Shown: positions 1 to 64,000 of the stretch, piece by piece
Layout of the letters: every line of letters begins with the position of its first letter
How positions within the stretch are numbered: position 1 is the first letter of the stretch
Source: an uncultured virus (IMG/VR IMGVR_UViG_3300031951_000040)
Taxonomy: Duplodnaviria; Heunggongvirae; Uroviricota; Caudoviricetes
Length of the DNA stretch: 64,000 bases
IMG/VR virus record: IMGVR_UViG_3300031951_000040
Reading direction: 5' to 3' (one strand)
Notes under the pieces: model-generated
Told to the model about the DNA's origin: nothing
Seen by the model: only the letters and a program-made list of their open reading frames with translations
Databases searched by the model: none
Position numbers and translations under genes: made by a program

Positions 1-126
1 CTAAAACCGCCAATCTAATTTCCCTCATGCGCAATTGCTCGAAGGAGAAGTTGCTAAATGCTTTAGGTGTTGCTAAAACCGCCAATCTAATTTCCAACCA
101 TGCGCTGTTGCTCGAAGGAGAAGTTG
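1..126. repeat. Imperfect ~72-bp tandem duplication, each unit carrying a minus-strand copy of the TTWGWTTGGC motif
   Basis: ctaaaaccgccaatctaatttcc...ttgctcgaaggagaagttg begins at 1 and again at 73; GCCAATCTAA at 9-18 and 81-90. Confidence 0.85.
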
Positions 127-165
127 TTGGTGTTATCAAGTTGGCAAAATAGATATAAAAAAATG

Positions 166-197
166 TTGTTTATATTGAAACTTATATTATATTTGTA
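166..197 (+). promoter_or_regulatory. Bacteroidota sigma-70-type promoter; representative of more than 25 copies in 1-23 kb
   Basis: -7 box TATATTTG at 188-195; the same TTTGG...TAnnTTTG layout lies upstream of nearly every + gene (e.g. 641-672, 1318-1349, 1625-1656, 14112-14143, 16819-16850). Confidence 0.85.
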
Positions 198-224
198 TCG
201 TTAAACCAAACAAAAGAAACAATT

Positions 225-431
225 ATGAAAAAGTTATTTCCTTACATCGCAATCATCGGGTTCATTGTTTACTCAATGTGGGTATCATTAACTTGGGATA
301 TTCCCGTAGACAATCAAATGGGTATGTTCTTATTTTCTTGTATGGGTATTGGTATGTTCTTTATCATTTTGTTTGAGGACATCAAAAATTACATCAAGAG
401 TAAAAAGAAACCACAACCTCAAAGGTTCTAA
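225..431 (+). CDS. Small two-TM membrane protein
   Basis: ORF lies between a promoter and a terminator; two hydrophobic segments. Confidence 0.75.
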   Translation: MKKLFPYIAIIGFIVYSMWVSLTWDIPVDNQMGMFLFSCMGIGMFFIILFEDIKNYIKSKKKPQPQRF

Positions 432-450
432 AAATTCCAAAATGGTAATT

Positions 451-478
451 AACCCTCAACGAAAGTTGGGGGTTTTTT
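451..478 (+). terminator. Intrinsic terminator; representative of similar hairpins at 1129, 2083, 2658, 3025, 3862, 4877, 6363, 7455, 8088, 10250, 10964, 12262, 13328, 13965, 14921, 15818, 17479, 22954, 24041
   Basis: aaccctcaac-gaaa-gttgggggtt followed by a T-tract. Confidence 0.85.
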
Positions 479-516
479 ATTTACACGAGGTTCTGTGGTG
501 GATTTGAGCAGCGTAG

Positions 517-577
517 AAAATTGTTTGGCGGGGTATTACACATTGGTATTATCGTATTACGCTCGCCAACCAAAAAT
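517..577. repeat. Inverted-pair element, GTATKACA subtype
   Basis: TTGTTTGGCG 521-530 ... CGCCAACCAA 564-573, enclosing GTATTAC(A) at 533 and 554. Confidence 0.85.
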
Positions 578-701
578 CAAAATCCGTCTTCTGTCCCTCG
601 ACATCTTGTATCGTAAGTTGGCAAAAAAAATATAAATTTATTTGGAATATCCGTTTAATCATATTATATTCGTATTGTTAAACCAAATAAAAAGAACAAG
701 T

Positions 702-1106
702 ATGAACAATTACAAAGACATTGAAGAAATCAGAGATTTTATTCAAGGAATGACACACTCCGCAAAAGTGAGTACCGAAGAAATGTTGGGAACAAACGAT
801 AGTGTACCCAATGTAAAAATGTACCTTTTGAAAAAAGTAAACGAAGAAGGGGAAACCGAGTATGGTGTTGGTGGTGGACCAGTACCAAACGACCCAATCG
901 GTAGAATGGTGTACGACCGAGTTGTTCCACAAATCATTGAAAGGGATGGACACGAAATTTTGTGTAGTGTTGAAACAACCTTTGACAAGGGCGTTTTGAA
1001 TGTTGAGTTCCACAATTTTGTAACCGATGAAAAACATCAAGAGGTTTTTGATTTTTATAAACCTTACCAAGTTTCCGACCTTATGAAAAATCTTTGTTTA
1101 AATTGA
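702..1106 (+). CDS. Hypothetical protein
   Basis: ATG at 702 follows the promoter and A-rich leader; the ORF-track start at 642 overlaps the promoter. Confidence 0.75.
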   Translation: MNNYKDIEEIRDFIQGMTHSAKVSTEEMLGTNDSVPNVKMYLLKKVNEEGETEYGVGGGPVPNDPIGRMVYDRVVPQIIERDGHEILCSVETTFDKGVLNVEFHNFVTDEKHQEVFDFYKPYQVSDLMKNLCLN

Positions 1107-1216
1107 ATTTAGTTTGTTGGTTCAGACTAACCCTCATCAGTAATGGTGGGGGTTTTTTATTTGTTTCCCTTATTGATAAGGTGAACATTTCAGGACTTGA
1201 GTCAGGGCCCTGAAGG

Positions 1217-1279
1217 AAAATTGTTTGGCGCCGTATGACAAATAGTGAGTATCGTATTACACCTACGCCAACCAATTTT
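1217..1279. repeat. Inverted-pair element, GTATKACA subtype
   Basis: TTGTTTGGCG 1221-1230 ... CGCCAACCAA 1266-1275; GTATGACA at 1233, GTATTACA at 1254. Confidence 0.85.
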
Positions 1280-1374
1280 TGGATACGGACGACGGTTCTG
1301 AGAAAAATAAAAATAAATTTGGTATATAAGAAAAATAGTTTTATATTTGTATAGTTAAACCAATAGACAAAATC

Positions 1375-1590
1375 ATGAAAGTTATCTCATCTCGTATTAC
1401 GGAACAACCAAAGAGTTTGTTCGACCCGATGCCCCAAGTGTGGGTTACAATGGAAAATGGACAAGAAGAATTTTTGTTCGACTACTATCCCGATGAAATC
1501 AGTTTCACTCCCAACGAATTTGTGGGATTGACTATTGAGGAATGTAGACACCTCAAATTTGTCAAAGACAAGAAATACCTGACCTCCTGA
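1375..1590 (+). CDS. Hypothetical protein
   Basis: ORF directly after a promoter. Confidence 0.75.
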   Translation: MKVISSRITEQPKSLFDPMPQVWVTMENGQEEFLFDYYPDEISFTPNEFVGLTIEECRHLKFVKDKKYLTS

Positions 1591-1685
1591 CGGGAGATGT
1601 TGGAATTTGATTGGCAAAAAAAGATTTGGAATATAAAAGAAATAGTATTATATTTGTATCGTTAAACCAATAAAACAAAAAAGAA

Positions 1686-2060
1686 ATGTCAAGAGGAATT
1701 TTAATCGACGTAGAAAACAAAACAATTTCCGAAGTTGAAGTTGTTCGTGATGAAACTGGTAGTCAGTTACCAAGTATCTATGGACACTTAAAGTGTTCTA
1801 TTTTTGAGATTGTTAGTTACAACAACGAAAACGATGTGTATGTTGATGAAGAAGGTATAATGAGTGTTGATGAAAACACAAAGTTTTTCAAGTTGAAAAA
1901 TTACCGACAACCTCTATCGGGTAATGGGTTGATAATGGGTTACGATGATGAAACGGGTGAAAATGGTGATACCAAACTTTCACTTGAAGAAGTCAAAGAA
2001 CAAGTAACATTTATGTCCGCGTTTGACGTGGCGTTAAAAGAAAGGTTTGGTTCATATTAG
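1686..2060 (+). CDS. DUF3846-like protein
   Basis: VYVDEEG and PLSGNGLIMG motifs. Confidence 0.6.
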   Translation: MSRGILIDVENKTISEVEVVRDETGSQLPSIYGHLKCSIFEIVSYNNENDVYVDEEGIMSVDENTKFFKLKNYRQPLSGNGLIMGYDDETGENGDTKLSLEEVKEQVTFMSAFDVALKERFGSY

Positions 2061-2151
2061 GTTTGGTTTAGTTAGGTGGAAAGTCCTCGGCGAAAGTCGG
2101 GGATTTTTTTTGCTCGGATGTGTGCAGTGGAGCTGCACAGTTGCAGCTCGG

Positions 2152-2213
2152 AATTTTGGTTGGCGTTGTATGACACTATCATACATTGTATTACACCTAC
2201 GCCAAACAATTTT
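2152..2213. repeat. Inverted-pair element, GTATKACA subtype
   Basis: TTGGTTGGCG 2156-2165 ... CGCCAAACAA 2200-2209; GTATGACA at 2168, GTATTACA at 2188. Confidence 0.85.
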
Positions 2214-2349
2214 TCGGATTTGACGACAGGTGGTCATCTGTTTCGTGGTAGTTTGGCAAAATAGATAAAAAAAAATATACTCAAATGTTGTGTATATTAA
2301 AATTTGATTTATATTTGTATTGTTAAACCAATAAAACAAAAAAAACAAA

Positions 2350-2652
2350 ATGGAAAAGTACATTGATTTCTCTATCGACTACGATGGTAATTGTGAATGT
2401 GTTGATGATTTCCTCGTTAATAACGAAGAAGTAACTATTGACGATTCGGATGTTCAACCTCTAATTGAGAAGTTGGAACAACTTGAAGGGTTTTTTATTT
2501 CCGACCACCGAACCCAAGTCCGTATTTGGTGGAACGAAGATGGAACTATGGATGTCCGTTTTCGTTATTTCAATGAACCCGATTGGGGGGAATTTGATGA
2601 TTACGAACTATTGGGTATCCCACAAATTGAGTTTGAACCCGAAGTTTTTTAA
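2350..2652 (+). CDS. Acidic hypothetical protein
   Basis: ORF between a promoter and a terminator. Confidence 0.75.
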   Translation: MEKYIDFSIDYDGNCECVDDFLVNNEEVTIDDSDVQPLIEKLEQLEGFFISDHRTQVRIWWNEDGTMDVRFRYFNEPDWGEFDDYELLGIPQIEFEPEVF

Positions 2653-2805
2653 CAACGAACCCTCACCGAAAGGTGGGGGTTTTTTTATGACCTGAAGAAC
2701 TTGAGTCACGGTTCAGGGTGAAAATTGGTTGGCAAGAAAGATATAAAAAAATTTGGATTATACGAAAAAATGTTTTATCTTTGTGTTTCACCAAAACTAA
2801 TTAAA

Positions 2806-3018
2806 ATGACAAGACAAGAAGTTGTTGGTTTAATTTACCAACATATTCAAACCGAAAACGAAATGGGTTTACCACCGAATAGAAGTTGGGAAGGAATTTT
2901 TGAAGGTGATAATGATTGGGTAGATGAATGTATTAAGAGTGGATATACACTATTTCAATTACAGAATGAATTGTTCAACGAAGCGATTCAAATTTTTCGG
3001 GATAGTGAAGAAGAGTAA
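2806..3018 (+). CDS. Hypothetical protein
   Basis: ATG at 2806 after the promoter; terminator at 3025. Confidence 0.7.
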   Translation: MTRQEVVGLIYQHIQTENEMGLPPNRSWEGIFEGDNDWVDECIKSGYTLFQLQNELFNEAIQIFRDSEEE

Positions 3019-3085
3019 AGACAAGACCTCAACGAAAGTTGGGGTTTTTTTATGACCTGAAGTCCTGAGTCACGGTTCAGGGTGA

Positions 3086-3158
3086 AAATTGTTTGGCATC
3101 CACTTTACAGATTAGTAGGTTTTTACTTTACAGATTGTAAGAACGCCAACCAAAATTT
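3086..3158. repeat. Inverted-pair element with an ACTTTACAGATT direct-repeat core
   Basis: TTGTTTGGC ending 3097 ... GCCAACCAA from 3145; 12-mer repeated at 3102 and 3125. Confidence 0.8.
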
Positions 3159-3288
3159 TCCCGACGCAGCGGTTCTGAGATGTTACCGAATGGTAAGTTA
3201 CTATTTGGTTAGTTGGCAAGAAAAATAAAAATAAATTTGGTAGAATAAAAAACTCGTTATATCTTTGTATCATAAAATCGACAAAATA

Positions 3289-3837
3289 ATGAAAACACTT
3301 GTAATTCATCCAAAAGACAAATCGACACAATTTTTAGATATTGTGTACGAACCTATACCGAATAAGACAATTATCACGGGTGGGGTAACAAAAGAAGAAG
3401 TTAGAAAACTTATCGACGCCCACGACAGAGTAATAATGTGTGGACACGGAGCACCTATGGGATTGTTCTCGGTTGGACAATTTCCTGGTTCAAATGGTTT
3501 CATCATTGATGAAAGTATGGTGTACCTATTAAAAGAAAAAGACAATTCAATTTTTATTTGGTGTAACGCGGACAAATTCGTTAATCACTTTAAGTTGAAA
3601 GGTTTTTATTCGGGAATGTTTATTTCCGAAGTAGGGGAAGCGTACTATTGTGGTTTACCTGGTACCGAACAAGAAGTAGTTGATGAAAGTAACTATGGTT
3701 TTTGTGAACTTTTATCGGAGTGTATTAACGAACCACAAGATAGAATGTACGAAATCATTAAAAAGGAATATGGTAAGATTGCGGAAGAAAACCCAGTCGC
3801 ACTATACAACCACAACCGCCTGTACTTGTCGATTTAA
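3289..3837 (+). CDS. Hypothetical phage protein with a CGHG motif, alpha/beta pattern
   Basis: ATG at 3289 after the promoter; 182 aa. Confidence 0.75.
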   Translation: MKTLVIHPKDKSTQFLDIVYEPIPNKTIITGGVTKEEVRKLIDAHDRVIMCGHGAPMGLFSVGQFPGSNGFIIDESMVYLLKEKDNSIFIWCNADKFVNHFKLKGFYSGMFISEVGEAYYCGLPGTEQEVVDESNYGFCELLSECINEPQDRMYEIIKKEYGKIAEENPVALYNHNRLYLSI

Positions 3838-3930
3838 TTGGTTTAACTCGGTTGCGGTGGAAAAGGGTAGCAGAAATGTTACCCTTTTTTGTTGCGTTTT
3901 AGTTTCACCTCACAGCACGTGCTGTATCCT

Positions 3931-4030
3931 AAATTTGGTTGGCACTGTATGACACTCAATAAAGGCGTATTACACTATATGTTTTGTTTAATCTTTCGGT
4001 CAAAACATTAAACAACACGCCAAACAATTT
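3931..4030. repeat. Inverted-pair element with an internal insertion
   Basis: TTGGTTGGC ending 3943; GTATGACA 3947, GTATTACA 3967; extra atgttttg...caaaacat hairpin; GCCAAACAA from 4019. Confidence 0.8.
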
Positions 4031-4113
4031 GTGGGATGGAGACGACAGGTATGAAAAAAAATTTGGATTATACTGAATATAGTTTTATATTTGTATCGTA
4101 ATACATAATTACT

Positions 4114-4275
4114 ATGAGTAAGAAATCAATCCCAACGGAAATCAAAGTCGGTGTTTACTATTACATTGATGATGAAACTAAACAACCAATCTTTGATACC
4201 GATGAAATGAGAAATGAGTTTGAACAAAAACTTAAAGAAATAGAAGATGAAACCGAATTTAACTATGAAGAATGA
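4114..4275 (+). CDS. Small acidic protein (53 aa, not in ORF track)
   Basis: MSKKSIPTEIKVGVYYYIDDETKQPIFD...; follows a promoter with -7 box at ~4086-4093. Confidence 0.65.
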   Translation: MSKKSIPTEIKVGVYYYIDDETKQPIFDTDEMRNEFEQKLKEIEDETEFNYEE

Positions 4276-4405
4276 AACCCTTAATGGATTAAGTGTGAGA
4301 CACGTCGCACAAATAGTCCGTAGGAAAATGTTACAGAAGTCGAAACCTTCGGCGAAGGCGTACAGACGAATAAAGTTTGGCAAAAAAGATTTGGTAAACG
4401 AATAA
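4265..4405 (+). CDS. Small basic protein (46 aa, not in ORF track)
   Basis: MKNETLNGLSVRHVAQIVRRKMLQKSKPSAKAYRR...; overlaps the upstream stop. Confidence 0.5.
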   Translation: MKNETLNGLSVRHVAQIVRRKMLQKSKPSAKAYRRIKFGKKDLVNE

Positions 4406-4446
4406 AATTGTTATATATTTGTATAAACCAATAAATAATAACGACT

Positions 4447-4854
4447 ATGTATCAAGATTTTGACAACCCACGGAGTTGGGACAACCTCGGAAAAATGGTG
4501 TGTTTTCACGGACGTTACGACCTTGGAGACAAACACGACTACAACCACAATAACTACAATGGTTGGGAAGAAATGAAAAACGCAATCATCAAAGAAGAAG
4601 ATGTTTGTGTTATCTTACCTCTTTACTTGTACGACCACTCGGGAATTACAATGAACACAAGTCCGTTCAGTTGTCGTTGGGATAGTGGACAAGTTGGTTG
4701 GTACTTTGTTTCAAAGAAGAAAGTCCGTGAAGAATATGGAGTAAAGAAAATTACCCAAAGTCTTATTGACAAAGTAACCGAAGTGTTGGAGGGTGAAGTA
4801 AAAACTTACGACATGTACCTCACGGGTGAATTGTACGCAGAAGAATACGAATAG
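4447..4854 (+). CDS. Conserved phage/mobile-element hypothetical protein
   Basis: LPLYLYDHSGITM and WDSGQVG motifs. Confidence 0.75.
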   Translation: MYQDFDNPRSWDNLGKMVCFHGRYDLGDKHDYNHNNYNGWEEMKNAIIKEEDVCVILPLYLYDHSGITMNTSPFSCRWDSGQVGWYFVSKKKVREEYGVKKITQSLIDKVTEVLEGEVKTYDMYLTGELYAEEYE

Positions 4855-4940
4855 ATTTTGTTTGGTTAGGTGAAAAGTCCTCGGCGAAAGTCGGGGATTT
4901 TTTTTTATACCAGAATTCGCCCAGCCCACGCCTGGTGGGG

Positions 4941-5000
4941 ATTTTGTTTGGCGGATAACCTATTATATTTAAGTGTTTTATGTGGTCAGCCAACCAAAAT
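4941..5000. repeat. Inverted-pair element
   Basis: ATTTTGTTTGGC ending 4952 ... GCCAACCAAAAT from 4989. Confidence 0.8.
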
Positions 5001-5089
5001 TTTTACGACGCCGGGTGAAACAGTAGATGGTGTTATTGGATATTTTAAAATAAATTTGGATATCATAAAATGAATTGTATATTTGTATT

Positions 5090-5395
5090 ATGAAAAACTA
5101 TAACGACATATCATTGAATACCGATGAGGAAGTAATGAACTACCTAAAAAAATCGGAAAAAGAAGGTAAAGTGTGTGACATCATTGAAACTGAAAATTAT
5201 ATTTCGGTTGATGTTGAATGGGCATACAACTTTGAAGGTCACAAAGTGGAGAGGAGAAAATTTATCTATCTTCTTACTCGTTCTAACTTTCAATTTAACA
5301 AAACAATATCGCGTTATGTTAGAGAAAAAGACGAAATAAGATTCAGAAGAATTGAAAAAGAGTTCAAACGAATATTCAGATTGACATCAATTTGA
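5090..5395 (+). CDS. Hypothetical protein (near-leaderless start)
   Basis: ATG a few nt after the TATATTTG box. Confidence 0.65.
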   Translation: MKNYNDISLNTDEEVMNYLKKSEKEGKVCDIIETENYISVDVEWAYNFEGHKVERRKFIYLLTRSNFQFNKTISRYVREKDEIRFRRIEKEFKRIFRLTSI

Positions 5396-5470
5396 TTGGC
5401 AAAATATCCTAAAAAAAATTTGGATATCATAAAATAAGTTGTATATTTGTATTAATAAACTAATACAGAT

Positions 5471-5716
5471 ATGAAAATAAACGAAAAATTAATCGGAAAA
5501 AGAATTCGTCTCGTTTCAATGGAGAACGACCCTAACCCCGTTGAGGAAGGTTCAATGGGAACAATTTATCATGTTGGTCATGGTGTTATCAATGTCCGTT
5601 GGGATAGTGGTAGGACTCTTGGTGTAGTTGAGGGTGAAGATGAATATGAAATCATTGACACTCCCGACACTTATTTACCACCCAACAATTTTCTTGTCTT
5701 TTCGGGAAATATCTGA
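5471..5716 (+). CDS. DUF4314 domain protein
   Basis: RIRLVSMENDP...GTI...INVRWDSGRTLGVVEGED pattern. Confidence 0.75.
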   Translation: MKINEKLIGKRIRLVSMENDPNPVEEGSMGTIYHVGHGVINVRWDSGRTLGVVEGEDEYEIIDTPDTYLPPNNFLVFSGNI

Positions 5717-5809
5717 GGAGATGGTGAACCGCCGATTTTGATTGGCACAATCGTTTGTATATTCCAAAAATTCATTTGTATATTTGTCCAATAATTAAAA
5801 AAACAAAAA

Positions 5810-6169
5810 ATGTTAATTAAACTCACTTATCAAGGTAAAGGAACCCCAACACTTGTCAATCTACAAAATGTCAAAAACATTTTTAGTATCTTGGATAAAA
5901 GAAACGACAAGATAGCAACGAAGATTGAATACATAGATGGTACATATGTCAATGTTGAAGAAGACATTAAAACCATTTATGAAATTCAGTGGAAGATGAT
6001 GAATGGAAGTTGTGATATGGACTTTGAAGTTCCATCGGTTGATGAAATGATTAATAACTCATACTACGAAAATGGTGGTAATGGAGACCGCCATTGGAAT
6101 GGTCAACGAACCAACCAACCTCGTAAAAGAGTTTACCGAGACAACTACGATAATCAAAACAATTATTGA
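5810..6169 (+). CDS. Hypothetical protein
   Basis: ORF after a promoter; N/R-rich C-terminal tail. Confidence 0.7.
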   Translation: MLIKLTYQGKGTPTLVNLQNVKNIFSILDKRNDKIATKIEYIDGTYVNVEEDIKTIYEIQWKMMNGSCDMDFEVPSVDEMINNSYYENGGNGDRHWNGQRTNQPRKRVYRDNYDNQNNY

Positions 6170-6170
6170 T

Positions 6171-6311
6171 ATGTTAAAGGAAATGTTTTCAACTTTCAAA
6201 GAAGTTTACCAAGAAGACCGAAAGGAATTTTGGGATGGAATTTTGGGTGGCATTGTAATACTTATGTTTTTCCTATTGACAATGTTTGTTTTAATTCCTA
6301 TATTTGGTTAA
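6171..6311 (+). CDS. Small membrane protein
   Basis: ATG 1 nt after the upstream stop; C-terminal TM segment. Confidence 0.6.
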   Translation: MLKEMFSTFKEVYQEDRKEFWDGILGGIVILMFFLLTMFVLIPIFG

Positions 6312-6430
6312 AGTGTAATACACTTGATTTGTCGTTCATAGATTAGTTTTATTTGGTTAAGGAACCCTCACAGAAATGTGGGGGTTTTTTGTTTGCTAAA
6401 AAAATTCGTCGCCGGCAAATCCCGTGTTCA

Positions 6431-6469
6431 ATTTAGTTTGGCGGGTGTATGACAGATGCCAACCAATTT
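6431..6469. repeat. Short inverted-pair element with a single GTATGACA
   Basis: ATTTAGTTTGGC-gggtGTATGACAgat-GCCAACCAAT. Confidence 0.8.
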
Positions 6470-6573
6470 CTGAGATGGTACGGTGAATTCTGGGGTCAGA
6501 AAAAAAAAATAAAGATTTATTTGGATTATAATGAAAAGTGTATTACATTTGTATCAAATTAAAAAACATCCAT

Positions 6574-7428
6574 ATGTCACAAGAAAATCGCACACAGCAA
6601 GTTCTCAACAAAGTCGGCCTAAATTGGACCGTAAGAGAAGAAAGTATCACTACAGAAAGTGGTATCATTGTTCCTAAGAGTAAAGCAATCATCCGTGAGG
6701 ACACAAACACTGTTTTGTCTGTACATGGTGATGGTTACTTTCCTTATCAAAATCATCAGATGGTTGATTTACTAGACAAGGTATCTCAACAGGTTGGTTT
6801 ACCAATTCACAAAGGTGGTTACTTTGGTGGGGGTGAGAAAGTATACCTTCAATTGAAATCAAATGATTTGAAATTGGGCAATGACAGAGTTGAGGGTTTC
6901 ATCACTGGTGTGAATTCCTTCGATGGGTCAACTAGTTTGGCATTCGGTCCAAGTAATATTACAATCAGTTGTCAGAATTCATTCTTCGCAGCGTTCCGTA
7001 ACTTGAATGCGAAAATTCGTCACACCAAAAACATGGAGATGAGAATCGATGATATCTGTCGTGGTTTGGAGGGGGTACTCGTGGAAGAAAAAGAAATGTT
7101 CGAAGACATTAAGAAACTTTCTGAAACGAAGATGACCAAGAAACAAGAGGATTGGGTTACACGTACATTGTTCAATATCATGAAAGATGTTGATTTGAAT
7201 AGTGACAAAGATGTGTCGACCGTGACTCGTAATCGTCTTTCTCGTTTCTACGTAGACCTTAATGGTGAAGTAAAAGAGAAAGGTGATAACCTTTGGGGAT
7301 TGTTCAGTGGGGTTACTAAGTACACCACACATTCCTTAAGTAAAGGTGATAACTCTGAAAACAAGATGTTTGGAACCTATGGACAAAGGGAACGTCAAAT
7401 TTTCAAAGAATTGGTTGAGTTGGTTTAA
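6574..7428 (+). CDS. DUF932-family phage/plasmid protein
   Basis: GLNWTV, Y.PYQN, NSFDGSTS, ISCQN, IRHT, NLWGLFSGVTKYTTH motifs. Confidence 0.8.
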   Translation: MSQENRTQQVLNKVGLNWTVREESITTESGIIVPKSKAIIREDTNTVLSVHGDGYFPYQNHQMVDLLDKVSQQVGLPIHKGGYFGGGEKVYLQLKSNDLKLGNDRVEGFITGVNSFDGSTSLAFGPSNITISCQNSFFAAFRNLNAKIRHTKNMEMRIDDICRGLEGVLVEEKEMFEDIKKLSETKMTKKQEDWVTRTLFNIMKDVDLNSDKDVSTVTRNRLSRFYVDLNGEVKEKGDNLWGLFSGVTKYTTHSLSKGDNSENKMFGTYGQRERQIFKELVELV

Positions 7429-7519
7429 GATTGGTTAGGTACTCAATTAATAAGAACCCCACAGAAATGTGGGGTTTTTTATTGCTCCAAAGTTGATGGT
7501 GAGCTACGCGCAAACAGTG

Positions 7520-7583
7520 AAAATTGTTTGGCAAACTCTAAACCCAATAAAATCAATACTTTGGGTTCGAGCCAACCAAAATC
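7520..7583. repeat. Inverted-pair element, IHF-like core subtype
   Basis: TTGTTTGGC ending 7532 ... GCCAACCAA at 7571; AATCAATACTTTG 7551-7563 fits WATCAANNNNTTR. Confidence 0.8.
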
Positions 7584-7609
7584 GAGGGCTGCGCGCAACC
7601 AGGAGATGT

Positions 7610-7741
7610 TCATGTATCTTCCCAGAATCTAAATGGTTTCTCTTGATAATCTTCTTTTAGTTGTCTTCTTAACTCATAACAAAACAATATAATGACTAAT
7701 ACGAACTCAACTCCTAATGTATAAAGTATCCCTTCTATCAT
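7610..7741 (-). CDS. Small single-TM protein, antisense to the early region (43 aa, not in ORF track)
   Basis: MIEGILYTLGVEFVLVIILFCYELRRQLKEDYQEKPFRFWEDT; GATACTTAT just upstream. Confidence 0.5.
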   Translation of the reverse strand: MIEGILYTLGVEFVLVIILFCYELRRQLKEDYQEKPFRFWEDT

Positions 7742-7863
7742 AATAATAAGTATCCAAGATGGTGATGATGCAGCACAGGATAACTTTTGTTTGGCAAGAA
7801 ATATAAAAATAAATTTGGATTATACAAAATATAGATTTATATTTGTGTTCTAAATTAATTTAT

Positions 7864-8085
7864 ATGGTTTTAGAAAAACTAACTATCGGTAATGTCTACT
7901 ATGTAAAACACATAGGGAATGTTAAGTATTTGGGTAAGTGGAAAATGGATTACTATGTAGAGGGTGAAAAAGGTATTAAAGGAATGAATACCTTTAAGTT
8001 GTTGTCGTTCAGAGGTAATCAACTTCTTTCATTAACCAAAAAAGAAATTGTGAATGACCTATTAGATATTGTACGAAACGAATGA
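7864..8085 (+). CDS. Hypothetical protein
   Basis: ATG after a promoter; terminator at 8088. Confidence 0.65.
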   Translation: MVLEKLTIGNVYYVKHIGNVKYLGKWKMDYYVEGEKGIKGMNTFKLLSFRGNQLLSLTKKEIVNDLLDIVRNE

Positions 8086-8188
8086 CGAAATCACCTTCAC
8101 GGGTGATTTTTGTTTGGCGAAAAAAATAAAAAAAAAATTCACTTATACAAAAAATAGATTTATATTTGTACCATAAAACAATCTAAAA

Positions 8189-8467
8189 ATGAAAAACAAG
8201 AAAGTAACTCCGAAGAAAAAACACACACTCTTAAAGGGTGAGGGTGTTAACCAGCACACTCTGTATGGTGATTTCATTGTTGATGAAACACAAACAGATT
8301 TCGCAGAAGTTGAAGTTAGAAAGGATAGTGTATTAAGACACGAACAACCCGATGGAAGTTTCTCAAACGAACACAAACCACTCAAAGTTGAGCAAGGTGA
8401 TTGGGTTATGGGAAAACAAGTTGAGTACAATCCGTTTGAAGGTACTATCACTCAAATTTGGGATTAA
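8189..8467 (+). CDS. Small His-containing beta protein, first gene of a 4-gene module
   Basis: LLKGEGVNQH...LRHEQ...EHKPL...GDWVMGKQVEYNP. Confidence 0.7.
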   Translation: MKNKKVTPKKKHTLLKGEGVNQHTLYGDFIVDETQTDFAEVEVRKDSVLRHEQPDGSFSNEHKPLKVEQGDWVMGKQVEYNPFEGTITQIWD

Positions 8468-8469
8468 CT

Positions 8470-8874
8470 ATGGCGAACCCACTAATTCACTCAAAGAGCA
8501 GCGTCAAGCGTTGGGGTGGTAAGGTAGAAGATTATTTACCTATCCACGAACTTATTGATAGTCCGAAAGCGACAATGAACAATAATAGTTCTCGGTTACT
8601 CACCCACAACACTTGGTTCGCATACACTATCATTCCAAAAATCTTCGGTTACAACATTACTAATAGTGATGGTAAGTCAGTTGATGTTGTTGATATTGCG
8701 ATGTTACATATCGCAGAAGATTTTAGAATGAAGTTCGTTCCAACCCCACAAGATTACCTTAAACATTTAGAGGTTCAACCCTGGATGTGTAATGGGGTAA
8801 AAGATTTAGACAACCCCGAAGCGTACGAAGTAGTTAAACAATTAAACCAAAAAATCCACGAATATGCAAACTAA
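8470..8874 (+). CDS. DUF6915-like protein
   Basis: MANPLIHSKSSVKRWGG..EDYLPIH...D..K and HIAED motifs. Confidence 0.65.
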   Translation: MANPLIHSKSSVKRWGGKVEDYLPIHELIDSPKATMNNNSSRLLTHNTWFAYTIIPKIFGYNITNSDGKSVDVVDIAMLHIAEDFRMKFVPTPQDYLKHLEVQPWMCNGVKDLDNPEAYEVVKQLNQKIHEYAN

Positions 8875-9517
8875 TGAAGCAATCGCACTCTGGAAAGAGT
8901 TAGGTATTACAAGCGCAACTATGGAATTTAGTTGTGGTGGTGATAGTATGAATGATTATCACTTTAATTTTTACAATTCAGAAAACAAAGATGTTGAGAG
9001 TGGTGAACTTGATAGTTTCTTTGATGATGATGTTTTCCGTAGAGTAGAATTTTATGTGAACTCTGACGGACACTACATTGGTGAATTTGGAAGTGTTGAG
9101 ATTACACTTGATGAAGATGATGAGGAAAACCCCACTTTCTCGTATTACAAATCTGCACAGGCGGAATGGTCAGAGAGTTTTACAGAAGAAGTTGTTGTTG
9201 AACTCACAGAAAAAGAGGTTGAGTTTATTAGAACCAAAGTCCTTAATTTGGTTGGCAGTCAAGACGGAAGTTCAATTAACTACAAAGGTGATTGTATTCT
9301 CAATGATGAGGAAGAACAGATTTCTGATACATTATTGGAAAAGATTACTGATGTTGTTGAGAACCACGAATTTGAAAACGCAGACGGCGAACAAGAGGAT
9401 TGGTTTCAATTCAACACAGAAGAAGTGGATAGTGATGTATTACCTAAAATTGTAGATAACACATTATTCGTTTCACTAACAAGACAATTTTTGGTATTGA
9501 CTGAAAGTGATATGTAA
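8864..9517 (+). CDS. Acidic protein, DUF6878-like N-terminus
   Basis: FSCGGDS motif; overlaps the upstream gene. Confidence 0.55.
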   Translation: MQTNEAIALWKELGITSATMEFSCGGDSMNDYHFNFYNSENKDVESGELDSFFDDDVFRRVEFYVNSDGHYIGEFGSVEITLDEDDEENPTFSYYKSAQAEWSESFTEEVVVELTEKEVEFIRTKVLNLVGSQDGSSINYKGDCILNDEEEQISDTLLEKITDVVENHEFENADGEQEDWFQFNTEEVDSDVLPKIVDNTLFVSLTRQFLVLTESDM

Positions 9518-9537
9518 ACAATTAAAAAGTAAAAGAA

Positions 9538-10227
9538 ATGAAAATCATAATTGAAAACACTCGTTTTGACTACAACATTGGTTGTCGTTTATTAAAAACA
9601 AAATATCGTAATACACCCTTTAATGGTTTGGAAGATATTTGGGAAGATATTGTTCCTATTACTTTCAAAGAAATTACAACCGAAATTCAAAACATTGAAC
9701 AGAGGCGTATCGCCGTAGGTTGTTTGGGTTTGGAAAACATTTACAAAGAAGTGAACCCCACACTTATTAAGTCCGAAACGATTTCAAAAGAAACATTTTG
9801 GGTTGGTGAGAATGGTGAACTCATTAAGAAAAACTTTGAGGACACCTACGAACTTTATGAAGTAAAAGGAAATGTTTGGGGTGAAGGTGCAGAATTTGGT
9901 TGGCGTAGACCAGATAATGTTCACTTTGTAAAGTGTAAGGACACCTCAACTGATAGGGAGTATTTTATTTGGGTGGACGCACAAAGTGTTTATCGTACTA
10001 ACAACAAAGACAAATGGTTGAGTAGTAGTGAGAACTTTGGTGAAAAGATTACCCCTATTCAAGCAATCGCGTGGACAATTCAAACAGACATTAAAGAAGG
10101 TGGAATTGAGAAAATTGTTCGGCAAGGTGATTGTGTTCTTATTAAGAAGAAAAAGAAGTGTGAAAGTGGTTCGGTTAGACACTTGACCGAAAAAGAATAC
10201 CGAAAACTATTGGTCGCAGAGAGTTAG
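9538..10227 (+). CDS. DUF6745-like protein
   Basis: NIEQRRIA, VKCKDTSTDREYFIWV, AIAWT, RQGD motifs. Confidence 0.55.
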   Translation: MKIIIENTRFDYNIGCRLLKTKYRNTPFNGLEDIWEDIVPITFKEITTEIQNIEQRRIAVGCLGLENIYKEVNPTLIKSETISKETFWVGENGELIKKNFEDTYELYEVKGNVWGEGAEFGWRRPDNVHFVKCKDTSTDREYFIWVDAQSVYRTNNKDKWLSSSENFGEKITPIQAIAWTIQTDIKEGGIEKIVRQGDCVLIKKKKKCESGSVRHLTEKEYRKLLVAES

Positions 10228-10316
10228 TTGTTTCATTTTTATTGGTTAAAACCCTCACTCAAAAGGTGGGGGTTTTTTATTGCTCCGAAGTTGCTGCTGG
10301 TTGCGCTGCTGTTCGT

Positions 10317-10378
10317 GATTTTGTTTGGCATTCTGTAAACCCAATAAAATCAATGGTTTGGGTTCGCCAACCAAAATC
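10317..10378. repeat. Inverted-pair element, IHF-like core subtype
   Basis: TTGTTTGGC 10321-10329 ... GCCAACCAA at 10366; AATCAATGGTTTG 10348-10360. Confidence 0.8.
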
Positions 10379-10552
10379 AAGGGCTGGTTGCTGCTGTTGC
10401 ACAACTGGTTTTTTCTAGTCATTGCTTCTGGTTTTACTGGTTTCCTGCTGCGGGGACCTGGAATCCACCAAATTGTTTGGCAAAAAAAATAAAAAAATTA
10501 TTGGATTATATTCTATATACTTTTATATTTGTGGTGTTAAATTAATAAACAT

Positions 10553-10960
10553 ATGTACACGACAATTAAAGATTATTATTCCTTCTTGAAAAAACAAAAA
10601 GAGGAAAAAGAGAATGAACTTTCTAAGATAAAAGAAAGTGTTAACCAACAAATGGATGTTTTTATGTCCGAACATGGTTGGACACGAAAGGGTAAAGTTC
10701 AAACCAAAAAGTATACTCAAAAAGTAACTTACACCAAAAAGTTCAATGGTAAGGATATCGTAATTGAGTATCGTGGTAACTACCAAGATGATTTTGTTGA
10801 TGGTGGTTGCCCCGAGTTCGTACACGATAAATCAATACCTAATTGTGTTGAGAAATTTCAAATGGGTTACTTTCATTGGAACGACCAAGACACAAGTGGT
10901 TGGAGTTTAGATGTGGTAATGGAACGAATGGAAGTGTTCTATAACAAGTACACCTCGTAA
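10553..10960 (+). CDS. Hypothetical protein
   Basis: ORF between a promoter and a terminator. Confidence 0.75.
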   Translation: MYTTIKDYYSFLKKQKEEKENELSKIKESVNQQMDVFMSEHGWTRKGKVQTKKYTQKVTYTKKFNGKDIVIEYRGNYQDDFVDGGCPEFVHDKSIPNCVEKFQMGYFHWNDQDTSGWSLDVVMERMEVFYNKYTS

Positions 10961-11102
10961 GAGAAACCCCGAAAGGGGTTTTTTTATTTCTCAGGACTCT
11001 GAGTCACGGTTCAGGACGGAAATTAGATTGGCAAGAAAAATAAAAAAATATTTGGATTATATTAATTACTGATTTATATTTGTATTATAAAACGACAAGA
11101 CA

Positions 11103-11321
11103 ATGATAAAATCTATTGATGAAAAACAAGGAGGTATTGAGATTGACCTCACAGGACCTGATGGGAACGCGTTCGTTCTTATTGGTCTCGCCTCAAAATG
11201 GGCGAAACAACTCGGTTTGGACTCCAAGAAAATTCAAGAGGAGATGATGAGTGGGGATTATGAGAATTTGATTGGCGTGATTGAAAAGTATTTCGGTGAC
11301 TATGTAACTCTTTATCGTTAA
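11103..11321 (+). CDS. Conserved small phage protein
   Basis: IDLTGPDGNAF...MMSGDYENL motif. Confidence 0.75.
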   Translation: MIKSIDEKQGGIEIDLTGPDGNAFVLIGLASKWAKQLGLDSKKIQEEMMSGDYENLIGVIEKYFGDYVTLYR

Positions 11322-11325
11322 TCAT

Positions 11326-11529
11326 ATGGCACAGAAAATTCAAATTTTATCCCCTGATGGGTTCACACTCGAAAGGGATGTACCTTACTACAAGTCGCAC
11401 AGAGCGGCGTGTAAGGCGTTCGAACAATGGAAGAAAGGGTACGAAACTCAAGGGTATTATTCTTCCGTAAAATATGGTCGCATACCATTAGTTGACCTTG
11501 AGGATTATTGTCAATTAAATTATTTGTAA
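11326..11529 (+). CDS. Hypothetical protein
   Basis: Operonic spacing. Confidence 0.65.
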   Translation: MAQKIQILSPDGFTLERDVPYYKSHRAACKAFEQWKKGYETQGYYSSVKYGRIPLVDLEDYCQLNYL

Positions 11530-11530
11530 C

Positions 11531-11851
11531 ATGAAAAATTTCAGTCAAGTTTGTGTTTGGCCCGCAACTCTTATCGGTAAGTCCAACATTAAGGAATTCG
11601 AAAAGTGGTTAAAACAAGAATTCGGTGTTCGTGCAAAATATTGTGAGGAAGTAGAAACACTACCTACACCAGGCGAACCTGAAACGGGTGGAAGAAACGA
11701 TGTGTTCTTTAGAGTCCATCAAGATGACATTCCAAAATTCGCAGTACCCCGTTTACAAATTGGTATTCGTTGGTGGGAGGATGTATTACTTAATGGTAAT
11801 GGTGTTCTCTATCCCCAAGATATTTTGGAAAGATACCCGAAGACATGGTGA
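11531..11851 (+). CDS. Hypothetical protein
   Basis: Operonic spacing; GGRNDVFF and IRWWED motifs. Confidence 0.7.
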   Translation: MKNFSQVCVWPATLIGKSNIKEFEKWLKQEFGVRAKYCEEVETLPTPGEPETGGRNDVFFRVHQDDIPKFAVPRLQIGIRWWEDVLLNGNGVLYPQDILERYPKTW

Positions 11852-11924
11852 ACAGTGAATATTGATTGGCAAAAATAACTTGTAAAAAGAAATAATCTTT
11901 ATACCTTTGTAAAAAACCATTCGT

Positions 11925-12176
11925 ATGACAAATCAAGAAATAACTACCCATTGGGTAAATCAAAGTGAGAAAGTCCTAAAGGGACGAGTTATCAAATCAG
12001 TTCGTTATCTTACCGATGAGGAAATGGAACTTATGGGTTGGTACAAGAGACCAATTTGTATTGAGTTGGACAACGGAACACTATGTATTCCTTCTATGGA
12101 TGATGAGGGAAATGATGGTGGAAGTTTGTTCTACCAAGAAAAAGGTAAAGAACTTGATGTATTACCTGTAATCTAA
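11925..12176 (+). CDS. Hypothetical protein
   Basis: After a promoter; PSMDDEGNDGG motif. Confidence 0.7.
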   Translation: MTNQEITTHWVNQSEKVLKGRVIKSVRYLTDEEMELMGWYKRPICIELDNGTLCIPSMDDEGNDGGSLFYQEKGKELDVLPVI

Positions 12177-12214
12177 AAACACTTGACAATGTAAAATATG
12201 ATGTGTAACTTTTT

Positions 12215-12289
12215 ATTGGATTACATTTCATAGTTGTAATTTGTGTTTGGTTTGACACACTAAAGGGGTTCTTCGGAATCCCTTTTTTT
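12215..12289 (+). ncRNA. Candidate antisense small RNA complementary to early-gene leaders and start codons
   Basis: Upstream TTGACA-N17-TAACTT (12183-12211); two small hairpins plus a terminator; 12226-12255 pairs with 201-230. Confidence 0.5.
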
Positions 12290-12549
12290 GTTTCTAAAAT
12301 ACTGAAAATCTTCGTTTTAACATACGCCAGGGGGAAAACTGGACGACGGCTGGACGATTTTGTTTGGCAAGAAATACTAGTATTCTTGGTGAATATCCTT
12401 AAAAGTTTTAGTATGTTTGTCATACACAAAGTCAAAGATGTATGTGGAAAAACTTTTTTGAAAAAACTTTAAAAAAAATTTGGAAAAAAAGAAAAACTAT
12501 TATATCTTTGTACCCACATTAAATCTTTAATCTAAAATTAGAAACGAAA

Positions 12550-13305
12550 ATGAGTACAAAAAATGTTCAAGTAAAGTTCACCCAAAATTTGGGTATGTTC
12601 AAACTTCACAATGTAAATCGTGAGGTAGACTCTCCACGCGTTAAGCGTATTACAGACTCGATGAAGAAGGACGGATTAAAACTCGTTCCAATCATTGTAA
12701 ACTCCCAGTATGTGGTTGTAGACGGACAACACCGACTAACCGCAGCAAAAGAAGCGGGTAAAGGTATCTACTTTATTGTAGACAACTCAATCCCCAACAC
12801 CACGAAAGGTATCTTTGAAGCCGCACGTAAGTTCAACCAGAACATGAAAGAGTGGGGTAAGAAAGATTACATTCATGGTTTTTCCGAACAAGGAAACAAA
12901 TCTTACAAAACTTTGGAAGATTTTTCAAAAGAGTTTCCGATGTTTTCTTTGACCGAAAGAATTATGTTACTACAAAATTCTGGTACTCGTCATTGTGACA
13001 AACAAGATTTTGCGGATGGTAAGTTTGTTGTTGGTAATATGGAAACCGCCAAAGAATGGGCGAATAACCTACTCCAACTGAAACCTTACTTTGAAAAGGG
13101 TTACAACAAATCGGTATTTGTTCGTACTATTCTTACCATTATGGAAAAGAAACCCGATTTTAAGTTTGAAGAATTTTTACATAAAGTAAAACTTCGTCCA
13201 AGTTCAATCTATATGTGTGGTGATAAAAAATCATACGCGGAAATGATTGAAGACATTTACAACTACAAGCGTCGTAATGAGGACAAGTTGAACCTTCGTT
13301 TCTAA
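12550..13305 (+). CDS. ParB/Srx N-terminal domain protein
   Basis: NREV...PIIV...VVDGQHRLTA motif. Confidence 0.8.
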   Translation: MSTKNVQVKFTQNLGMFKLHNVNREVDSPRVKRITDSMKKDGLKLVPIIVNSQYVVVDGQHRLTAAKEAGKGIYFIVDNSIPNTTKGIFEAARKFNQNMKEWGKKDYIHGFSEQGNKSYKTLEDFSKEFPMFSLTERIMLLQNSGTRHCDKQDFADGKFVVGNMETAKEWANNLLQLKPYFEKGYNKSVFVRTILTIMEKKPDFKFEEFLHKVKLRPSSIYMCGDKKSYAEMIEDIYNYKRRNEDKLNLRF

Positions 13306-13560
13306 CTTTGGATTAGGGTTAGTGATTGGGGTGACCGAAAGGTTACCCCTTTTTTTTGCTCAAAATTTCACAAGATGTAACATCCTGAAGACGACTCCAG
13401 ATTTTGTTTGGCGGAGTTTTCAACACACAAATGTTTGTAATCCAATAAAAAAGACACTTTTTGTATAAGGTTTTGACAAAAAAGTTGAACAAAGTGAAAA
13501 TATTTGTTGTTTATCGAAAATATTCTTATTACTTTTGTACTGTAATTCAAAAACTTGAAT

Positions 13561-13932
13561 ATGATAAAAAAACCAAGAAAGACTACGGCTAATTCTCTGA
13601 AGAAGTCTTTGCACGAAATTCGTGAATGCCTTAATGAGAGTTTACCAAACTTTGAGAAAAAGGAAATGGTGGGAATTAAATTTTCTCGTGTTGGTACTCG
13701 TTATCACATTGAAAATGCACCAGTTCCTCCTACCGATAAGATTGGTGTACAGCTTGAGCGTTCTTTCAATGATTTTATGCGTAAGCTGAAAGTAACTTAT
13801 GGTGGAATGAAACTTGAAGGTTCGATGGTGTTAGGGACCAAAGACGATTTGTTTTTGGTTGGCTACAACAACTATGAACGTAAAGGTAAAAACCTCACCA
13901 AAAAGGGACATTCAATAGAAGGGGTTCTTTAG
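13561..13932 (+). CDS. Basic hypothetical protein
   Basis: ATG at 13561 after a promoter; terminator at 13965. Confidence 0.65.
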   Translation: MIKKPRKTTANSLKKSLHEIRECLNESLPNFEKKEMVGIKFSRVGTRYHIENAPVPPTDKIGVQLERSFNDFMRKLKVTYGGMKLEGSMVLGTKDDLFLVGYNNYERKGKNLTKKGHSIEGVL

Positions 13933-14035
13933 TTTAGTATATTGATTTAATGTTCGGTTCGAAAAACCCTCACAGAAATGTGGGGGTTTTTTATTGCTCG
14001 AATGTGTGCGGAGGAGCTGCACAGTTCGTCTATTA

Positions 14036-14061
14036 AATTAGTTTGGCGCCCGCCAAACAAT
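14036..14061. repeat. Minimal inverted-pair element with almost no core
   Basis: aattagtttggcg-cc-cgccaaacaat. Confidence 0.8.
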
Positions 14062-14163
14062 ATCGCCCTGGGAAGAACAGGTCCCTCCTGAAGAAAAAAA
14101 ATAAAAATAAATTTGGAATATAAAAGAATTCGTTTTATATTTGTATTGTTAAACCAATATTAT

Positions 14164-14934
14164 ATGGAGTACAGAAATAAAACCCAAGCCAGAAAGGAAA
14201 CTGGAATCAATTATTTAGGTTCAGTTAACCTGACATCAAAACACGCTAAGGCGTACAAGTATGATGAATTAACCTACAGTCTTTACCTCGCACCCGCGGA
14301 CTTAAGTGGTTACGAAGTTTGCCCAATGAGAAACGCGGAGTGTACTGCACTATGTTTAAACGAATCTGGTATGAATCGAATGAACATGAGAGATGACATG
14401 ATTACTGAGAGTAGAATTAAAAAAACAAAATTGTTTTTCGAACATCGCCAGTATTTCATGCAATGGATGGTTGCAGAAATTGAGGCGGCAAAAAAGAAGG
14501 CAGAAAAACAAGGTTATCACTTTAGTGTTCGTTTAAATAACACTTCAGACATTTCACCCGAATCTTTTCATATGGAGATAGATGGTAAAAGAAAAAACAT
14601 TTTGCAATTGTTTCCTAATGTTATGTTTTACGACTACAGCAAAGTGGGTAAACGAATGGAGTTAGTTAAGAAGTATAAGAACTACGACTTAACATTTTCA
14701 TTTAGTGGTACAAACTTTTCAGATTGTATTAGTATGTTGAACAATGGTATACGAGTTGCCGTTGTTTTCAAAAAAGAAATACCCAAAAAGTTTTGGGGTA
14801 GAAAAGTTATCGATGGTGACTTATATGATATGAGATATCGAGATGAGAACGACATTATTGTGGGATTAAAATATAAAGTCACACGAAAACGACCTCAAAA
14901 AGATAGTAAGTTTATAGTAGACCCCTCACAATGA
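14164..14934 (+). CDS. Gp88-like (radical-SAM-related) phage protein
   Basis: VCP...C...CL, VRLNNTSD, FYDYSK, IDGDLYDMR, IVGLKYK motifs. Confidence 0.75.
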   Translation: MEYRNKTQARKETGINYLGSVNLTSKHAKAYKYDELTYSLYLAPADLSGYEVCPMRNAECTALCLNESGMNRMNMRDDMITESRIKKTKLFFEHRQYFMQWMVAEIEAAKKKAEKQGYHFSVRLNNTSDISPESFHMEIDGKRKNILQLFPNVMFYDYSKVGKRMELVKKYKNYDLTFSFSGTNFSDCISMLNNGIRVAVVFKKEIPKKFWGRKVIDGDLYDMRYRDENDIIVGLKYKVTRKRPQKDSKFIVDPSQ

Positions 14935-14983
14935 GGGGTTTTTTATTGCTTGAAGATGTTGCGCGCATGATGCTGGTCATCGG

Positions 14984-15046
14984 AATTTTGTTTGGCATTC
15001 TGTAATCCTAATAAAATCAACACTTTAAGTTGTGCCAACCAAAATC
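14984..15046. repeat. Inverted-pair element, IHF-like core subtype
   Basis: TTTGTTTGGC ending 14996 ... GCCAACCAA at 15034; AATCAACACTTTA 15015-15027. Confidence 0.8.
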
Positions 15047-15209
15047 ACCTGGCTTCAGACTGGTTGCAACAGCCAGTTTTACTGGTCATTTTGCTGGTGA
15101 CCCTGGTTAATCCAAAAACTTGGTTGGCAAGAAAACAATAAAAAAGATAAAAAATTATTTGGAATATAATAATAACAGTATTATATTTGTATCATAAAAC
15201 AACATAACA

Positions 15210-15812
15210 ATGGGACAATATTATAAACCAATCATTTTAGGTAACACCCCAAAAGAGGGTGAACACGAAACAGTTAAAGCGTGGATGTATTCACACGAGT
15301 ACGACAACGGACTCAAACTGATGGAGCATTCCTATCAAGGGAACAACTTCGTTTCAACTTTTGAAAAACAATTAACCCGTAGAGGTGAACATTACAAAAG
15401 TCGTGTAGTGTGGGCGGGTGATTACGCAGGAGAAGAACCAGGTGTAAAAGTCATTTCGGAAGGGAAGGAGTACGATGCAAATTTGTATTCACTTTGTAAT
15501 GATGAAAACCAAATCAAACCCAAAGTGTCATCAACGGATGAATACCCCTACATTGTAAACCACACCAAAAAAATGTTCGTGGATAAAAACAAAGTTCCCG
15601 AAATTCAAGGATGGGATGGTGTAAAAATTCACCCTTTACCACTATTAACTAGTGAAGGTAACGGAATGGGTGGGGGAGATTTTAGAGGTGATGATGAAAA
15701 TGAGATTGTTGGTTCGTGGGCAAGAGATGTTATCTCGGTAGAAAAAGATAGTCCACTCGTAACCAATGGGATGATGAATTACACCGAATTGATTTTTGAT
15801 TTGAAAGAATAA
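15210..15812 (+). CDS. Conserved phage protein (MGQYY N-terminus)
   Basis: GLKLMEHS, VVWAGDY, IHPLPLLT...GGGD, GSWARD motifs. Confidence 0.8.
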   Translation: MGQYYKPIILGNTPKEGEHETVKAWMYSHEYDNGLKLMEHSYQGNNFVSTFEKQLTRRGEHYKSRVVWAGDYAGEEPGVKVISEGKEYDANLYSLCNDENQIKPKVSSTDEYPYIVNHTKKMFVDKNKVPEIQGWDGVKIHPLPLLTSEGNGMGGGDFRGDDENEIVGSWARDVISVEKDSPLVTNGMMNYTELIFDLKE

Positions 15813-15906
15813 AAAGGTCCCCCGTCACAGGGGGATTTTTGTTTGGCAAAAAAACATTTGGAATATAAAAGAATTAGTATTATATTTGTATTATAAACCA
15901 ATCAAG

Positions 15907-16296
15907 ATGAGTAAAAGTATTAAAGTAAGGTTCAATCTCGGTAGAGGTAAGAACTACATGAAGTGGAAAGTACAACACCCTGATGGTAGTGTATTGTATT
16001 ACAGTCCAACAGATAATCAGTTGGTCATGACAGGTTGCACATTTAAGAACCACAGGAAAACAGCACAGAAGATTTTCGATGGTGGTAATAAAACAGTATG
16101 TGCGTGGATACTTTGTAAGGACATCAAGATTTACACAGGTCAACCATACAAGGATGAAAGTCGTAGGGTTCGATACAATCCACGAGTTCAACCCAACTGG
16201 TTATTCGATGGTCACATCATGGACAATGATGGAGTACCACAATTGCACACCATCGATTACGGAGTGTACATCACGACAGGTGAAGGTGAAATTTAG
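15907..16296 (+). CDS. Hypothetical phage protein
   Basis: KTVCAW and VRYNP motifs; ATG after a promoter. Confidence 0.7.
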   Translation: MSKSIKVRFNLGRGKNYMKWKVQHPDGSVLYYSPTDNQLVMTGCTFKNHRKTAQKIFDGGNKTVCAWILCKDIKIYTGQPYKDESRRVRYNPRVQPNWLFDGHIMDNDGVPQLHTIDYGVYITTGEGEI

Positions 16297-16317
16297 TTTG
16301 GCCTAAAATAAAACAAC

Positions 16318-16794
16318 ATGGACTTAATTAAAGCACAACGGTTAGCAGAGAAGTTAATTCACAAACACAAGTTAGATGTTAAGGGGTGGACATTTGCGTA
16401 TGACAATGCAAAAAGTAGGTTTGGGTGTTGTAAATACAGACCTAAACAAATTACACTATCCAAAGTATTGACATTACTTAATGATGAAAGTCATGTAAAG
16501 AATACTATTCTACATGAGATTGCACACGCACTTTGTCCTGGTCAAAAACATAACCATGTATGGAGGTCGAAAGCGATTGAAATAGGTTGTGATGGACATC
16601 GTTGTTATAGTAGTAAAGTAGTTGAAACACCCGAAGCAAAATATATTGCAACATGTGTTGGTTGTGGTAAGGTATCCAAAGCCCATCGTTTAAGAAGTAG
16701 GTCTTATTCATGTAGCAATTGTTCGGGTGGTAGTTACAACCCAAAGTACAAATTGGAGTTCAGACCAAACCCCATATTCACAGGGGGGATTTAG
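16318..16794 (+). CDS. SprT-like zinc metalloprotease
   Basis: TILHEIAHAL...H...W plus C-terminal CxxC pairs. Confidence 0.85.
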   Translation: MDLIKAQRLAEKLIHKHKLDVKGWTFAYDNAKSRFGCCKYRPKQITLSKVLTLLNDESHVKNTILHEIAHALCPGQKHNHVWRSKAIEIGCDGHRCYSSKVVETPEAKYIATCVGCGKVSKAHRLRSRSYSCSNCSGGSYNPKYKLEFRPNPIFTGGI

Positions 16795-16873
16795 TTTGGC
16801 GACAAAGTTGAAAAAAAATTTGGTATAAAAGAAAAATTGTTATATCTTTGTAATACAATTAAATTAAAAAAGT

Positions 16874-17464
16874 ATGGGATACACAACCGATTTCGAAGGT
16901 GGATTTGAATTCAGTCGTCCACTTACTAGTGATGAAAAGAATTACATCACCAAGTTCAACAACACTCGTAGAATGAAACGAAATGTTGAGAAACTCTATG
17001 AGTTATTTAAGGGTGAACACGGAAACCCTTTTCTACCAAAAGAAGAAACCTACGGAAACGATGGTGAATACTTTGTTGGTGGTAATGGGTTCGCAGGTCA
17101 AGACAAGGATGATAGTATTGTCGATTACAATACACCTCCAGGTCAACTAGATTTTCTAACAACTAACTACAACGAAAGGTGGACACAAAATGATTTGAGA
17201 ACACGAGAGGGTAAATGTCAACCTGGTTTATGGTGTCAGTGGACTACGGATGAAAATGGAACTCATCTAATATGGGATGGTGGTGAGAAGTTTTACAACT
17301 ACGTTGAGTGGTTGAAATATATCATCAATCATTTCTTTGAGAAGTGGGGTGTGAAATTAAATGGTGAGGTTTATTGGAAAGGCGAGGATGGTGAGGACAT
17401 GGGTAAGATTGTTGTAAAGGACAACTGGGTCACAGTAAAATACGCGAGGATTACTTATGATTGA
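16874..17464 (+). CDS. Conserved phage protein (MGYTTDF N-terminus)
   Basis: QPGLWCQW, WDGGEKFYNYVEWL, LNGEV.W.GE motifs. Confidence 0.8.
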   Translation: MGYTTDFEGGFEFSRPLTSDEKNYITKFNNTRRMKRNVEKLYELFKGEHGNPFLPKEETYGNDGEYFVGGNGFAGQDKDDSIVDYNTPPGQLDFLTTNYNERWTQNDLRTREGKCQPGLWCQWTTDENGTHLIWDGGEKFYNYVEWLKYIINHFFEKWGVKLNGEVYWKGEDGEDMGKIVVKDNWVTVKYARITYD

Positions 17465-17627
17465 TTGGTTTAAGGAGAGAACCCCACAGAAATGTGGGGT
17501 TTTTTATTAAAAACCTCGTACACATATATTATGGGATGGACATTGATTTAGGTTGGCAACAAAGTTGAAAATAAATTTGGTATAAAAGAAAAATTGTTAT
17601 ATCTTTGTATTACTAAAACATTTTATT

Positions 17628-17939
17628 ATGTACAAGAAAAAAATTCAAGACCTACAAGAGGAAATAATCAAAAAAATTAAAAACAAATGTTCGACCATTA
17701 TTGGTGAGAACCAACAAATCACATTTAGAAATGTGTTTGGAGTTTGGGTTACCGAAGGTATGTACGAAGATGATGGTAGAGTTCAATACGCGGCGTATGG
17801 AATATTACCTGATGGTACTGTGATGTCGGAAAGTTTTGGTGATAGTATAGAACTCTCGTTAGTTGAATTGGACATATATGAACTCGCACACATCATAGAC
17901 ATCCTTGAGTCGGATGACTTTACCGTCGAGGACATTTAG
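17628..17939 (+). CDS. Hypothetical protein
   Basis: Lies between two identical promoter cassettes. Confidence 0.7.
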   Translation: MYKKKIQDLQEEIIKKIKNKCSTIIGENQQITFRNVFGVWVTEGMYEDDGRVQYAAYGILPDGTVMSESFGDSIELSLVELDIYELAHIIDILESDDFTVEDI

Positions 17940-17999
17940 TTTGGCAACAAAGTTGAAAATAAATTTGGTATAAAAGAAAAATTGTTATATCTTTGTATT

Positions 18000-18302
18000 A
18001 TGAAAAAAGAAAAAGTAATCCACTCGGTATCATCTCACTTGAGAGATAAGTCATATGAGATGAGAATTATTCAAAATGAGAATAATGTCAAATTGAAAAT
18101 GACCTACGAAGCGTACAACGCACAAGAAAGGTTTACAGGTGAACAATTCATCAATGGTAAATGGGAACACACATTTGGAATGTTGGATTTGGGTGTTCTA
18201 CCTGATAAGTCAATCTACGTGTGTAGTGAAGGAAAAAGAGAAGATAAGGCCGAAAAGTTATTTGGTCTTGGTACAAAATTGTTTAACATCTTAAATCAAT
18301 AA
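18000..18302 (+). CDS. Hypothetical protein (near-leaderless start)
   Basis: ATG just after the -7 box. Confidence 0.65.
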   Translation: MKKEKVIHSVSSHLRDKSYEMRIIQNENNVKLKMTYEAYNAQERFTGEQFINGKWEHTFGMLDLGVLPDKSIYVCSEGKREDKAEKLFGLGTKLFNILNQ

Positions 18303-18306
18303 TACA

Positions 18307-18852
18307 ATGGGATTAGACATGTATCTCAAGAAGAAAACCTATGTGAAAAATTGGTCACATATGGAACCCGAACAACTTCACAAGGTGACAGTTAAGAAGG
18401 GTGGGAAAGTAGTTAAGGAAATTCAACCCGACAGAATTTCATCCATCGAGGAACAGGTGGCGTATTGGAGAAAGGACAACCACATCCACGCATGGTTTGT
18501 AAACAATGTACAGGACGGTGAGGACGATTGTGGTGAGTATTATGTAGACCGCGAAAAACTCAAAGAGTTGGTGGATACCTGTGGGAAAGTTAGAGCAACC
18601 CTGAAAAATTCTCCGACGAAGAAGGTTCAGGTGAAAGTTGGTTGGCAAGGTGGTAAGGAATTGTATGAGGACATCGATGTCTACACCGACACCGAACTTG
18701 CGGAAGAACTACTACCAACCCAAGCAGGTTTCTTTTTCGGGGGAACTGAATATGATGAGTGGTATCTAAAAGGTTTAGAAGATACCATCAAACAAATCAC
18801 TCCCTTATTAGAGGAAAAGGAAGGAGATTTCTACTACCAATCATCCTGGTAA
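18307..18852 (+). CDS. Conserved phage protein (MGLDMY N-terminus)
   Basis: AYWRK.NHIH.WF, LLPTQAGFFFG...YD..Y, YYQSSW motifs. Confidence 0.8.
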   Translation: MGLDMYLKKKTYVKNWSHMEPEQLHKVTVKKGGKVVKEIQPDRISSIEEQVAYWRKDNHIHAWFVNNVQDGEDDCGEYYVDREKLKELVDTCGKVRATLKNSPTKKVQVKVGWQGGKELYEDIDVYTDTELAEELLPTQAGFFFGGTEYDEWYLKGLEDTIKQITPLLEEKEGDFYYQSSW

Positions 18853-18935
18853 AAAAATAAAAAGAGGATATCGTTTGGTAAAATGGTATCCTCTTTATAC
18901 CTTTGTATTAATGAACAGCTTAAAATAGATAGATT

Positions 18936-19550
18936 ATGCCGAACTGGTGTCAAAACTCAATAACAATAACAGGTACTGAAGAGCAGATTGGTTTGCTCAC
19001 TCGTATCCTTAATGATGTTCCAAAGTCCGAACCTGAAAAGTGTATCGTGTTTGAGTCCTTAATCGGTCGTGAACCTGAAATTAGTAAAGAAGAATACGAA
19101 CAAGGTGGATGGTATAATGCAAACACCAGTTGGTATGGTACCAAATGGGATGTGTCATACGCCGACTGCAACTTCACTTTTGAGAAGGATGTTATCTATA
19201 TGTCACCTGATACGGCGTGGTCACCACCAATAAACTTTGGTGTTGTATTACACAAGATGTATGGTGTGGATGTGGAGTTGTTCTACTCGGAGGGTGGAAG
19301 TGATTTCTGTGGCAAAACAACCATTAATCAAAACGGAGTGGTTGAGGATGATTATGGTTATCTCGAAGGTAACTATCGTTTTGACGAAGAATACTTTTGG
19401 GAATCCCTTTTCCAAAATGAGATGGAATATGCAATCGATAACGAAACTAGTGTTGATGACTTCGTTGCACAATTCCCTTATGTGGATACGGAAGACGCAA
19501 AAGAAATCCGTAGAATATACGAAGAAGAACTAAAGGAAAAAGTAAAATAA
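18936..19550 (+). CDS. DUF1281/YubB-like ferredoxin-fold protein
   Basis: MPNWC.N, WY...WYGTKWD, DTAWSPP motifs. Confidence 0.75.
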   Translation: MPNWCQNSITITGTEEQIGLLTRILNDVPKSEPEKCIVFESLIGREPEISKEEYEQGGWYNANTSWYGTKWDVSYADCNFTFEKDVIYMSPDTAWSPPINFGVVLHKMYGVDVELFYSEGGSDFCGKTTINQNGVVEDDYGYLEGNYRFDEEYFWESLFQNEMEYAIDNETSVDDFVAQFPYVDTEDAKEIRRIYEEELKEKVK

Positions 19551-19556
19551 ATTCAT

Positions 19557-19817
19557 ATGGAAGATTTGAAAATATTATCGACAGCAGAACCTCAAGAAGA
19601 ATTAACCTACCAAGAATGGGTAGACGCATTGAGAACTCAAGAGAATGTCATTGTTTCATCCAAATACCACGCAAGAACCATCGAGCAACGGATTAAAGTT
19701 GATGAAGCAATTCAAATGAAAAGAGAAATGGAAAACTCTGAAGTAAAATTTTCCGACGGGACAGCCGAACCCCGAATTTTGTTTGGCATGTTAAAATCTG
19801 TATTAAACTTCTTTTAA
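19557..19817 (+). CDS. Hypothetical protein
   Basis: Operonic spacing. Confidence 0.65.
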   Translation: MEDLKILSTAEPQEELTYQEWVDALRTQENVIVSSKYHARTIEQRIKVDEAIQMKREMENSEVKFSDGTAEPRILFGMLKSVLNFF

Positions 19818-19822
19818 AGATT

Positions 19823-20302
19823 ATGGGACGAGTAAATAAAACAATCGAGGGTGTCTTCATTGACATCGTAGGGTCAAAGAGTGAACTGAGTTCATATGAC
19901 CAATTCATCAACCACGGTGATGGTAAGAAATATTCTAAGGAGCTTAAAGAGCTCACTGGTTTATATAAGAACTTAATCACTGAGAGTAAATTAACATTCG
20001 AAAAACTAGCATCACTCGAGGAGATTATAATCCAAATGAGAATTCGTGAGGACCTCAGTGATATCAAGTTGACTCAAGTTCGTGAGTACATCTACGCAAG
20101 GACTCCTTTCTACCGTAAGGATAAGAAGTCAAAAGATGTCCGTGTTATTGTCGACAAGATTGAGTTTCACCCTGAGGAGGATTTGGAGATTTTGTCTGGC
20201 GACAAGGAGTTCATGACCAAAGCCAAGATGAAGTTAGCTCAGGCTATGGACCTCGAGATTGAGGAAAACATCCGAGTATTCAAATCAACATTTAAAAAGT
20301 AG
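19823..20302 (+). CDS. Hypothetical protein
   Basis: Operonic spacing; 159 aa. Confidence 0.7.
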   Translation: MGRVNKTIEGVFIDIVGSKSELSSYDQFINHGDGKKYSKELKELTGLYKNLITESKLTFEKLASLEEIIIQMRIREDLSDIKLTQVREYIYARTPFYRKDKKSKDVRVIVDKIEFHPEEDLEILSGDKEFMTKAKMKLAQAMDLEIEENIRVFKSTFKK

Positions 20303-20306
20303 AGGT

Positions 20307-20606
20307 ATGAAAACAGAAACAATTTCAACAGGTATTGGACTCTCAATTTACAAAGGTGATTGGGATGGAGCACAGTGGACACTTACTGGTTTCCCTAAAA
20401 AAGAAGCAATTGGTCACGACTACGACTCTGCCTATGACTTCGAGGACTGTGTCAAGAGAAACATCAATTGTAGTGGAATCGATTTTGACAGTGAGTATTG
20501 TCAGTTCTACGCATACGCAAAGACCAAAGCTCGTTTGGTGAGTTTTGCAAACCAAATCAAGAAACACTTTGAGAAAGCAAAGCAACTGAAGGAGGAGATG
20601 TACTGA
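20307..20606 (+). CDS. Hypothetical protein
   Basis: ATG at 20307; FDSEYCQFYAY motif. Confidence 0.65.
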   Translation: MKTETISTGIGLSIYKGDWDGAQWTLTGFPKKEAIGHDYDSAYDFEDCVKRNINCSGIDFDSEYCQFYAYAKTKARLVSFANQIKKHFEKAKQLKEEMY

Positions 20607-20697
20607 ATTTAGATTGGCAAAAATATTCTAGAAAAATTTGGAATATTCTAGTAAATGTATTAATTTTGAATATAGAACATTAAAAATCAATAGGTGT

Positions 20698-21300
20698 ATG
20701 ACAAACAAAATCAAATTAGGAACTGAGGTCGTAGTATCCGACCCTTGTTACACAATCCCAACCTGGTGTCAGGGAATTGTTAGTGGTGTTAAACCCGGTA
20801 TGTATGACACCTATGTTAAGCGTCACGACTGTGGTGATTGGGGTATCCGAAGTTCAATGATACTTGTCATACACGAGGACCATAAAGACGACAAACTGGT
20901 TTGGAAAGATTATCCTGCAACCATCGGTGTCGACTCAGGTCAGTGTGGAATCTTCTCCAAAGAATCTTACCGTGACGACTCTATTACAGAACGAATCGGT
21001 TTGGGAGATGGTGACATTTCATTCTTTGGTGTAACACCTTGGAAAGAAATGACCGAGGCCCGTGAGGAAGAACAAGGTGAAAAATGGTACATCAGTATGT
21101 GTTCTCGTACCTTGGGTGATAGTCGATACGGTGTGTATGACGAGGGAGTAGTTTCTTCATCTGGTTTTGGTGATGGTTCTTACACATTATATGTTGCAAA
21201 GAAAAGAGGAAAGATTATTGCAATGTGTGTTGACTTCGCGGTGGAGGAAGACGAAGTAATTGATTTTGAATTTTTTCGTGATATCCATATTGAGAAGTAA
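20698..21300 (+). CDS. DUF4241-like protein
   Basis: VVSDPCY, GVDSGQCG, SSGFGDGSY motifs. Confidence 0.7.
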   Translation: MTNKIKLGTEVVVSDPCYTIPTWCQGIVSGVKPGMYDTYVKRHDCGDWGIRSSMILVIHEDHKDDKLVWKDYPATIGVDSGQCGIFSKESYRDDSITERIGLGDGDISFFGVTPWKEMTEAREEEQGEKWYISMCSRTLGDSRYGVYDEGVVSSSGFGDGSYTLYVAKKRGKIIAMCVDFAVEEDEVIDFEFFRDIHIEK

Positions 21301-21324
21301 TAAATTTTATTTAGATTTGGAGTT

Positions 21325-21615
21325 ATGAAAAAAATATTATTTATATCAGCACTTGGATTAGTTGGTTGTGGAACCAATCGAACATATATCCAACACGGGG
21401 ACAAGGCATTAGTAAGTGGACACAAAGTTTACTTTATCGATTGCAACATAACCCGAGAAGTAATTAAACCCCAATGGGATAAAGGTTCATATGGTGATAC
21501 CATGAAGGTATACTTAGTGGATACACTGACATTTATGAATATGTGTAGAAAAGCATCACCATGTGGATGTTCACCAGCAGGAACAACCGCAAATAAAACT
21601 GTAACAAAAACTTAG
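21325..21615 (+). CDS. Putative lipoprotein
   Basis: Signal peptide with an LVGC lipobox. Confidence 0.6.
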   Translation: MKKILFISALGLVGCGTNRTYIQHGDKALVSGHKVYFIDCNITREVIKPQWDKGSYGDTMKVYLVDTLTFMNMCRKASPCGCSPAGTTANKTVTKT

Positions 21616-21619
21616 TATT

Positions 21620-22081
21620 ATGTTCAATACACAGAAACCTCAAGAACCGATTCACATATTCACCCCATCTCAGTGGTTGAATATTGGTTGGCTGGCCATG
21701 GTACCAGCAACTTACTTCGTACACCCATATGCATGTGCATTGGCGGTAGTCATCTATATCTACAAATATTTCGAAGTAGATTGTTGGAGGTATGAATTCT
21801 ATGATGACTGTGTAATTGAACGAAAAGGGGTCTTCAGTGTGACTCGAGAATCTGTGAACTATTTCAGGATTAAATCTGTAATGGTCGACGAACCATTTTG
21901 GATGAGATTACTTGGACTGTCTGTTGTTCGAGTTATTACTTCAGAGCAATTTAAACAGCAACTAATATTTCAAGCCGTACCACACGGTGAAGGTATTCAA
22001 GCGTTTTTACAGCACAACGCAAGAGTGGAGAGACAAAATATGGGAATTAGGGATTTTGATGTATTCAATACTCACCTGTAG
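21620..22081 (+). CDS. Bacterial PH-domain (bPH_2/YdbS-like) membrane protein
   Basis: Two TM segments then RYE...ERKGVFS...RIKSV.V.EPF.MRLLGL. Confidence 0.7.
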   Translation: MFNTQKPQEPIHIFTPSQWLNIGWLAMVPATYFVHPYACALAVVIYIYKYFEVDCWRYEFYDDCVIERKGVFSVTRESVNYFRIKSVMVDEPFWMRLLGLSVVRVITSEQFKQQLIFQAVPHGEGIQAFLQHNARVERQNMGIRDFDVFNTHL

Positions 22082-22095
22082 CAATATTTAAAGTC

Positions 22096-22254
22096 ATGAT
22101 AGTAGTAGAACCACGGATTCAGGAACAGTTCATGAGGATAGCAATGGCTAGACTTAATAAGAAATATTGTTTTAAACCTCAAAGGTTAGCAATGGCGGCC
22201 AAGATGTTTTCACAATATTTGCAACGTTTGGAAGAAAGGGGGAAGAGTAAATGA
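22096..22254 (+). CDS. Small basic protein (52 aa, not in ORF track)
   Basis: MIVVEPRIQEQFMRIAMARLNKKYCFKPQRLAMAAKMF...; ATGA overlap with the next gene. Confidence 0.55.
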   Translation: MIVVEPRIQEQFMRIAMARLNKKYCFKPQRLAMAAKMFSQYLQRLEERGKSK

Positions 22255-22571
22255 AACTCTTCATCAGGGACAAGGTATACTTCACGGACCCTACCACAGG
22301 TGAAATAATAGAAGACACCATTACCGACGTTAATGACAACGTAGTGATGGGAAAGAAATTCAACTTGACTGATTTATATTGGAAGGGTGAGTTAAACGTA
22401 TATAGGTTAGAGTGTCACATATGTGGATTCAGTATACCAGCACCTCTATCGCAATTTCAGGTAGATGGAATAAAAGGTAAGCAGCAATTATTACCATCCA
22501 CATGTGGTGTATGTTTAGAAGAGTCACGGTACCCTGATAACCCTGAGGAGGGAATCATACTGTGGATTTAG
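22251..22571 (+). CDS. Hypothetical protein with two CxxC motifs
   Basis: CHIC and CGVC. Confidence 0.6.
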   Translation: MKLFIRDKVYFTDPTTGEIIEDTITDVNDNVVMGKKFNLTDLYWKGELNVYRLECHICGFSIPAPLSQFQVDGIKGKQQLLPSTCGVCLEESRYPDNPEEGIILWI

Positions 22572-22660
22572 TTTGGCATTAGTTCTTTGAAAGATTTTTT
22601 TATAGGATTTGGTTTTTAGGATTTTCTTGTGTATATTTTATATATCAAAATCAATATATT

Positions 22661-22930
22661 ATGGCAACAAAGAAGTCCACAACTAAAAAACCCGCCAGCA
22701 AACCAGCGGCGAAACCAGCTCCAGCCCCCAAAAAGGGTGGGAAGAAAGCAGTAGCAGCTCCGGCTATGAAAACAACCGTAAGTACTTACGTACCTGTTTC
22801 ACACCACATCTACTATGATGGTTTCTCTTACCGTGTACGTGCTAGCGTTAACGGAACCCGTTACTCTCAGAACTTCTCCTCCAAGAAGAAAGCTTTCGAG
22901 TTCCGTAAGAGTATCTTGAGTAATATGTAA
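22661..22930 (+). CDS. Small basic DNA-binding protein: K/A/P-rich tail plus AP2/integrase-arm-like beta domain
   Basis: MATKKSTTKKPASKPAAKPAPAPKKGGKK, then HIYYDGFSYRVRASVNGTRYSQNFSSKKKAFEFR. Confidence 0.6.
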   Translation: MATKKSTTKKPASKPAAKPAPAPKKGGKKAVAAPAMKTTVSTYVPVSHHIYYDGFSYRVRASVNGTRYSQNFSSKKKAFEFRKSILSNM

Positions 22931-23019
22931 TAGACGACTCAAGTCTCTTAACCAAATCCTGTGATTAACGTCACGGGATTTTTTTTTTAATGAGAATCCT
23001 GACGACGGGACCTGAGATG

Positions 23020-23200
23020 GTCAATTTAGTTTGGCGGAAAGGTTGTTTAGACAATTGATGTTGTAACAATAAATCCACCGATTTAGTTTGGCGGAATCAG
23101 AATCCTCAGAATCGTCCGACGGTACCGATTTTGTTTGGCACAAACTAACTAACACTTGTTAGTTCAGGGACCTGAGGAGGTCGATTTAGTTTGGCGGGGG
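23020..23200 (+). repeat. Cluster of four co-oriented ATTT(A/T)GTTTGGC motifs
   Basis: TTGGC at 23031, 23088, 23135 and 23191. Confidence 0.9.
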
Positions 23201-23204
23201 AATG

Positions 23205-23220
23205 GTATTTATATGTAAAG
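23205..23220 (+). promoter_or_regulatory. Putative late-type promoter (RTATTTAT class)
   Basis: GTATTTATATGTAAAG is identical to the reverse complement of 51445-51460, upstream of another gene. Confidence 0.6.
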
Positions 23221-23228
23221 TAAATGAG

Positions 23229-24020
23229 ATGATTAAACTAACAGAAACTTTAGAAGGTGATGATGTCCAAAAGTTTCACGACGCTTTACCACAAATAGGT
23301 GACTCACTTAAAGGACTGACCGATGGGACCATTACAATAAAATATGTTGTAGCTGAAGACCCAACCCAAGGAACAATAGATGGTGTCCCTTTTATAAGTG
23401 AATGTCTATTGAAACTATTTGTTGATGTTAACAGGGTTTATCCTGAGATGATTAATGACATCTACATTTTGGTTGGCAGAAAAATTCAAGAGATTGGGTT
23501 CGGTGAATTTCCGTTCAAGTTAAGTATAAGGTCACTTCACCTTATTAACGGACCTTTAATTATTGATTTATTAGAAGAATCGTTTGACAGAAATTATACC
23601 AATCACCTCAGGTATGATAATCCAACAATACAGTACATTTTGTCTGGCCAATATTCCCTTGTATTACCTCAAGATGTATTACCTAAGTTTTTTGACCAAA
23701 TGGATGAGTGGATAAAAATTTTAATAAAGAGAGCGACGGTGTATTACACCGTATATAAAAAAGGAAAGATAGATGACCATGAGTATGAACTCGTAGACAA
23801 CCCAGTTATTAGAGTTGTGGTACGCGGGAAAAAAGATATAAAAAATGAAAAAGATTTAATTCCGTTCATTGATTCAAAATTTAAAACCATAGATGGTATC
23901 GAAAAAGGTAGTCCCGATTTCCCCTATAACTTACAAGATAATATTATTGATAAGTTAGAAAAAAAGTTCAGGGAGAAACACAACGTAAGAATTTTTATTG
24001 ACGACACGAGACGTGTATGA
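23229..24020 (+). CDS. Hypothetical protein, possibly virion-associated
   Basis: ATG at 23229 (MIKLTETLE) after the RTATTTAT motif. Confidence 0.7.
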   Translation: MIKLTETLEGDDVQKFHDALPQIGDSLKGLTDGTITIKYVVAEDPTQGTIDGVPFISECLLKLFVDVNRVYPEMINDIYILVGRKIQEIGFGEFPFKLSIRSLHLINGPLIIDLLEESFDRNYTNHLRYDNPTIQYILSGQYSLVLPQDVLPKFFDQMDEWIKILIKRATVYYTVYKKGKIDDHEYELVDNPVIRVVVRGKKDIKNEKDLIPFIDSKFKTIDGIEKGSPDFPYNLQDNIIDKLEKKFREKHNVRIFIDDTRRV

Positions 24021-24271
24021 CATATATACGTATATACATTAACCCCCTTGTATGACACTTGGGGGTTTTTTATTTACATCTGTTTTTCTGAAAATATAAA
24101 AATATAACTCTTATTTCGAACAAGGGTCAATCCCCTACTATGTCCCACAATTTCCCACTTTAATCCACTTTTATGGATTGTAATACGACCAGCGGGATTT
24201 CTTGTCATACATTCGTATATATCTGAGAAAAATTCCTTACGACAAAAAATGTCTGGATTACAGGGTTAAAA

Positions 24272-24481
24272 TCAAGGGTTTTTTAACTCTTTCTGTATTA
24301 CATTAGGGGTATCGTGGGTCAAAATCCTATCACTACTGTACATCCAAACAGAGGGTAAACCACTATAATGACATACCTGTTTTTCTCTCTCTTCAACCAG
24401 TTTCTTCTTAACCGATTCGTCAAAATAAACCCCATCAGATTCCATATCCGAGAGTGGTCTGTACAGTATAAATTTTTTCAT
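24272..24481 (-). CDS. Hypothetical protein
   Basis: Last gene of the minus-strand block; CHYSGLPS motif. Confidence 0.6.
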   Translation of the reverse strand: MKKFILYRPLSDMESDGVYFDESVKKKLVEEREKQVCHYSGLPSVWMYSSDRILTHDTPNVIQKELKNP

Positions 24482-24603
24482 ATAGATGTAACAACTATGG
24501 TTTCAAATTGTTTAAACCGATGTGGGTCTACCGCAGTAAACCATACTTTCTACCTTCTGTTTTTTTAACCACCAAAGGTGGTTCATTAACTTTTTAATAT
24601 ACT

Positions 24604-24855
24604 TCATTTGTTATCCCTTATTATTCTTGTGATGATGTTTATGAAACCATTTAGGTTAGACATATTATTAATAACCAAATCCAATTCCCATACATGAACA
24701 TTCCAGTGTTCATCTTTAACCATGTCACTATCATCTGAAGTTAGATTAACATTATCTATATCCAAATTATAATAGTACCATGGTTCTGTTTGTCCTTCAA
24801 GATTCCCTTCAACCTTTTCAAAACCCAAATCAATTAAATTCTGTTCTGTAATCAT
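24604..24855 (-). CDS. Hypothetical protein
   Basis: ITEQNLIDLGFEK N-terminus; operonic. Confidence 0.65.
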   Translation of the reverse strand: MITEQNLIDLGFEKVEGNLEGQTEPWYYYNLDIDNVNLTSDDSDMVKDEHWNVHVWELDLVINNMSNLNGFINIITRIIRDNK

Positions 24856-25220
24856 AACGTAATATGTTTTTTTATTATATCCATTATTTCTCTTGTGAGA
24901 CTACCAGCGGTTTTTGTTCCATCAATATTCCAACGAATAATCAATTCTTCTATAGAACCATATAGAATGTTCTCTGTGTTCTTAATCCTCGCGTGTGGAA
25001 CATCTTCCCCGTTTACACATTCTTCACCTTCCTTTTCCACAAATACAGGAATGATATCAAAATCAACCATAGTATATTCCTTTAGTATATGACCATGATT
25101 CTTTACATCACCAGGGTGTAATGGGATTATTCCAATTTGGGTTGAATCGGTGGATGAGTTTATTTCATCATACCATCTTACCATCCAATTATTATTTTCT
25201 TTATACAGTATTCCTTTCAT
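24852..25220 (-). CDS. Hypothetical protein (MKG.L.K..W family)
   Basis: Overlapping operonic ORF. Confidence 0.65.
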   Translation of the reverse strand: MKGILYKENNNWMVRWYDEINSSTDSTQIGIIPLHPGDVKNHGHILKEYTMVDFDIIPVFVEKEGEECVNGEDVPHARIKNTENILYGSIEELIIRWNIDGTKTAGSLTREIMDIIKKHITL

Positions 25221-25471
25221 TTCTTTACATGTATATCTTTAAATGAATCTATACTAACAAATTCTTCATTAAGGTAATTTATTACATCCCTCATTGTTTG
25301 TGCTTCATTTTCTGAACCTCTTATACTTAGAGATAGTGCTCCTGATAGTATACTGGTAATTTGATTTAAAGTTATTTGAGGTTGGTCTGTAGGAGTTGAG
25401 AGATTATATATACATCTTCCATCTTTTATGGTTGTATCTATTATTACTCTATATGTAATTTCGTTATTCAT
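25217..25471 (-). CDS. Hypothetical protein
   Basis: Operonic ORF. Confidence 0.6.
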   Translation of the reverse strand: MNNEITYRVIIDTTIKDGRCIYNLSTPTDQPQITLNQITSILSGALSLSIRGSENEAQTMRDVINYLNEEFVSIDSFKDIHVKK

Positions 25472-25501
25472 ATTATTAGTTGGAACCCCAGTTATTGTTT
25501 T

Positions 25502-25855
25502 TTAGTTATTTTCATTAATTTCCCCCAGCGATTCGTTAATCACTAAAAGTGTACCCAAAAACAAACGAATATAATCGTACATGTTTTCTATGTTACCTTC
25601 CACGTATTCATATGTATCCAATATCCTTTTAGCAAAATTAACATAGTCTTCCCTGTTTCCGTTTCTTTTAAAAGTCTCACCTTCCTCAATTACACGGGTT
25701 CCGTTATTATGACATATTTCCACGTGGGTATCAAATCGAAAATCAGGGGACTCTTCAAAGAATCTTAATATAATAGTCATATCACCACGGCGAAGAATTT
25801 CACGGTGATTTTTATAGGTTATTCCCCTTAACAATGTAAAGTTAATTGTATCCAT
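25502..25855 (-). CDS. Hypothetical protein
   Basis: Operonic ORF. Confidence 0.6.
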   Translation of the reverse strand: MDTINFTLLRGITYKNHREILRRGDMTIILRFFEESPDFRFDTHVEICHNNGTRVIEEGETFKRNGNREDYVNFAKRILDTYEYVEGNIENMYDYIRLFLGTLLVINESLGEINENN

Positions 25856-26337
25856 TAATGATGATGCAATAATTCTTGGTAAACCTTTCCGTTTAATATA
25901 TCTTTCTTCAACGCTTTATTCTCAGAATCACATATGATGAATCCCATATCCGTTCTGAATATTCTTAAGTACTTTAGATACCAACCATCGCGATAGGTTT
26001 CCAATGAGAAATACCTCCATTCACCCTCACCACCAGATTCTTCGTAGTATCTTTCCAGTAATGTGGTTAGTTCATCCTTGGTCCAAAAGAAATGTGGGTA
26101 TTTGTTTATGGTAGAAATATCAGGATGTCCTTCATCATTCCAATGATATCCCACATGGAAATCCCTTGTATCCACATTAAACTTATTGTTCTTTGGACAA
26201 TCCCAATCAATGTCTTTGAAGAATACCCATTTATCTTGTGGTTCCATATTATTTATTTTTTCCATTAAAATGAACCTCGGGCACCGGAACCGGGAATTTT
26301 TTCCACTATAACGACGTTTTTTGAAAATATTTTCCAC
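25855..26337 (-). CDS. Hypothetical protein (true start may be internal)
   Basis: Operonic ORF; WYLKYLRIFRT motif. Confidence 0.6.
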   Translation of the reverse strand: MENIFKKRRYSGKNSRFRCPRFILMEKINNMEPQDKWVFFKDIDWDCPKNNKFNVDTRDFHVGYHWNDEGHPDISTINKYPHFFWTKDELTTLLERYYEESGGEGEWRYFSLETYRDGWYLKYLRIFRTDMGFIICDSENKALKKDILNGKVYQELLHHH

Positions 26338-26528
26338 TATCGGTGGTCTTCTATTTGTTTGATGATTGAAAAGTTTATGGGGAAATAGTTCTCATCACCA
26401 TCCTCGGTCTGTAAAAAATAATGGTTTCTACCTACCTCGAATTTAACCACATCGTATATTGTGTACTCAGCCCAATACTGTGTGGTTGCCGATTGTAATA
26501 AAACTTTTATGTTATAGTGTTTAAGCAT
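26337..26528 (-). CDS. Hypothetical protein
   Basis: Operonic ORF. Confidence 0.55.
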   Translation of the reverse strand: MLKHYNIKVLLQSATTQYWAEYTIYDVVKFEVGRNHYFLQTEDGDENYFPINFSIIKQIEDHR

Positions 26529-26529
26529 A

Positions 26530-26745
26530 TTATGATTCGTTTGTATTTTTTTCCCTTACTTCTATGTACCTGTGTAAAATGATAAGACCGAGTAAACTGA
26601 TAACGAAAGAAATGGTTGGAATATTTGAAATGATAAGTAAACCAAGACATATCCCATAAAGAAAATCATTCCATCTTCTACGCAATAGGGATACTAAGAT
26701 ATAGAATCCGTACATTATTGATATTAAGATGGTGATGATAGCCAT
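26530..26745 (-). CDS. Small membrane protein
   Basis: Hydrophobic segments; minus-strand promoter at ~26760-26793. Confidence 0.6.
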   Translation of the reverse strand: MAIITILISIMYGFYILVSLLRRRWNDFLYGICLGLLIISNIPTISFVISLLGLIILHRYIEVREKNTNES

Positions 26746-26946
26746 GTCCTTTTGTTTTTAACAAAAATAACCAATTAATTTGAATATTCCAAAAAATCTT
26801 AATTATTTTCTCGTAAGGTATTGTTTAATTGTTCTAAAGAGTTGTTCAATTGAATCAAACTGTAATTGTAATTCTCCATGACTCTGGCTAAACTTTCTAT
26901 GGTCATTCTTAAACTTACCAACGGGTCGGCATATCCCCTTAATAAT

Positions 26947-27168
26947 TTAAAATCCTCCATCTTCGTTCTCCATATGTTTGAGATAGTCCTCGATAAAATT
27001 ATCTACAATTCCCGACGACCTTTTGGTTTCAGGTACTGGTTGGTTGTTCAATCTTGATTCGTAGTAACGAATGATTTCTGATACACTTACACCAGACCTT
27101 ACACAACCATCCAACAGATTTGTGAATCGGTTTTTGGTGTCATTTAATGCTTGTTCTTTTTGTGTCAT
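26947..27168 (-). CDS. Hypothetical protein
   Basis: Operonic ORF. Confidence 0.6.
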   Translation of the reverse strand: MTQKEQALNDTKNRFTNLLDGCVRSGVSVSEIIRYYESRLNNQPVPETKRSSGIVDNFIEDYLKHMENEDGGF

Positions 27169-27336
27169 GTTCTATTACTTTTGGTTCCTGTATTCCTTTT
27201 TCTTTTAAATGTTGGATTGCCATTTCCACCGTTTCGTGTTTTCTGTAAGGAGGATTTGGTAATAACCCACAACCTTCCTTATATACAAAAACATTTTTCT
27301 GACAACCGAATGTAATAATCTTTTCCATATTGATTT

Positions 27337-27558
27337 TTATCCATTGGTTACACCACACTTGTGTTTGTGTTCAACATACCACATTATTCTAAAAGTACCC
27401 AAAACAAAAAAGTATGTATCAAATTCATTTATCTCATCGGTTGATTTACAAATCCCCGTGTGATATGCCGGTATTTTGGTCTCGATACTTTTAGCCGACT
27501 TAGGAAAAGTATTAAACGCAATACTATATCTCTTTGTTAGTTTGAATGATTTATACAT
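27337..27558 (-). CDS. Hypothetical protein
   Basis: Operonic ORF. Confidence 0.55.
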   Translation of the reverse strand: MYKSFKLTKRYSIAFNTFPKSAKSIETKIPAYHTGICKSTDEINEFDTYFFVLGTFRIMWYVEHKHKCGVTNG

Positions 27559-27559
27559 A

Positions 27560-27739
27560 TTATTCTAATTTACTGTTAAACAATTCTATGGCCTTCTCTT
27601 TATCTTTTTCTTGAAAGATGTTATCAATAATAAACTTGGCTTCTTCCATTGTGCACTTATCTTCAATGACATCAATGTATGTTTCTACATCAACACCCAA
27701 TTCCCCCGCCATAAGTTCATCCATCAAATCATGAAACAT
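27560..27739 (-). CDS. Small acidic protein (59 aa, not in ORF track)
   Basis: MFHDLMDELMAGELGVDVETYIDVIEDKC...; fills the gap between neighbouring ORFs. Confidence 0.55.
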   Translation of the reverse strand: MFHDLMDELMAGELGVDVETYIDVIEDKCTMEEAKFIIDNIFQEKDKEKAIELFNSKLE

Positions 27740-27740
27740 A

Positions 27741-27929
27741 TTACTCTGATTTAGTTTCTATACCGTTTTTCCAATCTTTCCAATTATCAAAATCTTTCAG
27801 TTTTTCATAATGGTCATCTTCCATTTTTCTTGCTTCGTTTAGTATATCGTCATAAATTCCACTATACCTCGTATCCAATTGAAGTTTGGTGATTAACCAA
27901 TTTACCGGTGTTAGTTTTTCGTTACTCAT
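27741..27929 (-). CDS. Hypothetical protein
   Basis: TPVNWL...EARKME pattern. Confidence 0.6.
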   Translation of the reverse strand: MSNEKLTPVNWLITKLQLDTRYSGIYDDILNEARKMEDDHYEKLKDFDNWKDWKNGIETKSE

Positions 27930-28764
27930 TTGTATTTTTTAATCTTTTTATTATATCGGTCATTCTTGTAAACATTTCCATACCCACAGGGATGGATAAG
28001 AGGGAAACCAAAAATTGATTTATATAAGAATACATTGCAATGGCTTCACCTTGTGTTAGTTTCACATTTTCGTGAGTGAAAATGATTAATGATAAAACCA
28101 AGAAGATGGTCTTTACCATATTGAGTGAAGTCCAATTCTTTCCTTGTAGGGTGGATGCTGAAATCCAAATCCTTCTTCTCCTTTTAAAGAATGAATCAAT
28201 CAAACCTCTATCGTTTGTGTTGAGCACATCCATTTTCTTTTCGTGTTGGTTGTGACTAATTTTTGTGGACTGAGCAATCTTACCGTAGAACTTCCATACA
28301 ATAAAACAAATGAACGGAGCACATAACAATACAATAAAACCAGTAACCACGTGGGACATGAATATAAAAAACAATGTTCCAATTATGGAAAGTATTGACA
28401 TTATATAATAGTGTATGTGGTGTTCCAAGAAATCCACAATACTATGTGCTAAATCCGTTCTACCCAACCTCGTTGAGACATCCGAATCCTCTGAACTATC
28501 CAAATAGTTAAACACAATATCATTGTAGATAGATGTGTAAATCTTGGTGTCAAATACCATACGTTTATAAATGAAAAAATTGGAGAGAGATTCTATTAAA
28601 AGAAAAACCCCAATCCAATAATACTCCTTATTCAATAAACCATCTATTGATTTACCCAACACATAGGGTTCAACCAAGAAAATGATTTGTGCAATAAAGA
28701 TGTAGAAGTATATTAATAATAATGACCTCTTATATTTTTCAATAATTTTATAAACGTACCGCAA
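27922..28764 (-). CDS. ABC-transporter six-TM membrane domain protein without an ATPase
   Basis: EPYVLGKSIDGLL, RMVFDTKIYTSIY, DFLE motifs; multiple TM helices. Confidence 0.7.
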   Translation of the reverse strand: MRYVYKIIEKYKRSLLLIYFYIFIAQIIFLVEPYVLGKSIDGLLNKEYYWIGVFLLIESLSNFFIYKRMVFDTKIYTSIYNDIVFNYLDSSEDSDVSTRLGRTDLAHSIVDFLEHHIHYYIMSILSIIGTLFFIFMSHVVTGFIVLLCAPFICFIVWKFYGKIAQSTKISHNQHEKKMDVLNTNDRGLIDSFFKRRRRIWISASTLQGKNWTSLNMVKTIFLVLSLIIFTHENVKLTQGEAIAMYSYINQFLVSLLSIPVGMEMFTRMTDIIKRLKNTNE

Positions 28765-28894
28765 AGTGAAATGAGATTTATTTTATTCTTTATCAAAATA
28801 AGTTGTGAATAGTGATAACAACGCAATACAAACGCATAAACCGATTACGATTATTCCAACTACTTGTGCTACTGGATGTAAATTTTCCATAATA

Positions 28895-29590
28895 TTAACA
28901 ATTAACTCTTACTTTGTAGGTTTTTTCGACATCGTTAGTCATATTACCCATAATCAAAATATACATTTTTTCATTTGGAATACCAAATAACGATTTAATA
29001 TCACTATCGGTTGGATAAACTTCCAATTCATCCACACCAATAAACTTGACATTATCGATGAGTTCTCTCATCTCATATAATGACAAATGAACACCGTGAA
29101 CAACAATGAAGTGTTTATTGGGATAAGTGTACTCACCATTTTCTTCTTCACCACATTCTACCTTACCTTCCCCATCACAGTCATCACATTCGGTTTCGTG
29201 TCCACAACAATTACACTCAACAGTCCCGTGTCCATCACATTGATAACATTCCTTATATTTTTTGTCAAACTCAGGAATCATCTTGATGTCTTCATAAACT
29301 TTTTCAAGGTCAGATACTTTAATTCTCCCGAATGGTTTTGAATCACCTTCATAAAATTTACGAAACTCAAACATGACAGGTTGGGCGTTGACACCATTAC
29401 CTTTGCTGTGGTCATGTATGTTTTCATTATTAATGTAGTCGACATCATGAAACCACAACGCTTTGTATGAGTTGGTTGAAACTACCCACCCATTTTCATA
29501 ACAAACAGGTTTCATGATTGGGTCTCTCCAATCATCTTTTGACGACCAAGATTCTACGAACCTTACGTAATTTGGATTTTCTTTTATCAT
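28895..29590 (-). CDS. Protein with a DnaJ-type CxxCxGxG zinc finger
   Basis: ECYQCDGHG...C.CC...ECDDCDGEG. Confidence 0.7.
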   Translation of the reverse strand: MIKENPNYVRFVESWSSKDDWRDPIMKPVCYENGWVVSTNSYKALWFHDVDYINNENIHDHSKGNGVNAQPVMFEFRKFYEGDSKPFGRIKVSDLEKVYEDIKMIPEFDKKYKECYQCDGHGTVECNCCGHETECDDCDGEGKVECGEEENGEYTYPNKHFIVVHGVHLSLYEMRELIDNVKFIGVDELEVYPTDSDIKSLFGIPNEKMYILIMGNMTNDVEKTYKVRVNC

Positions 29591-29591
29591 A

Positions 29592-30239
29592 TTAATCTAA
29601 TGAATTTGGTAAATAAAGTAGTGTGGGGTTTTTCTTTTGAATATCTAATTCAGGGTATCTCTCCTTAAACTTCATCACATCAAATTTTTTGGTAATTAAG
29701 TGGTGTCCGTTCTTTGTTGGGATTACAGCCTCAACCTTTGGTCCCACCTTGTAACCAATTGGAACACCGGCTTCATCAAATTCAACTTCAGTAAATGGTT
29801 TACATTCATATTCAATAAATGCAACCATCATTGGACTCATCTCTTTTACATCATCAACATCCACTATCCAACGTTTCTCCTGTGTCTTTAACTGACCAAC
29901 AACGCTATCAAATAATCCTTTCTGATTATGTTGTCCATTCTGAATACGTTGAGCGAGGTCAACCATCATATTCAATGAAACATCAAAGTGATTTTGTTTT
30001 TGAACGTGGATGTATGCCCTCGCCTTAAACATCTCACACAGTTGTTTAATCTCATCGTACCTACGTTCAAGATGTTCGATACTTTCAATACAGTAAGTCT
30101 TAATTGTTCTCACCGATTGGTGATTATCTCTCTCCCCTTCGGGTTGGTCTTTCTTTCGTTTGAAAATGTAGAGCATATAGAAGTCACCCTCGTTTTCGAA
30201 GTTGAGTAATGACTTAACTAATTCTATATTATCTATCAT
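29592..30239 (-). CDS. Conserved phage protein, possible AEP/primase-polymerase-like fold
   Basis: WIVDVDD and IPTKNGHHLIT motifs. Confidence 0.5.
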   Translation of the reverse strand: MIDNIELVKSLLNFENEGDFYMLYIFKRKKDQPEGERDNHQSVRTIKTYCIESIEHLERRYDEIKQLCEMFKARAYIHVQKQNHFDVSLNMMVDLAQRIQNGQHNQKGLFDSVVGQLKTQEKRWIVDVDDVKEMSPMMVAFIEYECKPFTEVEFDEAGVPIGYKVGPKVEAVIPTKNGHHLITKKFDVMKFKERYPELDIQKKNPTLLYLPNSLD

Positions 30240-30508
30240 TACAGAGACTGTACTTTTTTCATAATCTCTGTAACTTGTTCAGGTTCTAAATAACCAAGGA
30301 CATCGCTGGTTATTGGTGTTTCGTAGGTGAGGTCACCATTTTTATCTAAGACCGCAAGTTCATACAAACCATCCTTACCACCGTAGGAGTATGTGTGAGA
30401 AACGACAGATACCCCGTATCCATTATCAAATTGTGTACGTACCTTTTTACCAACCATAAATGGGGATTCATCGATTTGTTCGAATTCTAAATCGTTAAAT
30501 GTTTTCAT
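30239..30508 (-). CDS. Conserved small phage protein
   Basis: FDNGYGVSVV..SYGG..GLYELAVL, DVLGYL motifs. Confidence 0.75.
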   Translation of the reverse strand: MKTFNDLEFEQIDESPFMVGKKVRTQFDNGYGVSVVSHTYSYGGKDGLYELAVLDKNGDLTYETPITSDVLGYLEPEQVTEIMKKVQSL

Positions 30509-30523
30509 ATAATTAAATTAGTT

Positions 30524-30802
30524 TTATTCTGCAAGAATTGCTTCGTCAAACATACTACCATCCTCTCTTTGTTTTGTAACAATTTGAGCGTTTACTCTTA
30601 CACCTGAAGAGTAAAATTCCGACATCCATTTAGATTTTGGAATTGATTCCTCATTAACAGGTATTTCTGTATATTCATCGTCGAACATTAAGATGTATCT
30701 AAAGAACCATCGGTCTTTAAATTTGTAAATTGTACCAGTGCACATAGTTTCTTTCTCTAAGTTGTTTGATTTGTATATTCTCATAGTTTGGTTTTCCTTC
30801 AC
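30524..30802 (-). CDS. Hypothetical protein
   Basis: Operonic ORF. Confidence 0.6.
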   Translation of the reverse strand: MKENQTMRIYKSNNLEKETMCTGTIYKFKDRWFFRYILMFDDEYTEIPVNEESIPKSKWMSEFYSSGVRVNAQIVTKQREDGSMFDEAILAE

Positions 30803-31216
30803 CTATTAAGTATTATCAAAGTCACAATAATTACGATAATACCAATTAATGACCAAAAAGCCATTTTTTCACTAAATTCAATTTGTTCCTTCCTCTTTCC
30901 TTGGTTGTCCATTGTATGTAGTTTTAGGTGTTTCAATCTCCCAATACCCCACGATGAAGTATTGATTACGACCAACAGGAGAAACTTCATACTTTTTTCC
31001 ACGAGCAATGGATGCATTAGTCACAACACAGTCCATTTGTTTGTATAAAACCCGTTGACCTATATAAAATGTGTTCATAGATACATAAAGATTAAAAATC
31101 CAAATCCTATACCTGCTAAGAAGTACACCAAGTTGTTCAACCAAAAGGGATATCTTTCCATAATCACATTTTTCTTCAAATATAAAAATTTTTTTGTGAA
31201 ATCCAAAAAAATCACA

Positions 31217-31422
31217 AAAAAAAACACCCTAATTTATCCAACTTTCAGGTGTTATGGTTGTCCCCGTTGCCGGGTTAGGAATAGACTTACAGGGGCACGT
31301 TGTTCTTTATCACCCTTTTGGTATTCCCCGCGGATAGTCAGTCCGAATAAGACGTTGTCTTATTATCAGTCCTCTACGGTTATCACACCGTTTCTCATCA
31401 TGTGAGGCACACTATCCGATGA
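31217..31422 (-). ncRNA. Putative structured non-coding RNA of about 200 nt
   Basis: GC-rich island with nested helices: 31331-31338/31411-31418, hairpin 31346-31364, hairpin 31376-31391, ccg-GCAA-cgg hairpin, terminal hairpin plus U-tract. Confidence 0.55.
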
Positions 31423-31530
31423 TTAATCGGAACGTTTCTTTAGATATTCTTTTCTTGTTCTATATTCCCCTACTTTGTAACCAGCGAGAAACCAAAGAGA
31501 GAATCCTATGTATACTAAAATAACTGTCAT
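31423..31530 (-). CDS. Small TM peptide (35 aa)
   Basis: MTVILVYIGFSLWFLAGYKVGEYRTRKEYLKKRSD after a minus-strand TATATTTG promoter. Confidence 0.5.
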   Translation of the reverse strand: MTVILVYIGFSLWFLAGYKVGEYRTRKEYLKKRSD

Positions 31531-31581
31531 AATTAATTTTGATACAAATATAATGTATATTTTTTAATATGCAAAAATATT

Positions 31582-31770
31582 TTAATTTTTTTTGAAGTGT
31601 CTTTTACTACCTTCACAAATATTGTCTTTGGAAACGTCCCATATGTTTTTTTGAACCATATGACAAGCGTGTGATTTACCCATTCGTTTAGAAAAATGGA
31701 TGATGGTGTCATTATTATTATTTCTGACAACCCATGGACATTCCTTACAAGGTGAACTAGTTTTCTTCAA
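31582..31770 (-). CDS. Small Cys/His metal-binding protein
   Basis: PCKECPW...HACH...C pattern. Confidence 0.55.
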   Translation of the reverse strand: MKKTSSPCKECPWVVRNNNNDTIIHFSKRMGKSHACHMVQKNIWDVSKDNICEGSKRHFKKN

Positions 31771-32341
31771 ATTTAAAAATGTCTACCTGAGAGGATTTAC
31801 CCCAGTTGTCCAAAAAATCAGAGGGTTCCATGGATTCACCCTTAAAAAATATTCTATCGATGTAATCCCAGTCCCCATCAGGAAAGTCGACAGAACCGTG
31901 ACAGTAGGTAAAATCTTCAATGGTTGGAACCGTTTCAGATTCAATTTCATATTCCCAAATACCACCTTTGTTTTCGTCAACACTCACATAGATATTTTCA
32001 CCCTTTTCCATTGGGAATGCTCGGTGTGAAATATAATCATCCCAATCCTCATTCACTGAAGAGATTGTTTGAATATCTTCAATACCAAAAGATAGTACGT
32101 TGTTACCATTTTCATCTTCAAGTTCAAAGGTCATTGTTTGGTTATCCAATGCTTTGTTTACGTGAAAGATGTCACCATCGTAAATGTCAATATCTAAACT
32201 TTCCAAGTCAAATCTAGTTTCCCAAAGTTCATCGTACTCTTTTTCTTCTTTTAAGAGTTCAATTTGTTCAACCTGTTCGTCAGTGAGTTTTTTACCGATA
32301 AACTCGGCGCTCCATCCATAAGTTTTTAGCGTATACTTCAT
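31757..32341 (-). CDS. Acidic hypothetical protein
   Basis: 194-aa ORF. Confidence 0.7.
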   Translation of the reverse strand: MKYTLKTYGWSAEFIGKKLTDEQVEQIELLKEEKEYDELWETRFDLESLDIDIYDGDIFHVNKALDNQTMTFELEDENGNNVLSFGIEDIQTISSVNEDWDDYISHRAFPMEKGENIYVSVDENKGGIWEYEIESETVPTIEDFTYCHGSVDFPDGDWDYIDRIFFKGESMEPSDFLDNWGKSSQVDIFKFEEN

Positions 32342-32343
32342 GT

Positions 32344-32640
32344 TTATCTTATTAATTTTACTGTTGGTATTAAAAAATCATCATAATGTTTATGAGATAA
32401 AATATCCCATGAACTTGGATGTCTTTCCTTGAATATTTCTTGTCTTTCCAAAAGTGACAGTGGTAAGGTACAATCCTCACCGAACATATACCAAAGTTCA
32501 TAATCATTGATTATCCTTTGTGCAAATTCAGTAAGACTCTTGATTTTTACTTCTCTCAGGTATTCCCTATTTATACCTAAGTTATCATACCACTTGATAT
32601 ATTCTTGGTATGCTTCTTTGACTTTTTTGTGTACCACCAT
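32344..32640 (-). CDS. Hypothetical protein resembling the insertion segments of this phage's ThyA
   Basis: AYQEY...EFAQRIINDYEL...FGE and LSLLER...HYDDFLIP. Confidence 0.6.
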   Translation of the reverse strand: MVVHKKVKEAYQEYIKWYDNLGINREYLREVKIKSLTEFAQRIINDYELWYMFGEDCTLPLSLLERQEIFKERHPSSWDILSHKHYDDFLIPTVKLIR

Positions 32641-32652
32641 ACAAAGATAATA

Positions 32653-32961
32653 TTAAAATTGTTGTGTTCTACCGATAAATCTTTTCGCCATCTCAACCCT
32701 AACTTCACCATTCTCCCTGTCAAATATTGGAGGTTCTACAAATTCACCCGACCTACTTTTTAAACGGTAGTATAGATTAGTTTCTTCATATTCATAGAAC
32801 TGATTTTTGTTTAGGTATTTTTTTAAATCTAATATCTCCTTATCACTACAACCTTTTGAAATCAACACCATCAACATTCTATCACAGAATGCAATAGATA
32901 CTAAATTCCACTTGTAGTGTGGTTGTAAATACTCGTATACCTCAATGTTGGTGTGAAGCAT
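32653..32961 (-). CDS. Hypothetical protein
   Basis: ORF in minus-strand block. Confidence 0.6.
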   Translation of the reverse strand: MLHTNIEVYEYLQPHYKWNLVSIAFCDRMLMVLISKGCSDKEILDLKKYLNKNQFYEYEETNLYYRLKSRSGEFVEPPIFDRENGEVRVEMAKRFIGRTQQF

Positions 32962-33087
32962 AGTGATTTATTTTTTTCGGATGTTTTCATTGATTGCATA
33001 CAAAAGTATGCAAATGATAAATAATAAAAGTACAATCATGAGTCAATATTAAGAAGAATATTTTAAATTTCAAAATTTTTTTTGAAA

Positions 33088-33825
33088 TCACCAATAACCA
33101 ATATCTTTTTTGAAATATTCTTCGTTTTCCCTATTCAAAAAGGACTTAATGATTAGTTTAATCATTCCCAAATACCCCATTTTCTTGAATCTACGGTCAT
33201 CTTGACCAACGTAATGTTCGGATATTTTAAACTTTTTTGAATTGTATTTCCTACTTAAACCATAGTCTTCACTGTGTTGGTATTCCTCATTAAATTTACC
33301 TAATTCTCTAAATTTATCAGTTTTTGTCAAGAAAAAGGTACCAACAGCGAATGGACTGAATTTACTAATAATATTATTAACGGAATTAAAACAAACGAAT
33401 ACCAATTTGGACTTCCAATTTTTAGATGTTGATTTTATTTTACATGTCATCAAATCCAAATCTTCCAAAATCATTTCCTCAATACAGTCGTGAATTGTAA
33501 TTGAATTGAAGAATTGGATGTCAGCATCCACAAATAAAACATATTCAGTATTAACCAAATCACTCCCTAAATTTCTTGCTTCACCAACTTTACCACCGTC
33601 AATCATTTCTATCTTAAGTCTATCAGAGTACATCATAGACATATTATTGATAATCGCCCTTGTTCGGTCTGTTGAATGGTTATCAGCAATGATTACTCTT
33701 GTACCATCAATTAAAACTTGTTTGTGTATTGAGTCGAGAGTCTTCTTAATATACTTGTCTTCATTGTAACATGGAATTACAATGGTTAGTTTGTTTTTTA
33801 TTTTTGTTGGTTTATAAAGTGGCAT
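33088..33825 (-). CDS. Glycosyltransferase family 2
   Basis: IVIPCYNE, ADNHSTDRT, ARNLG, FVDAD, SED, RRF motifs. Confidence 0.9.
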   Translation of the reverse strand: MPLYKPTKIKNKLTIVIPCYNEDKYIKKTLDSIHKQVLIDGTRVIIADNHSTDRTRAIINNMSMMYSDRLKIEMIDGGKVGEARNLGSDLVNTEYVLFVDADIQFFNSITIHDCIEEMILEDLDLMTCKIKSTSKNWKSKLVFVCFNSVNNIISKFSPFAVGTFFLTKTDKFRELGKFNEEYQHSEDYGLSRKYNSKKFKISEHYVGQDDRRFKKMGYLGMIKLIIKSFLNRENEEYFKKDIGYW

Positions 33826-34507
33826 ATCTCTGAAGTTTAAAATCCCCGTTATGATGTATTATGTAAGTATTGTTTTCTATCCAATCCCCACAATTTAAAT
33901 ACCTCACACCCTCAATAATTTTATCTTCAGGATTGTGTATGTGACCACATATCACAGTGTCACACTCTCTTTTTTTTGCCTGTCTAACCAGTTCTACCTC
34001 AAAACTCGTAATAAATTTAACAGCCTCTTTAACACTGTCCTTTAAAAATTTAGAAAGGGACCTCTTATGTCCAAATTTTTTTAGAGTCCTATCTATAGAA
34101 ATCGCAATATCGTAACCAATGGAACCTAAAATACCTAACCATTTTAACTTAACCACACCATCATAAAGGTCTCCATGGGTAATAAATACATTACCATATT
34201 TGTATTCATTACAAATTTCAATGTTACCAAAAGATAAGTCCGTATATTGTCTTAAAAATTCATCATGATTACCAGTAACATAAATTACTTGAGTACCTCT
34301 TTTGGAATGTGATAATATTTTTCTTATCACATTGGTGTCGTTTTGTTTCCATCTGAACTTCCTCTGTAACATCCAACCATCTATGATATCACCAACTAAA
34401 AACAAATAAGTTGGTTCATATTTTTTTAGGACTTCAAGCACCATTTCAGAATTACTACCCTTAGTACCAAGGTGAACATCTGAAATAAAAAGTGCATCTA
34501 TTTTCAT
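33812..34507 (-). CDS. LpxH/PlcP-family metallophosphoesterase
   Basis: FISDVHLG, LVGDIIDGW, GNHDE, HGD.YD, CGHIH, N.GDWIE motifs. Confidence 0.9.
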   Translation of the reverse strand: MKIDALFISDVHLGTKGSNSEMVLEVLKKYEPTYLFLVGDIIDGWMLQRKFRWKQNDTNVIRKILSHSKRGTQVIYVTGNHDEFLRQYTDLSFGNIEICNEYKYGNVFITHGDLYDGVVKLKWLGILGSIGYDIAISIDRTLKKFGHKRSLSKFLKDSVKEAVKFITSFEVELVRQAKKRECDTVICGHIHNPEDKIIEGVRYLNCGDWIENNTYIIHHNGDFKLQRYATL

Positions 34508-34532
34508 ATCTATAATTATCTCAATTAAATGA

Positions 34533-34997
34533 TTACAAATTTATTTCTATGATTTGTCCTTTATCTCTTTTAAACAAAAATCTATAAATTTTTACAAACA
34601 AATGTATAATAGACATTTTAAATGCATATGTGAATCCGCTACTGACATTTGTCAACCTATAAACGGTAATTAATAGTGAATCGTCAAAATGTCTTTTTAA
34701 AATAAAGTACCTATGATAACCATCAAAAATATAATTTTTGTTTGTTAGATAGATGTGACCCTTATTATAATCAAACCCTCTTTCTATTATATCTAATTCA
34801 ATTTGTTTATGTATTGGTTTTAAATGAATTGATTTTACTCTTGTTTTAATTTCGGACATTGGTATTGTCTCTACTTTGACTTTAAAGCACCACCATTTAT
34901 TACAAAAGAAATCACCGTCGTGCCTTTTTAACAATTCGGAATTATATCTTCTATCAACAACTACTTTTATTTTTTCTAAAAAAGTCATATCCACCAT
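34533..34997 (-). CDS. ParB/Srx-like small domain protein
   Basis: YIFDGYHRY motif. Confidence 0.5.
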   Translation of the reverse strand: MVDMTFLEKIKVVVDRRYNSELLKRHDGDFFCNKWWCFKVKVETIPMSEIKTRVKSIHLKPIHKQIELDIIERGFDYNKGHIYLTNKNYIFDGYHRYFILKRHFDDSLLITVYRLTNVSSGFTYAFKMSIIHLFVKIYRFLFKRDKGQIIEINL

Positions 34998-35201
34998 TTA
35001 TTCCCCTAACTCAAGATTATTTTTGCGTTTAGTCATTTCGTTAAAAACCTCAATTGACAAATTCGCCCTAAAATCATCTCTAGCACACTCATGGGGACTT
35101 AATTTTAAAAGTCTGTTCGCAACCTCATCTCTCCACTCGTGAAAGAATCCTTCATTAAAAGCCATCCATCCATAAAATTCGTGAGTTTCTGCGTTGTTCA
35201 T
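34998..35201 (-). CDS. Hypothetical protein
   Basis: Operonic ORF. Confidence 0.55.
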   Translation of the reverse strand: MNNAETHEFYGWMAFNEGFFHEWRDEVANRLLKLSPHECARDDFRANLSIEVFNEMTKRKNNLELGE

Positions 35202-35430
35202 TTATTGTCGATTTAAAATTTTGAGGCAATCATATACCCCAAACAAAATGATGAGGTCACAGCAACCCAATAAAATAATGATTTAATTTTAAATGCTGTT
35301 CGATTGTGCTCTCCGTTTATGGTTGTTGCAGTTGCAAACAACCAGGTTACAATTAGAAACAATATACCAAATGTTAATAAAACTATTTTCATACGTAAAG
35401 TATAAATATTTATCTTTATAAATCAAAATT

Positions 35431-35847
35431 ATGATACAAATATCTCAAATCATTCTTCAAAACCCTGAAGGTAAATACTTGGTGTATTTAAGAGACAACA
35501 ACCCAGATATCCCCTTTCCAAATCATTGGGACCTTATAGGTGGTCACGTTGAAAAAAGAGAAACACCATTAGAAGCGTTGAAAAGAGAAATGATAGAAGA
35601 AATTGAAACTGACTCGAGCAGTTTAGTTAGATTTTCTTTTTGGAAGAAGTATGTCTGTATTGAGGGTGATGTGTCCCCAAATATTAAATATATATTTCAC
35701 GGTGTGATTGACAAACCTATTGAAGAAATTCCACTAAATGAGGGTCAGTATCTTAGATTTGTAACTCAAAGTGAGTTATCTGAATTAAATTTTGCAAACA
35801 TTATGGGTAAGATAATGCAAGATTTCGTGAGAGAAAGATTTGGTTAG
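35431..35847 (+). CDS. NUDIX hydrolase
   Basis: LRD...P..WDLIGGHVEKRETPLEALKREMIEEI Nudix box. Confidence 0.9.
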   Translation: MIQISQIILQNPEGKYLVYLRDNNPDIPFPNHWDLIGGHVEKRETPLEALKREMIEEIETDSSSLVRFSFWKKYVCIEGDVSPNIKYIFHGVIDKPIEEIPLNEGQYLRFVTQSELSELNFANIMGKIMQDFVRERFG

Positions 35848-36383
35848 TATTTTAAAACTGTAAAATGAGACTCAAAGTTTTTTCTTGGAATCAAATACAT
35901 ATGTGACCTTTTCTCTTCAGGAATCAATACGTTAGTTCCAGCATAAACCTCGTCACCACCTATCTTTACTTTGAAATTATTTTCTGAAATTAATTTTCTT
36001 AATTTATTAGTTTTAATCACCCAAATCTCTTTGATGTTCATAAAAACTATTACCCACAAATCTGATTTGGTTACCATTATTCCACTGTCCTTACCGTGCA
36101 TCCTAAATTCAATACATAGGTTACCAGTATCTATACCGGGAAAATAGGCACCGTTTGGTAATGTTCTACCGGGTTGTACCCATTTGTCTTCTGTCTTGAC
36201 TTCTGCAACCACATGGGTTTTAGTTGGGAAATTGAATATTAAATCGAACTCTTTTAAATTACCATTTTCTTTTTCACTCTTCCCAACACAAATAGCATTG
36301 TATTCTCTTTCAAATACATCAATGACTACTTGTTCATTAGTTTGACCGATTTTTATATCTTCATGAAAATTCAGATTCCCCAT
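35844..36383 (-). CDS. PD-(D/E)xK nuclease-like protein
   Basis: E...FD...EVK.E...TGNL.IE...SGI..TKSD.W pattern. Confidence 0.65.
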   Translation of the reverse strand: MGNLNFHEDIKIGQTNEQVVIDVFEREYNAICVGKSEKENGNLKEFDLIFNFPTKTHVVAEVKTEDKWVQPGRTLPNGAYFPGIDTGNLCIEFRMHGKDSGIMVTKSDLWVIVFMNIKEIWVIKTNKLRKLISENNFKVKIGGDEVYAGTNVLIPEEKRSHMYLIPRKNFESHFTVLKY

Positions 36384-36451
36384 CTTCGCTGGTTAAATAC
36401 ATTTTCTCATAGTGTTCCCACCATAAAATCTCTTCTTGTTCAGAAGTAAGT

Positions 36452-36679
36452 TTATTTTCCACAGGGACAATGTCCTGCGTGTGTGATTCCTGAACCATGA
36501 CTTCTATCGATTATGAGATAAGTATGTCCCTTATGTTCCCATTCAAAAACTCTGTATTCGGATTGATTACTAAGTTTAATAGTTTGGGGGTTATTCCTAT
36601 CGTTTACAACTTGTTTTGTGTTTGGTTCAGAACATGATGTGACGAGTAAAACAAATAAAATAATACTACTTAATCTCAT
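36452..36679 (-). CDS. Small lipoprotein
   Basis: VTSC lipobox; HAGHCPC C-terminus. Confidence 0.6.
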   Translation of the reverse strand: MRLSSIILFVLLVTSCSEPNTKQVVNDRNNPQTIKLSNQSEYRVFEWEHKGHTYLIIDRSHGSGITHAGHCPCGK

Positions 36680-37538
36680 CTAATTGAATTTCAATTTCTT
36701 GTTGTCCTTCTTTTACAACTTGACTACCGTCAGCCATTCTATAATACTTAAACAAAACGTATTTATCGCCTTCGGTTGTTTTAAAATGTGTATGTTTGGT
36801 GTAAGGGTTTAGTTGAAAATCATGGTATAAATTTTTCCAAATTACTCCATCTCCTTTTACAGGTTTTACACTTCTTTCAATTGAATTAAAAGTTAGATGT
36901 CCACCCTCAGTAATGTTATTCAATGATATTTGGACACTCCACAATCTATTACCCATGTTTGTAAACAATTTGTCCTCCGATATTTGATTAGGTAGTAGAA
37001 AATCGTATTTTTCCTCATAATTGAATTCGGGTGTTATTTTTTGAATAAAAACATCTTCACCAAATGAATCTCGAATACCAATAACAGAATTGATTCTCTC
37101 ATTTACTGTTTTATAAATCTCAGACTTTTTATCTAACTTATGAATCATGGGTGATTGCAAGTCCTTAGATTTTTTCTGTGAGTTTAATTTTTTGTCTGTA
37201 ATCGATATCAAATCATCACATTCAATTAATGTTAATAATTCAGGGTAATGATAAATTTCAACTAAATTATTTTCAACTCTATAAGCTCTTGGGTTATCAC
37301 ATAGAGATTTATTGAACGGATAAAGTTCAACTTCGTAAGGTTGATTAAGGTTTTCCTGTGAATATTGTCTTTGCCAAATTAACGCGTTAGTTGGTTCAAT
37401 TTCAAGTTCTCTTTTAATTAAATTGTAATCAAATCCATTATTAAGTAAAACATTAAAAATGGACTCTCTATCATATCCATTCACAATATTAGACCAAATC
37501 CATAGTTTCCATTCAGGAGTAAAAATTCTATTAATCAT
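36666..37538 (-). CDS. Prolyl-4-hydroxylase-like 2OG-Fe(II) oxygenase, possibly degenerate
   Basis: GNRLWS...LN....GG...F.....VKP.KG..V.W.N...T.H....G.KY; the HxD position reads KYD. Confidence 0.7.
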   Translation of the reverse strand: MINRIFTPEWKLWIWSNIVNGYDRESIFNVLLNNGFDYNLIKRELEIEPTNALIWQRQYSQENLNQPYEVELYPFNKSLCDNPRAYRVENNLVEIYHYPELLTLIECDDLISITDKKLNSQKKSKDLQSPMIHKLDKKSEIYKTVNERINSVIGIRDSFGEDVFIQKITPEFNYEEKYDFLLPNQISEDKLFTNMGNRLWSVQISLNNITEGGHLTFNSIERSVKPVKGDGVIWKNLYHDFQLNPYTKHTHFKTTEGDKYVLFKYYRMADGSQVVKEGQQEIEIQLDEIK

Positions 37539-37541
37539 ATT

Positions 37542-37796
37542 TTATTTTTTTATTTTTCTTTCGATTACATACACAGTATCACCTTTTTCATATGACCTGT
37601 ACGATGTTATTTTCATTTCGGGGTTTTTTAGATACAATTTCCAATATGGAGTTGTTTGTAAAGTATTGTCACAACCAATTCCATGATATTCAACAGAATC
37701 AACAATACATGGGATTTTAGTGTCAGTATATTGTGTCTTGTACTTGCAAGACATTAATATTAGACCCAAAAAAATTACAAATGTTAGATTTTTCAT
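37542..37796 (-). CDS. Small lipoprotein
   Basis: LMSC lipobox. Confidence 0.55.
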   Translation of the reverse strand: MKNLTFVIFLGLILMSCKYKTQYTDTKIPCIVDSVEYHGIGCDNTLQTTPYWKLYLKNPEMKITSYRSYEKGDTVYVIERKIKK

Positions 37797-37832
37797 ATTC
37801 TAAATATAAATGATTTTTTTGATAAAACAAAA

Positions 37833-38087
37833 TTAATCTTCACAGAAACAATTGTTTCTTGAAAGAGCGATTAACTTGATGTGTTTTAAACATTCATTGT
37901 CGGCCCTAACTACCGCACCACACAAATCGTTATTCACAACAGATTGAACGAAACTACCCCCAATGGGTCCAACCCCATCTCTTGTTCTCATTACCGATAC
38001 AATGATGTTGATGATGTGTTCACTAACATCATCTTGTCCATACCTCTTTACGAAGTCTTTTGCTGCACTATATAATTTTTCTTCCAT
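37833..38087 (-). CDS. Conserved small phage protein
   Basis: GGSFVQSVVNNDL..AV.RAD motif. Confidence 0.65.
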   Translation of the reverse strand: MEEKLYSAAKDFVKRYGQDDVSEHIINIIVSVMRTRDGVGPIGGSFVQSVVNNDLCGAVVRADNECLKHIKLIALSRNNCFCED

Positions 38088-38090
38088 ATT

Positions 38091-38315
38091 TTAAACATTC
38101 CATGATGCCAACATTTGTCCTATATCATCATTCCTGTCCCTACCGTCGGCTTTAAAATTATCATCATCCAGTGTAATATTTTTTGTGATTGTAATAATTC
38201 CTTTTTTTATCGCATCACATGGTTTTCTGTTACATGGACAAATTCTATATTCGAATGAGGTGTTAATACCACATCTCACACATTCATAATAATCTTTTGT
38301 GGTTGTTGTTATCAT
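38091..38315 (-). CDS. Small Cys-rich protein
   Basis: CxxC...CPC...C. Confidence 0.5.
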   Translation of the reverse strand: MITTTTKDYYECVRCGINTSFEYRICPCNRKPCDAIKKGIITITKNITLDDDNFKADGRDRNDDIGQMLASWNV

Positions 38316-38323
38316 TATTAGAA

Positions 38324-38809
38324 TTAGTTGTCAAACCAAAAGACAACTCTAAAACCATTCTCTTTAATCGTATACCTCTTTTGGTCATCATTTGTTATCC
38401 AAAATTCTTCTTTAAACCTATTGTCCATAGAGTCAACAAAATATTTTAAGTTCTCAACGATTTCTTCATTATCTGAATTATTGTACAGATAATCTTTGAG
38501 TTCTTTTAAGGTGTAGTAAGAAGCTGTATGGACCATATCACCTCTTTCATATTCCTTTCTTGTTGTCTCAGTCACATCCTCAGGTAAACCCCTTGGGTCC
38601 GCAATCGGGTCCATTGAACCTCTGACCTCCGCAAGAATTGAGAATAAATCATAATTTCTTCCCCAATAAAAAGCAACGTGGTCGTACTCCCTTTCGGAAT
38701 CGTTCATTCCAAAATGTGGATTTATTTGCCAATGGTCAACATTGACCCATTTATTTTCACCATTTACTGAAGTGTATTTTTCCAAATACACATGAATATC
38801 ACATCCCAT
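38324..38809 (-). CDS. Conserved phage protein (MGCDIH N-terminus)
   Basis: RNYDLFSILAEVR, PRGLPED, H..S...L.EL, RVVFWFDN motifs. Confidence 0.8.
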   Translation of the reverse strand: MGCDIHVYLEKYTSVNGENKWVNVDHWQINPHFGMNDSEREYDHVAFYWGRNYDLFSILAEVRGSMDPIADPRGLPEDVTETTRKEYERGDMVHTASYYTLKELKDYLYNNSDNEEIVENLKYFVDSMDNRFKEEFWITNDDQKRYTIKENGFRVVFWFDN

Positions 38810-38845
38810 GATTCAAATATAATTAATAATTTTTAAAATGTCAAT

Positions 38846-40759
38846 TTAGTACTGAGATATCTTACCCAATTTAGTAACCTTGTTTCCCCTAAATTCTGAG
38901 TGTTCCTTTATTATGCCGTAAAAAGACACCTTTGAATTAATTGAAACGCTCTTATGTAAATTAGTTGTTAGGTATTCAGTATTAATTTCACCAAATTTAG
39001 AAAATATGTTACCATTTTTGTCAACCAAATCATAGACAGTTGTTGGCCCATAAAGACCATTCACGGTTCTAATATCGGTAACAGTTAGTTCAAAATAAAT
39101 TTTCATACCAGGACTACCGACAAATTTACTCACCTTTAATTTGGATTCGTCAATGTCCCTTGATTTGTGGTTAACAAATGCATCAAAGTCGGTTACAAAT
39201 CCTAAAGTGGTTTTGGCTCTTGTGTAAGCAACGTATTCTAAATTTTTTTCTTGTTCAATTTGCCATGGTAAGGTTGCAAATTTCGATGGAAATAATTCTG
39301 GGTGGATAATAAAAACCCTTTCTGATTCAAGACCTTTAGATTTATGTACGTTACTCAAGCATATTCCACTTTTTTTATCATCTGAAAAGATATCATCGAT
39401 TTTCTTTACAACAATTGCGGGGTCATCTATCCCGTGGGATAACGCTTCTATTACTTGTATCTTTTCACCAAATAGAATTACTTGGTTATCCTCTAACGCT
39501 TCACTTCTTTTCATTGTGTGATTTGTCATTGTTTTTTCAATCAACTTTTCTTTGTCCTTAAGAAGACAACATATTACGTTTGTCATGTTATATTCTTCAT
39601 TCTTCTTGTTGCAAGAAAGTATCATGGTTTTCAAAGACTTACCAATATCAGAACCAATTATATAAGATTTTTTACCTTCACTTAATAATTTGATACACAA
39701 TGAGACAACCGGAAATGTATTTCTACACAAAACCATGTCCCCATCCATAATATCTTTATAGGAGAAGTTTTCAATTACTCTACCTGACCTATTTTTAGAA
39801 TGAGCAATGATTGCTGGATTTATGTGTCGAACCAAATTTAAAATCTCAGGCGAGACTCTATATGTAAAAGACAATGGTAATTCAACCGTGTTTGGTAGTT
39901 CTTTCAATTTTTGATATGACTCATGGTCAGCACCTGCAAAACCATATATCGCTTGTTTAGGGTCACCTACAGCAATGAATCTACCACCATCAGGTTTCAT
40001 TGCTTTTTGCATCAATAAACGGTGACAAGAATTCAAATCTTGACATTCGTCTATAAAAACAAAATCGTAATTATCTCCCGAATGGTTCAAAATGATTGGT
40101 AAAGAAATCATGTCGGTATAATCGAGAACCTTTAGATAAGACATACCCAATTTAGACAGATACCATGCGGCAGTGGATTCACCATCTTGATTGTTCACAG
40201 AATGAAACTCTGCAATTTTATTTATCTCACCAACACCAATTGGTTTGATATCAAAATTTACTAAATGTTGTCTCGATAAATTACACAGAGTTACAACATC
40301 GGTAACAAATTTATACCTGTCAATATTCTCACCTTGAACAGAATCATGGATGCCTTGAATGTACTTGTTTTGTTCTTCGTTGAATCCGTATTTGTCTAAA
40401 CTATCGGGTTTTTCACCACTGTAAAAATTAATGATGTCCCAAAAAAGATTTCGATACTTTAAACTTTTTTCGTCAACACCACAATCATAGTTATTCCTCA
40501 TGATTGTGTAACCGAAACCATGGACCGTTTTGACATCAATGTTCTTATTTTCGGGAATCCTTCTTTTTAATTCATCTCGTATACTAACATTGAATGCCAA
40601 AAACAATACTGATTTATCATCAGGTATTAAGTCCAAAGCTTTTAATAGTGTCGTCGTTTTACCACTACCAGCAACAGCAGAAACTACTGCGTTTCGAGTA
40701 TCTTTTAAAATAAAATTGAAAATATCTTTTTGATATTTGCTGGGTGTAAATTTAGACAT
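38846..40759 (-). CDS. UvrD/Rep-family SF1 helicase with a C-terminal OB-like extension
   Basis: AVAGSGKTT, IDECQD, VGDPKQAIYGFAGA, HKSKGLE, YVAYTRAK motifs. Confidence 0.9.
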   Translation of the reverse strand: MSKFTPSKYQKDIFNFILKDTRNAVVSAVAGSGKTTTLLKALDLIPDDKSVLFLAFNVSIRDELKRRIPENKNIDVKTVHGFGYTIMRNNYDCGVDEKSLKYRNLFWDIINFYSGEKPDSLDKYGFNEEQNKYIQGIHDSVQGENIDRYKFVTDVVTLCNLSRQHLVNFDIKPIGVGEINKIAEFHSVNNQDGESTAAWYLSKLGMSYLKVLDYTDMISLPIILNHSGDNYDFVFIDECQDLNSCHRLLMQKAMKPDGGRFIAVGDPKQAIYGFAGADHESYQKLKELPNTVELPLSFTYRVSPEILNLVRHINPAIIAHSKNRSGRVIENFSYKDIMDGDMVLCRNTFPVVSLCIKLLSEGKKSYIIGSDIGKSLKTMILSCNKKNEEYNMTNVICCLLKDKEKLIEKTMTNHTMKRSEALEDNQVILFGEKIQVIEALSHGIDDPAIVVKKIDDIFSDDKKSGICLSNVHKSKGLESERVFIIHPELFPSKFATLPWQIEQEKNLEYVAYTRAKTTLGFVTDFDAFVNHKSRDIDESKLKVSKFVGSPGMKIYFELTVTDIRTVNGLYGPTTVYDLVDKNGNIFSKFGEINTEYLTTNLHKSVSINSKVSFYGIIKEHSEFRGNKVTKLGKISQY

Positions 40760-40760
40760 A

Positions 40761-40979
40761 TTACTTTTCGATAAACATGTTTGTATTTGAAATTGGTACT
40801 CTTAAAACAGGAATATTTTTTTCATCTCCATCCAATTTCTTCATGACTTCATAGTAACCACTGTCACTTATTCTAACAGTTGGTGCATCTGTAATCATTT
40901 CTAATAATTTTGAAGATTCTTTTGGACCTTCGTAAAGCTTAACTTCTTTTGTTGTTGTGTTAAAAATTAATGTTTGCAT
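40761..40979 (-). CDS. Hypothetical protein
   Basis: Operonic ORF. Confidence 0.6.
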   Translation of the reverse strand: MQTLIFNTTTKEVKLYEGPKESSKLLEMITDAPTVRISDSGYYEVMKKLDGDEKNIPVLRVPISNTNMFIEK

Positions 40980-40985
40980 TTTTAT

Positions 40986-42095
40986 TTATTTTATGTTTAG
41001 TAAATATTTTTTAAATAATTCGTGCTCAACTGACACGCAGATTCTAGAATATGATGACCATAAGTCCTTATCGTGATAAACAAACTTATCAAGACCAACA
41101 GCACCGATTCTATGTTGAAATAAGTAATCTTCCGATTTATTTATAACCGCGAAGATACCTAATGGTTGACCACCTTGGTAAATTTCTTCAACCAGTAGGT
41201 TTTTCTCTTTTAGGTAATTTACATTCTTAAAGATATTATTAGTTGTTATATTTTTAAATTGTTCTAATGAACTTCTTCCTTCGGGTGTGGTTAAAACTTT
41301 CTCAATAATCATTTGAGATGGGGAACATACGGCATTGAATTCATAAAGTAAACGAATGTTTAATTCTGAATTAAAATCCTTGTCCTTACAAAAAATGAAA
41401 CCCATTCTTAAACCCGATAAACCTACCCATTTTGAAAAAGATTCGGTGATAATAACATTATCAAGATGGGCAACTTTATCAAAGAAATCATCTTCATAAA
41501 ATAACTTACGGTATGGTGAATCAAATATTATAATCGCACCTGTCATCGATATCTCATAAATCTTTCTGAAAAGAATGTTGTCATCTATTTTTACACCTGT
41601 AGGATTATTTGGGTCACAAATAAAAATACAAGATGATTCACTAAAATTGGATGCTTCTAAAGATTCTAATGATTCATAAAATGAAAAAGACTTTTGTCTA
41701 ATTGTTGCCATTTTAGAATAAGAACCCCAATAAAATTTTGGGAAATAAATATTTTCTACATTTAATAATTGGATAACCAAATCTAACGCAGGCATACCAC
41801 CTGGTGTGATTGCAATATTATTGATGAAATTAGGTGAATTTGCAAATGAAGGAAAATATTCTGAAACGATAGAATGTCTAAATGTTTCAATACCCAAGTT
41901 AGGTGCATATACTTGAAACTCTTTTGAGTTAAAATCAATTTGTTTCATAACTCCCGTCAAATCGATTTCCGTAACAGCGTTTACACCTCTATTTAATTCG
42001 AGATATGAATTACCTGATTCTTTTGCCGCCCTTTTAACTTTCTGACCAATCCCTACTATCGAAGAGAAGGTTGCATTCGATATATTTACTTTCAT
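40986..42095 (-). CDS. PLP-dependent aminotransferase class I/II
   Basis: DPNNPTG, DSPY, SFSK(PLP-Lys)..GLSGLRMG motifs. Confidence 0.9.
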   Translation of the reverse strand: MKVNISNATFSSIVGIGQKVKRAAKESGNSYLELNRGVNAVTEIDLTGVMKQIDFNSKEFQVYAPNLGIETFRHSIVSEYFPSFANSPNFINNIAITPGGMPALDLVIQLLNVENIYFPKFYWGSYSKMATIRQKSFSFYESLESLEASNFSESSCIFICDPNNPTGVKIDDNILFRKIYEISMTGAIIIFDSPYRKLFYEDDFFDKVAHLDNVIITESFSKWVGLSGLRMGFIFCKDKDFNSELNIRLLYEFNAVCSPSQMIIEKVLTTPEGRSSLEQFKNITTNNIFKNVNYLKEKNLLVEEIYQGGQPLGIFAVINKSEDYLFQHRIGAVGLDKFVYHDKDLWSSYSRICVSVEHELFKKYLLNIK

Positions 42096-42171
42096 TATAT
42101 TCTAAGTTAGTCTGTACTTACCACTAACAAAATATAATAAAAAGAAATCGTATTTCCAAAAATTAATAAAA

Positions 42172-42192
42172 AAAAATCCCCTTTCGGGGATT
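42172..42192 (-). terminator. Intrinsic terminator; similar at 44066-44090, 47711-47738 and 50199-50226
   Basis: atcccc-gaaa-ggggat plus T-tract on the minus strand. Confidence 0.75.
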
Positions 42193-42195
42193 AAA

Positions 42196-42552
42196 TTAAT
42201 ATGGATTTTCAAATGTCAACGAGTCTAAGGACTCATCTATTTTGGAATTATACCACCCATTTATCCAACATTTTGTGGTATCACCAATTTTGGCGGGTTT
42301 ATTGGTTAGTATTGTGACACCATTTTCAAATGTTATATGATATTGATTTTGGAATATTTCTTCACAGGATACTACCGGTACAGGATACCACTCTTTTTCG
42401 CTCCTTGGTATAACTTCCTCACTTATTTCTTCCTCAACTATATTTTCATCTGTAATATAGTTATGTATCTTTTCTTTATTAAAATGAAGAATACCAGTGA
42501 AAATTATGACCGTTATAAACGCCAAAAGAATCCTGACTTGTTTTATATCCAT
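42196..42552 (-). CDS. Membrane-anchored hypothetical protein
   Basis: N-terminal TM segment. Confidence 0.6.
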   Translation of the reverse strand: MDIKQVRILLAFITVIIFTGILHFNKEKIHNYITDENIVEEEISEEVIPRSEKEWYPVPVVSCEEIFQNQYHITFENGVTILTNKPAKIGDTTKCWINGWYNSKIDESLDSLTFENPY

Positions 42553-42554
42553 GA

Positions 42555-43121
42555 TTAAAATTTTTCTTTTAATTTTTCAGTTTGAATTATGTCTTTCAAT
42601 AATTTAACATACCCTTCACCCGCTTCGGCGTAGGTATTTGATAAATACAAATAGTATTCATTTTCAGTATTAATCTGACCAAGGTATCGGCATTGGTAAA
42701 ACGCATAATCATAAACAGATTGGTACCAGTTATCATAAAACGCGTGACCGTTTTGAGTTCCTTTGGCGGTGTTGATTCTAACTGTCGCCTGTTTCATACC
42801 AAACAGATTATTATTTTCCTTGAAAACTTGACTTTTGTAATGTCCCGTCTCAGCAATGGCTTGAGCCATAACAATATGTGGAAATTTAACGTTTAATCTT
42901 TTTAGTTCTGATACAAACTTATCCTCTGAAAATTTATTTTTTTCTTTTTCTAATGAAATTACGATTAATTCTTTTTCGTAACTGTCCAAACTTTTAAACC
43001 GTATAAAACGACCTAAAATAAATGAAGAGATTACCAAAACAATTACAACCGACAACGCGATTTTTACTTTTTTCCAATCCTTTTTCCAAAGGAGTAGAGA
43101 GTTATCATATTTGTAAAACAT
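42555..43121 (-). CDS. Membrane-anchored GH73 glucosaminidase-like peptidoglycan hydrolase
   Basis: AQAIAETG, NNLFGMK, SVYDY, YAE...Y motifs; N-terminal TM. Confidence 0.8.
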   Translation of the reverse strand: MFYKYDNSLLLWKKDWKKVKIALSVVIVLVISSFILGRFIRFKSLDSYEKELIVISLEKEKNKFSEDKFVSELKRLNVKFPHIVMAQAIAETGHYKSQVFKENNNLFGMKQATVRINTAKGTQNGHAFYDNWYQSVYDYAFYQCRYLGQINTENEYYLYLSNTYAEAGEGYVKLLKDIIQTEKLKEKF

Positions 43122-43162
43122 AATTTTAGTGTTTGAGTGTTAGACAATTATTGTTCCAAAAT

Positions 43163-43543
43163 TTAACTTTTCGTAAAATGGTCCACGACCATTCTTGCAC
43201 TTGAGTAGTTTGTAGCTAATGCCACTTCGTGCACATCACAAACCCTCATTAACATTTGTACATCAGGTTCGTGCGGGTGTTTATCCAATGGGTCCCTAAA
43301 AAATATAACCGCATCGATTTCTTTTCTCGAGACCATTGCAGCAATTTCCGCGTCTCCACCCATTGGTCCTGAATTGACTTGTTCAACCTTTGTAACACCA
43401 GCAAACATTATTCTTTTACCTGTCGTACCCGTTGCAACAATATCAACATCGGTTCGATTAAAAAAATCTAATCGTTTCATTACAAAGGCAACCATGTCCG
43501 CCTTCTTACCGTCGTGTGCTATGAGTGCTATTTTCATAATCAA
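43163..43543 (-). CDS. mgsA: Methylglyoxal synthase
   Basis: IALIAHDGKK, ATGTTG, SGPMGGD, FFRDPL...HEPDV, ATN motifs. Confidence 0.92.
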   Translation of the reverse strand: MIMKIALIAHDGKKADMVAFVMKRLDFFNRTDVDIVATGTTGKRIMFAGVTKVEQVNSGPMGGDAEIAAMVSRKEIDAVIFFRDPLDKHPHEPDVQMLMRVCDVHEVALATNYSSARMVVDHFTKS

Positions 43544-44007
43544 AAAATAAACAACCTACCCCCAATCATAAACTGAGGTTTATCGGTTTGATAAAAACTT
43601 AAAGTTAAGTACAAGGGATATGATAATTTCAAATTTGCAGCGGTCTTCAATATAATTTGATTACCACCATCAACAGATAAACCCGCCCCACCTGTTAAAA
43701 TTAACCATTTATAATCTTTATTTGTGTAAACGTAATTTAAAACAACATAAATTTCTTCAGGTCTACCATTGATTGTTAAAGTATTGGGGTTAAATAAATT
43801 TAATTCGGCCATCAATTTACCATAACCAATTCCAATAAAGGCATTTGTTTTTTCTTTGGAGAATTCGTAACCCGCGGAATAATATGATGAATTACCTCTA
43901 GGACCATAAGATAATCCATAATTGAATATTCTTTGGGGTACTCTTAACCCTTGTGCCCATGTGTTGTTCATCAACAGCATACAAAATATCATTAAGAATT
44001 TTTTCAT
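43540..44007 (-). CDS. Secreted/outer-membrane beta-barrel-like protein
   Basis: Signal peptide, alternating amphipathic strands, C-terminal Phe. Confidence 0.5.
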   Translation of the reverse strand: MKKFLMIFCMLLMNNTWAQGLRVPQRIFNYGLSYGPRGNSSYYSAGYEFSKEKTNAFIGIGYGKLMAELNLFNPNTLTINGRPEEIYVVLNYVYTNKDYKWLILTGGAGLSVDGGNQIILKTAANLKLSYPLYLTLSFYQTDKPQFMIGGRLFIF

Positions 44008-44116
44008 TTTTTATGATTTACATACAAATATATTACTAGTATTTGAGATATCCAAATTTTTTTTCAAAAAAAAGAGGGACCGAAATCCCTCCTTACAAAT
44101 TTAGATTTGATTGTAA

Positions 44117-45157
44117 TTAAATTCTCCTCAAGGTGGCATTTTCATTGTCATAGGTTCCTCGTAAGATTTCTCTCGGTCCTTCCGACATCATTCCACTTGT
44201 CTCGTACGCCCTTTCTTCCACAACCGCTTCAACATCACGTTCAACTACCCATTCTCTCTCTTCTCTTATATCCACATTTCTCATATCCATATCAGCTTCA
44301 CCCATTGGGGATTCCATATCCGTTGGTTCTGGTAGTACCTCCATTTTGGTAAACTCTTTCAGTAACACATCCTCTTTGATTCTATCTTCTTCAGTCAACA
44401 AAGAGTTGTTGGTTACTGGGTTTTCACTAACTTCATTTTTAATGACACCCAATATAAAATCAGGTAAACCACTTTCTAATGAATCGATACGAGAATCAAT
44501 TTGATTCCAAAAAGAAAATTCAGGGTCTGAGTCGAGTGATTTAAAGCAACCAACTTTTAATCCTGTTAATTTATTAATCACATAAATAAGGATACCTCTT
44601 TTGGAGTATCTTAGGAAATAATCCGGGTTATTCTCAGACGACGTACACCATTTTGTTGATGACCCATATTTCTTTGAGGCGTAAAACGTTAAAGGTCTTA
44701 AAACAATCCACTCATCTGAAGTGAACAATGTGTGAATTTGTTTTTCCAAATCTTTCTCGAAAGCTTTAATCTCAGCGAGACTAGTCGCCGTCATTACATC
44801 GTCAAAAGATTTAAATTTAGATAAGTCATTATCTTGAATCAATCCTCTTTCATTGTAATCACAAAATTTTTGGAATGTTTTTAAATCTGAAAAATTAAAA
44901 CTCTGTTCCAAAAATCTGTAAGAGCTAAAAATTTGAAATGGGGTCATTCCTTTAAAGTGGTCATCTGTAATTCCAAATTCTCTTTTTAGATTCTCACGAA
45001 CTTCATTGACGTACATGTCTAAATGTTTCGTGTTTTTTGAAAGTCGAATTAAAAATTCGATGTACTTAGATTTACCCTCAGGGCAAAAGATTTGAAAGAC
45101 ATCAACCATATTTATGTTGTTGTCAGGATTTTGTTTTAGTTCTTTGATTCGTGACAT
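44117..45157 (-). CDS. Conserved large-phage protein
   Basis: PLTFYASKKYGSSTKWC...YF..Y...G.L.Y motif. Confidence 0.7.
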   Translation of the reverse strand: MSRIKELKQNPDNNINMVDVFQIFCPEGKSKYIEFLIRLSKNTKHLDMYVNEVRENLKREFGITDDHFKGMTPFQIFSSYRFLEQSFNFSDLKTFQKFCDYNERGLIQDNDLSKFKSFDDVMTATSLAEIKAFEKDLEKQIHTLFTSDEWIVLRPLTFYASKKYGSSTKWCTSSENNPDYFLRYSKRGILIYVINKLTGLKVGCFKSLDSDPEFSFWNQIDSRIDSLESGLPDFILGVIKNEVSENPVTNNSLLTEEDRIKEDVLLKEFTKMEVLPEPTDMESPMGEADMDMRNVDIREEREWVVERDVEAVVEERAYETSGMMSEGPREILRGTYDNENATLRRI

Positions 45158-45176
45158 ATTGTTTTAATTTAGTTTA

Positions 45177-45845
45177 TTAATAAAATTTACGTAACATTTG
45201 AACCACGTCCCAAGCGTCCTCAAGAGCGGTGTGAGCGACTTCTCCGTCAATTCCAGCACGTTCTTTACATTTTTTAAGACTTGGAATTGCGTTATCCTCA
45301 TCCCATATACAATACAAAACGGAAGGGTCAATAATTCTTTGTCTGATTTTTATGAGTTTTTTCCACCACGGTAATTCTTCCAAGAACAATTTATCAAAGG
45401 TTCCAAAATTTTTACCGGCAACATTAATTGTAAGTGATGGTGTGTGATTGTTAAAAGCCGGTATCATTGTTCCATTGACATTTCTAACATGATTATTTAG
45501 AAATGATGAATTTGGGTAGATACCATTTAAGAATAAAAAGTCATAGAATTTTTGTGCCAGTTCATTTTCTTCCAAAAATACATAATCACTATGATGTTCC
45601 AAGTTTGCCCTATCCTCTTCGTTACCTTCTTTATATTCACCAATTAATGATATGATTTCTTTGTTCATGGAAATCGCTCTCGGTGAACCGGTAATTTGGT
45701 TTTGAAGTACGATGGCGTTAAACTTTGGTAATTTCTCGTATGGTAATTTATTAGTGGTGTCTTCTATGATAGCACCAAAAGACAACACACTATTGTTTAA
45801 CGGTTCGAGACCTGAAGTCTCAATGTCTATTGATACATATATCAT
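45177..45845 (-). CDS. DEDDh 3'-5' exonuclease
   Basis: IDIETSGL, GKN...FD..FL, HTALEDA motifs. Confidence 0.85.
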   Translation of the reverse strand: MIYVSIDIETSGLEPLNNSVLSFGAIIEDTTNKLPYEKLPKFNAIVLQNQITGSPRAISMNKEIISLIGEYKEGNEEDRANLEHHSDYVFLEENELAQKFYDFLFLNGIYPNSSFLNNHVRNVNGTMIPAFNNHTPSLTINVAGKNFGTFDKLFLEELPWWKKLIKIRQRIIDPSVLYCIWDEDNAIPSLKKCKERAGIDGEVAHTALEDAWDVVQMLRKFY

Positions 45846-46033
45846 CGGTCAAGTGCTTTTACAACTACAACAATCATGATGACAATAAAGATGAGGGCAA
45901 ACCCACCCCATAGTGGTGCGGTCACCCACCACCACGACCAATCAATAACACCAGTAAGTTTAAGTGTCATAAAAATTAAAAACATCAGACCGAAGAATCC
46001 CACTCCTCCTGATGACGAACTATTTTCTGCCAT
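45842..46033 (-). CDS. Small membrane protein
   Basis: LKLTGVIDWSWWWVTAPLW motif. Confidence 0.7.
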   Translation of the reverse strand: MAENSSSSGGVGFFGLMFLIFMTLKLTGVIDWSWWWVTAPLWGGFALIFIVIMIVVVVKALDR

Positions 46034-46512
46034 TAGTGTAAATTATATTTTTCTTTTAATATTTTGATTGTTTCTTCCGCGGAAGTATGAAGAATACCTT
46101 CACCACCGTTTTCATTCCAACCGTCTATAGTATCTTTCCTATCGTCGATTAATATTGTGTATGGAGCCGCGAAATCTTTTTTATGTTTAGCACTTCTTAA
46201 TATTAAAGCAACACCGGGTAACTCCCTGTTTACCCATTCCATTTTCCCAATACGGGATTCAACTTGTCTTGATGGTGCAGATAAAAGGGTTGGATTATAC
46301 TTGGAAATGTGTTCCCACAAAATGTGACCGTCAGGTTCAATCCATTTCAAATTGACCCAAAAATCATATCCCGCCTTTTCTATTGGTGCCCAAAATTGTG
46401 AGTCGTTACGATGTTCGTCTTTGTTCAAATCAATACCAGTAAGGTCTTTATAACCTTGGTTGAAATCTATTAAGACCCCATCTAAATCACAAAAAATAGT
46501 ATACTTTGTCAT
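46033..46512 (-). CDS. 5'(3')-deoxyribonucleotidase-like HAD phosphatase
   Basis: DLDGVL.DF, LS.P, K..W, LIDD motifs. Confidence 0.85.
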   Translation of the reverse strand: MTKYTIFCDLDGVLIDFNQGYKDLTGIDLNKDEHRNDSQFWAPIEKAGYDFWVNLKWIEPDGHILWEHISKYNPTLLSAPSRQVESRIGKMEWVNRELPGVALILRSAKHKKDFAAPYTILIDDRKDTIDGWNENGGEGILHTSAEETIKILKEKYNLH

Positions 46513-46576
46513 TTGAAATACTTCTATGACAAGTATAAGAATAAATTTTTAAAATAAAAAATTTTAAAGAGTAATT

Positions 46577-46915
46577 TTAATAATCATCATTGTCAGAATC
46601 CTCAACAAAATCATTGTAGTAGGTGTCTTCCTCTTCTTCTGTGAGTTCTTCCCCCTCGAATTCATCTATCTCCAATTCAGCGTACAAGGCCTCGTAGACC
46701 ATATCTTCTGTTAACCAAGTTGGTAATTCATCAACTTCGTTGTTTGGTTCATATGATTTAATATCAACCTCATTGTTATCCATAAATAAATTATCATCTT
46801 CATCTGAATCATCTTTATTTATGTATTCATAGGTTACGAATAATTCAAATTCCTCGTCAGTGTCTGGATGAAAAACAGTAATTACTCGAGTATTTAATCC
46901 TTTTTTGTTTGCCAT
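46577..46915 (-). CDS. Highly acidic protein
   Basis: D/E-rich composition. Confidence 0.65.
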   Translation of the reverse strand: MANKKGLNTRVITVFHPDTDEEFELFVTYEYINKDDSDEDDNLFMDNNEVDIKSYEPNNEVDELPTWLTEDMVYEALYAELEIDEFEGEELTEEEEDTYYNDFVEDSDNDDY

Positions 46916-46941
46916 TTTAATTATGAAATATTTATTATTAT

Positions 46942-47442
46942 ATGTTTAAGTATATATCTGAAATATTATCAAAATTCACACAGAGACAAAGAATTGTTGC
47001 TCTGTCAATTTTGTTATTTTCAATTATAATTATCTCGGTTGGACCCAAAATCACTGAGTCTTTAACATATAATGACGAAGAACTGAAATTAAGGATAGAA
47101 TCCCAAAACAATCAGATTGTACAACTAAACAATAGAATTGATGAGTTAAACAACCAAGTAATAGAAAATCAAAGAGAGTGTACCAATGAAATGGTTAAAA
47201 GGGAAAATGAGATATTAACTATTATAAGTGATATTGAAAACTATACCAATAAAATGAAAAACGAGACAAGAGTAGTAAACTCAATGTCTCGTAAAACCTA
47301 TAATATTAATGATGATAGTTCCGTAAGAGTGATGGCGATGCTTCCTGAATCATCTAACACCACCACTATTATTAATAATAAAAGGGATGAGAAATTAATT
47401 GGGATGATAAGGAACTTGAAGAAAAAAGTTAAGGACCAATAA
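46942..47442 (+). CDS. TM-anchored coiled-coil protein
   Basis: N-terminal TM, heptad pattern; ATATTTAT upstream. Confidence 0.65.
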   Translation: MFKYISEILSKFTQRQRIVALSILLFSIIIISVGPKITESLTYNDEELKLRIESQNNQIVQLNNRIDELNNQVIENQRECTNEMVKRENEILTIISDIENYTNKMKNETRVVNSMSRKTYNINDDSSVRVMAMLPESSNTTTIINNKRDEKLIGMIRNLKKKVKDQ

Positions 47443-47443
47443 T

Positions 47444-47677
47444 TTACTTGGTTGCAATTATTTCACCGGTTTCAACATCAGTTACGTATATTTTTCCATC
47501 GTCACCTTTACCAATAGCCACAGTTCTTTTTAATTCTTGTTCATCTTCGTACTCCTGAGCACCTGGTAATTCCTCGGGCTGTGCTTGAGTATCGAAATCA
47601 TCAAACTCAGCTTCGTTGATTGTTCTTTTTACAATATTTTCTAAATCTTTGATTGATAATTTAACTACTTTTTTCAT
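47444..47677 (-). CDS. Small putative virion/internal protein
   Basis: MKKVVKLSIKDLENIVKRTINE N-terminus; ATATTTATA upstream. Confidence 0.6.
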   Translation of the reverse strand: MKKVVKLSIKDLENIVKRTINEAEFDDFDTQAQPEELPGAQEYEDEQELKRTVAIGKGDDGKIYVTDVETGEIIATK

Positions 47678-47738
47678 TTTTTCTTTTATCTATAAATATC
47701 GTATGTAAACAAAAAACCCCTCTTTCGAGGGGTTCTTT

Positions 47739-48590
47739 TTATTTAATACCTATCATCGTATTATTTTTGTCACCTAACATGGTTTCGGGTAACTTCCCAT
47801 TCCATTTATTAATCCATTCAAGTTGTAGGAGTAAAGGTGTAATTGTTTGTTGTTTCATCCGATTGGCTTCGGATTCCGCTTTAGCCGCGGTCAACATTGC
47901 TTGAGCATTACCATTGGCGGTTGCAATTTTAATCTTGGCTTGAGCTTCCGCAGTTTTTACCTCATTTTCCGCCCTTAACGCTGCTTGGACCGCATTGTTC
48001 TTGGCTTCAATGGACTTCTTAAATGTCTCAGGGTAAATCAAATTTGAGGTGAATTGGTTTATCACAAACCCTTCTTTTAAAAGTTGACTTTCCAATAGTT
48101 TACGAACCTCAACTTCAAACACCGCCCTATTCGAGATTAGTTCATCAGCAGTGTACTTATTTGTTGCTAAACGAAACGCGTCATATACTGCGGTCTTTAA
48201 AAATCCCTCCTCAATTTCAGGTAATGACCTACGATACTTTGAAAATATTGTGGGTACTTTTTCTCTTTGAACCGAATAGTTCATAATTGGGGATACTTGA
48301 AACTCAGAACCGTCTTTTGAGTTTACAACAAATGAATTATCAGATTCCTCAGTTTTCTTATACTCTTTGTGTTGAATATAGGTTGGGAATTCATAAATCT
48401 TTGTTGTGAAGGGGTTGTAGAATACCATACCTGTACATTCGGTGACATCATCAACACCCTTTCCATCACCATATAGATTTACTTTTACACCGACGTGACC
48501 GGCGTCAATTCTCTCACAAGAGAAAAACAATAAGGTTAGGATAATGAATCCTAAAATTCCGAAAATTAATCGTTTCAAAAATGGTTCCAT
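47739..48590 (-). CDS. SPFH/band-7 (prohibitin-like) membrane protein
   Basis: RIDAGHVGVKV..G, AEAQAK coiled coil, KWNGKLP motif. Confidence 0.88.
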   Translation of the reverse strand: MEPFLKRLIFGILGFIILTLLFFSCERIDAGHVGVKVNLYGDGKGVDDVTECTGMVFYNPFTTKIYEFPTYIQHKEYKKTEESDNSFVVNSKDGSEFQVSPIMNYSVQREKVPTIFSKYRRSLPEIEEGFLKTAVYDAFRLATNKYTADELISNRAVFEVEVRKLLESQLLKEGFVINQFTSNLIYPETFKKSIEAKNNAVQAALRAENEVKTAEAQAKIKIATANGNAQAMLTAAKAESEANRMKQQTITPLLLQLEWINKWNGKLPETMLGDKNNTMIGIK

Positions 48591-48593
48591 AAT

Positions 48594-48938
48594 TTATTTA
48601 GTTTGTTTTTTAATTTTAATTGTTGTTTTAGATTTTCTTTCTTTTTTGGTAACTTTCTTTGGATTATAATCCAATTCCGTCTCAGGTGTTTTATTTGGGT
48701 CCGGTGTGAAGAGTTCAAAAGGTTCATCATTAAAGTACATAAACCTAATATAAAAAACCGCAAACATTGCCGTACCCACCGAAAAAATCGCTGAGATTAT
48801 GTTGATTATCGTATTTGCAACGGTTAATCCAGGAAAGATTAAAAATTGATAAGAAATTCCAATGAAGAAAAATACCAAAAAGGTAATCGTTGTTTTGGAT
48901 TTTATAATATTGGTGAAGATTTTGTTTAACATGTTCAT
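48594..48938 (-). CDS. Two-TM membrane protein
   Basis: Hydrophobic helices, basic tail. Confidence 0.6.
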   Translation of the reverse strand: MNMLNKIFTNIIKSKTTITFLVFFFIGISYQFLIFPGLTVANTIINIISAIFSVGTAMFAVFYIRFMYFNDEPFELFTPDPNKTPETELDYNPKKVTKKERKSKTTIKIKKQTK

Positions 48939-48976
48939 TAATTAAATTATATGAAATATTTTTTAAAGTAAAAAAT

Positions 48977-49648
48977 TTAACCTACAACATTTTTCATGTC
49001 GTCATTGTGATGGTCTATATCCCCCAATTCAGAACCAATCGGAACCTTCAACATTGGATTTAAAACCTCATGTACAAAGTCATATGGTCTGAACTCAGGG
49101 TGTCCATCCATACCAACATCCATTCTTCTCCCACCACTAACTTTTAAGTGGTTAGGTAAATGACAGTGTCCGTGTAAATGGATTCTACCCTTTCTCAGAT
49201 TGTTCCACGAACTGATAGGATAATGTAACATCTCGAATGAATGCCCTTGGTATTCAAGTCTATTGTAATGACTTACACTGGTAAATAAACTCTGACAATT
49301 CTCACGGTTTCTTTCAATGTGATGGTCATGGTTACCCAATAGGATGTGAATCTCTTGACAAACGATTCTATGTCTGAATTCCGCTATATTATCAAACCCA
49401 CCGAATGACCAATCACCCAAGTGAATCAAAACATCATCCTGTCCAACAACCTCATTGATGTTGTTTACAATCGCGGCGTTCATCTTATCAAGAGTTGCGA
49501 AGTCTCTCGTTTGATTAACGGGAATACTACCGTCAGGCATTCTCCAATTAGTAATTCCTCTACATATATTAGTATGTGAGTAATGCGTGTCAGACGTTAT
49601 CCAAACTTTTCTATTGTTATCTATTCTTAACATATTAACTAAAATCAA
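48977..49648 (-). CDS. Calcineurin-like metallophosphoesterase
   Basis: SDTH..H, HLGD, GNHD, HYP, HGHCH, DVGMD motifs. Confidence 0.85.
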   Translation of the reverse strand: MILVNMLRIDNNRKVWITSDTHYSHTNICRGITNWRMPDGSIPVNQTRDFATLDKMNAAIVNNINEVVGQDDVLIHLGDWSFGGFDNIAEFRHRIVCQEIHILLGNHDHHIERNRENCQSLFTSVSHYNRLEYQGHSFEMLHYPISSWNNLRKGRIHLHGHCHLPNHLKVSGGRRMDVGMDGHPEFRPYDFVHEVLNPMLKVPIGSELGDIDHHNDDMKNVVG

Positions 49649-50141
49649 CTGATGTACTCACACGAAGTCCATCGATTATTAAATCATCATATTTTTCGTT
49701 GTCCATCCAAAACATTCCGTGGCCTTTCGACCTTTGGTCTCTCCTGTATTCTTCATTTACAACCCAACCATCTGGTTGACCCCACTCAAGAGCCATGGTG
49801 ATAAACTCTTCAACATTCCATTCTTCACCATATTCATCCACAATTCTTCCTGAACGAATAAATGAAAGTAGTTCTTCTTTATTTGAATAATGTTTATTAT
49901 TATGAAAATTCCAACAAAACTTCCACCCACCACTTCTTTTACCTAAATGAATTGATGTACCATCTCTGAATATGTCCCAAGGGCTAACTATCTCCCAAGA
50001 TTCTTTAAATGGGTCAATAAAGGGAAATCCACGTTCAATATCACTAGGTGACATTGTCATCTTTTCTATATCTCTTTGGAGACGTGATTTACGTGACTCC
50101 ATTTCCTCTGCGGTCGGTATACGATAATAATTTGTACCCAT
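49635..50141 (-). CDS. Conserved phage protein (MGTNYY N-terminus)
   Basis: HLGKRS.GWKF, IVDEYG, DFS motifs; ATG at 50141 follows a promoter. Confidence 0.7.
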   Translation of the reverse strand: MGTNYYRIPTAEEMESRKSRLQRDIEKMTMSPSDIERGFPFIDPFKESWEIVSPWDIFRDGTSIHLGKRSGGWKFCWNFHNNKHYSNKEELLSFIRSGRIVDEYGEEWNVEEFITMALEWGQPDGWVVNEEYRRDQRSKGHGMFWMDNEKYDDLIIDGLRVSTSVDFS

Positions 50142-50240
50142 TTTAAAATTAATATGGGCCAAATATATGAAATAATTTTGGATATACCAAAATATTGCAA
50201 AAAAAAATCCCGATTTCTCGGGATTTAATTTGGTTTTAAT

Positions 50241-51434
50241 TTATTTGACCACTTTTTGAACTATTCGACTCACCAATTTATTTTTTATTGATTCGTTAAG
50301 TTCATTTTGGTTTGGACCCCCAACTTGGTATCTTTTTACTGTTGCGCTTTTAAGATTGTCTTTTGGATTTAATGATAAAATCTGTGTTTTTAAATCATTA
50401 ATAACTTCCATTAACGCATCCACAACTTGTTTATCGTTCATTACCGTATAATTATCATTGAATGTTGTTCCAGGTCTAAGTTGTGCGGTTGCAGATGATT
50501 GAATTAATTTATCATCGAGAAACCCACCTTTTAATCCACTTTCGCTTTCAAGTTTTTTACCTAACTTGGTTTGAGCTCTAGCGGTCCACGCAAAACTATT
50601 TTCACCAATTAATTCTCCTTTAAGTTCAAAATCCATTCTAACTGTAACGTCTATGTTTTTTTCCTCAAGACCATATGCGTCTAACATATATTTTGGTGTT
50701 TTACCAGCATATTGTTTCAACATTTTTTTGTCTGCTCTCCAGTTATTGTAATTTTTATTGTACTGACGAGCCATATAAAATGTTTTCATTTCATCAGTAT
50801 CTTTACCCTGAACTCGAGCCACTGCCGATAATAAAAAATCCCTTACTGTTGGGTAAGCATTATAGTTATGTGTTGAGTATTCAATTAATTGATTTGTAAA
50901 TTTACCATATTGGTCGACATTCTTTCTATCTCTAGCAACCACAGCAGGAATACTTCTTTTGTTAAGTTCTTGAACAAACGATTCGTCTTCAAAAGTATTT
51001 GCAATGATTGTGAATAGTCTTCTCTTAATTGTTTCTTGTTCTTTATATGTGTCACCTGTGGGTTTATATCCACCCTCAACATATTTTTCAATAGGTCTAT
51101 GGTACTTTCCTCTCTTACAAGCGGCTAATTGTGGTTCTAAATTGTGGAGTTCTTTGATTTTTTCTAAGAATTCTTTGTTTGCATTTTTAAACGCTTCAAG
51201 TTCCTGACAATCTAATGGTACCACTAATATCTCACCACCCTCTTGTAAGGTGGGGTTTGCAATCCAATAATCAGGGATATCTGTGTCATTATCTTCTTTG
51301 AAGAAAGGTTTATATTTTACTAGTTTACCTTTGTCATCCCTGACACCCTTTTGTTTGTATGCCATTTCCTCCACATCAGAGATATAAGATTCAGAAATGA
51401 TACGTCTTAAATATTTTTCGGTTAATTTATCCAT
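50241..51434 (-). CDS. Putative virion-associated protein
   Basis: LTEKYLRRIISES N-terminus and ELNESIKNKLV C-terminus; GTATTTATA upstream. Confidence 0.65.
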   Translation of the reverse strand: MDKLTEKYLRRIISESYISDVEEMAYKQKGVRDDKGKLVKYKPFFKEDNDTDIPDYWIANPTLQEGGEILVVPLDCQELEAFKNANKEFLEKIKELHNLEPQLAACKRGKYHRPIEKYVEGGYKPTGDTYKEQETIKRRLFTIIANTFEDESFVQELNKRSIPAVVARDRKNVDQYGKFTNQLIEYSTHNYNAYPTVRDFLLSAVARVQGKDTDEMKTFYMARQYNKNYNNWRADKKMLKQYAGKTPKYMLDAYGLEEKNIDVTVRMDFELKGELIGENSFAWTARAQTKLGKKLESESGLKGGFLDDKLIQSSATAQLRPGTTFNDNYTVMNDKQVVDALMEVINDLKTQILSLNPKDNLKSATVKRYQVGGPNQNELNESIKNKLVSRIVQKVVK

Positions 51435-51477
51435 AGAAATAATTCTTTACATATAAATACAACCAAAAACAGAATTG

Positions 51478-51702
51478 TTAATACTTATCGGACAATCTTC
51501 TGACTTTTTCACCCAATTCCATATCGTTTGGTGTATCCCTAATTAAATCAATTGGAACACATAAGTTTTTAGTCTCATCGGAACGATTACATTTCTCACA
51601 CAATTGACCTAATCCCTCAACGTAACCGTATCTCAAATCAATATGAGTTTCAAATTCATATGGTGTCTCAACACCACAAATTACACAGGTATCTTTTGCC
51701 AT
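51478..51702 (-). CDS. Small zinc-finger protein
   Basis: CVICG...YVEGLGQLC..C, PND..LG..VR motifs. Confidence 0.65.
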   Translation of the reverse strand: MAKDTCVICGVETPYEFETHIDLRYGYVEGLGQLCEKCNRSDETKNLCVPIDLIRDTPNDMELGEKVRRLSDKY

Positions 51703-51757
51703 AACTTTTTGTTTTATGAAAAGATATGAAAGAAAAAGAAAAAGTAAAATTAATTTT

Positions 51758-53086
51758 TTACGCTAAAGATTTGATTTTTGGACTGGCACCTCTTTCGTAA
51801 CCATCTACAACTTTGGCAACCAAAGTACCAGTACCCCAAGTCTTAAGTGATTCACACTTAGCAATTTCCGCAGCACCAATATCATTTACCAAACCATCAA
51901 CAATACAAGTATAAAGACCATTTCTCAATGTTTTGATGGTTGCTTTCATACCGTCTTCTAAAGATTTGTAATTTTTAACACCAACACTATTTGCGTTAGT
52001 GGAACCCGGTAAATCCCATGTGGTATTAAATGGATTATATTTTCCACCCGAACCTTCTGACTGTCTCCAAGCGTATAAGAATTTTAAGTTTTCCTCACTT
52101 TCGGGTGCACCTAAATTTTCAAGTAGTTTTTTATAAAAATTGATGTCCGTTAAACCGTCAACATTGATTTGTGAATTTTTAGCCGCTTGGTCAAGGTATT
52201 GTTTTAACTCTTCGGATTTAACACCTTTAGCTTTTAATAATTCCAATAACTTATTTAACATTTCAGGTGTGGCATTTTCAGAAGTACCACTACTAGAAGA
52301 TGATTTACCACCATATTGTAAATGAAAATGACCACCAGTTGCGGCTTTGGTTGGATTGGTGTATTCATCTATGTATGAAAAATTACCATCACTACTTTTT
52401 GTTGAGTTGAGTAATTTTATAAAATCGGAAGCGTTTTTTGAATTATATGGATTTAAAACCAAATCAATTGCATTTCCTTTGGTGTGTTGACTTACGTAAT
52501 TTAAATTATGGTGGAATTTATCGTTACCTGCGGTTATGGTAACCTCAACATCAGGATTACTTTGACTGTACTTGTCAAGAATTTGACTAACAATATCTGT
52601 GAGTTTGTCATTAATAGAACCACCACTGGTTAACTCATTACCTTTTTCGGTGTAACCTAAATCATCTAATTTATCTCTTAATGAATCGGCACTTTCTTTG
52701 ATTACAGAATTATCTGATTTGAATTTTCTAACAGCACTTGCGGTTTCAGGACCAAATAAACCATCAACACCAAATTTAGGTAACTCATAACCCAAGAGTA
52801 TTAAACCAATTTGCATAGTTTCGACACCTTTTTGATATTCCATAGAACCTCTTGGTTGTTCTGATAACCCACCCTGAGCTGCGGTATCTTCTAATGTCTT
52901 ATAAAATTCTGCAACGTCAGGTGAAACTAAGTCCGCCTTTTTGGGGTCGTCTATTTTTTTTTCGTCTTTTTTACCTAACCCAATTTTACCCAATAAATCA
53001 TCGATAAAATTTTCATTTACCATTGATTTACCGTAGGTAATTTCATGGATTCGTTGTAATTCTTCTTGTAGTGTGGGTTTTTTCAT
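51758..53086 (-). CDS. Multidomain peptidoglycan hydrolase (PG-binding, M15-like peptidase, lysozyme-like)
   Basis: GVDGLFGPETASAV; SQHTKGNAID...HFHL; AWRQSEG...YNPFNTT. Confidence 0.75.
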   Translation of the reverse strand: MKKPTLQEELQRIHEITYGKSMVNENFIDDLLGKIGLGKKDEKKIDDPKKADLVSPDVAEFYKTLEDTAAQGGLSEQPRGSMEYQKGVETMQIGLILLGYELPKFGVDGLFGPETASAVRKFKSDNSVIKESADSLRDKLDDLGYTEKGNELTSGGSINDKLTDIVSQILDKYSQSNPDVEVTITAGNDKFHHNLNYVSQHTKGNAIDLVLNPYNSKNASDFIKLLNSTKSSDGNFSYIDEYTNPTKAATGGHFHLQYGGKSSSSSGTSENATPEMLNKLLELLKAKGVKSEELKQYLDQAAKNSQINVDGLTDINFYKKLLENLGAPESEENLKFLYAWRQSEGSGGKYNPFNTTWDLPGSTNANSVGVKNYKSLEDGMKATIKTLRNGLYTCIVDGLVNDIGAAEIAKCESLKTWGTGTLVAKVVDGYERGASPKIKSLA

Positions 53087-53137
53087 TAAAACAATTCTAT
53101 ACTTAAATAAATATCCCTACGTTTAGAAACGGTGTAA

Positions 53138-53710
53138 TTAAGTAAGGTAATCGATAATCTTTTGTTTTATACCAGATTGTTTGATACCTAAAGTAGATGA
53201 TGGAGTTAATACAAAATTATCTAAACCCCAATCTTTCCAGTCCTCTCCATTTTTACCCATATCCAAATCATCAACAGAAACCCAATGAGTAACTTCAGGG
53301 TGGTCGTGTAAAAATTGTTTAATCTCGATAACGCGAGTCATCTCCAAATCCCATCTCGGTGACCAAACCCATACTTTATCATTATACCAATTACACTGAC
53401 CTAAATTAGGTGTGAGAGCGATTGGTTTTTTAGAGATACCTTTTGATTCGTAGTATTCACCCATTTCTTCGAGATTTGCCCACCTCTTCCAATCAGATGA
53501 CGTTACAATTTCCGCACCTGTTTTTTCGATGATTTGGTTTAATACCTTAACCGCTTTTTGATTGAAATTATCAAATCGGTATTCTAGTGGCATTTCTGAT
53601 GTTGTCATAGATAATTTACGACCACCCCATTTTTCTTGTTTCTTGAATCGACCACCCCATTCTGACGACAAACAAATTACACCGTCGTGGTCTAAAAATA
53701 TAACTTTCAT
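53138..53710 (-). CDS. HAD-superfamily (Swiss-Army-knife RNA-repair-like) domain protein
   Basis: IFLDHDGV, IVTSSDW, R..EI..FL, WVSVDD motifs. Confidence 0.75.
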   Translation of the reverse strand: MKVIFLDHDGVICLSSEWGGRFKKQEKWGGRKLSMTTSEMPLEYRFDNFNQKAVKVLNQIIEKTGAEIVTSSDWKRWANLEEMGEYYESKGISKKPIALTPNLGQCNWYNDKVWVWSPRWDLEMTRVIEIKQFLHDHPEVTHWVSVDDLDMGKNGEDWKDWGLDNFVLTPSSTLGIKQSGIKQKIIDYLT

Positions 53711-54393
53711 TTATTGAATCTTTTAAATATTTTAATAAAGTCTGACGAATATTTTTCATAGACAGAATCTTTCCATTCATGATGTTTACCTGTTGACATG
53801 TATGCTTGAATCTCGTCATCAATAATCGTTTTGTCGTCAGAATATCCACCTTTAATTAAAACTTTTTTCAAATGTTCATAATCTCTATGATTAATATCTC
53901 CAATTAAATAATCGACCTCAACTTTGTATTGTGGGTTTGTATAATAAAATCCGTGAGCTATTTCATGATTCATTACACCACTTTTTACTTTATCAGCGCC
54001 GATAAGATACCAAGAATGTTGTTCACCACGATTCTTTATTCTACACTCTCTTTCACAGTATTCAATAATTTCATACATAGTATAATCATATTGGGTTCGA
54101 GGTAAACCAAACGTATTTTTTGCCTCTAAAAGAACTTTCGAGGGTATATTATAACCAGTCCAATCGCTTGGATACGTAAAATGAGGTTTTTTATTTGTAT
54201 CAATGTACAACTTCATGTATTGTTCTAAAGTGAAAAACTTACCTCTAATCTGTGGGTATGGAGATTCGTAAAATTCTTGGTATCTACAAAACAAGCTAGA
54301 CCTATCATATTGGTTTTTAACGATAACAGCAAATATGAAAGGTTTTATTTCTCTCACTTCACCTTCAATTAATGAATTTGAAATACGCATCAT
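53707..54393 (-). CDS. Zincin-like (HExxH) phage protein
   Basis: RYQEFYESP, W.GYNIP, HEIAHG, DEIQAY motifs. Confidence 0.65.
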   Translation of the reverse strand: MMRISNSLIEGEVREIKPFIFAVIVKNQYDRSSLFCRYQEFYESPYPQIRGKFFTLEQYMKLYIDTNKKPHFTYPSDWTGYNIPSKVLLEAKNTFGLPRTQYDYTMYEIIEYCERECRIKNRGEQHSWYLIGADKVKSGVMNHEIAHGFYYTNPQYKVEVDYLIGDINHRDYEHLKKVLIKGGYSDDKTIIDDEIQAYMSTGKHHEWKDSVYEKYSSDFIKIFKRFNK

Positions 54394-54451
54394 TTTAAGA
54401 TTTTTTAGTAAATATAACTATTTTTTTTCAAATTATCACTATATTTGACTT

Positions 54452-54919
54452 GTGAATATATTCTTTCTTGATAAAGATGTAAAAAAATGTGCCGAATATC
54501 ATTGCGACAAACACGTTGTGAAAATGATATTGGAAACTGCACAACTTTTGTGTGGGGCTCATCACATGACCGAACAAGTAACCGGTCAAGTACCGTACAA
54601 GTTGTCACATAAAAATCACCCGTGTTCAATATGGGTAAGAGAATCCTTGACAAACTATCTAATACTCTGTGAATTGGGTTTAGAACTTTGTAAAGAGTAC
54701 ACTTACCGTTATGGTAAACGTCATAAATCTCAAGAAGTTATTGAGTGGTGTGTCACAAATAAATTAAAAATTTGTGACAAAGGTTTGACTACACCACCAA
54801 AAGCAATGCCAATAGAGTATAAAACAGATTGTGTGATTGAATCTTACAGAAACTACTACAGGGGTGCAAAATCAAAATTCACAACATGGAAAAATAGAGA
54901 TGTACCTCCTTGGTTTTAG
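54452..54919 (+). CDS. Pyrimidine-dimer DNA glycosylase/DenV-like protein
   Basis: NIFFLD...A..HCDKHVVKMILETAQLL, HP...W, EYT.RYGK.H motifs; GTG start. Confidence 0.75.
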   Translation: MNIFFLDKDVKKCAEYHCDKHVVKMILETAQLLCGAHHMTEQVTGQVPYKLSHKNHPCSIWVRESLTNYLILCELGLELCKEYTYRYGKRHKSQEVIEWCVTNKLKICDKGLTTPPKAMPIEYKTDCVIESYRNYYRGAKSKFTTWKNRDVPPWF

Positions 54920-55062
54920 TAGAAATTTTGTTCGGTATGTTGTTTATTATCGTCCCAAGTATAATCATTATCTGATTCATAATTCTCCTGAATTATTTCA
55001 TCATTTACAATTGGGTTATCTTCTTTAATGACCTGATTATTAATTTCTTTTGGACTTTTCAT
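54916..55062 (-). CDS. Small acidic protein
   Basis: MKSPKEINN start preceded by ATATTTAT. Confidence 0.45.
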   Translation of the reverse strand: MKSPKEINNQVIKEDNPIVNDEIIQENYESDNDYTWDDNKQHTEQNFY

Positions 55063-55073
55063 GAAAATAAATA

Positions 55074-55541
55074 TTAAGGTCCGACAAAATATTTTGACCT
55101 CCAAAATTGATACCATTTTCTCTTTTGGATTGGTTTACATTTTGAGAACGGATTGTCCCCAAAATTTACTCTTCCTTGATATCTTGAAGATAAAACATTT
55201 AAAAATATTTCATGGTATTCAGGTGGTATAGTATTAAAGTCTGCCTTTATTTCAACTCGTAAAGAAACTGGTCCCTCATCGTGTTGAACTACCAAATAAT
55301 CATTTAGGGTGATTATTGTTGATTTTCTAATATTAATCCATTCACCACTAATACCAATATCCTGATTGTTTTCATTTGATGGGTCAACAACTATCATCTC
55401 TTCTTCTTTTTGTGGTTCGACTTTTTGTTTTGTCTTATTCTGTCTCATTTGATAATATGTGGTCAAATTCTTCGGCAGCTTTTGGGTTTCTTTCATAGAA
55501 CATATCATACGCCATCGCGAACCTATTATATTCAGTTTCAA
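55074..55541 (-). CDS. Hypothetical protein (start uncertain)
   Basis: KWYQFW C-terminal motif. Confidence 0.55.
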   Translation of the reverse strand: MKLNIIGSRWRMICSMKETQKLPKNLTTYYQMRQNKTKQKVEPQKEEEMIVVDPSNENNQDIGISGEWINIRKSTIITLNDYLVVQHDEGPVSLRVEIKADFNTIPPEYHEIFLNVLSSRYQGRVNFGDNPFSKCKPIQKRKWYQFWRSKYFVGP

Positions 55542-55707
55542 ATAAAAATAGATAGGTTTGTAAACTATCCATTTCCTGTTTGGTTCTTGATAGTTCCGTT
55601 TTTAATTTATTTTCTCTATGTATGGATTTTTGGAGAAGAATACCCATAGAGATGGCAAACAACATGGTGAGTACCAAATAAAATTTGATATCTTGAATGA
55701 ATTTCAT
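55435..55707 (-). CDS. TM/coiled-coil small protein
   Basis: N-terminal TM segment. Confidence 0.6.
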   Translation of the reverse strand: MKFIQDIKFYLVLTMLFAISMGILLQKSIHRENKLKTELSRTKQEMDSLQTYLFLFETEYNRFAMAYDMFYERNPKAAEEFDHILSNETE

Positions 55708-55719
55708 GGTTAATACAAT

Positions 55720-55884
55720 TTAAAAGATTTCTTCCGCGATACCGAGTATCTCCGCCACAAAAAATAAAATTGCCGCAGTTTCTAAATTGGTAAAAAATAA
55801 GAAATAACAAGCCACGATTCTCAAACCTGACTTGGCCAAACTTATATTGAAGTGAGAATTAGATTTTGATTCTTTTGGTTCCAT
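55720..55884 (-). CDS. Small membrane protein (54 aa, not in ORF track)
   Basis: HFNISLAKSGLRI...AEILGIAEE; promoter at ~55905-55935. Confidence 0.6.
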   Translation of the reverse strand: MEPKESKSNSHFNISLAKSGLRIVACYFLFFTNLETAAILFFVAEILGIAEEIF

Positions 55885-55948
55885 GATTAAGGGGTTTTAC
55901 CAACCAAATATAGAAAAGAAAAATTTGATTTCCAAAAAAATCCTAAAA

Positions 55949-57352
55949 TTATTTTGAAATATATTCATATTTTTCTTTAGTCCATGTCATATTGGAATAT
56001 TTCATCATTTTTTTTGATATTTCATTTATTGCGGGATTGAAATAAGACTCAACAGGACTATTGGCCTTACCAAAAGACATTATCAAACTACCTTTTTTAT
56101 ATTCTAAATTAATCTTTGTTCGATTACATTTCATGGAAAGATAGATATAGACCACACCTTTGCTGAATTGTTTAGACATACAATTTTTCATCATAAATCC
56201 TTCAGTGAAAAAATCCTCTTCGGTTTTGAGTATTTTGGTTTGAAAAACTTTATTGTCAATTATAATGTCAGATTCTATTTCATTTATGAACTCCTCATTA
56301 AATGAATATCTTGTTTTGTAACCCCTTTTAAAATGATTTTTTATGTTTTCAAATTTATTTAAAAGTAATTCTACAGAGTCGGAATCGCTCGCATTAAATT
56401 TACAGGGGATATTTTTGGATTCTATGAATTCTCGAAGATTCATTAATTTGTTCACCAACTCAACAAAATTATCTTTATATAGGTTTGTGGTTTCCCAATC
56501 ATTAATAACCTTGACCATCATGGATTTTTCTTTATCATTTTTCAAAGTGTGGAATTTTCTGAAATTAGAATTACGTTTTACAATGTCGTGCCACTTAGTT
56601 TGTCTTAAATAATCAACGTAACCATCACCAAAAAGTTTACATAGAAAGCTTAGACTTTTAATATTCACATCAAAGTTTTGTGGTTTATTTAATTCAGCAA
56701 TCAAGTACTTTGATTTAATTCCATACGAATCTAAAATAGAAGGTAAAAATTTATTATCATTTAATTTTAACCATTTTTTCTGTGGATACTCTTGTTGAAT
56801 TGTGGTGTAAACAGTATCATGGTATTTTATATTTTTCTTTGATAAATGAAAATCAACTAACAAATCATATAGTGGATTAATATAGCATTTCTCTTGATAA
56901 TTCTTTTCAATATTAAAATTTGACTCAGATTGTATTTTGGATATTAAAATATTAATAATGTCCTGAATTGATTTATTATACCTTTTACCCCAATAATCTT
57001 TTCTCTTTTCACCCTTGTACATGCCGTTTTCTATTAGTGCAAGTATTGAATCAAAATTATTCTTCTTTCTATTATTTTTACTTCTACCTTTATCACCTTC
57101 ACTCACTGAATAGTTTGATAATTGGTAGTAAGTATTTATGTCCCCGTTTTTTAAATTAACCGTGAACCCGTGATGGATGGTAAGGATGTTTTTTATTCCG
57201 TATCGTAAATAATCGAAAGAAAAATCCGCGATATAGTGTATCAAACTATCATATTGATACAACTGTAATTCACAAATCGAAACCGAATTGTTCGTTTTGG
57301 ATTTTTTGTTTTGATAATGTCTAAGTAACAAATCCATGTATAAAATATACAT
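55949..57352 (-). CDS. PcfJ-like domain protein, paralog 1
   Basis: C-terminal EGFMMKNCM, then IYLS; likely start at MDLLL. Confidence 0.65.
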   Translation of the reverse strand: MYILYMDLLLRHYQNKKSKTNNSVSICELQLYQYDSLIHYIADFSFDYLRYGIKNILTIHHGFTVNLKNGDINTYYQLSNYSVSEGDKGRSKNNRKKNNFDSILALIENGMYKGEKRKDYWGKRYNKSIQDIINILISKIQSESNFNIEKNYQEKCYINPLYDLLVDFHLSKKNIKYHDTVYTTIQQEYPQKKWLKLNDNKFLPSILDSYGIKSKYLIAELNKPQNFDVNIKSLSFLCKLFGDGYVDYLRQTKWHDIVKRNSNFRKFHTLKNDKEKSMMVKVINDWETTNLYKDNFVELVNKLMNLREFIESKNIPCKFNASDSDSVELLLNKFENIKNHFKRGYKTRYSFNEEFINEIESDIIIDNKVFQTKILKTEEDFFTEGFMMKNCMSKQFSKGVVYIYLSMKCNRTKINLEYKKGSLIMSFGKANSPVESYFNPAINEISKKMMKYSNMTWTKEKYEYISK

Positions 57353-57375
57353 GGACTAAATTTAATTATGTAGTA

Positions 57376-59211
57376 TTAAAACTCTATGTCACCATTCATC
57401 AGTTGTTCAAATAAATCAGGTTCTCTTTGGTTGACTTCCTTCCCATTTATTTTAACTTTCACCTTTTTAATATCAATGTGGTTCAATAATCTTTGTGACG
57501 CAAATTTTCTAACTCTTTGTTTTAATATTTCTAATGATTCACCAAAATACTCAGGTGGTAACTTATTACAAAAATGTCTCTCCTGAATACAGTCACCTGT
57601 TTTTTTGTTAAACTCACATGTTACTCTATCTGAACCACCGTTGGTCCTCAATGAAATTATCATTGATGATTCTTTGTTTGCGTAACTGGCAACACAGTGG
57701 TGCATAAATGTACCCTCTTCCGAATATTCTTCTTCTCTCTTTAATATCACAGGAGAAAAAATATGATTGTCGTTCTCAAATCGAGTCTTTATTTGTTCCT
57801 CCACTAATCTCACCATTCTGTTGTCATATTGATATTCGATTGACCAACCCTTTTTGATTAATGAACATGTCTTGGATAGTTCAATGTGCTCTGTATGAAA
57901 GTCCGTGTAATTTGTTGCCCTCATTTTTATGTTAGGGTCAAATTCACGAATCTTTTCAATCATATCGAAGTGGTCTTTTATCAAAGTGTATATACCTCGA
58001 GTAACCGACGATACTGAATGGTCTCCTGCCGGTTTGGGAATCAGGGAATTTAAAATTTTAATGATATTTTCCCTATCAACATTATCAATAAACAGGTGTC
58101 GGTGGTGATTTTTAGCACCTCTCAATTCAAGCGGTACCATAGAATGTGCATTACCATTATCTACCATAAAAAGATTAAAACATTCACTTTTCAAAGAACC
58201 GAGGTATTTTGGATAATCCTTTCCAAGTAAATCACACATACATGAAAACTCTTGTAAATTTAATTTTGGATTTTCATGGAAAAGTTTCAAGGTAAATTTT
58301 GAATTTATTCCGTAACTATCCAAAATAGATTGCATTAATTTTCTCTGATTCTTTTTAAGGTATTTTTCAGTTGGGTAATGTATTTTAATAAGTGGTACAA
58401 AGTCGTTTGGTGTTTTTATTTTTTTCTTTTCCGCAAAGAATTCAATAAAACTAGTTATAAAAAAATGTTTATCAAATAAGTTTCCAACGTTAGTAGGTAA
58501 GTTTGGAATGTGATTTTTAATAACATTTACAAATTCGTGTTCATTAAATGTGTCATCAAATTCCTTAGCGATTTTAAGATTGTTACTAAACTCTTTTTTT
58601 AAATTGAAAAGACTGTTTGAACCCAACAAGATTTCTAACGTAGTAAATGAATTTTTTCTAAATCTTTTGGATTTTATCTTTCCAAAATTCATATCCCCAA
58701 TCGTAAAATCTCCCTTCTGTAAATCAATTGTTAACGTCATTACCTTGGAAGATTTACGGAAATATTTCCAATTAAAATCACGATATCTGGTATTCTTGTA
58801 ACACCTTATGTAAAGTTTACCTTCTCTAAGTTCTATTGTTCTTTCAAATGTTACAATTTGTATTGATGAGAAAGGATTCCCATAATGTCTTTTTAAATGT
58901 TTTTCACTTGTTGTGTAACAAGGTTCTTTTGTCAATTTTATGAAAGAAACGTATTCTTTTTCTTTTTCACCATAAAAATATTTTGTCCTCGCACCCTTTG
59001 ATGGTCTTGGTTCCAATTTTATGGTTTCAAATTTGGTATCCCTATTTACAACGGGCTCAAGTGTCTTAACCTGTTCAGTAAATAAAAAATCATCATCCAG
59101 TTCTTTACCATCAGATACAACAATTGGTATTGGTCTATCTTCAGACAACATACAATTATCCCTAACTAAATCTATTCTGAAATAAGAAAATCTTTGTTTG
59201 ATGAGTTGCAT
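57376..59211 (-). CDS. PcfJ-like domain protein, paralog 2
   Basis: D...M...H.ELS; EEGTFMHHCVASY, IISLR, R.T.E, Q....N motifs. Confidence 0.75.
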   Translation of the reverse strand: MQLIKQRFSYFRIDLVRDNCMLSEDRPIPIVVSDGKELDDDFLFTEQVKTLEPVVNRDTKFETIKLEPRPSKGARTKYFYGEKEKEYVSFIKLTKEPCYTTSEKHLKRHYGNPFSSIQIVTFERTIELREGKLYIRCYKNTRYRDFNWKYFRKSSKVMTLTIDLQKGDFTIGDMNFGKIKSKRFRKNSFTTLEILLGSNSLFNLKKEFSNNLKIAKEFDDTFNEHEFVNVIKNHIPNLPTNVGNLFDKHFFITSFIEFFAEKKKIKTPNDFVPLIKIHYPTEKYLKKNQRKLMQSILDSYGINSKFTLKLFHENPKLNLQEFSCMCDLLGKDYPKYLGSLKSECFNLFMVDNGNAHSMVPLELRGAKNHHRHLFIDNVDRENIIKILNSLIPKPAGDHSVSSVTRGIYTLIKDHFDMIEKIREFDPNIKMRATNYTDFHTEHIELSKTCSLIKKGWSIEYQYDNRMVRLVEEQIKTRFENDNHIFSPVILKREEEYSEEGTFMHHCVASYANKESSMIISLRTNGGSDRVTCEFNKKTGDCIQERHFCNKLPPEYFGESLEILKQRVRKFASQRLLNHIDIKKVKVKINGKEVNQREPDLFEQLMNGDIEF

Positions 59212-59280
59212 TTTTGATATTTTTTACAAATATACCACTTTTTTAATGATATCCATATTTATTTTTATAAAATTATTAAC

Positions 59281-59433
59281 ATGGCAGCAGGAAAAAGTTC
59301 AAAAGGTAAATCATCAAACGCATCTATAAAGGTGAATTTTGGTAAAAGAAGATTAGGTAAAGCTAAAAAATCTTTTAATAAACACGATAAAAGTGAGAAA
59401 AACTACCGTGGACAGGGTAGGAGAACTAATTAA
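59281..59433 (+). CDS. Small very basic protein (50 aa, not in ORF track)
   Basis: MAAGKSSKGKSS...KNYRGQGR; ATATTTAT upstream. Confidence 0.6.
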   Translation: MAAGKSSKGKSSNASIKVNFGKRRLGKAKKSFNKHDKSEKNYRGQGRRTN

Positions 59434-59741
59434 AAAATACTCCCCAATAACCCAATTAAAGTATAAGATAACTTATACCCTGTGAACGCACCCAATGCCG
59501 AAGGGATTGGGAAAACTATCAACTTACCTAAATCTGTAACGTACTTTGGTCGATTAACTATCCGACCCATGTAATAATAGTAGACAATATAACCGATAAG
59601 AACAGCAAAGTCGGTTCTTGTTGCAATAAAAACAACAAGTGTCGCTCCGATGAAACCGAAAGTAAAATTGTCTCTAATTCCTTCCCATATCTCATAAGTT
59701 GTAGCATTTTTATATTCTTTTACGATTTTACGGAGCTTCAC
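59430..59741 (-). CDS. Membrane protein
   Basis: Several TM segments. Confidence 0.65.
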   Translation of the reverse strand: MKLRKIVKEYKNATTYEIWEGIRDNFTFGFIGATLVVFIATRTDFAVLIGYIVYYYYMGRIVNRPKYVTDLGKLIVFPIPSALGAFTGYKLSYTLIGLLGSIF

Positions 59742-59760
59742 TTGTTGTTATTTTATGTTA

Positions 59761-61137
59761 TTACTTATCAGAATTCAAGTTACCTTGAATTGACCATGTG
59801 AAATCTAATTTAACATCATTCTTAAATAACGATGTGTCCATCATATCAATGTATTGATTTGTGGTGTATCCATTCTTACCCGTCATAGTCGACAATGCGT
59901 GACATGACATACAGTTTGTTTGCATTCCATACACAAAATCAGGTCTGAATTTGTTTTGTAAACTGAAAACTTTTGGACCAAATCCACCCTCTAAATAAGG
60001 ATTGAAAGCAAGTATCGGTCTAGCGTTGTTGTCAGAACCGCCACTCACAGGTTGATTCGGCCAAACCATTGCGTATGCTGTACTAACTGCGTAGTGTGAA
60101 GCGGCGCCTTTAAGTTCTTTAGGTCTAAGACCTGCTTCAAATTTAGAACTTGGTGAAGGAGGGTTAGACGGGTCAGGGCACCAAAAATAAGTTTGCCATG
60201 TCCAATTTTTAAATTCTTTTGTTGTTACGTGCATGGCTACCAACAACACATAGTCACCTTCGATAAATTGTCTACTTGGTGTAGTTCCAACGTCTTGGTG
60301 ACTATTGAGATAGTCCGCACCTACTCTATCAATTTTATAATTAATAAAATCATTTACGTTACAGGTCGCATCTTTAATTTGTTCCTCTGTGGGATTTGAT
60401 GTTGTTACAGGTACTAACTTTTTATTCGGTTCCTGTTTATTATTAACATCGGCGTAAACCCATTGTTGCCATTCATTATATCTATACGCTTTGGCCGGAT
60501 TTGGTGATACCCAAACAGGTACTCTAATCAAACCGTTTTTACTTGGTACACCAGCATAATATGTTGGTTTGGTGGTGATTGAAGTATTAGGAAATTCAGG
60601 TACCGCACCAATTCCATCTTTTACCAAATATTTGTTCAATGACGATTGATTAAATAATTTGTTTGATGTTGCAAAATGTGCCGCAGATGGGTCATAAGAA
60701 ACTGTTTCCAACACAGTGAAGTTTGTGTCAATCTTTTGTCCCGCGAAAAGTTTACCATGTACAAATTGTTTCGGGATGTTAAGTTCAGTTCTGTTTGATT
60801 TTTCCATTGAACTTGAAACTTGACCCTGTGCAGACATTGCAGATAGTTCTTGAACACCCATCCAAGTTTCAAAAACCAACAATGTTTGACCATTGTATTT
60901 TTGTTTTGTTGGTTGAGTAAGTCCAGCCCAAATACCCCACGCGTGATTTACAATACTGGTTGTATCTTGATTCTCTAACCATCCGTAAATTTTCGTAGAG
61001 TCTTCAGGAAAATTGAATCCCGAAATACCTAAGTCCGTTGGGAACTCTTGTGGTTTAATTGTTTTACTCGTGTCAGAACATGAGTATACGATTGTAAACA
61101 ATCCTAAAATTAATAATAGTGTTTTTGTAATTTTCAT
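59761..61137 (-). CDS. Lipoprotein with a CxxCH heme-c attachment motif
   Basis: VYSC lipobox; AMHVTTKE..NWTW.T; TNCMSCHA. Confidence 0.7.
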   Translation of the reverse strand: MKITKTLLLILGLFTIVYSCSDTSKTIKPQEFPTDLGISGFNFPEDSTKIYGWLENQDTTSIVNHAWGIWAGLTQPTKQKYNGQTLLVFETWMGVQELSAMSAQGQVSSSMEKSNRTELNIPKQFVHGKLFAGQKIDTNFTVLETVSYDPSAAHFATSNKLFNQSSLNKYLVKDGIGAVPEFPNTSITTKPTYYAGVPSKNGLIRVPVWVSPNPAKAYRYNEWQQWVYADVNNKQEPNKKLVPVTTSNPTEEQIKDATCNVNDFINYKIDRVGADYLNSHQDVGTTPSRQFIEGDYVLLVAMHVTTKEFKNWTWQTYFWCPDPSNPPSPSSKFEAGLRPKELKGAASHYAVSTAYAMVWPNQPVSGGSDNNARPILAFNPYLEGGFGPKVFSLQNKFRPDFVYGMQTNCMSCHALSTMTGKNGYTTNQYIDMMDTSLFKNDVKLDFTWSIQGNLNSDK

Positions 61138-61141
61138 TTTT

Positions 61142-61390
61142 TTATTTGTTTTTATTTTTATTTTCTATAACTATGAACTTATTTATTTCGTGAAGAACTT
61201 CGGCAGTATCATATCTTACACTATAAACCACGTCCCATATTGTTCTATCATTATAAGAAGGGTGTAATCTTGATTGGGCCCATTTTTTGGCTTTATTAAA
61301 ATCCTCTACTGACCATTTTACTGGTTCAACTATTGTTGGGGAATTTAAACGCCTAAGTTTCATCAATAGCAGTTTTAAAAATTTAATCAT
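61142..61390 (-). CDS. Hypothetical protein
   Basis: Operonic ORF. Confidence 0.55.
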   Translation of the reverse strand: MIKFLKLLLMKLRRLNSPTIVEPVKWSVEDFNKAKKWAQSRLHPSYNDRTIWDVVYSVRYDTAEVLHEINKFIVIENKNKNK

Positions 61391-61562
61391 CTATATTTTT
61401 CAATTATCTGTTATGTTTTGGTGTATAACCAATAACCAATTGATAACTAAACCAACCAATTATTAATTCATAATCACCATTTAACCAACTGTTATATGTT
61501 ATTTTAACATATGGTAAAATATAAGATTGATATACAACTTTGTCAATACTTATTTTCATAGT

Positions 61563-62888
61563 TTAATTACTTAAGGGTGCTTTAATCGATGGGTGTGATT
61601 GATAATTTTCGATTTGAAAATCCTTATTTTCCAAATGAGTTATTAAAGATGAGTCTTCAGATAATGATTTATAAAATTCATCGGTCTTCATATGTTTTAG
61701 TTTGGGTAATTTATAAGGTTCTCTTGTGTATCGTGGTATTTTATATATCTCATAATATTCAGACATACCTCCACCAAATGGTGCTAAGTCTTTCAACGCA
61801 CTTTTATAACCATTAGGACCCATCGCCTCTTTTAACATACCTTCTCTCTCTTCATGTGTATACTTTCTACCGATTTGTTCTCTTGCTTGTTCAACATGGT
61901 TACTATACAAATGAGTATCACCTAAATTACCAATCAACTCATCAGGTACCATATTTACTTCTTTAGCAATAATCTCAAGTAACAAACCGTAAGAAGCAAT
62001 ATTGAATGGTAGACCTAAGAATGTGTCTACTGAGCGTTGATTCCACATTAAAGAGATTGCTCGTTTAGGAACTCTTAAACTATCCATGTGAACATCGTGA
62101 TAATCACTACTTTGATTTAAAGGGTCTTTTGTTGAGTTATAATAATTAATCCTTTCATCTAAACTCAACTCTCTCGTATAAACTTGAAATCCATAATGAC
62201 AAGGTGGAAGAACCATTTGGTCCAGCTCTCCAACATTCCAAGCATTGACCATTAATCGTCTTGAGTCTGGATTTGTTTTAAGGTCGTTGATTAGGTTTGT
62301 GATTTGGTCTATTGAATTGTTTTGGTATTCTATTTTGACACCATACTTGGTAACATCTTCACCGATTTCAATTGCTTTTAGTACTCTGTGTTGGTCAGAA
62401 CCTTTTACATCCTTTAAGTCGTAATTAGTCACATTCTTTCTACCCCATCTTCTCCATTGCTTACCATACACAGGTCCGAGGTCACCCCACTTCTTAGCAA
62501 ACTCATCATCGGTTTTTATTTTGTTGATGAATTCTTCTTTTGTTAATCGAAATCCTAACTCTAACATTTTTTCTTTTGACATATTAGGTAAGATTTTGGC
62601 ATCTTCAATTAGATAGTTCTTATACGCATCACCATCCCAAATATGACAATTGTTATCAACAAGGAACTTGATGTTTGTATCACCACGAAGGAACCATAAC
62701 AATTCGGTTACCATCGTCTTCCACGCCATTTTCTTGGTTGTAAGTAATGGAAACCCATCGGACATTTTATGACGGATTGTATAACCAAAAATAGATTTGG
62801 TTCCTGTACCTGTACGGTCTTTCTTTTCTACCCCATAATCTATAATAGTTTGGAGTAAGTCTGTGTATTGTTTATCTAATTTGTTCAT
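61563..62888 (-). CDS. thyA: Thymidylate synthase with large insertions
   Basis: DRTGTGT, FPLLTTKK, ELLWFLRG, LGPVYG.QWR, SRR, LPPCH, QRSVD.FLGLPFN, DTHLY motifs. Confidence 0.95.
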   Translation of the reverse strand: MNKLDKQYTDLLQTIIDYGVEKKDRTGTGTKSIFGYTIRHKMSDGFPLLTTKKMAWKTMVTELLWFLRGDTNIKFLVDNNCHIWDGDAYKNYLIEDAKILPNMSKEKMLELGFRLTKEEFINKIKTDDEFAKKWGDLGPVYGKQWRRWGRKNVTNYDLKDVKGSDQHRVLKAIEIGEDVTKYGVKIEYQNNSIDQITNLINDLKTNPDSRRLMVNAWNVGELDQMVLPPCHYGFQVYTRELSLDERINYYNSTKDPLNQSSDYHDVHMDSLRVPKRAISLMWNQRSVDTFLGLPFNIASYGLLLEIIAKEVNMVPDELIGNLGDTHLYSNHVEQAREQIGRKYTHEEREGMLKEAMGPNGYKSALKDLAPFGGGMSEYYEIYKIPRYTREPYKLPKLKHMKTDEFYKSLSEDSSLITHLENKDFQIENYQSHPSIKAPLSN

Positions 62889-63502
62889 TACTCAAATGTT
62901 TGAATTTTTGCGTCTACTTCTTTTAATTCAGACCACGTTCCAAGATACGTAATCGCTCTGACTTTTCTATTATCAATCCACACATATTCTTGGTCATCTT
63001 TGATTCTTGGTTTGTCCATAACCAATCCGTGATATTTAAAACCTTTTTCTTTTAACCATGTTTCGGTTACTTCACGGTCTTTACTTTCACGAGCGGTAAA
63101 AAATGTAATTACATTTCCCTCATCGTACCATTTGTTGATGATACCCAACGCGTTTGGGTAATGGTTAGCTGTCGGATAAAGATGTGAATCTTCATTTTTA
63201 ATGTCGTCACAAATTGTCCCATCAATATCAATCAGAAAAACCCGACTAACCATTTTTTGCGTTATTATGATGTCAGCAATTGTACTATGAAAAATATCAT
63301 CGTACATTACTTGACAATTTGTTTTTAAAACATACTCGACTTCATCACCGTCTTTTACATCATATTTTCCGCTTTTTATTTTTTCTAAAGTTTCTTTTGA
63401 TGCTTCAAAATTCTTTGATGAATCTTCAGAAACAATAAACCATCCTTCGACACTGTTAATAAGTTCGTCAGATTTTTTTTGATATATTAATTTACCTTTC
63501 AT
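62888..63502 (-). CDS. HAD-type phosphatase with an extra N-terminal domain
   Basis: IDIDGTIC, FFTAR, T..WL...G..Y..L.M.KP, WIDN motifs. Confidence 0.75.
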   Translation of the reverse strand: MKGKLIYQKKSDELINSVEGWFIVSEDSSKNFEASKETLEKIKSGKYDVKDGDEVEYVLKTNCQVMYDDIFHSTIADIIITQKMVSRVFLIDIDGTICDDIKNEDSHLYPTANHYPNALGIINKWYDEGNVITFFTARESKDREVTETWLKEKGFKYHGLVMDKPRIKDDQEYVWIDNRKVRAITYLGTWSELKEVDAKIQTFE

Positions 63503-63896
63503 TTCTAACCCATTTTCTATCTGAATTTAATGTAAAAGCACCAATAAAATCGTCACCCCGATTCCAATCTTTTGGTGATAATAATGATAATGTATTTACA
63601 CCATTAAAATTATATAAGTAATATGTTTCACCAACAATTGGGTCAAAAGAAATTTTTGATTCCCAAACCATTATTGAATCCACATACTCTCTTTGAAGTT
63701 TTTCTATTGATTGAATGATTTCTTCTCTTTGACGATTAAAGACATCAATCATTTTTTTTGAGGACTCTTTTTTTACGAGACCCACATTAGGTAATTCAAA
63801 TTTTGGCGAACCGATACTGGTAGGATAATGCTTTCTATTAGCGTCGTACCCATTTGTTTCATCCCAAACAACAATATCAGGTTTCTTTTTATTCAT
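63492..63896 (-). CDS. DUF2452-like protein
   Basis: YPTSIGSPKF, F.P.VG..Y.LY, LS...P..W, L.SD..W motifs. Confidence 0.65.
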   Translation of the reverse strand: MNKKKPDIVVWDETNGYDANRKHYPTSIGSPKFELPNVGLVKKESSKKMIDVFNRQREEIIQSIEKLQREYVDSIMVWESKISFDPIVGETYYLYNFNGVNTLSLLSPKDWNRGDDFIGAFTLNSDRKWVRNER

Positions 63897-64000
63897 CCTC
63901 CAAACCGTCCATTAAAGTTACGTCCCAATCTGAAAAATCGTCACCTAATTCCATACCCAATTTCAAATTTTCCAAAAAATTTTTTTCCCATTCCTCATAA

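What the first reader, a model, noticed from the sequence alone, without database searches (positions are those of the whole stretch)
1..23648. A strand-polarised 10-bp motif (TTWGWTTGGC) paves the 24-kb early region, including coding sequence, then stops
Seen: roughly 50 + strand copies by eye, usually 300-1100 bp apart. Many lie ~15-25 bp upstream of a promoter -33 box. Others are inside ORFs in the same orientation (6933, 9247, 9895, 11267, 13854, 18638, 19778, 21684, 23468; variants TTTGTCTGGC at 20191 and 23639). Copies tend to have a purine/GC-rich 5' flank (ctgaggagatg, gacgacagg, cctga...tcagg) and an A-rich 3' flank. Four copies cluster at 23031-23195, and I found no full match in the following 40 kb. 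Inference: in-ORF copies argue against a simple promoter element. The pattern suits a directional DNA-level signal marking one genome domain, such as binding sites for a protein that coats or protects first-injected DNA, a translocation/ejection cue, or polar recombination sites.
Basis: partly seen in the sequence, partly recalled or inferred. Interest (0 to 1): 0.85.

Follow-up and report, generated by a model that had tools for sequence, protein, structure and literature searches.

The report
Lineage-specific polar word paving phage early block
A 25-kb block of small early genes in a giant T4-like phage of Bacteroidota is studded, on the coding strand, with a short DNA word that is kept even inside genes and that related phages replace with their own word, so an unknown phage-specific reader probably organises this block.

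Summary
TTWGWTTGGC occurs 27 times in the window against 0.63 expected. In the looser form GDTTGGC it occurs 49 times on + and 16 times on - in the block, and 7 times in the other 90 kb. In a 288-kb record of the same phage, 63 of 71 matches lie in this 25 kb.

The phage is a T4-like jumbo phage. The block is its hyperplastic early region. Each junction reads terminator, about 45 nt of GC-rich DNA, the word (often with an inverted partner), then the word again in 10-bp phase before a Bacteroidota-type promoter. Single-gene gains and losses between relatives break at these modules. This matches the PeSL cassettes of T4-type phages.

Three results go beyond PeSLs:
- Sense copies deep inside genes exceed synonymous-codon shuffles, 8 against about 3.
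- These copies are far better conserved than their flanks, 5/189 against 391/2052 mismatches.
- Related phages carry a different word in the same architecture.

My best guess is a phage-encoded DNA-binding factor acting directionally on transcription. The first-injected-DNA reading is not supported.

The parts
1..23648 (+). Window part of the word-bearing block of about 50 small + strand genes. The block begins 1.5 kb before the window, at genome 105.
   Evidence: GDTTGGC occurs 49 times on + and 16 on - in genome 1-25.3 kb, against 3 and 4 in the other 90 kb. GC skew flips at about 24000. 63 of 71 TDGDTTGGC matches in the 288-kb record lie here.
9..90 (-). Two minus-strand copies (9-18, 81-90) inside a 72-bp tandem repeat of 3 units. 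The repeat starts before the window.
519..575 (.). Inverted pair: ATTGTTTGGC, 35-nt loop carrying GTATTAC three times in loose form, then GCCAACCAAAA.
   Evidence: A terminator T-run lies 44-48 nt upstream.
1219..1277 (.). Inverted pair with a 37-nt loop (GTATGAC and GTATTAC).
2154..2211 (.). Inverted pair with swapped arm variants (GGTTGGC on the left, GCCAAAC on the right) and a 36-nt loop.
3087..3155 (.). Inverted pair with a 47-nt loop. The loop is 41/47 identical, in the same orientation, in relative L111.
3933..4029 (.). Inverted pair with swapped arm variants and a 75-nt loop.
4942..4999 (.). Inverted pair with a 36-nt loop. The arms are identical in three lineages, and the loop is unrelated in each.
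6432..6468 (.). Inverted pair with a 15-nt loop (GTATGAC).
7522..7581 (.). Inverted pair with a 38-nt loop. It is a paralogue of the pairs at 10319 and 14986.
10319..10376 (.). Inverted pair with a 36-nt loop.
14037..14062 (.). Inverted pair with a 4-nt loop. This is the only pair with a perfect stem.
14986..15044 (.). Inverted pair with a 37-nt loop. The loop is inverted in relative L063 (31/37 identical when reverse-complemented, 21/37 direct).
11028..11082 (+). Example of the promoter-proximal class: TTGGC, A-rich tract, -33 TTTGG, 20 nt, -7 TATATTTG. Here TTGGC starts 47 nt before the TA of the -7 box.
   Evidence: One search gives 20 promoters in phased classes. At 46-48 nt, TTGGC starts at 141, 2729, 3213, 5396, 7791, 8114, 10477, 11028, 12364, 16796, 17553, 17941 and 20614. 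At 36-38 nt it starts at 1611, 4377, 5742, 11866 and 15843. At 57-58 nt it starts at 2253 and 15124.
23026..23195 (+). Four tandem + copies spaced 57, 47 and 56 nt apart. They lie after a T-run and directly before the last gene of the block, with no -33/-7 promoter between.
6935..6941 (+). In-ORF sense copy in the DUF932 gene.
   Evidence: It is kept in 4 relatives that use GTTTGGC, down to 77% local identity. It is absent at the same codons in L037 and in 6 loci of the ACTGGG, ACCGGG and ACTGGA lineages.
9250..9256 (+). In-ORF sense copy (AATTTGGTTGGC).
9898..9904 (+). In-ORF sense copy (AATTTGGTTGGC).
13857..13863 (+). In-ORF sense copy. The last base varies in some relatives (GGTTGGA).
18640..18646 (+). 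In-ORF sense copy, kept in 5 relatives at 65-90% local identity.
21686..21692 (+). In-ORF sense copy.
23471..23477 (+). In-ORF sense copy in the last gene. A variant, GTCTGGC, lies at 23642-23648.
20194..20200 (+). In-ORF variant GTCTGGC. Relatives read GTTTGGC or GCTTGGC at the same place.
16289..16302 (+). Example of a copy overlapping a stop codon at a gene-gene junction with no promoter (ATTTAGTTTGGC, where TAG is the stop).
   Evidence: Copies at 5394, 16296, 16794, 17939 and 22571 overlap stops. Copies at 4375, 11270 and 19781 lie within 60 nt of a stop.
451..482 (+). Example of the intrinsic terminators (GC hairpin plus T-run) that precede each inverted pair by about 45 nt.
   Evidence: One search finds 33 terminator-like sites against 11.1 in shuffles; the distance from T-run end to left arm core is 41-51 nt in 11 of 13 pairs.
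12550..13305 (+). ParB-like protein gene inside the block, a candidate reader. Not shown to bind.
   Evidence: phrog_12305, E 6e-22. Pfam GmrSD_N scores below its cut-off. It is more diverged than its neighbours in relatives: 48% against 77% for GP88 in L244.
23202..24020 (+). Last gene of the block (272 aa, no family), preceded by the four tandem copies.
   Evidence: No homologue was found in four other-lineage records.

Best explanation
The word is the conserved core of the junction modules in the hyperplastic early-gene block of a T4-like jumbo phage of Bacteroidota. A full junction runs in this order: intrinsic terminator, about 45 nt of GC-rich spacer, the word (often with an inverted partner around a free-to-vary loop), a second GC-rich spacer, the word again on a fixed helical face 37, 47 or 57 nt before the -7 box, then a host sigma-A type -33/-7 promoter and the next small gene.

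I read the word as a DNA site for a phage-encoded, lineage-specific protein other than the sigma factor. I think this protein works directionally with transcription. Sense-oriented single sites let sense RNA polymerase pass, sit next to and probably help the early promoters, and stop traffic from the opposite direction. The inverted partner, found only behind terminators and at the left edge, stops read-through. Together they insulate each cassette and the block as a whole. Because the modules are repeated, they also serve as crossover points where cassettes are gained and lost.

Shown: the anatomy, the confinement to the block, the phasing, selection on in-ORF copies, word switching between lineages, and the cassette breakpoints.

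For: Real and confined:
- 27 matches against 0.63 expected.
- 49 + and 16 - in the block against 3 and 4 in the other 90 kb.
- 63 of 71 matches in a 288-kb, 92%-complete record lie in this 25 kb.
- Outside the block the word is at chance, 33 against 33-37.

Tied to transcription units:
- Of 49 + copies, 33 are intergenic, 5 overlap stop codons, 3 lie within 60 nt of a stop and 8 are deep in ORFs.
- 20 promoters carry TTGGC at 36-38 nt (5), 46-48 nt (13) or 57-58 nt (2) from the -7 box, with none in between.
- All 13 inverted pairs follow a T-run. The distance is 41-51 nt in 11 of 13, and a similar distance holds in other lineages: 40-52 nt in 9 of 9 for L037, and 39-47 nt in 9 of 12 for L249.

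Functional beyond promoters:
- Deep in-ORF sense copies number 8 against 2.8-3.0 in synonymous shuffles. None of 1000 shuffles or 300 shuffles reached 8. Antisense copies number 0.
- Their cores show 5/189 mismatches to relatives against 391/2052 in the flanks.
- + copies are evenly spaced, with CV 0.62 against 0.97 and a largest gap of 1141 nt against a random mean of 2145 nt.

Phage-specific reader:
- Relatives at 57-68% identity of a shared protein keep the architecture but use TTTACTGGG, TTTACCGGGAT, TTACTGGA, ATCCGGTCAAC or TGCTTGGCA.
- Each lineage's own word is enriched in its ORFs. Foreign words were not, in the four cross-combinations tested.
- In a 324-kb, 97%-complete relative, TTACTGGA occurs 45 times in the 20-kb block and 3 times outside it.

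Arms are sites rather than a selected stem: most pairs carry a mismatch at the variable arm position (T in the left arm, G in the right arm's word), with no covariation.

Edge orientation fits insulation: minus copies at the left edge, four plus copies at the right edge facing convergent genes.

Cassette indels break at the modules.
Against: - No reader was identified. Pfam and PHROG scans found no HTH regulator, NusG-like factor, recombinase or nuclease that fits. The scans covered the ORFs of 150 aa or more outside the G000 span, most ORFs of 90 aa or more inside it, and the larger block ORFs.
- Polar roadblock proteins are not an established phage mechanism. The polarity of blocking is my inference from where copies are tolerated.
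- The promoter-proximal copy is not universal. In L037 that position holds a different repeat, TTTAACA-N4-TTTAACA.
- The phased distances could partly reflect common descent of paralogous promoters.
- The inverted pairs can fold (-8.7 to -17.8 kcal/mol as RNA), so an RNA reading is not excluded.
- No transcript start or end data could be obtained. Only contigs of RNA runs were available.
- How some 50 copies change word together between lineages is unexplained.
Confidence: 0.4

Rival explanations
1. Plain PeSL-type cassettes with no dedicated reader. The word is just the best-conserved stretch of repeated terminator-promoter modules (part of a U-tract, an upstream promoter element or a -33-like TTTGG). 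Recombination between the copies keeps it uniform, and lineages have drifted apart.
For: - The phage is T4-like.
- The modules combine terminators, an AT-rich tract and host-type promoters.
- Single-gene indels break at the modules, as in PMC2839356 and PMC4122927 (passages and abstract read).
- A few copies follow a GC hairpin directly and could serve as a U-tract.
- The word shares TTTGG with the -33 box.
Against: - In-ORF copies are in excess, sense-only, and conserved far above their coding flanks.
- The word is sharply conserved while the flanks and loops are not.
- Different lineages have unrelated cores in the same places.
- The DUF932 in-ORF copy is kept only in lineages that use that word.
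Confidence: 0.12
2. The word is a promoter element for a phage-specific transcription mode. It would be a functional analogue of T4 MotA boxes or a single-element promoter for modified host RNA polymerase, giving early genes a second, middle-time promoter.
For: - Sense orientation, copies inside upstream ORFs, roughly one copy per 0.5 kb, and restriction to the early block recall T4 middle promoters. That comparison is recalled knowledge, not tested here.
- The T-run lies about 45 nt upstream, where an AT-rich upstream element would sit.
- The base after GGC is a purine in 38 of 41 copies.
- In 4 promoters a TAAATTTG box lies 14 nt after the word.
- Lineage-specific words resemble promoter-polymerase co-evolution.
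Against: - There is no conserved second element at a fixed distance in the set of 41 copies or after in-ORF copies.
- Inverted partners would make convergent promoters 4-75 nt apart.
- The phage sigma's regions 2.4 and 4.2 are invariant in three lineages with three different words.
- No MotA, MotCF or AsiA was found at E up to 1.
- No RNA polymerase beta-like gene was found.
- The search for a single-subunit polymerase was empty, but its control was silent too.
Confidence: 0.15
3. The word acts in RNA. It would be a sense-strand signal in early and read-through transcripts for a phage RNA-binding protein or endoribonuclease (processing, decay or antitermination). The inverted partner would only be there to pair with it.
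For: - ORF copies are sense-only in all seven loci tested with their own word. Five have no antisense copy. L244 and L246 have 1 and 2, near the shuffle expectation.
- Some copies lie at gene-gene junctions without promoters.
- The inverted pairs fold at -8.7 to -17.8 kcal/mol.
Against: - The paired copies lie about 45 nt beyond intrinsic terminators and upstream of the next promoter, so terminated mRNAs lack them. The ParB-like and GP88 genes are examples.
- The stem mismatch is kept, with no compensatory change.
- The 10-bp phasing to promoters has no RNA rationale.
- Rfam finds nothing.
Confidence: 0.13
4. One reading: a directional DNA-level cue unrelated to transcription. Candidates are a coat or protection signal for first-entering DNA, an ejection or translocation cue, or a Chi/KOPS-like polar signal.
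For: - Polarity and confinement to one domain.
- Even spacing with a largest gap of 1.1 kb.
- In-ORF copies fill the long gaps (P = 0.03) and are under selection.
Against: - 41 of 49 + copies sit at or near gene ends, and 20 are phased to promoters.
- Minus copies sit behind terminators.
- The block is internal in the 288-kb record, and word-free genes adjoin it on the left.
- The virion genes are T4-like. For T4 this implies permuted ends, which is established knowledge not tested here.
- The word is lineage-specific among close relatives, which suits a phage reader more than a host nuclease.
Confidence: 0.1
5. The inverted pairs are miniature mobile elements (REP/BIME- or MITE-like). A phage-encoded transposase or HUH enzyme would recognise the arms and move them.
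For: - Arms are conserved while loops vary from 4 to 75 nt.
- Arms are lineage-specific.
- Loops are replaced wholesale in 2 of the 8 loops compared with the about 90% relatives, and inverted in 1.
Against: - No tyrosine or serine recombinase was found, and no transposase family appeared in the Pfam scans.
- Two thirds of copies are singles.
- In-ORF singles are conserved.
- The position relative to terminators is fixed.
Confidence: 0.05

Closest known systems
PeSL (promoter-early stem-loop) regulatory cassettes of T4-type phages (Arbiol et al. 2010, PMC2839356; Comeau et al. 2014, PMC4122927)
   Same: - The host is a T4-like phage, and the setting is a hyperplastic block of small orphan genes.
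- The repeated modules have a host-sigma early promoter, an AT-rich upstream tract and a stem-loop.
- Single-gene indels between close relatives break in the modules.
- No dedicated recombinase was found.
- Those authors also speculated that a protein might read the conserved stem (passage read).
   Different: - Here a canonical terminator and the word-bearing inverted pair are separate elements at a fixed distance of about 45 nt.
- The conserved part is a 10-12 nt polar word rather than a GGGG...CCCC stem.
- The word also occurs as singles inside ORFs under selection.
- The word differs between related lineages.
- Mini-circles were not tested.
MotA boxes of T4 middle promoters (recalled knowledge)
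   Same: A short sense-oriented word, read by a phage protein, spread through the early region and also inside upstream genes.
   Different: - No MotA or AsiA homologues were found.
- No -7 or -10 element lies at a fixed distance for most copies.
- Inverted partners exist.
KorB/ParB-family global regulators with dispersed operators (RK2 OB sites). This was also named by the earlier scan note e1-5374650.
   Same: Many copies of one operator lie across a gene block, some beside promoters and some far away. A ParB-like gene lies inside the block.
   Different: - Operators of that family are fixed palindromes. Here the half-site spacing runs from 4 to 75 nt, and most sites are polar singles.
- The ParB-like protein matches only an N-terminal ParB/GmrSD-type domain, below the Pfam cut-off.
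- No binding has been shown.
Integron attC sites
   Same: Unidirectional arrays of small gene cassettes are separated by imperfect inverted repeats with conserved arms and variable centres.
   Different: - No integrase was found.
- The arm layout is the reverse of the attC core sites (recalled).
- The cassettes carry their own promoters and terminators.
Polar chromosomal words (Chi, KOPS, Ter)
   Same: Strand-polar short words that occur in genes and whose orientation matters.
   Different: Those are genome-wide and host-read. This word is limited to 9% of the genome, clusters at gene junctions, and changes between sister phages.

Membership tests
PeSL cassettes of T4-type phages | Located in a hyperplastic region of a T4-like phage genome | tested here: met
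   The 288-kb record holds a T4-like portal, Gp23 capsid protein, prohead protease, gp25, gp32, T4 baseplate protein and T4-type terminase. The block holds about 50 small ORFs, mostly without a known family.
PeSL cassettes of T4-type phages | Composite of a host-sigma early promoter, an AT-rich upstream tract and a stem-loop | tested here: met
   -33 TTTG and -7 TAnnTTTG promoters with an A-rich tract. Hairpin terminators. Inverted pairs. The layout differs in having two separate stem-loops.
PeSL cassettes of T4-type phages | Insertions, deletions and replacements between close relatives are bounded by the modules | tested here: met
   Three single-gene deletions in L063/L095/L111 have overlapping alignment ends at genome 6984, 9702/9707 and 12616. 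The same deletion appears as a joint at 10476->11028 in an RNA-library contig.
PeSL cassettes of T4-type phages | Circular cassette intermediates (mini-circles) | not testable with these tools
   This needs inverse PCR or raw reads of infected cells.
T4 MotA-dependent middle promoters | MotA and AsiA encoded by the phage | tested here: not met
   PF09114, PF09158 and PF09010 gave no match at E up to 1 in the 288-kb record. The record is 92% complete.
T4 MotA-dependent middle promoters | The box lies at a fixed distance upstream of a sigma -10 (here -7) element | tested here: not met
   No informative column lies downstream of the word in 41 copies. Only 4 copies have a TAnnTTTG box 14 nt downstream, and no in-ORF copy has one.
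Integron attC / cassette array | IntI-type tyrosine recombinase | tested here: not met
   PF00589 gave no match, and its control rang in 14 of 14 genomes.
Integron attC / cassette array | Promoterless cassettes | tested here: not met
   25 + strand -33/-7 promoters lie in the block.
ParB/KorB operator systems | Palindromic operator with fixed half-site spacing | tested here: not met
   The spacers are 4, 15, 25, 35-38 (seven pairs), 47 and 75 nt. 33 + copies have no inverted partner.
ParB/KorB operator systems | ParB-family DNA-binding protein encoded nearby | tested here: inconclusive
   window:12550-13305 matches phrog_12305 'ParB-like partition protein' at E 6e-22. Pfam gives only GmrSD_N at 22.6 bits, below the 33.2-bit cut-off.
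Chi/KOPS-type polar words | Genome-wide distribution | tested here: not met
   63 of 71 matches lie in 25 of 288 kb. The rest of the genome is at chance.
REP/BIME with RAYT | Cognate Y1/HUH transposase | tested here: not met
   No such family appeared in Pfam scans of 18, 110 and 92 ORFs. ORFs under 90 aa, and ORFs of 90-150 aa outside the G000 span, were not scanned.

The most novel reading that the evidence does not exclude
A family of T4-like jumbo phages of Bacteroidota runs a 'domain word' system. A still-unknown phage protein reads a polar 10-12 nt DNA word that is kept at least once per 1.1 kb through the accessory early block, even at synonymous sites inside genes, and that co-evolves with its reader so that sister lineages use unrelated words. 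The word gives direction to a tracking process, either polar insulation of transcription or another strand-aware machine. A second, lineage-constant word (GTATKACA) is concentrated in the block and removed from the rest of the genome. Together they would form a self-addressing code for a swappable gene block, a kind of system not described for phages.
Probability: 0.3. Interest if true: 0.85.

Novelty: new variant of a known kind. Interest (0 to 1): 0.72.

Why it matters
Hyperplastic early blocks are where large phages keep host-takeover and anti-defence genes. This block holds DUF932, SprT-like, ParB-like, DUF3846 and DUF6915 genes. How such blocks are regulated, insulated and reshuffled is poorly understood outside E. 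coli T4.

This case offers a clean handle. The word's presence, orientation, spacing and in-gene conservation can all be tested, and natural word-swapped relatives give built-in specificity controls. It could also supply orthogonal site-protein pairs for engineering in a phylum with few genetic tools.

The case also extends PeSL-type modular shuffling from enterobacterial and Vibrio T4-likes to uncultured freshwater and wastewater jumbo phages.

Tried and rejected
- **Named relatives.** Megablast of 1-24000 against phage records gave no match. The nearest named relatives by helicase protein are Bacteroides phages DAC16-23 at 36%.
- **RNA families and tRNAs.** Rfam at E up to 1 gave three chance-level hits. 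No tRNAs were found.
- **Host clue.** A scan of bacterial genomes for the inverted pair gave 121 scattered single hits in all phyla, so it gave no host clue.
- **RNA-library contigs** from four runs showed no starts or ends, and their coverage was not used. Only two cassette-deletion joints were taken from them, each resting on one contig.
- **Sigma factor as reader:** rejected, because the recognition regions are invariant across three words.
- **Last gene of the block (P0001) as reader.** It has no family and no homologue in four other-lineage records. It was left open rather than pursued.
- **Enzyme and factor searches.** MotA/AsiA, tyrosine and serine recombinases and RNA polymerase beta were not found. 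The single-subunit polymerase search was empty but its control was silent, so it shows nothing.
- **Phase variation of loops.** All near-identical contigs carry the same loops. Assemblies would hide minor forms.
- **A retracted inversion.** A second loop inversion, noted in my notebook for the pair at 3087-3155, was an artefact of reading a near-palindrome on both strands.
- **T7 promoter resemblance.** One loop's resemblance to a T7 promoter rests on recall only and was dropped.
- **Sigma-54 reading** (TGGCA as a -24 box): no -12 TTGC follows. This is from reading the sequences.
- **The word as the terminator U-tract.** This is true for only a few copies. Most follow a separate terminator.
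- **Depletion outside the block:** not seen.
- **Earlier notes.** The earlier-notes look-up by place found nothing.
- **Supplements.** Supplementary files of the PeSL papers were not seen. They may hold motif tables that bear on the comparison.

Full report
**1. Is it there?**

Yes. The stated pattern TTWGWTTGGC has 27 exact matches in the window. 25 are on the + strand between 1606 and 23195, and 2 are on the - strand at 9-18 and 81-90. Dinucleotide-preserving shuffles give 0.63, with a largest value of 3. There is no match in the last 40 kb.

The window is bases 1589-65588 of a single 114,927-base contig. In the whole contig there are 26 + and 3 - matches, all before base 24,774. Aligning 41 copies gives the longer consensus A-T-T-T-W-G-T-T-T-G-G-C-R.

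The variable positions also accept G. GDTTGGC occurs 49 times on + and 16 times on - in the first 25.3 kb, against 3 and 4 in the other 90 kb. GTTTGGC is the most enriched 7-mer of the block, 30 copies against 0.6 expected from the rest of the genome.

Six of them are the G variant TT(T)GGTTGGC, which does not fit the stated consensus.

**2. What genome is this?**

Contigs essentially identical to the window (100% over the aligned stretches) occur in several IMG/VR records of 81 to 288 kb. The 288,260-base record is rated 92% complete. It encodes:
- a T4-like portal, Gp23-type capsid protein, prohead protease, gp25, gp32, T4 baseplate protein, T4-type terminase and T4 RNA ligase;
- a family B DNA polymerase;
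- a protein with the Bacteroidota type IX secretion sorting domain.

The promoters in the block have the Bacteroidota form, -33 TTTG and -7 TAnnTTTG (consensus as in PMC9723704, passages read). So this is a T4-like jumbo phage of a Bacteroidota host.

In that record, 63 of 71 TDGDTTGGC matches lie between 210,728 and 235,694. Directly left of the block are 7.9 kb with no copy and with genes on the other strand. To the right, the genes are convergent. Outside the block the word is at chance level: 33 observed, against 33 to 37 expected from Markov models.

**3. Anatomy**

Reading the intergenic regions shows a recurring junction, in this order:
- stop codon;
- intrinsic terminator, a GC hairpin plus T-run (33 terminator-like sites against 11.1 in shuffles);
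- about 45 nt of GC-rich, non-conserved DNA;
- the word;
- a variable stretch;
- an inverted copy of the word;
- another GC-rich stretch of 40 to 100 nt;
- often the word again, then an A-rich tract, the -33 box, the -7 box and the next gene.

Thirteen inverted pairs exist, 11 of them in the window. Their inner spacers are 4, 15, 25, 35-38 (seven pairs), 47 and 75 nt. Of the 16 minus copies, 13 are these partners, 2 lie in a 72-bp tandem repeat beside one pair, and 1 stands alone at the left edge.

Every pair follows a T-run. The distance from T-run end to the left core is 41-51 nt in 11 of 13 pairs.

Single + copies beside promoters sit at discrete distances. TTGGC starts 46-48 nt (13 promoters), 36-38 nt (5) or 57-58 nt (2) before the TA of the -7 box, with nothing in between. 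These are steps of one helical turn.

Of the 49 + copies:
- 33 are intergenic;
- 5 overlap a stop codon (the W positions make TAG or TGA);
- 3 lie within 60 nt of a stop;
- 8 are deep inside ORFs.

Four tandem copies spaced 57, 47 and 56 nt apart precede the last gene, with no host-type promoter between.

**4. Are the in-gene copies meaningful?**

Yes. Shuffling synonymous codons within each ORF gives 2.8 to 3.0 deep copies of GDTTGGC. Eight are observed, and none of 1000 or of 300 shuffles reaches 8. Antisense copies number 0.

The copies carry the extended consensus (for example AATTTGGTTGGC) and are read in different frames (and reading of the sequence). They are therefore not a shared peptide.

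In orthologous genes of relatives that use the same word, the 7-nt cores show 5 mismatches in 189 aligned positions. The 40 nt on each side show 391 in 2052 (Fisher P = 5e-11). The comparisons are not phylogenetically independent.

Plus copies are more evenly spaced than chance. There are 53 sites with a mean gap of 474 nt. The coefficient of variation is 0.62 against 0.97. The largest gap is 1141 nt, against a random mean of 2145 nt (P = 0.0004). The in-ORF copies fall in what would otherwise be gaps of up to 2.2 kb (P = 0.03).

**5. Relatives**

A protein of the block (GP88 family, window 14164-14934) retrieved 31 loci from viral contigs, at 57 to 100% identity. Lineages at 78-98% keep GTTTGGC. 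More distant ones keep the architecture: T-run, about 40 nt, word, loop, inverted word, promoter. Their distances from T-run to word are 40-52 nt in 9 of 9 pairs for L037 and 39-47 nt in 9 of 12 for L249. But they use other words:
- TTGYTTGGCA (L037, L257);
- TTTACTGGG (L249 to L254);
- TTTACCGGGAT (L260);
- TTACTGGA (L266);
- AACTGGAAA (L261);
- ATCCGGTCAAC (L255).

In each lineage tested, its own word is over-represented in the sense strand of ORFs: 8 against 1.0, 7 against 1.0, 3 against 0.46, and 5 against 1.75. In the four cross-combinations tested, the foreign word was absent from ORFs in the sense strand.

The in-ORF copy in the DUF932 gene is kept only in lineages that use GTTTGGC. Two other lineages carry their own words about 20 nt upstream in the same gene, at the same codons, differing by a synonymous base (ACT GGG against ACC GGG).

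In a 324-kb, 97%-complete relative, TTACTGGA occurs 45 times in the 20-kb block (35 on one strand and 10 on the other) and 3 times elsewhere.

**6. Evolution of the junctions**

Between the genome and relatives about 90% identical (L063, L095, L111), three single genes are missing. The alignment ends overlap by 50-70 nt and fall at TTGGC-plus-promoter modules, at genome 6984, 9702/9707 and 12616. One of these deletions also appears as a joint, 10476 to 11028 with 7 shared letters, in one contig of an RNA library. Another joint, 6528 to 8113, ends at a word copy.

In orthologous inverted pairs the arms are invariant while the loops vary. Among the eight loops compared with the about 90% relatives, two are replaced by unrelated sequence. 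One is inverted: 31/37 identical when reverse-complemented, 21/37 direct.

The arms do not co-vary to keep pairing. Most pairs carry a mismatch at the variable arm position (T in the left arm, G in the right arm's word), and L037 shows a mismatch there in most pairs. The arms therefore look like two instances of a site rather than a selected stem. They can still fold, at -8.7 to -17.8 kcal/mol as RNA.

**7. Who reads it?**

Unknown.
- The phage's full-length sigma factor is 69-72% identical in two lineages with other words.
- No MotA, MotCF or AsiA was found.
- No tyrosine or serine recombinase was found.
- No beta-like polymerase subunit was found.
- Pfam and PHROG scans of the ORFs turned up no obvious regulator.
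- A ParB-like gene lies in the block and evolves faster than its neighbours. That is a lead only.
- The gene behind the four tandem copies has no family and no homologue in four other-lineage records.

**8. Reading**

The junction modules are the Bacteroidota counterpart of the PeSL cassettes of T4-type phages. These are strong host-type early promoters with AT-rich upstream tracts and stem-loops, in hyperplastic regions, acting as crossover points for gene shuffling (PMC2839356, passages read; PMC4122927, abstract read). That part is well supported.

The polar word goes beyond the PeSL description in three ways: selection inside genes, even spacing, and word switching between lineages. All three call for a sequence-specific, phage-lineage-specific reader whose action depends on orientation relative to transcription.

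The layout suggests polar insulation:
- Sense-oriented singles sit wherever sense transcription must pass.
- Inverted partners sit only behind terminators and at the left edge.
- Four sense copies stand at the right edge, facing convergent genes.

Under this reading, promoter-side copies in helical phase would also assist the early promoters. This mechanism is inferred, not shown. A phage-specific promoter, an RNA signal and a transcription-independent DNA cue remain open, with the objections listed under the rivals.

**9. A second word**

GTATKAC(A) sits in many loops, typically 3-4 nt after the left arm. It is shared by lineages with different first words. It is enriched in the block, 18 sense copies of the 8-mer. 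It is depleted elsewhere: 3 observed against about 29 expected in 262 kb. In the 324-kb relative the figures are 17 against 29. Here its enrichment and depletion were re-measured on this genome.

Noticed in passing
window 533-6447 (loops of inverted pairs) and ORFs up to 23741; whole 288-kb record G001: A second word, GTATKAC(A), lies in 9 loop positions and in many ORFs, mostly on the sense strand. The block holds 18 sense copies of GTATKACA. Outside it there are 3 in 262 kb against about 29 expected, a tenfold depletion. The word is shared by lineages that differ in the first word.
   Followed up: partly
genome 1460-1700 = window -128 to 112: A 72-bp unit is repeated three times in tandem, each unit carrying a minus-strand copy of the word. 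Several public contigs of this phage begin exactly here, probably because the assembly breaks at the repeat.
   Followed up: no
L001:1-100 (genome 1-100, left edge of the block): An unusually G-rich 100-nt stretch marks the left edge of the block, just before a lone minus-strand copy at genome 105. The contig G000 starts at this point, while the 288-kb record runs on.
   Followed up: no
window 14986-15044 against L063:10343-10405: The 37-nt loop between conserved arms is inverted in a relative about 90% identical (31/37 identical when reverse-complemented). This points to recombination or template switching between the arms.
   Followed up: yes
G001:107949-124367 (L272/L273): A single open frame of 5,472 codons with internally repetitive sequence, of a size rare among phage genes. 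It lies partly beyond the end of contig G000.
   Followed up: no
L281:6967-8196 (G001 about 272,967-274,196): A 409-aa ORF matches the catalytic domain of the RuBisCO large chain (Pfam E 1e-31). It sits among sugar-nucleotide and methyltransferase genes. A glutamine synthetase-like gene lies at L275:16255-17379.
   Followed up: no
window 6574-7428, 14164-14934, 16318-16794; L279:4145-4519; L278:16331-16735: The block carries DUF932, GP88, SprT-like, DUF3846 and DUF6915 genes. As I recall, such families are typical of the leading or anti-restriction regions of conjugative elements. This fits an anti-defence or host-takeover role for the block.
   Followed up: no
L037 (reverse complement) about 390-420, 1190-1215, 2350-2375 and others: In the about 70% relative, the stretch just upstream of the -33 box holds a direct repeat, CTTTAACA-N4-TTTAACAAGA, in place of the TTGGC copy. 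The promoter-side element therefore differs between lineages.
   Followed up: no
window 5716-5746, 11840-11872; genome 545-590: Three junctions hold a six-codon mini-ORF (MVNRRF, MVNSEY, MVQVEI). Each starts at GAGATG, just after the upstream gene's TGA, and ends at the TGA inside the word. Probably paralogy, not examined.
   Followed up: no

Follow-up and report, generated by a model that had tools for sequence, protein, structure and literature searches.

The window, i.e., the whole 64,000-nt stretch analysed, comes from a large, uncultured freshwater Bacteroidota phage of the bS21-type jumbo group, in which the early array was examined from 432 to 17479. Short stretches complementary to early leaders ("anti-leader" trailers) are located there between stop codons and terminators; they are listed here after one of the leaders:

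1353–1377, + strand: early leader with TAAACCAA at 1356; the motif also stands at 1663, 2324, 4424, 14150, and 15894
1107–1128, + strand: short anti-leader trailer (TTGGTT) before the terminator at 1129
2050–2080, + strand: anti-leader trailer, with an antisense ATG within the last codons of gene 1686–2060
3826–3863, + strand: anti-leader trailer matching the leader at 1353–1364
4855–4876, + strand: short anti-leader trailer
7420–7454, + strand: anti-leader trailer of the DUF932 gene, with two TTGGTT
10228–10249, + strand: anti-leader trailer with antisense ATG
13933–13964, + strand: trailer with conserved TGTTCGGT
17461–17479, + strand: anti-leader trailer matching the leader at 15894–15905

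It can be observed that TAAACCAA stands exactly at all eight positions given in the first-pass annotation (the six above, 202, and 679), and its 24 copies in the window compare with 8.9 ± 3.1 expected, a count reached by none of 100 shuffles. The complement TTGGTT(T/A)A, which that annotation had assigned to 3' trailers, was recovered as TTGGTT in 9 of the 12 early trailers of at least 15 nt counted between 432 and 17479; four further early terminators have a trailer of 5 nt or less, and one more overlaps its stop codon. In trailers TTGGTT[T/A] reached 22.0 per kb, compared with 0.3 per kb across 24 early coding stretches; the 16 spacers downstream of terminators had none. The annotation's reverse complements at 2050–2070, 6326–6360, 3837–3848, and 17461–17472 are exact, that for 10228–10250 agrees in all letters except the last, which is absent, and both 12/12 matches (3837–3848 to 1353–1364, 17461–17472 to 15894–15905) hold. 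When leader/trailer complementarity was scored against dinucleotide-shuffled trailers, the check that the annotation had proposed, the mean longest complement was 8.67 versus 7.35 ± 0.26 (15 trailers × 27 leaders) and none of 1000 shuffles reached the real value, with same-sense matching at chance level (631/1000 shuffles). Nor was the pattern equally frequent outside the early genes: in 20 A-rich trailers preceding non-early terminators, taken as controls (G001, 9; G002, 11), TTGGTT was absent, the early trailers being U/G-rich (T 0.41, G 0.20). The antisense ATG, described as frequent, is weak in the phage's own genome (TCAT in 3/15 trailers, 110/1000 shuffles) and strong only when six lineages are pooled, with TTCAT in 19/70 trailers against 5.3 expected (0/1000 shuffles; the rows include homologous copies).

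The anti-leader excess is retained despite turnover of the letters, the values for L008, L009, L010, G002, and L014 being reached by 5, 0, 3, 19, and 15 of 1000 shuffles, respectively; in the most distant lineage no excess was present (G003, 153/1000; L022, 357/1000). Furthermore, trailers match the leaders of their own lineage best (1/720 permutations, with or without ParB-like trailers). Flavobacterium phage lillamy9-1 had a single terminator passing the filter, too few for a control. Regarding the proposal of a 3'-UTR-derived antisense network among early genes, the antisense RNA role is thus supported, since the complementarity is strand-specific, confined to the pre-terminator stretch, kept in relatives, and best within the lineage.

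A second proposal held that these are DNA inverted repeats bounding cassettes, which would require leader and trailer to delimit mobile cassettes read by a recombinase. Whole cassettes are indeed gained and lost in the array, and one is also present in an unrelated phage (L036, L037). However, the own-cassette leader is not the preferred partner (rank 1 in 5/82 versus 4.8 expected; mean rank fraction 0.60), at all seven aligned junctions the crossover falls within direct repeats (the TTGGC motif together with a promoter, or a terminator together with a spacer), the moved cassette spans one -7 box to the next, and no tyrosine recombinase (PF00589) was found in 3/3 records, two of them more than 90% complete. 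Integron- or transposon-like ends, defined by inverted repeats with a cognate recombinase, therefore do not describe the junctions, and the inverted-repeat explanation is highly improbable. The seven junctions and the single transfer to an unrelated phage fit shuffling of the PeSL type instead. In T4-type phages, PeSL promoter–terminator cassettes carry small non-core early genes shuffled between repeated units (PMC2839356), and the present array is likewise shuffled by recombination between repeats, here TTGGC-promoter repeats. This likeness accounts for the cassette boundaries and not for the anti-leader trailers; the abstract of PMC2839356 mentions no antisense segments.

The trailers are several different kinds of element, not one. 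The two longest elements and the early leaders concerned are:

12183–12211, + strand: promoter-like site of unit B (TTGACA, 17 nt, TAACTT)
12216–12292, + strand: unit B, candidate small RNA with hairpin 12219–12241, seed 12225–12252, and intrinsic terminator 12263–12292
6276–6306, + strand: promoter-like site of unit A (TTGACA, 17 nt, TATATTTG, a host-type -7 box)
6311–6392, + strand: unit A, candidate small RNA with anti-AUG and anti-leader at 6326–6360 and terminator 6364–6392
197–237, + strand: early leader and start of gene 225, TAAACCAA at 202–209; unit B partner of rank 2, in this phage only
672–706, + strand: early leader and start of gene 702, TAAACCAA at 679–686; unit B partner of rank 3, in this phage only

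The longest anti-leader case, 12225–12256, had escaped the first-pass annotation and lies in unit B, a promoter–seed–terminator unit (12183–12292; RNA ends at predicted positions) of which 21 variants were aligned. The -35 and -10 letters, located outside the search pattern, are invariant or nearly so, and the terminator stems vary in sequence with hairpin and T-run kept. The 5' hairpin, whose loop holds the anti-AUG, is paired in 126/126 cells of the alignment, its covariation showing no excess over shuffles (89/500). Because the variants were collected with a seed pattern, conservation of the seed among them is partly by construction. It should be noted that, taken on the minus strand, the segments also look like a leader followed by an ATG, as the true start regions of small genes there would. 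Such genes are highly improbable, however, since the place expected for their promoter is the plus-strand terminator, no minus-strand promoter was found there, and the frame following the antisense ATG of unit B stops within 3 to 7 codons (L010, L012, L014).

By prediction, the seed of unit B pairs across the 5' UTR and start codon of a late gene that encodes an 84-aa membrane protein, lies outside the window, and is the first of a late envelope operon; in G001, its 5' UTR and first codons are located at about 5845–5920 of C1. In the near-complete genomes G001 and G002, with all ORFs ranked, this gene is first of 428 gene starts (−29.7 kcal/mol, 17 contiguous pairs) and first of 475 (−35.6 kcal/mol, 24 contiguous pairs), respectively, and no shuffled seed of 25 reached the target energy of either genome; a separate overlap-filtered genome-wide table lost the G002 target gene and hence contains no unit B pair. 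The two top-ranked targets are orthologous genes, with just 30% identity between their proteins. When a model was derived solely from B copies, its best match was the 5' UTR of the target gene, on the opposite strand, in 10/10 records that contain the operon in a close copy but lack a B locus (G008–G016, G025); it had no such match in 5 distant phages. Perfect-match lengths are modest, at 16 nt in G001 (4/200 shuffles) and 14 nt in G002 (36/200 shuffles). In G001, two early leaders come near the late target in energy (−29.1 and −26.3 kcal/mol), and with a longer stretch of seed one early leader outranks it. One seed position tracks the target, A:U in G001 and G:C in G002, the swap costing 5.9 kcal/mol on the G002 target; this covariation comprises two genomes only, and the internal hairpin of unit B explains the same position equally. 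Upstream of the target gene lies the late-type motif TATTTAT, as it does upstream of the tail sheath, tail tube, head protease, and terminase genes. The protein has two hydrophobic stretches, judged by eye, and matched no Pfam or PHROG family, the nearest named Atlas cluster being DUF2644 at 0.92 (38% of members); no endolysin adjoins the gene in G001. It may be a holin-like protein. Among 50,697 phage records, the second gene of the operon had 0 matches and unit B chance matches only, and no cultured relative was found. The late operon was absent from two further viral fragments.

The same pairing might run in reverse, with an abundant late 5' UTR acting as a sponge for unit B, whose working targets would be the early leaders 225 and 702 or host mRNAs. 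These leaders rank second and third in G001 and are the antisense matches of the B model in G007, and 14 nt of the target motif recur in the same sense in a non-early G002 trailer. Against this, the late UTR of G002 pairs 11 kcal/mol more strongly than the best early leader there, the best early partners vary between lineages, the paired stretch spans the AUG of an intact conserved gene, and the target pattern, searched for exactly in 185,579 prokaryote genomes, gave 0 matches and then 1 unrelated match, with none in Bacteroidota. A sponge is accordingly considered unlikely, and repression of the late gene by unit B is the preferred reading.

Unit A has a less uniform record. Its promoter-like site, whose box is overlapped by TTGGTTAA at 6304, is also present in L008 and L009, occurs as a -7 box in L017 and L022, and was not found in L010 and L012. 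No target was common to G001 and G002, and the unit A model matched mostly terminators, with no antisense target in 16 records. It probably represents another small RNA, one that would pair more weakly with several partners. Separately, the idea that TTGACA-17 promoters mark a middle-gene class served by the phage sigma factor was rejected, the 15 and 17 genes concerned forming no clear class.

A third kind of element is found at the ParB-like gene:

12512–12552, + strand: leader of the ParB-like gene, cis partner of 13292–13330
13292–13330, + strand: 3' end and trailer of the ParB-like gene, with predicted pairing to its own leader

Here, the own leader ranks first in 5/5 lineages, with genome-wide z = −6.2 and −5.1 for the cis pairing, and the ParB-like mRNA is likely to close on itself. 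Fold-back within the own cassette was rejected as a general rule, all five first ranks among the 82 being those of this gene. In hok-type mRNAs, a 5'–3' fold-back is formed by a 3' element that pairs with the transcript's own leader. The ParB-like 3' element is predicted to do likewise; unlike hok, no antitoxin RNA or toxin is indicated, and only one cassette of the window clearly folds back.

The remaining short tails have broader and weaker partners. The trailer at 3826–3863 is additionally complementary over 14 nt to the leader of a gene of early type located beyond the window, and the leader at 15894–15905 may lie on the same read-through transcript as the trailer at 17461–17479. The sigma-factor leader was tried as target of the 13933 trailer; its 11-nt complement, found by eye, ranked 23 in G001 and 10 in G002, and it is retained as a lead only. 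Pairing with the leader of the next cassette was at chance level (4/79). U/G-rich tails pair with many leaders because A/C-rich leaders are generic in the phylum. On early 3' ends, the short TTGGTT tails probably serve as weak seeds with multiple targets and damp AACCAA-type leaders. It is possible, if rather doubtful, that they are instead a 3'-end signal (for an RNA-binding protein, a nuclease, or termination) or harmless template-switch copies of leaders, with unit B and the ParB-like trailer as the only functional pairings. Their U/G-rich composition would suit such a signal, as would the chance-level pairing with own and next leaders and the lack of any short-tail target common to G001 and G002, and inverted copying of own leaders would equally yield the lineage match. 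However, complementarity exceeds that of dinucleotide shuffles, orthologous tails alter their sequence and remain anti-leader, and TTGGTT is missing from the non-early trailers, all of which speaks against such a signal or copying.

As a whole, the results depart from the first proposal in that an early-gene network is unproven and covers too little. Each of the two longest elements has a promoter-like site to itself, the ParB-like trailer is predicted to pair in cis, good support for a trans target exists only for a late gene beyond the window, and G001 and G002 share no conserved pair between early genes. On balance, we favour anti-leaders as antisense RNA blocking initiation, with unit B a stand-alone small RNA holding back the late 84-aa gene, unit A a second small RNA, the ParB-like mRNA self-closing, and the short tails damping leaders. 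Anti-leader segments sited just before intrinsic terminators would thus mirror the phage's own translation starts, and their RNAs would act antisense on translation initiation. Units A and B would be made as separate RNA species, unit B would pair in the cell over the 5' UTR and AUG of the late gene, this pairing would repress translation of the membrane protein, and the effect would be on the timing of lysis or of envelope remodelling. The links counted as established are complementarity above chance, conserved anatomy, the same orthologous late partner in every close record tested, and TATTTAT. RNA runs X3, X4, X5, and X8 gave contigs over parts of the array, some with zero differences and possibly with DNA included; as assembled contigs, they carry no readable RNA ends, strand, or level. 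One RNA piece over unit B (12106–12256) runs in from the upstream gene.

More tentatively, bS21-type jumbo phages might possess an RNA timing circuit built on the start-region code of Bacteroidota, in which anti-start RNAs of the early array include one silencing the late holin-like gene and envelope operon until late transcription outruns it, and others shutting early leaders. If true, a lytic phage would time lysis or surface remodelling by a trans-encoded small RNA. The pair would connect the early array, which is variable, with a late envelope operon that is conserved and lies about 216 kb away on the record. It offers a concrete, testable small RNA and target in uncultured, widespread freshwater jumbo phages, one that could be tested in laboratory Bacteroides or Flavobacterium without the phage.

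A literature search for the same phenomenon yielded no matching publication, and the terms "small RNA", "non-coding", "intergenic", and "early" are all absent from the main text of the bS21-phage paper (PMC9723584). According to PMC6847099, Bacteroidetes lack Shine-Dalgarno initiation and tune the initiation of translation by structure and A-rich positions; masking of the start region is therefore a known route (PMC11697453). The FopS-type anatomy of single-stranded seed, intrinsic terminator, and own sigma promoter is matched by units A and B, parts of whose seeds fall within short hairpins in predicted folds, and the unit B seed is complementary to the start-codon region of an operon's first gene, as in FopS. 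By eye, the 5' end of FopS-10 carries the TTCATAG anti-start core of units A and B, and a FopS sequence is present in one phage (PMC11697453). By model score the units are outside the family: an Rfam scan of 1–25000 gave 8 weak matches, all far below cut-offs, with no FopS at E up to 5, and the FopS model (RF04319, cut-off 56) reached at best 19.7 bits in the own genome (13298–13359, outside A and B) and 20.8 bits in 4 relatives. The units thus appear to work like Bacteroides FopS/GibS yet fall outside FopS. The FopS family targets SusC-type host transporters and is bound by RbpB. Unlike FopS/GibS of Bacteroides thetaiotaomicron (PMC11697453), the predicted partners of the units are the phage's own genes, not host SusC genes, the best being a late membrane-protein gene, and the copies are heterogeneous. 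This suggests that Bacteroidota phages reinvented FopS/GibS-style masking of A-rich starts for their own timing, and that phage leader motifs serve as address tags. A further parallel is offered by the phage satellite PLE, whose conserved small RNA SviR acts in trans to lower phage-gene translation in lytic infection, with a putative structural gene among its targets (10.1101/2022.04.08.487710). Like SviR, candidate unit B would lower translation of a phage gene during lytic infection; unlike SviR, which sets a satellite against its helper phage in Vibrio, RNA and target here belong to one lytic phage genome.

The source record, 118,569 bases long and with the window as its first 64 kb, is contained in the 288-kb viral record G001 at 99.999% identity, and G002 is a 311-kb relative. 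Both encode bS21 and a sigma-70 factor, and G001 encodes a T4-type tail sheath, tail tube, head protease and terminase together with a type IX secretion cargo protein. This gene content fits the bS21 jumbo phages, for which Bacteroidetes are the predicted hosts (PMC9723584). At window positions 1-24000, about 28 cassettes are arrayed on the plus strand. Each has a TAnnTTTG promoter and an A/C-rich leader (A 0.54, G 0.06) ahead of small genes, most of which have no assigned family, and many also have an intrinsic terminator. The TAnnTTTG boxes, which we take to be the Bacteroidota-type promoter motif, are the reason why the array genes are presumed early. RNA-library contigs, which cannot show RNA ends or strand, overlap parts of the array. 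A tandem repeat of about 72 nt is located at the record start (window 1-135), where the related locus L016 differs, and long low-complexity repeats with extreme GC skew (about 0.7) occupy G000:C1:110000-118569, running on into G001.

The leader motif and the complementary trailers preceding terminators, described in the first-pass annotation, were confirmed. TTGGTT was observed in 9/12 trailers of at least 15 nt, and the density of TTGGTT[T/A] was 22 per kb in trailers, against 0.3 per kb in coding DNA and 0 in the spacers that follow terminators. The longest leader complement of 15 trailers, including two that lie in G001 immediately before the window, averaged 8.67 versus 7.35 ± 0.26 in dinucleotide shuffles, 0/1000 of which reached it; the same-sense match was at chance level in this test. 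Moreover, none of 20 non-early terminator trailers from G001 and G002 carried TTGGTT. The claim that trailers often contain an antisense ATG was not significant in the window genome alone (3/15) and held when six lineages were pooled, TTCAT being present in 19/70 trailers versus 5.3 expected, in rows that are not independent. Two scans yielded related loci of 64 to 100% identity, in which the letters of orthologous trailers turn over while the anti-leader character is kept. The complement excess holds in L008, L009, L010, G002 and L014, and is absent in G003 and L022, which form the most remote lineage. In a six-by-six table the own-lineage leader assignment was the best for trailers (1/720 permutations), with or without the ParB-like trailers (again 1/720); part of this match may stem from kinship and from own leaders having been copied in inverted form. 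On balance, the anti-leader segments probably act as antisense RNA, a behavior for which no description in phages of bS21 type was found in the literature covered, subscription journals lying outside it.

The other reading offered at first pass, that the anti-leaders are DNA inverted repeats bounding cassettes, was not borne out. Whole cassettes are missing or added in relatives, and at seven such junctions the crossovers lie in direct repeats, most of which consist of a TTGGC motif and a promoter, the anti-leaders being uninvolved. The TTGGC-promoter repeat has 25 plus-strand copies in 1-24000 and 0 in the other 94 kb of that strand; a tyrosine recombinase was searched for in three records and not found. 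The gains and losses resemble the shuffling between PeSL promoter-terminator cassettes (PMC2839356), and anti-leaders take no part here. Together with its leader, trailer and terminator, a 196-aa cassette (window 16842-17609) recurs at 93 to 96% identity in an unrelated phage (L036:7301-7932, L037:5761-6528), its ends lying at successive promoter -7 boxes. The ATTTWGWTTGGC-form motif, with about 50 sites at window 141-23195 (+) ahead of most early promoters, is nearly missing elsewhere in the genome and dense in the G002 array; in the array of G003 the pattern found none. The crossovers behind cassette gains and losses fall on this motif or beside it. Terminator-to-next-promoter spacers also hold inverted pairs, 10 to 80 nt apart, several of which enclose GTATGAC / GTATTAC repeats.

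525-575, 1225-1277, 2160-2207, 3093-3151, 3939-4025, 4948-4999, 6438-6468, 7528-7577, 10325-10372, 14043-14058, 14992-15044: inverted pairs TTKGTTGGC ... GCCAACCAA

The trailers were sorted into four kinds.

6276-6392, plus strand: unit A, candidate small RNA; promoter-like site (TTGACA, 17 nt, perfect TATATTTG box) and, downstream, anti-AUG, anti-leader and terminator
12183-12292, plus strand: unit B, candidate small RNA; promoter-like site (TTGACA, 17 nt, TAACTT) and, downstream, a predicted hairpin with anti-AUG in the loop, anti-leader stretch and terminator
12550-13305: ParB-like gene, 3' end predicted to pair with its own leader
1107, 2061, 3838, 4855, 7429, 10228, 17465: short tails

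At the unit A locus, L008, L009, L017 and L022 likewise have a promoter box, and L010 and L012 do not. Unit A has many weak partners, the unit B target in G001 among them, with a best z of about -3 to -4, and genome-wide ranking gave no partner common to G001 and G002. For the ParB-like 3' end, the own leader ranked 1 in 5/5 lineages, the fold-back reached z of -6.2 and -5.1 genome-wide, and the own pair was the best of five in 3/5 rows of a cross table. No other cassette preferred its own or next leader, save 17461-17472 with 15894-15905, which may lie on one read-through transcript. The short tails are complementary over 8 to 12 nt to AACCAA leaders, a leader type in which the array is enriched (10/45 genes versus 12/295 elsewhere). 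No conserved one-to-one target was found for them, and weak multi-target seeds and a 3'-end signal are about equally probable. In G001 and G002, TGAACCA leaders occur at two genes outside the array, the sigma-70 gene (G000:C1:90846-91658 (-)) and a 114-aa gene (G001:C1:14359-14703 (-)), with host-type promoter boxes in three of four cases and moderate-rank pairing with several trailers.

Pattern scans found unit B in 13 viral and 24 metagenome stretches, and 24 distinct variants, earlier loci included, were obtained, of which 21 were aligned. The promoter letters are conserved in these 21 though outside the search pattern, and the terminator stems vary in sequence. Pairing in the hairpin is kept in 126/126 cells, with covariation not above shuffles.

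G001:C1:5888-6142: unit B target gene; its 84-aa product has two hydrophobic stretches
L038:5888-9475: late operon coding for an 84-aa membrane protein, a signal-peptide protein and a type IX cargo of 638 aa, with two further membrane-type genes

Against all gene starts, the unit B seed ranked the target gene 1/428 in G001 (-29.7 kcal/mol) and its counterpart 1/475 in G002 (-35.6 kcal/mol), and 25/25 shuffled seeds were weaker in each. The predicted contiguous pairs spanning the target AUG number 17 and 24, respectively, and one seed position tracks its target between the two genomes. A sequence model derived solely from B copies was applied to 20 records; its best match was the target 5' UTR, on the opposite strand, in 10/10 records with a close operon copy and without the B locus. 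No target-UTR match was obtained in five distant phages having the operon's second gene beside other genes, where the genes upstream of it score -5 to -15 against unit B. In G007, with both B and target, the antisense matches were early leaders 225 and 702, and the target was absent from the matches listed (150 of 246 candidates scored). A prokaryote genome search found no exact matches to the target pattern in hosts. A protein 99% identical to the target (P0017) and a locus with unit B (L110) possibly represent a third genome carrying both. The same-sense leader motif was observed in some non-early trailers (G002 near base 162700 (-), window 50228-50240 (-)); the former holds a 14-nt complement of the unit B seed and could be a decoy.

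The target gene is the first of an operon syntenic in G002. Its protein, which may be a holin, is 30% identical to the G002 counterpart and belongs to a large, nameless family (6066 matches), and the gene is preceded by a TATTTAT motif common to structural genes (59/347 genes). The 638-aa cargo has a weak cohesin match. In two distant phages (L173, L175), the gene before the operon's second gene is presumably endolysin-like, judging by its N-terminus. Divergent from the target gene, and preceding a tRNA cluster, is a conserved unit of about 190 nt without coding content (L038:5570-5760 (-), L068:3340-3525 (+)); it contains a host-type promoter, a GGAGG-like stretch, a U/G-rich tail that resembles an anti-leader, and a terminator.

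Unit B would be transcribed from its own promoter-like site; its anti-AUG loop would make the first contact with the late mRNA, pairing would zip along the target UTR, and initiation would be prevented until late transcription exceeds unit B. Translation start in Bacteroidetes proceeds without Shine-Dalgarno pairing and needs open, A-rich start regions (PMC6847099), and FopS and GibS repress by pairing over start regions of this kind in operon-first genes (PMC11697453); the same is proposed here. Unit B would thus act in the manner of FopS, but the window's elements are not members of that family.

Follow-up and report, generated by a model that had tools for sequence, protein, structure and literature searches.

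A short segment of an uncultured viral genome, at positions 12183 to 12289 of the stretch analyzed here, raises the question of whether it is a gene for a small RNA and, if so, which mRNA such an RNA would act on. A preliminary description, made from the letters alone, had read it as a candidate trans-acting sRNA that silences early phage, or host, mRNAs at initiation regions without a Shine-Dalgarno (SD) sequence, and had named the leader and start of the gene at position 225 as its pairing partner.

The window, i.e., the whole stretch of 64,000 nt, comprises bases 1589-65588 of a 114,927-bp viral contig with a CheckV completeness of 34%, and has a GC content of ~35%. Its whole span is collinear, not letter for letter, with contig G006 (288,260 bp, 92% complete), in which the copies of the sRNA and of the ParB-like gene are identical to those of the window. 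The genome sizes of these uncultivated, freshwater phages are ~290-310 kb. BLASTN of 11500-13500 against 50,697 phage records gave no match, and a tRNA/tmRNA scan of the window detected none. Genes in the window are oriented on the + strand to ~24 kb and on the - strand beyond. The + block is composed of many short transcription units, each with a G/C hairpin terminator, a TTGTTTGGCA box, an A-rich stretch, TTTGG, and TAnnTTTGTA, and a CGTTAAACCAA leader is often present between TAnnTTTGTA and the ATG. At least 18 near-repeated modules of this composition were recognized in 1-24500. The TTGTTTGGCA box lies ~100 nt upstream of each early promoter, and at 12366-12392 it overlaps the palindrome CAAGAAATACTAGTATTCTTG. 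The canonical early promoters of the phage read TTTG-N20-TAnnTTTG, which we take to be the Bacteroides/Flavobacterium promoter type. This promoter type and a protein sorted by the type IX secretion system (T9SS), described below, point to a putative Bacteroidota host.

The predicted sRNA (12218..12289, + strand) has a length of ~70 nt; its start is placed ~7 nt after the -10 hexamer, and its end corresponds to the U-tail of a terminator. It is located directly 3' of an 83-aa gene (11925-12176), and no + strand ORF of at least 25 aa is present in the segment. A -35-like hexamer TTGACA (12183..12188, + strand), which can be read in the sequence and is kept in the homologues, is followed after a 17-nt spacer by the -10-like hexamer TAACTT (12206-12211, + strand), while the -10 region can alternatively be read as a Bacteroidota-type -7 box, TAACTTTT (12206..12213, + strand). 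Because TAACTT matches TATAAT at only 3/6 positions, it was not listed by the consensus promoter scan. The TTG-N20-TAnnTTT spacing of the sRNA promoter is that of the canonical early promoters of the phage. None of the sRNA promoters has the G that ends the canonical -7 box, and the sRNA promoter therefore represents a distinct class.

On the + strand, the RNA can fold into hairpin 1 (ATTACA/TGTAAT, 12220..12240), whose arms 12220-12225 and 12235-12240 enclose the 9-nt loop UUUCAUAGU (12226-12234) and which may be extended by two G-U pairs (12218-12219 with 12241-12242, + strand). The loop carries an anti-start codon (UUCAUAGU), and the hairpin is followed by the U/G-rich linker UUUGUGUUUGGU. 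Loop, 3' arm, and linker together form the pairing core UUCAUAGUUGUAAUUUGUGUUUGG (12227..12250, + strand), with the anti-start codon CAU at 12229-12231 (+ strand). Further downstream on the same strand follow hairpin 2 (UGUGU/ACACA, 12242..12259), which belongs to the minimum free energy (MFE) structure of the window RNA and is clade-specific, and an intrinsic terminator, AAAGGGGTTC-TTCG-GAATCCCTTT plus a T-run (12262..12289; hairpin 12262-12285, T-run to 12289). The MFE structure of 12212-12289 consists of exactly hairpin 1, hairpin 2, and the terminator (-22.5 kcal/mol, z -3.35), and none of 200 shuffles was as good. Thus, the ORF-free unit with TTGACA-N17-TAACTT and terminator was recovered with every feature in place, the two-hairpin fold was reproduced, and the presentation of an anti-start-codon loop and an anti-leader linker by the RNA, as described before, found support. 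No match was obtained for the whole window against Rfam 15 at gathering thresholds; by E-value, the best Rfam hit on 12150-12320 was Atu_C8, with 18.9 bits compared with a threshold of 50 (E 0.14).

Homologues of the sRNA were found in 28 distinct forms, one per genome, on viral and metagenome contigs. The copies in L021/G001, L018/G003, L038/G002, and L039 came from pattern-free BLAST searches in the vicinity of genes homologous to the flanking ones; their core hardly differs, although the flanking proteins of these phages share only 44-61% identity. The remaining homologues were obtained by exact-pattern scans of viral and metagenome contigs; as the pattern demanded 19 fixed core bases, the core invariance among these copies arises partly by construction. 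A covariance model consisting of hairpin and linker (R1) gave 52.9-63.9 bits for 6 sources among 74 related loci, all of which were known copies, and at most 16 bits for the other 68. On six genomes, it returned one copy per genome, with the next matches across both searches at no more than 28 bits. This gap in scores indicates that the sRNA family is discrete, the near-identical core being either present or absent.

The signals around the core are conserved as well. The -35 hexamer is TTGACA in 15, TTTACA in 9, and TTGATA in 4 of the 28 homologues, and the -10 hexamer is TAnnnT in all of them, separated by a spacer of divergent sequence with a length of 17 nt in 26/28 and 16 nt in 2/28. The pattern TT[GT]A[CT]A-N16-18-TAnnnT is expected by chance at a rate of ~0.01 per 45-nt stretch (G001, G006). 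A terminator hairpin with T-run was also found in 28/28 homologues, in 22 distinct sequences. In hairpin 1, 98.5% of 206 cells are paired, compared with 24-55% in partner-slid controls, and two pairs are changed on both sides (U-A/U-G/C-G and C-G/U-A). RNAalifold predicted the same helix, and the covariation score was reached by 4/500 shuffles, a count that is no probability because the sequences are related. G-U pairs make up 46 of the 206 cells; read from the minus strand, they would become A.C mismatches, and hairpin 1 therefore fits the + strand only. Hairpin 2, by comparison, is restricted to the window's clade: ACACA is absent in lineages L113, L107, L112, L104, L189, and L202, and outside the clade UUUGUGUUUGGU is an unpaired linker and the GGUUUG part of the sRNA is not kept. 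Covariation, which had been suggested as a check on both stems, was thus borne out for hairpin 1, and hairpin 2 proved clade-specific.

Being conserved, the element lies far beyond chance, and the segment is very likely a real RNA gene, in the form of an independent non-coding unit on the + strand as originally read. The gene upstream of the sRNA differs from lineage to lineage, which likewise argues for an independent unit. It would be very unlikely, in our estimation, that there is no separate RNA gene and that the segment is either the structured 3' end (3' UTR and terminator region) of the 83-aa gene or a leader copy, inverted and inert. Such a reading is favored by the position of the segment directly after gene 11925-12176, by TAACTT being a poor sigma-70 -10 element, and by RNA-library contigs which bridge the gene end and the element. 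Four metatranscriptome runs were considered, all as contigs, which carry no strand or end information and whose uncovered parts are uninformative. Among these, X6 covers 12106-12256, and X2 covers 12110-12258 as a variant running on into a different terminator. Both element-bearing contigs begin upstream of the predicted promoter, which also fits read-through from the upstream gene or DNA carry-over. However, the hexamers are kept at fixed spacing in 28/28 homologues in spite of the different upstream genes, and near-invariance is not expected of an inert copy where the neighboring proteins are 44-61% identical. Moreover, an sRNA processed from a 3' UTR would act by the same pairing anyway. 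Still less probable is a translated minus-strand gene (MKCNPIK...) that begins in the segment, which the preliminary description had given as a refuting case. On that strand, the segment reads like a leader plus ATG, and the frame stays open for 45 codons in the window. Nevertheless, the MKCNPIK frame ranges from 3 to 63 aa in the 28 homologues and is no longer than 8 aa in 17/28, a lack of conservation which speaks against that case; in addition, the G-U pairs of hairpin 1 suit the + strand only, the neighboring genes are all on the + strand, and no family match was found for the frame.

As for the target, the 30-nt gapless pairing of 12226-12255 with the leader and start of gene 225 (201..230, + strand) proved exact, with 24 Watson-Crick pairs, 3 G:U pairs, and 3 mismatches (-25.4 kcal/mol). 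This leader forms the best non-self sRNA duplex in the 115-kb contig (-32.7 compared with -30.3 kcal/mol for the next one) and is the top anti-sRNA BLAST match in G000 and G006. The leader and start of the next gene (ATG 702; 677..706, + strand) give the second-best match (24/30), with the ATG again in register. The product of gene 225 (225-431) has 68 aa, with a basic tail and two predicted helices; homologues are present in G002 and G003, and no family match was found. The heptamer AAACCAA, to which UUGGUUU of the sRNA is complementary, is enriched in 1-24000 (14 copies observed and 2.8 expected), and 8 of the 14 copies are located directly 3' of the -7 box of repeated early promoters. These observations would suit an sRNA whose main target is gene 225 and which, by way of the shared AAACCAA leader and of AUGAAA starts, silences a large number of early phage genes and perhaps genes of the host. 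We nonetheless regard such broad silencing as unlikely. The BLAST score of the gene 225 match was reached by 19 of 300 dinucleotide shuffles in the 288-kb G006, so that the pairing is marginal against composition-matched controls, and it is lost when orthologues are paired with their own sRNA (-11.1 kcal/mol in G002, with 60% identity, and -14.9 kcal/mol in G003, with 48%). Gene 225 was accordingly not upheld as the main target, and its leader may be regarded as a possible secondary, lineage-specific one. Silencing of early mRNAs at large fared no better: the pairing of the sRNA with leader sets defined by canonical promoters, a pattern which missed the promoter of gene 225, did not exceed dinucleotide shuffles in any of six genomes (33, 30, 21, 86, 90, and 40 of 100 shuffles were as good). 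The anti-AAACCAA loop attributed to hairpin 2 agrees with the enrichment of AAACCAA, but neither hairpin 2 nor the GGUUUG part is kept outside the clade. In the window's phage, the sRNA may also act, more weakly, on the leaders of genes 225 and 702.

A different start region, that of an 84-86 aa gene, is conserved, covaries with the sRNA, and is probably its best-supported target, as judged from complementarity. In G001 (311 kb, 93% complete), the genome-wide best anti-sRNA match, with 25/27 nt and 37.9 bits, covers the start of an 86-aa gene (leader and ATG); its score was reached by 0/300 shuffles, and the duplex contains 24 contiguous base pairs (-35.6 kcal/mol). The orthologue in G006 encodes an 84-aa protein, which is 30% identical to the 86-aa protein and is followed by clearly homologous downstream genes. 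Its leader reads ...CUAAACUAAAUUACAACUAUGAAC, and over 24 nt the window's sRNA forms 22 Watson-Crick pairs, 1 G-U pair, and 1 mismatch with this start, 16 of which are perfect. When the 30-nt core alone was considered, the 84-aa start was the best partner of the window's sRNA, with -28.6 kcal/mol compared with -24.0 for gene 225 and -21.5 for gene 702. In the BLAST search of G006, the 84-aa start was the third match, with 28.4 bits, a size that single matches also attain among the shuffles (mean best score 27.1). The top three matches in G006 are all start regions with the ATG opposite the CAU of the sRNA, and three HSPs of at least 28.4 bits, as in G006, occurred in 4/300 shuffles. Complementarity to start regions thus goes beyond composition controls, through the single match in G001 and through the three matches together in G006. 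The sRNA is rich in U and G and Bacteroidota-type leaders in A and C, which makes the background complementarity high.

The pairing is also kept with the orthologous targets in two lineages through compensation between the molecules. The sRNA carries GUAAU and the target AUUAC in the window's phage, while the corresponding sequences in G001 are GUGGU and ACUAC, i.e., A-U has changed to G-C at one position and to G-U at another. Since sRNA and target are found on one contig only in the window's clade and in G001, this intermolecular covariation comprises two positions in two lineages. Three groups, namely the window's clade, L378, and L381/L382, account for the strong complementarity among 55 distinct target-family leaders from viral contigs. 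The variable position is A or G in the sRNA and U or C in the target, and G-type sRNAs pair better with those leaders that have C there. The sRNA of L202 carries a G-to-A change in its 3' arm, and a leader of the UAUAAC type was seen in L378. Ten target-bearing contigs (160-334 kb) have non-complementary leaders, and by contig name none of the ten is among the sRNA pattern matches, a correspondence that is confounded by relatedness. Orthologues of the 84-aa target were not found in G002-G005 and G011, whose contigs are 11-26% complete and hence uninformative in this respect.

The target operon lies outside the window, at 5888-8590 of L303 (G006), and encodes the 84-aa two-helix protein, a 165-aa secreted protein, and a 638-aa T9SS-sorted protein. 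The sRNA (66.3 kb) and the target (282.4 kb) are encoded on opposite strands of G006, ~72 kb apart across the contig ends; the two genes are thus not arranged as in type I toxin-antitoxin systems. The 638-aa protein possesses a T9SS C-terminal sorting domain (PF18962, 34.2 bits compared with a cut-off of 27), which means that it would be a phage-encoded cargo for the type IX secretion system of the host. The target protein itself, as read from its sequence, has two predicted membrane helices and a charged tail. It has 1262 phage homologues, the majority of which turned up without any trace of the sRNA. None of them bears a functional name, apart from one 82-aa homologue labeled "ATP/ADP translocase" in its source, a label that is probably spurious. 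Searches of the target protein against Pfam and PHROGs returned nothing below E 0.07, except for a sub-threshold TssN match of P0001 (17.7 compared with 30.3 bits). Its neighbors in the Atlas are viral proteins annotated as hypothetical; the name of the closest named cluster, DUF2644, applies to only 38% of its members. A holin or lysis role was also considered for the target and was dropped, as no lysis gene was recognized among the 12 neighboring proteins that were scanned.

Host mRNAs were considered as targets too, either for host shut-off or through one conserved host gene. To our knowledge, Bacteroidota is a phylum without Shine-Dalgarno-guided initiation and without Hfq. A near-invariant core across diverged phages would suit a conserved host sequence, and a looser complement, CCAAACACAA-N3-8-AACTATGAA, was found in 46 bacterial genomes, 23 of which are Bacteroidota by record title; 29 of the 46 matches are real gene starts on the other strand. 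On the other hand, the exact 20-nt complement occurs in 0 of 185,579 species genomes, and the best matches within the phage genomes already account for the core, which makes host mRNAs rather improbable as targets. The antisense of the sRNA resembles an ordinary Bacteroidota start region, and this resemblance explains the high background complementarity. A related proposal, to which we give a similarly small chance, is that the sRNA mimics the complement of the consensus Bacteroidota start region and, besides the phage target, pairs with many SD-less host starts of the CCAAACACAA...AACUAUGAA type; if true, this would amount to an RNA-based shut-off or re-programming of host translation by the phage. 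Bacteroidota gene starts in L318-L363 include near-complements to the core, which we take as chance resemblance to a common leader type. In L338, an Alistipes MAG belonging to this set, a gene start (AAACCAAACACAATTACAACTATGAAAT) is an almost perfect complement of the sRNA core.

Overall, the segment probably encodes a trans-acting antisense sRNA of ~70 nt that would repress the translation of the 84-86 aa gene. The sRNA's own promoter, TTGACA-N17-TAnnnT, would drive transcription on the + strand up to the intrinsic terminator. First contact with the target mRNA might be made by the loop and the linker, after which hairpin 1 would open, and loop, 3' arm, and linker together could then pair over ~24 nt, from ~-20 to +5 around the target start codon. 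The resulting duplex would cover the Shine-Dalgarno-less initiation region of the target mRNA and block ribosome loading, and degradation of the mRNA might follow. The membrane-protein/T9SS operon would thereby be kept down by an RNA made from the early region.

Several known antisense systems share parts of this design. The c4 antisense RNA of phages P1/P7 (immI region) has a length of ~77 nt and acts in trans on a gene of the same phage; it is cut from a longer transcript, occurs in temperate enterobacterial phages, and has an SD-containing target next to its own gene. Like c4, the sRNA described here is phage-encoded, would act in trans on a gene of its own phage, and has exposed segments complementary to the ribosome-binding region of the target. 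Unlike c4, it has its own predicted promoter and terminator and an SD-less target ~72 kb away, and the large phage that carries it has signals of the Bacteroidota type; neither sequence nor Rfam comparison related the two RNAs. IstR-1/tisB and OhsC/shoB are trans-encoded type I antitoxin RNAs and their toxins, in which the paired genes are neighbors and the toxins are under ~60 aa. As in these systems, an antisense RNA would pair with the 5' region of the mRNA of a small hydrophobic membrane protein, whereas here the genes are far apart and the target has 84-86 aa and heads a three-gene operon. In CopA/CopT and Sok/hok, which are cis-encoded and fully complementary, pairing is initiated by loops with YUNR U-turns. 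A hairpin loop as first contact would be common to those RNAs and the present one, whose invariant loop contains UUCA and may thus fit YUNR, but the latter is neither cis-encoded nor fully complementary. The sRNA appears to represent a new family. Its logic is shared with P1 c4 and other phage antisense RNAs as well as with type I antitoxins encoded in trans, from which it is set apart by sequence, host range, promoter type, and the remote operon that it would target.

Most characterized base-pairing sRNAs of phages come from temperate phages and prophages of enterobacteria. For instance, according to a 2025 review, DicF of the Qin prophage has 53 nt and blocks ftsZ translation, and Esr41 is an Hfq-binding prophage sRNA (PMC12197685). 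Both resemble the sRNA found here in being phage-borne and trans-acting and in base-pairing at mRNA 5' regions, while they differ in acting on host genes, the best target here being a phage gene with ~24 nt of near-perfect pairing. The terms 'Bacteroid', 'jumbo', and 'holin' do not occur in this review (PMC12197685). A literature search which did not extend to supplementary tables gave nothing relevant on phage sRNAs of Bacteroidota or jumbo phages. The present element would be a sequence-defined sRNA family in freshwater phages with a covariance model and a specific covarying target. It could serve as a test case for the antisense block of initiation on SD-less mRNAs, as well as for the timing of an envelope-protein operon by a large phage.

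Some further features were observed around the sRNA and in the early region. A second conserved non-coding stretch (12290-12400; …CGCCAGGGGG…CTGGACGATTTTGTTTGGCAAG) separates the sRNA terminator from the ParB-like gene's promoter and is recognizable in the diverged relatives L018, L021, L038, and L039. The ParB-like protein gene itself (12550-13305; phrog_12305, E 6e-22) is located downstream of the sRNA, and its product also has a weak, sub-threshold GmrSD_N match. A GP88 family protein (PF17338, E 1.7e-33; phrog_1617) is encoded at 14113-14934. Finally, TTGGTTTA or TTGGTTAGG is present between the stop codon and the terminator of several early genes, with sites at 2058-2075, 4852-4870, 6339-6362, 7417-7440, and 17462-17475. 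Both motifs are complementary to the TAAACCAA leader and would permit 5'-3' pairing within or between early mRNAs.

Follow-up and report, generated by a model that had tools for sequence, protein, structure and literature searches.

A probable conserved helix joining the two ends of a ParB-like gene message in very large freshwater phages

The message of a ParB-like gene in an uncultured virus of the Caudoviricetes is predicted to pair its leader with its own 3′ end, and homologous loci with different sequences keep this pairing. Most likely the helix is a real, conserved RNA structure that closes the finished message, as judged from pairing statistics, folding and compensatory changes among homologues. 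Below we describe the transcription unit, the conservation of the helix, the two leader designs in which it occurs and the function that it may serve. The window, by which the whole 64,000-nt stretch of DNA analysed here is meant, is part of a virus record of 114,927 nt (34% complete).

The transcription unit, its product and its end-to-end helix

The ParB-like protein is found in identical copies on contigs of up to 288 kb and as homologues on records of up to 336 kb; the phage family is one of very large freshwater phages. Bases 1–21,000 of the window hold short plus-strand genes, most with their own TTTG–spacer–TAnnTTTG promoter and many with a hairpin–U terminator. This promoter matches the Bacteroidota sigma-A consensus, in which the box lies at −12 to −5 (PMC9723704), and host and early timing are drawn from such signals. 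We infer that the block is the early region of a Bacteroidota jumbo phage. Its layout is cassette-like over 1–21300, with some 18 copies of the promoter, often with the word TTGGCA on the 5′ side, and with recurring terminator hairpins. The element TGTATGACA is present in ten exact copies (2167–24211), all within the first 25 kb, one of them at 12418–12426, 5′ of the promoter of the ParB-like gene. Among the neighbouring early genes, 14113–14934 matches GP88 (PF17338) and 6538–7428 matches DUF932 (PF06067); no ParA was found among the immediate neighbours scanned with Pfam and PHROG, on a contig that is 34% complete. The ParB-like unit comprises the following features, promoters and terminators here and below being calls from the sequence.

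12479–12510, plus strand: Bacteroidota sigma-A-type promoter, with TTTG at 12479–12482, a 20-nt spacer and the TAnnTTTG box at 12503–12510; the same promoter precedes most genes of 1–21 kb
12517–12548, plus strand: 5′ arm of the helix, taking up almost all of the predicted leader (−33 to −2, counted from the AUG)
12550–13305, plus strand: 251-aa ParB-like gene, with an N-terminal domain of ParB/Srx fold (DGQHR motif) and a helical C-terminal part, ending NLRF-stop
13295–13324, plus strand: 3′ arm, comprising the last 8 coding bases, the stop codon (13303–13305) and the trailer to 3 nt before the terminator stem
13328–13357, plus strand: intrinsic-terminator-like hairpin (9 pairs) with a U tract

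With +1 predicted from the promoter at about 12515, the gene is a stand-alone unit with a predicted monocistronic transcript of about 843 nt (about 12515 to 13357). Its trailer is 22 nt long and its leader has no Shine–Dalgarno (SD)-like stretch.

The label 'ParB-like' given to the gene by the earlier note is borne out. The protein matches phrog_12305 (E = 6e-22), and the Foldseek matches of its AlphaFold model (pLDDT 74.8) are N-terminal domains of ParB, Noc and KorB. VIA-align pairs the model with PadC (Z = 10.7, r.m.s.d. 2.4, 92 aligned), KorB (Z = 10.5, 2.1, 86) and sulfiredoxin (Z = 10.1, 3.3, 84), all over residues 3–101, and PF02195 is assigned to 16–28% of the members of its Atlas clusters. 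The modelled N-terminal domain is thus of the ParB/sulfiredoxin fold; the C-terminal part reaches VIA-align Z values of up to 5 without a clear match. The terminal NLRF (13291–13305) is invariant in the seven aligned proteins and is probably a protein motif, since its codons differ between the leader classes described below; we take this ending to resemble sliding-clamp-binding motifs.

Complementarity between 12527–12548 and 13295–13316, originally reported with 19 Watson–Crick pairs, two G:U pairs and one mismatch, was recounted with exactly this result. The helix is longer, however, than was claimed: 12517–12522, 12525–12536 and 12538–12548 pair with 13295–13305 and 13307–13324, giving 29 bp and −28.8 kcal/mol. 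It begins about 2 nt past the predicted +1, stops 3 nt short of the terminator stem and is found in both the minimum free energy and the centroid folds of the full predicted transcript. No other 22-nt plus-strand stretch in the 64 kb window reaches 16 or more Watson–Crick pairs with the leader arm. Compared with cross-gene pairs, the leader–trailer duplex has z-scores of −7.8/−7.3, which makes it the strongest for the 39 promoter-driven genes on the 115 kb contig; the runners-up have −3.5/−2.7 and −3.0/−1.9, the latter being the gene at 3289–3837.

Part of the stretch is contained in 16 RNA runs, and in four of these, from four studies, contigs cover most of the ParB-like gene. Such contigs show presence in the libraries and carry no information on ends, level or circles; the runs were moreover selected using the ParB-like gene itself, so that expression cannot be ranked from them. 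No backward joint indicative of circular RNA was found in the contigs of the four metatranscriptome runs, a neutral result at a depth of 4–10, since contigs drop rare forms.

Conservation, covariation and occurrence in other units

Three scans yielded 121 homologous loci, many of them on the same contigs; seven were dropped (cut or without a start) and 62 distinct ends were retained. With a leader window fixed at 34 nt, pairing was detected in just 20 of the 62; this window was abandoned, because it misses the arms of one class of loci (class 2), which sit further upstream. It was replaced by promoter-anchored leaders, with six arms reset by hand, the class 2 arms thus having been defined after the 34-nt pass. 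With these arms, the helix is better than at least 99 of 100 trailer shuffles in 53/62 distinct loci with 38–100% protein identity (21/24 in class 1 and 32/38 in class 2), a control that is inflated by the relatedness of the loci. The mean energy is −17.4 kcal/mol for own pairs and −10.3 kcal/mol for cross pairs. Seven of the nine non-significant loci keep a helix of 9–24 bp; the remaining two, L029 and L087, have a promoter and a terminator and no helix. These two (L029:2953–3797 and L087:1452–2297) are natural helix-less alleles with leaders of 22–23 nt, and their nearest neighbours in the tree, L014 and L088, bear the helix.

Because the arm analysis was adjusted after looking at the data, two further calculations were also relied on. 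An automated promoter-to-ATG pipeline with no hand-set arms placed 9/11 ParB units ahead of all 40 shuffles, and whole-transcript partition functions for 19 loci gave 16–28 leader–trailer pairs in 17 and 2–3 in L029 and L087. Where a helix is present it comprises 9–32 bp, with a median total of about 19–20 pairs and a median longest stack of 11 bp. In 61/62 loci a terminator-like hairpin is located no more than 100 nt from the stop codon; trailers are short (22–28 nt), and in 52/53 significant loci the first base of the 3′ arm falls between −11 and +7 of the stop. The first paired base is at most 2 nt from the predicted +1 in 27/52 loci, and 9–19 predicted leader bases are unpaired at the 5′ end in 15/52. 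Neither coverage of the start nor a hidden 5′ end is universal; what stays constant is that a helix links the leader with the stop-to-terminator spacer.

Covariation points to the RNA level. The leader pairs better with its own partner than with a swapped one in 1841 of 1891 locus pairs, with 23 ties; for 27 chosen pairs, mostly tree neighbours, 13 favour the own partner by more than 1 kcal/mol, 11 tie and three favour the swap. In the 11 class 1 sequences that could be aligned, 96% of the positions of the inner 9-bp helix are paired, compared with 29–57% in slid registers. Compensatory changes in homologues, which had been proposed as a check, were found in double-sided form at the stop codon, where the middle base (UAA/UGA) makes U–A in three and C–G in eight sequences, and at the last Phe wobble, where the pair is G–C in nine and A–U in two; these counts are of sequences and not of independent events, which are few. 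Both positions are ones at which the protein permits change.

The sense-strand duplex is stabler than its antisense counterpart in 55/62 loci, which favours RNA over DNA, although trailer composition contributes too. Together with the compensatory changes this upholds the proposal of an RNA-level panhandle. The argument first advanced for it, that the G:U-compatible differences favour an RNA function, carries little weight by itself, because the trailers have a G/U-rich composition in any case (the best 14-nt windows contain 36 G:U and 13 A:C). That the arms are instead DNA inverted repeats of a mobile cassette, or a chance product of A/C-rich leaders facing U/G-rich trailers, is highly improbable. 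Leaders and trailers are weakly complementary even across loci, as the cross-pair mean indicates, and units without a terminator still show a small excess over shuffles; the arms, however, belong to the transcript, both being located between the promoter and the terminator, their sequences vary across loci yet match their own partners, the sense strand is favoured and the z-scores within the genome fall below −7.

A second case of end pairing had been put forward in the same early block, where the features are as follows.

3260–3267, plus strand: promoter box TAnnTTTG of the second gene, predicted +1 at about 3272
3275–3284, plus strand: 10-nt 5′ arm, ending 4 nt before the ATG at 3289
3289–3837, plus strand: 182-aa gene of no known family
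3826–3835, plus strand: 3′ arm, the last codons and the first base of the stop
3863–3890, plus strand: terminator-like hairpin with a U tract (called by script)

The two arms indeed match in 10/10 Watson–Crick pairs, a duplex that is weak alone (−12.2 kcal/mol). Among homologues of this gene (80 loci, of which five were dropped as cut or unparsed), pairing occurs in 5/45 distinct ones; each of these is a stand-alone copy that has a promoter and a terminator to itself, and one, L164, pairs through a different 14-bp sequence. With so few, the pairing cannot be called general in this family. The 182-aa protein has no Pfam or PHROG match, its Atlas clusters are unnamed and its model is uninformative (pLDDT 46.9, best Z = 6.0); His-Gly and Cys motifs after predicted strands may recall clan CD peptidases. 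In a third family, phrog_6186, 4/7 stand-alone copies beat all shuffles, compared with 0/49 others.

A survey of 134 promoter-led units from this contig and its relatives scored pairing as strong if it was −11 kcal/mol or lower and better than all shuffles. Strong pairing occurs in 5/38 non-ParB units in which the terminator follows a trailer of at least 8 nt, versus 0/85 others (Fisher p = 0.002, related units not collapsed). Over the 38 other stand-alone units the own and cross energies are alike (−6.3 and −5.8, p = 0.58), and the notion that all early mRNAs of these phages are panhandled was rejected on this ground. In Flavobacterium phage lillamy9-1, where the homologue is part of an operon, the helix is missing (−3.0 kcal/mol). 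Predicted end pairing is a recurrent device tied to the monocistronic layout, and is near-fixed only for the ParB-like gene.

Leader classes, the class 2 hairpin motif and access to the start codon

In class 1 (24 loci, the window included) the 5′ arm adjoins the ATG. In class 2 (38 loci) the arm lies further upstream and is followed by a conserved motif and then by the ATG. The helix accordingly reaches −10 to +1 of the AUG in 21/21 significant class 1 loci and ends at −41 to −29 in 32/32 significant class 2 loci. A quick protein tree gives six changes between the leader classes, at least four of them forced by well-supported branches.

The class 2 motif, which does not occur on this contig, consists of a short hairpin between fixed flanks, with the consensus CGGGGA-CAG-loop-CTG-AACA, and the AUG lies 9–12 nt downstream in 38/38 loci; one example lies at L033:2898–2960, with 37 other class 2 loci and similar occurrences in L203–L326 and L340–L388. 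Its 3-bp stem covaries, being CAG/CTG in 33 loci (22 parsed by script and 11 read by eye from its printout), CGG/CCG in four and TGG/CCA in one. A search of Rfam 15 with 11 loci, covering panhandle arms and class 2 motif at E values of up to 1, returned three weak matches far below the gathering score, none of them on the leader. A scan of viral contigs found the motif in at least 124 stretches; among the matches listed, 57 are distinct and in low-GC context, 51 of these have an open reading frame starting 8–12 nt downstream, and the genes so led encode unrelated proteins. The motif was also found in low-GC Bacteroidota and Patescibacteria assemblies, with a search pattern that required the ATG.

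G002 and G004, both class 2 jumbo phages, carry the motif once per 60 kb, at the ParB-like gene, and it is absent from G000, from 60 kb each of G001 and G003, and from 20 kb of G005; yet elsewhere it precedes unrelated genes. A phage-wide regulon and an operator of the ParB protein were both discarded on this pattern, and an element for a host factor or the ribosome seems likelier. SD sequences sit at a similar fixed spacing from the start; that the motif positions ribosomes would be our guess, and a repressor site is possible. The literature searched, which left most subscription papers outside, held no account of the motif; it was not found in the supplements of PMC10690425 other than files 1, 2 and 4, in which it may be listed. 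Nine motif-led genes followed by a terminator (in L204, L209, second copy, L222, L230, L238, L260, L262, L267 and L281) also pair leader with trailer (8–24 kcal/mol, 0–1 of 60 shuffles as good), and all except that of L230 encode proteins unrelated to ParB. Another motif-led gene, L233:991–1491 on the minus strand, encodes a Tad2-like (Thoeris anti-defence) domain (E = 6e-21).

The leader should be open during transcription, because the 3′ arm is made last. For the window gene the predicted unpaired probability at −20 to −1 is 0.51–0.59 while the RNA is nascent and drops to 0.12 once the transcript is complete, and predicted access at −15 to −1 is 0.04–0.19 in 5/8 of the helix-bearing class 1 loci folded. 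When at the stop codon, a ribosome would cover the coding part of the 3′ arm and the next several bases. Modelled with the first 6–9 trailer bases held, such a ribosome frees −16 to +1 and leaves −33 to −17 paired, the remaining helix having −7 to −10 kcal/mol.

These values bear on the suggestion of the earlier note that the panhandle blocks initiation once the transcript is complete. The finished trailer would fold back and block 30S loading, so that the protein would be made only in a co-transcriptional burst; for class 2 loci, what it removes would be an upstream single-stranded A/U standby region and not the start site. For the window gene this is plausible, given that the helix covers −33 to −2, that predicted access drops from 0.57 to 0.12 and that it is low in the five class 1 loci above. 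It also fits the promotion of initiation in F. johnsoniae by adenines at −3, −6, −12 and −13 and by low structure (PMC6847099), the precedents of icaR (PMC3868564) and AapA/hok (PMC6733600), and the known reduction of expression by distant pairing with the ribosome-binding site (PMC12697547). It does not account for the whole family, since the helix ends 29–41 nt before the AUG in 32/53 loci, with the start region outside it; and a loaded polysome should hold the helix open, so little of it remaining when a ribosome stands at the stop. Delayed shut-off as the general function is therefore rather unlikely.

The same model allows another effect, in which a ribosome that terminates opens the inner helix and thereby uncovers the tethered start, with coupling through unfolding or through reinitiation by the same subunit. 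Phage monocistronic mRNAs would then form a protein-free bacterial 'closed loop', aided in class 2 by a ribosome-recruiting structured element at SD-like spacing. The position of the 3′ arm at the stop codon, the release of −16 to +1 while the outer pairs persist and the class 2 motif, at its fixed spacing from the AUG and abutting the inner end of the helix, would all suit such a loop, and coupling by RNA unfolding is established for the neighbouring genes MS2 coat/lysis and rpmI–rplT (PMC12548453). A trailer of 22–28 nt, however, largely forces the arm to lie near the stop and the remaining tether is weak; the correlation between coupling and structure just past the stop was negative in one screen (PMC12548453), and the literature searched held no bacterial example. 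We regard self-coupling as unlikely.

Favoured function and relation to known systems

The reading that we favour, at a probability of roughly 0.45, is an hbs-like helix that determines what happens to the mRNA once it is finished; in the class 1 lineage, icaR-like damping of initiation would come on top. Leader and stop-to-terminator trailer would form the intramolecular helix only once the 3′ end has been made and the stop codon is free of ribosomes; we infer that ribosome traffic would gate it. The conserved core would be the outer helix, by which the leader is anchored at the foot of the terminator. This core would decide what becomes of the message, most likely because it keeps nucleases away from the leader and trailer, both single-stranded and A/U-rich. 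In class 1 the helix also spans the initiation region, so that it would damp new initiation on finished, ribosome-poor transcripts, and each terminating ribosome would reopen −16 to +1. In class 2 it would stop short of the separate hairpin motif located 9–12 nt before the AUG. The alternative offered in the earlier note, that the panhandle protects or processes the mRNA ends, agrees with this reading.

Protection of the hbs type is favoured because most loci leave the start free, because geometry and energy match hbs and because the pairing tracks both transcript ends. A pure stabilizer is doubtful for class 1, since compensatory changes keep the helix at −10 to +1, which a stabilizer would not need. 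Several observations count against the hbs-like reading: the 5′ end is not hidden in the 15/52 loci with unpaired leader bases; L029 and L087 manage with a promoter, a terminator and no helix; most other stand-alone early genes have no unit-specific pairing; and in Bacillus subtilis reporters, long-range pairing to the ribosome-binding site promoted decay (PMC12697547).

Processing or decay through the helix has also been considered. RNase III can cut helices in the size range found here, and by cutting this one it would remove the leader end together with the terminator, clearing or maturing the early message in the manner of icaR or rRNA stalks. RNase III cleaves the duplex of icaR (PMC3868564), and the total pairs and longest stacks of the phage helices would suffice. 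The helices are, however, bulged, A/U-rich and widely variable in length (9–32 bp), and no sequence position is conserved across both classes; such a stalk is distinctly unlikely.

The phage helix resembles hbs and icaR and is assigned to neither. In B. subtilis hbs, a 14-bp, −19 kcal/mol helix joining the 5′ UTR to the 3′ UTR ends just before the terminator and lengthens the half-life (Braun, Durand and Condon, 2017; PMC5737220). Both are A/U-rich intramolecular helices of similar energy that link the leader to the pre-terminator stretch of a short mRNA, and leader complementarity just upstream of the terminator is present in 53/62 of the phage loci, where compensatory change is natural covariation and not an engineered rescue. 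The phage helix differs in filling most of a short leader and the whole trailer, in often crossing the stop codon, in occurring in a phage whose hosts do not use SD sequences and in showing compensatory change across proteins down to 38% identity. The hbs helix masks an endonuclease site; the phage helix is not known to do so.

In Staphylococcus aureus icaR (Ruiz de los Mozos et al., 2013; PMC3868564), as in class 1, 3′ sequence pairs over the message's own initiation region; such coverage of the ribosome-binding site is found in 21/21 significant class 1 loci, the window included, and in 0/32 significant class 2 loci. The icaR pairing relies on an anti-SD motif within a long 3′ UTR, whereas the phage has no SD and a trailer of about 22–28 nt. 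The ends of the full-length hok and aapA type I toxin mRNAs likewise pair after transcription ends (PMC6733600); the phage product is, however, a 251-aa ParB-fold protein and not a small toxin, and no metastable start-hiding hairpins were seen in its nascent RNA, as the access of 0.51–0.59 reflects. Like the MS2 coat/lysis and rpmI–rplT pairs (PMC12548453), the phage has a helix that hides a start and that a ribosome near a stop would open, but its start and stop belong to the same gene, 750 nt apart.

Records of long-range interactions in bacterial mRNAs are scarce, a preprint of 2025 citing three studies (PMC12697547), and the literature searched, with most subscription papers outside it, held no report of end pairing in the mRNAs of Bacteroidota phages. 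The phage case adds unusually deep natural covariation, two interchangeable leader designs and the helix-less controls L029 and L087, and three gene families show pairing only in stand-alone transcription units. The class 2 motif exposes an uncatalogued start-linked RNA element in phages of the Bacteroidota, a group in which initiation signals are poorly understood. The system as a whole provides a ready test of the effects of end-to-end pairing on a bacterial-type message, and of closed-loop ribosome recycling in bacteria.
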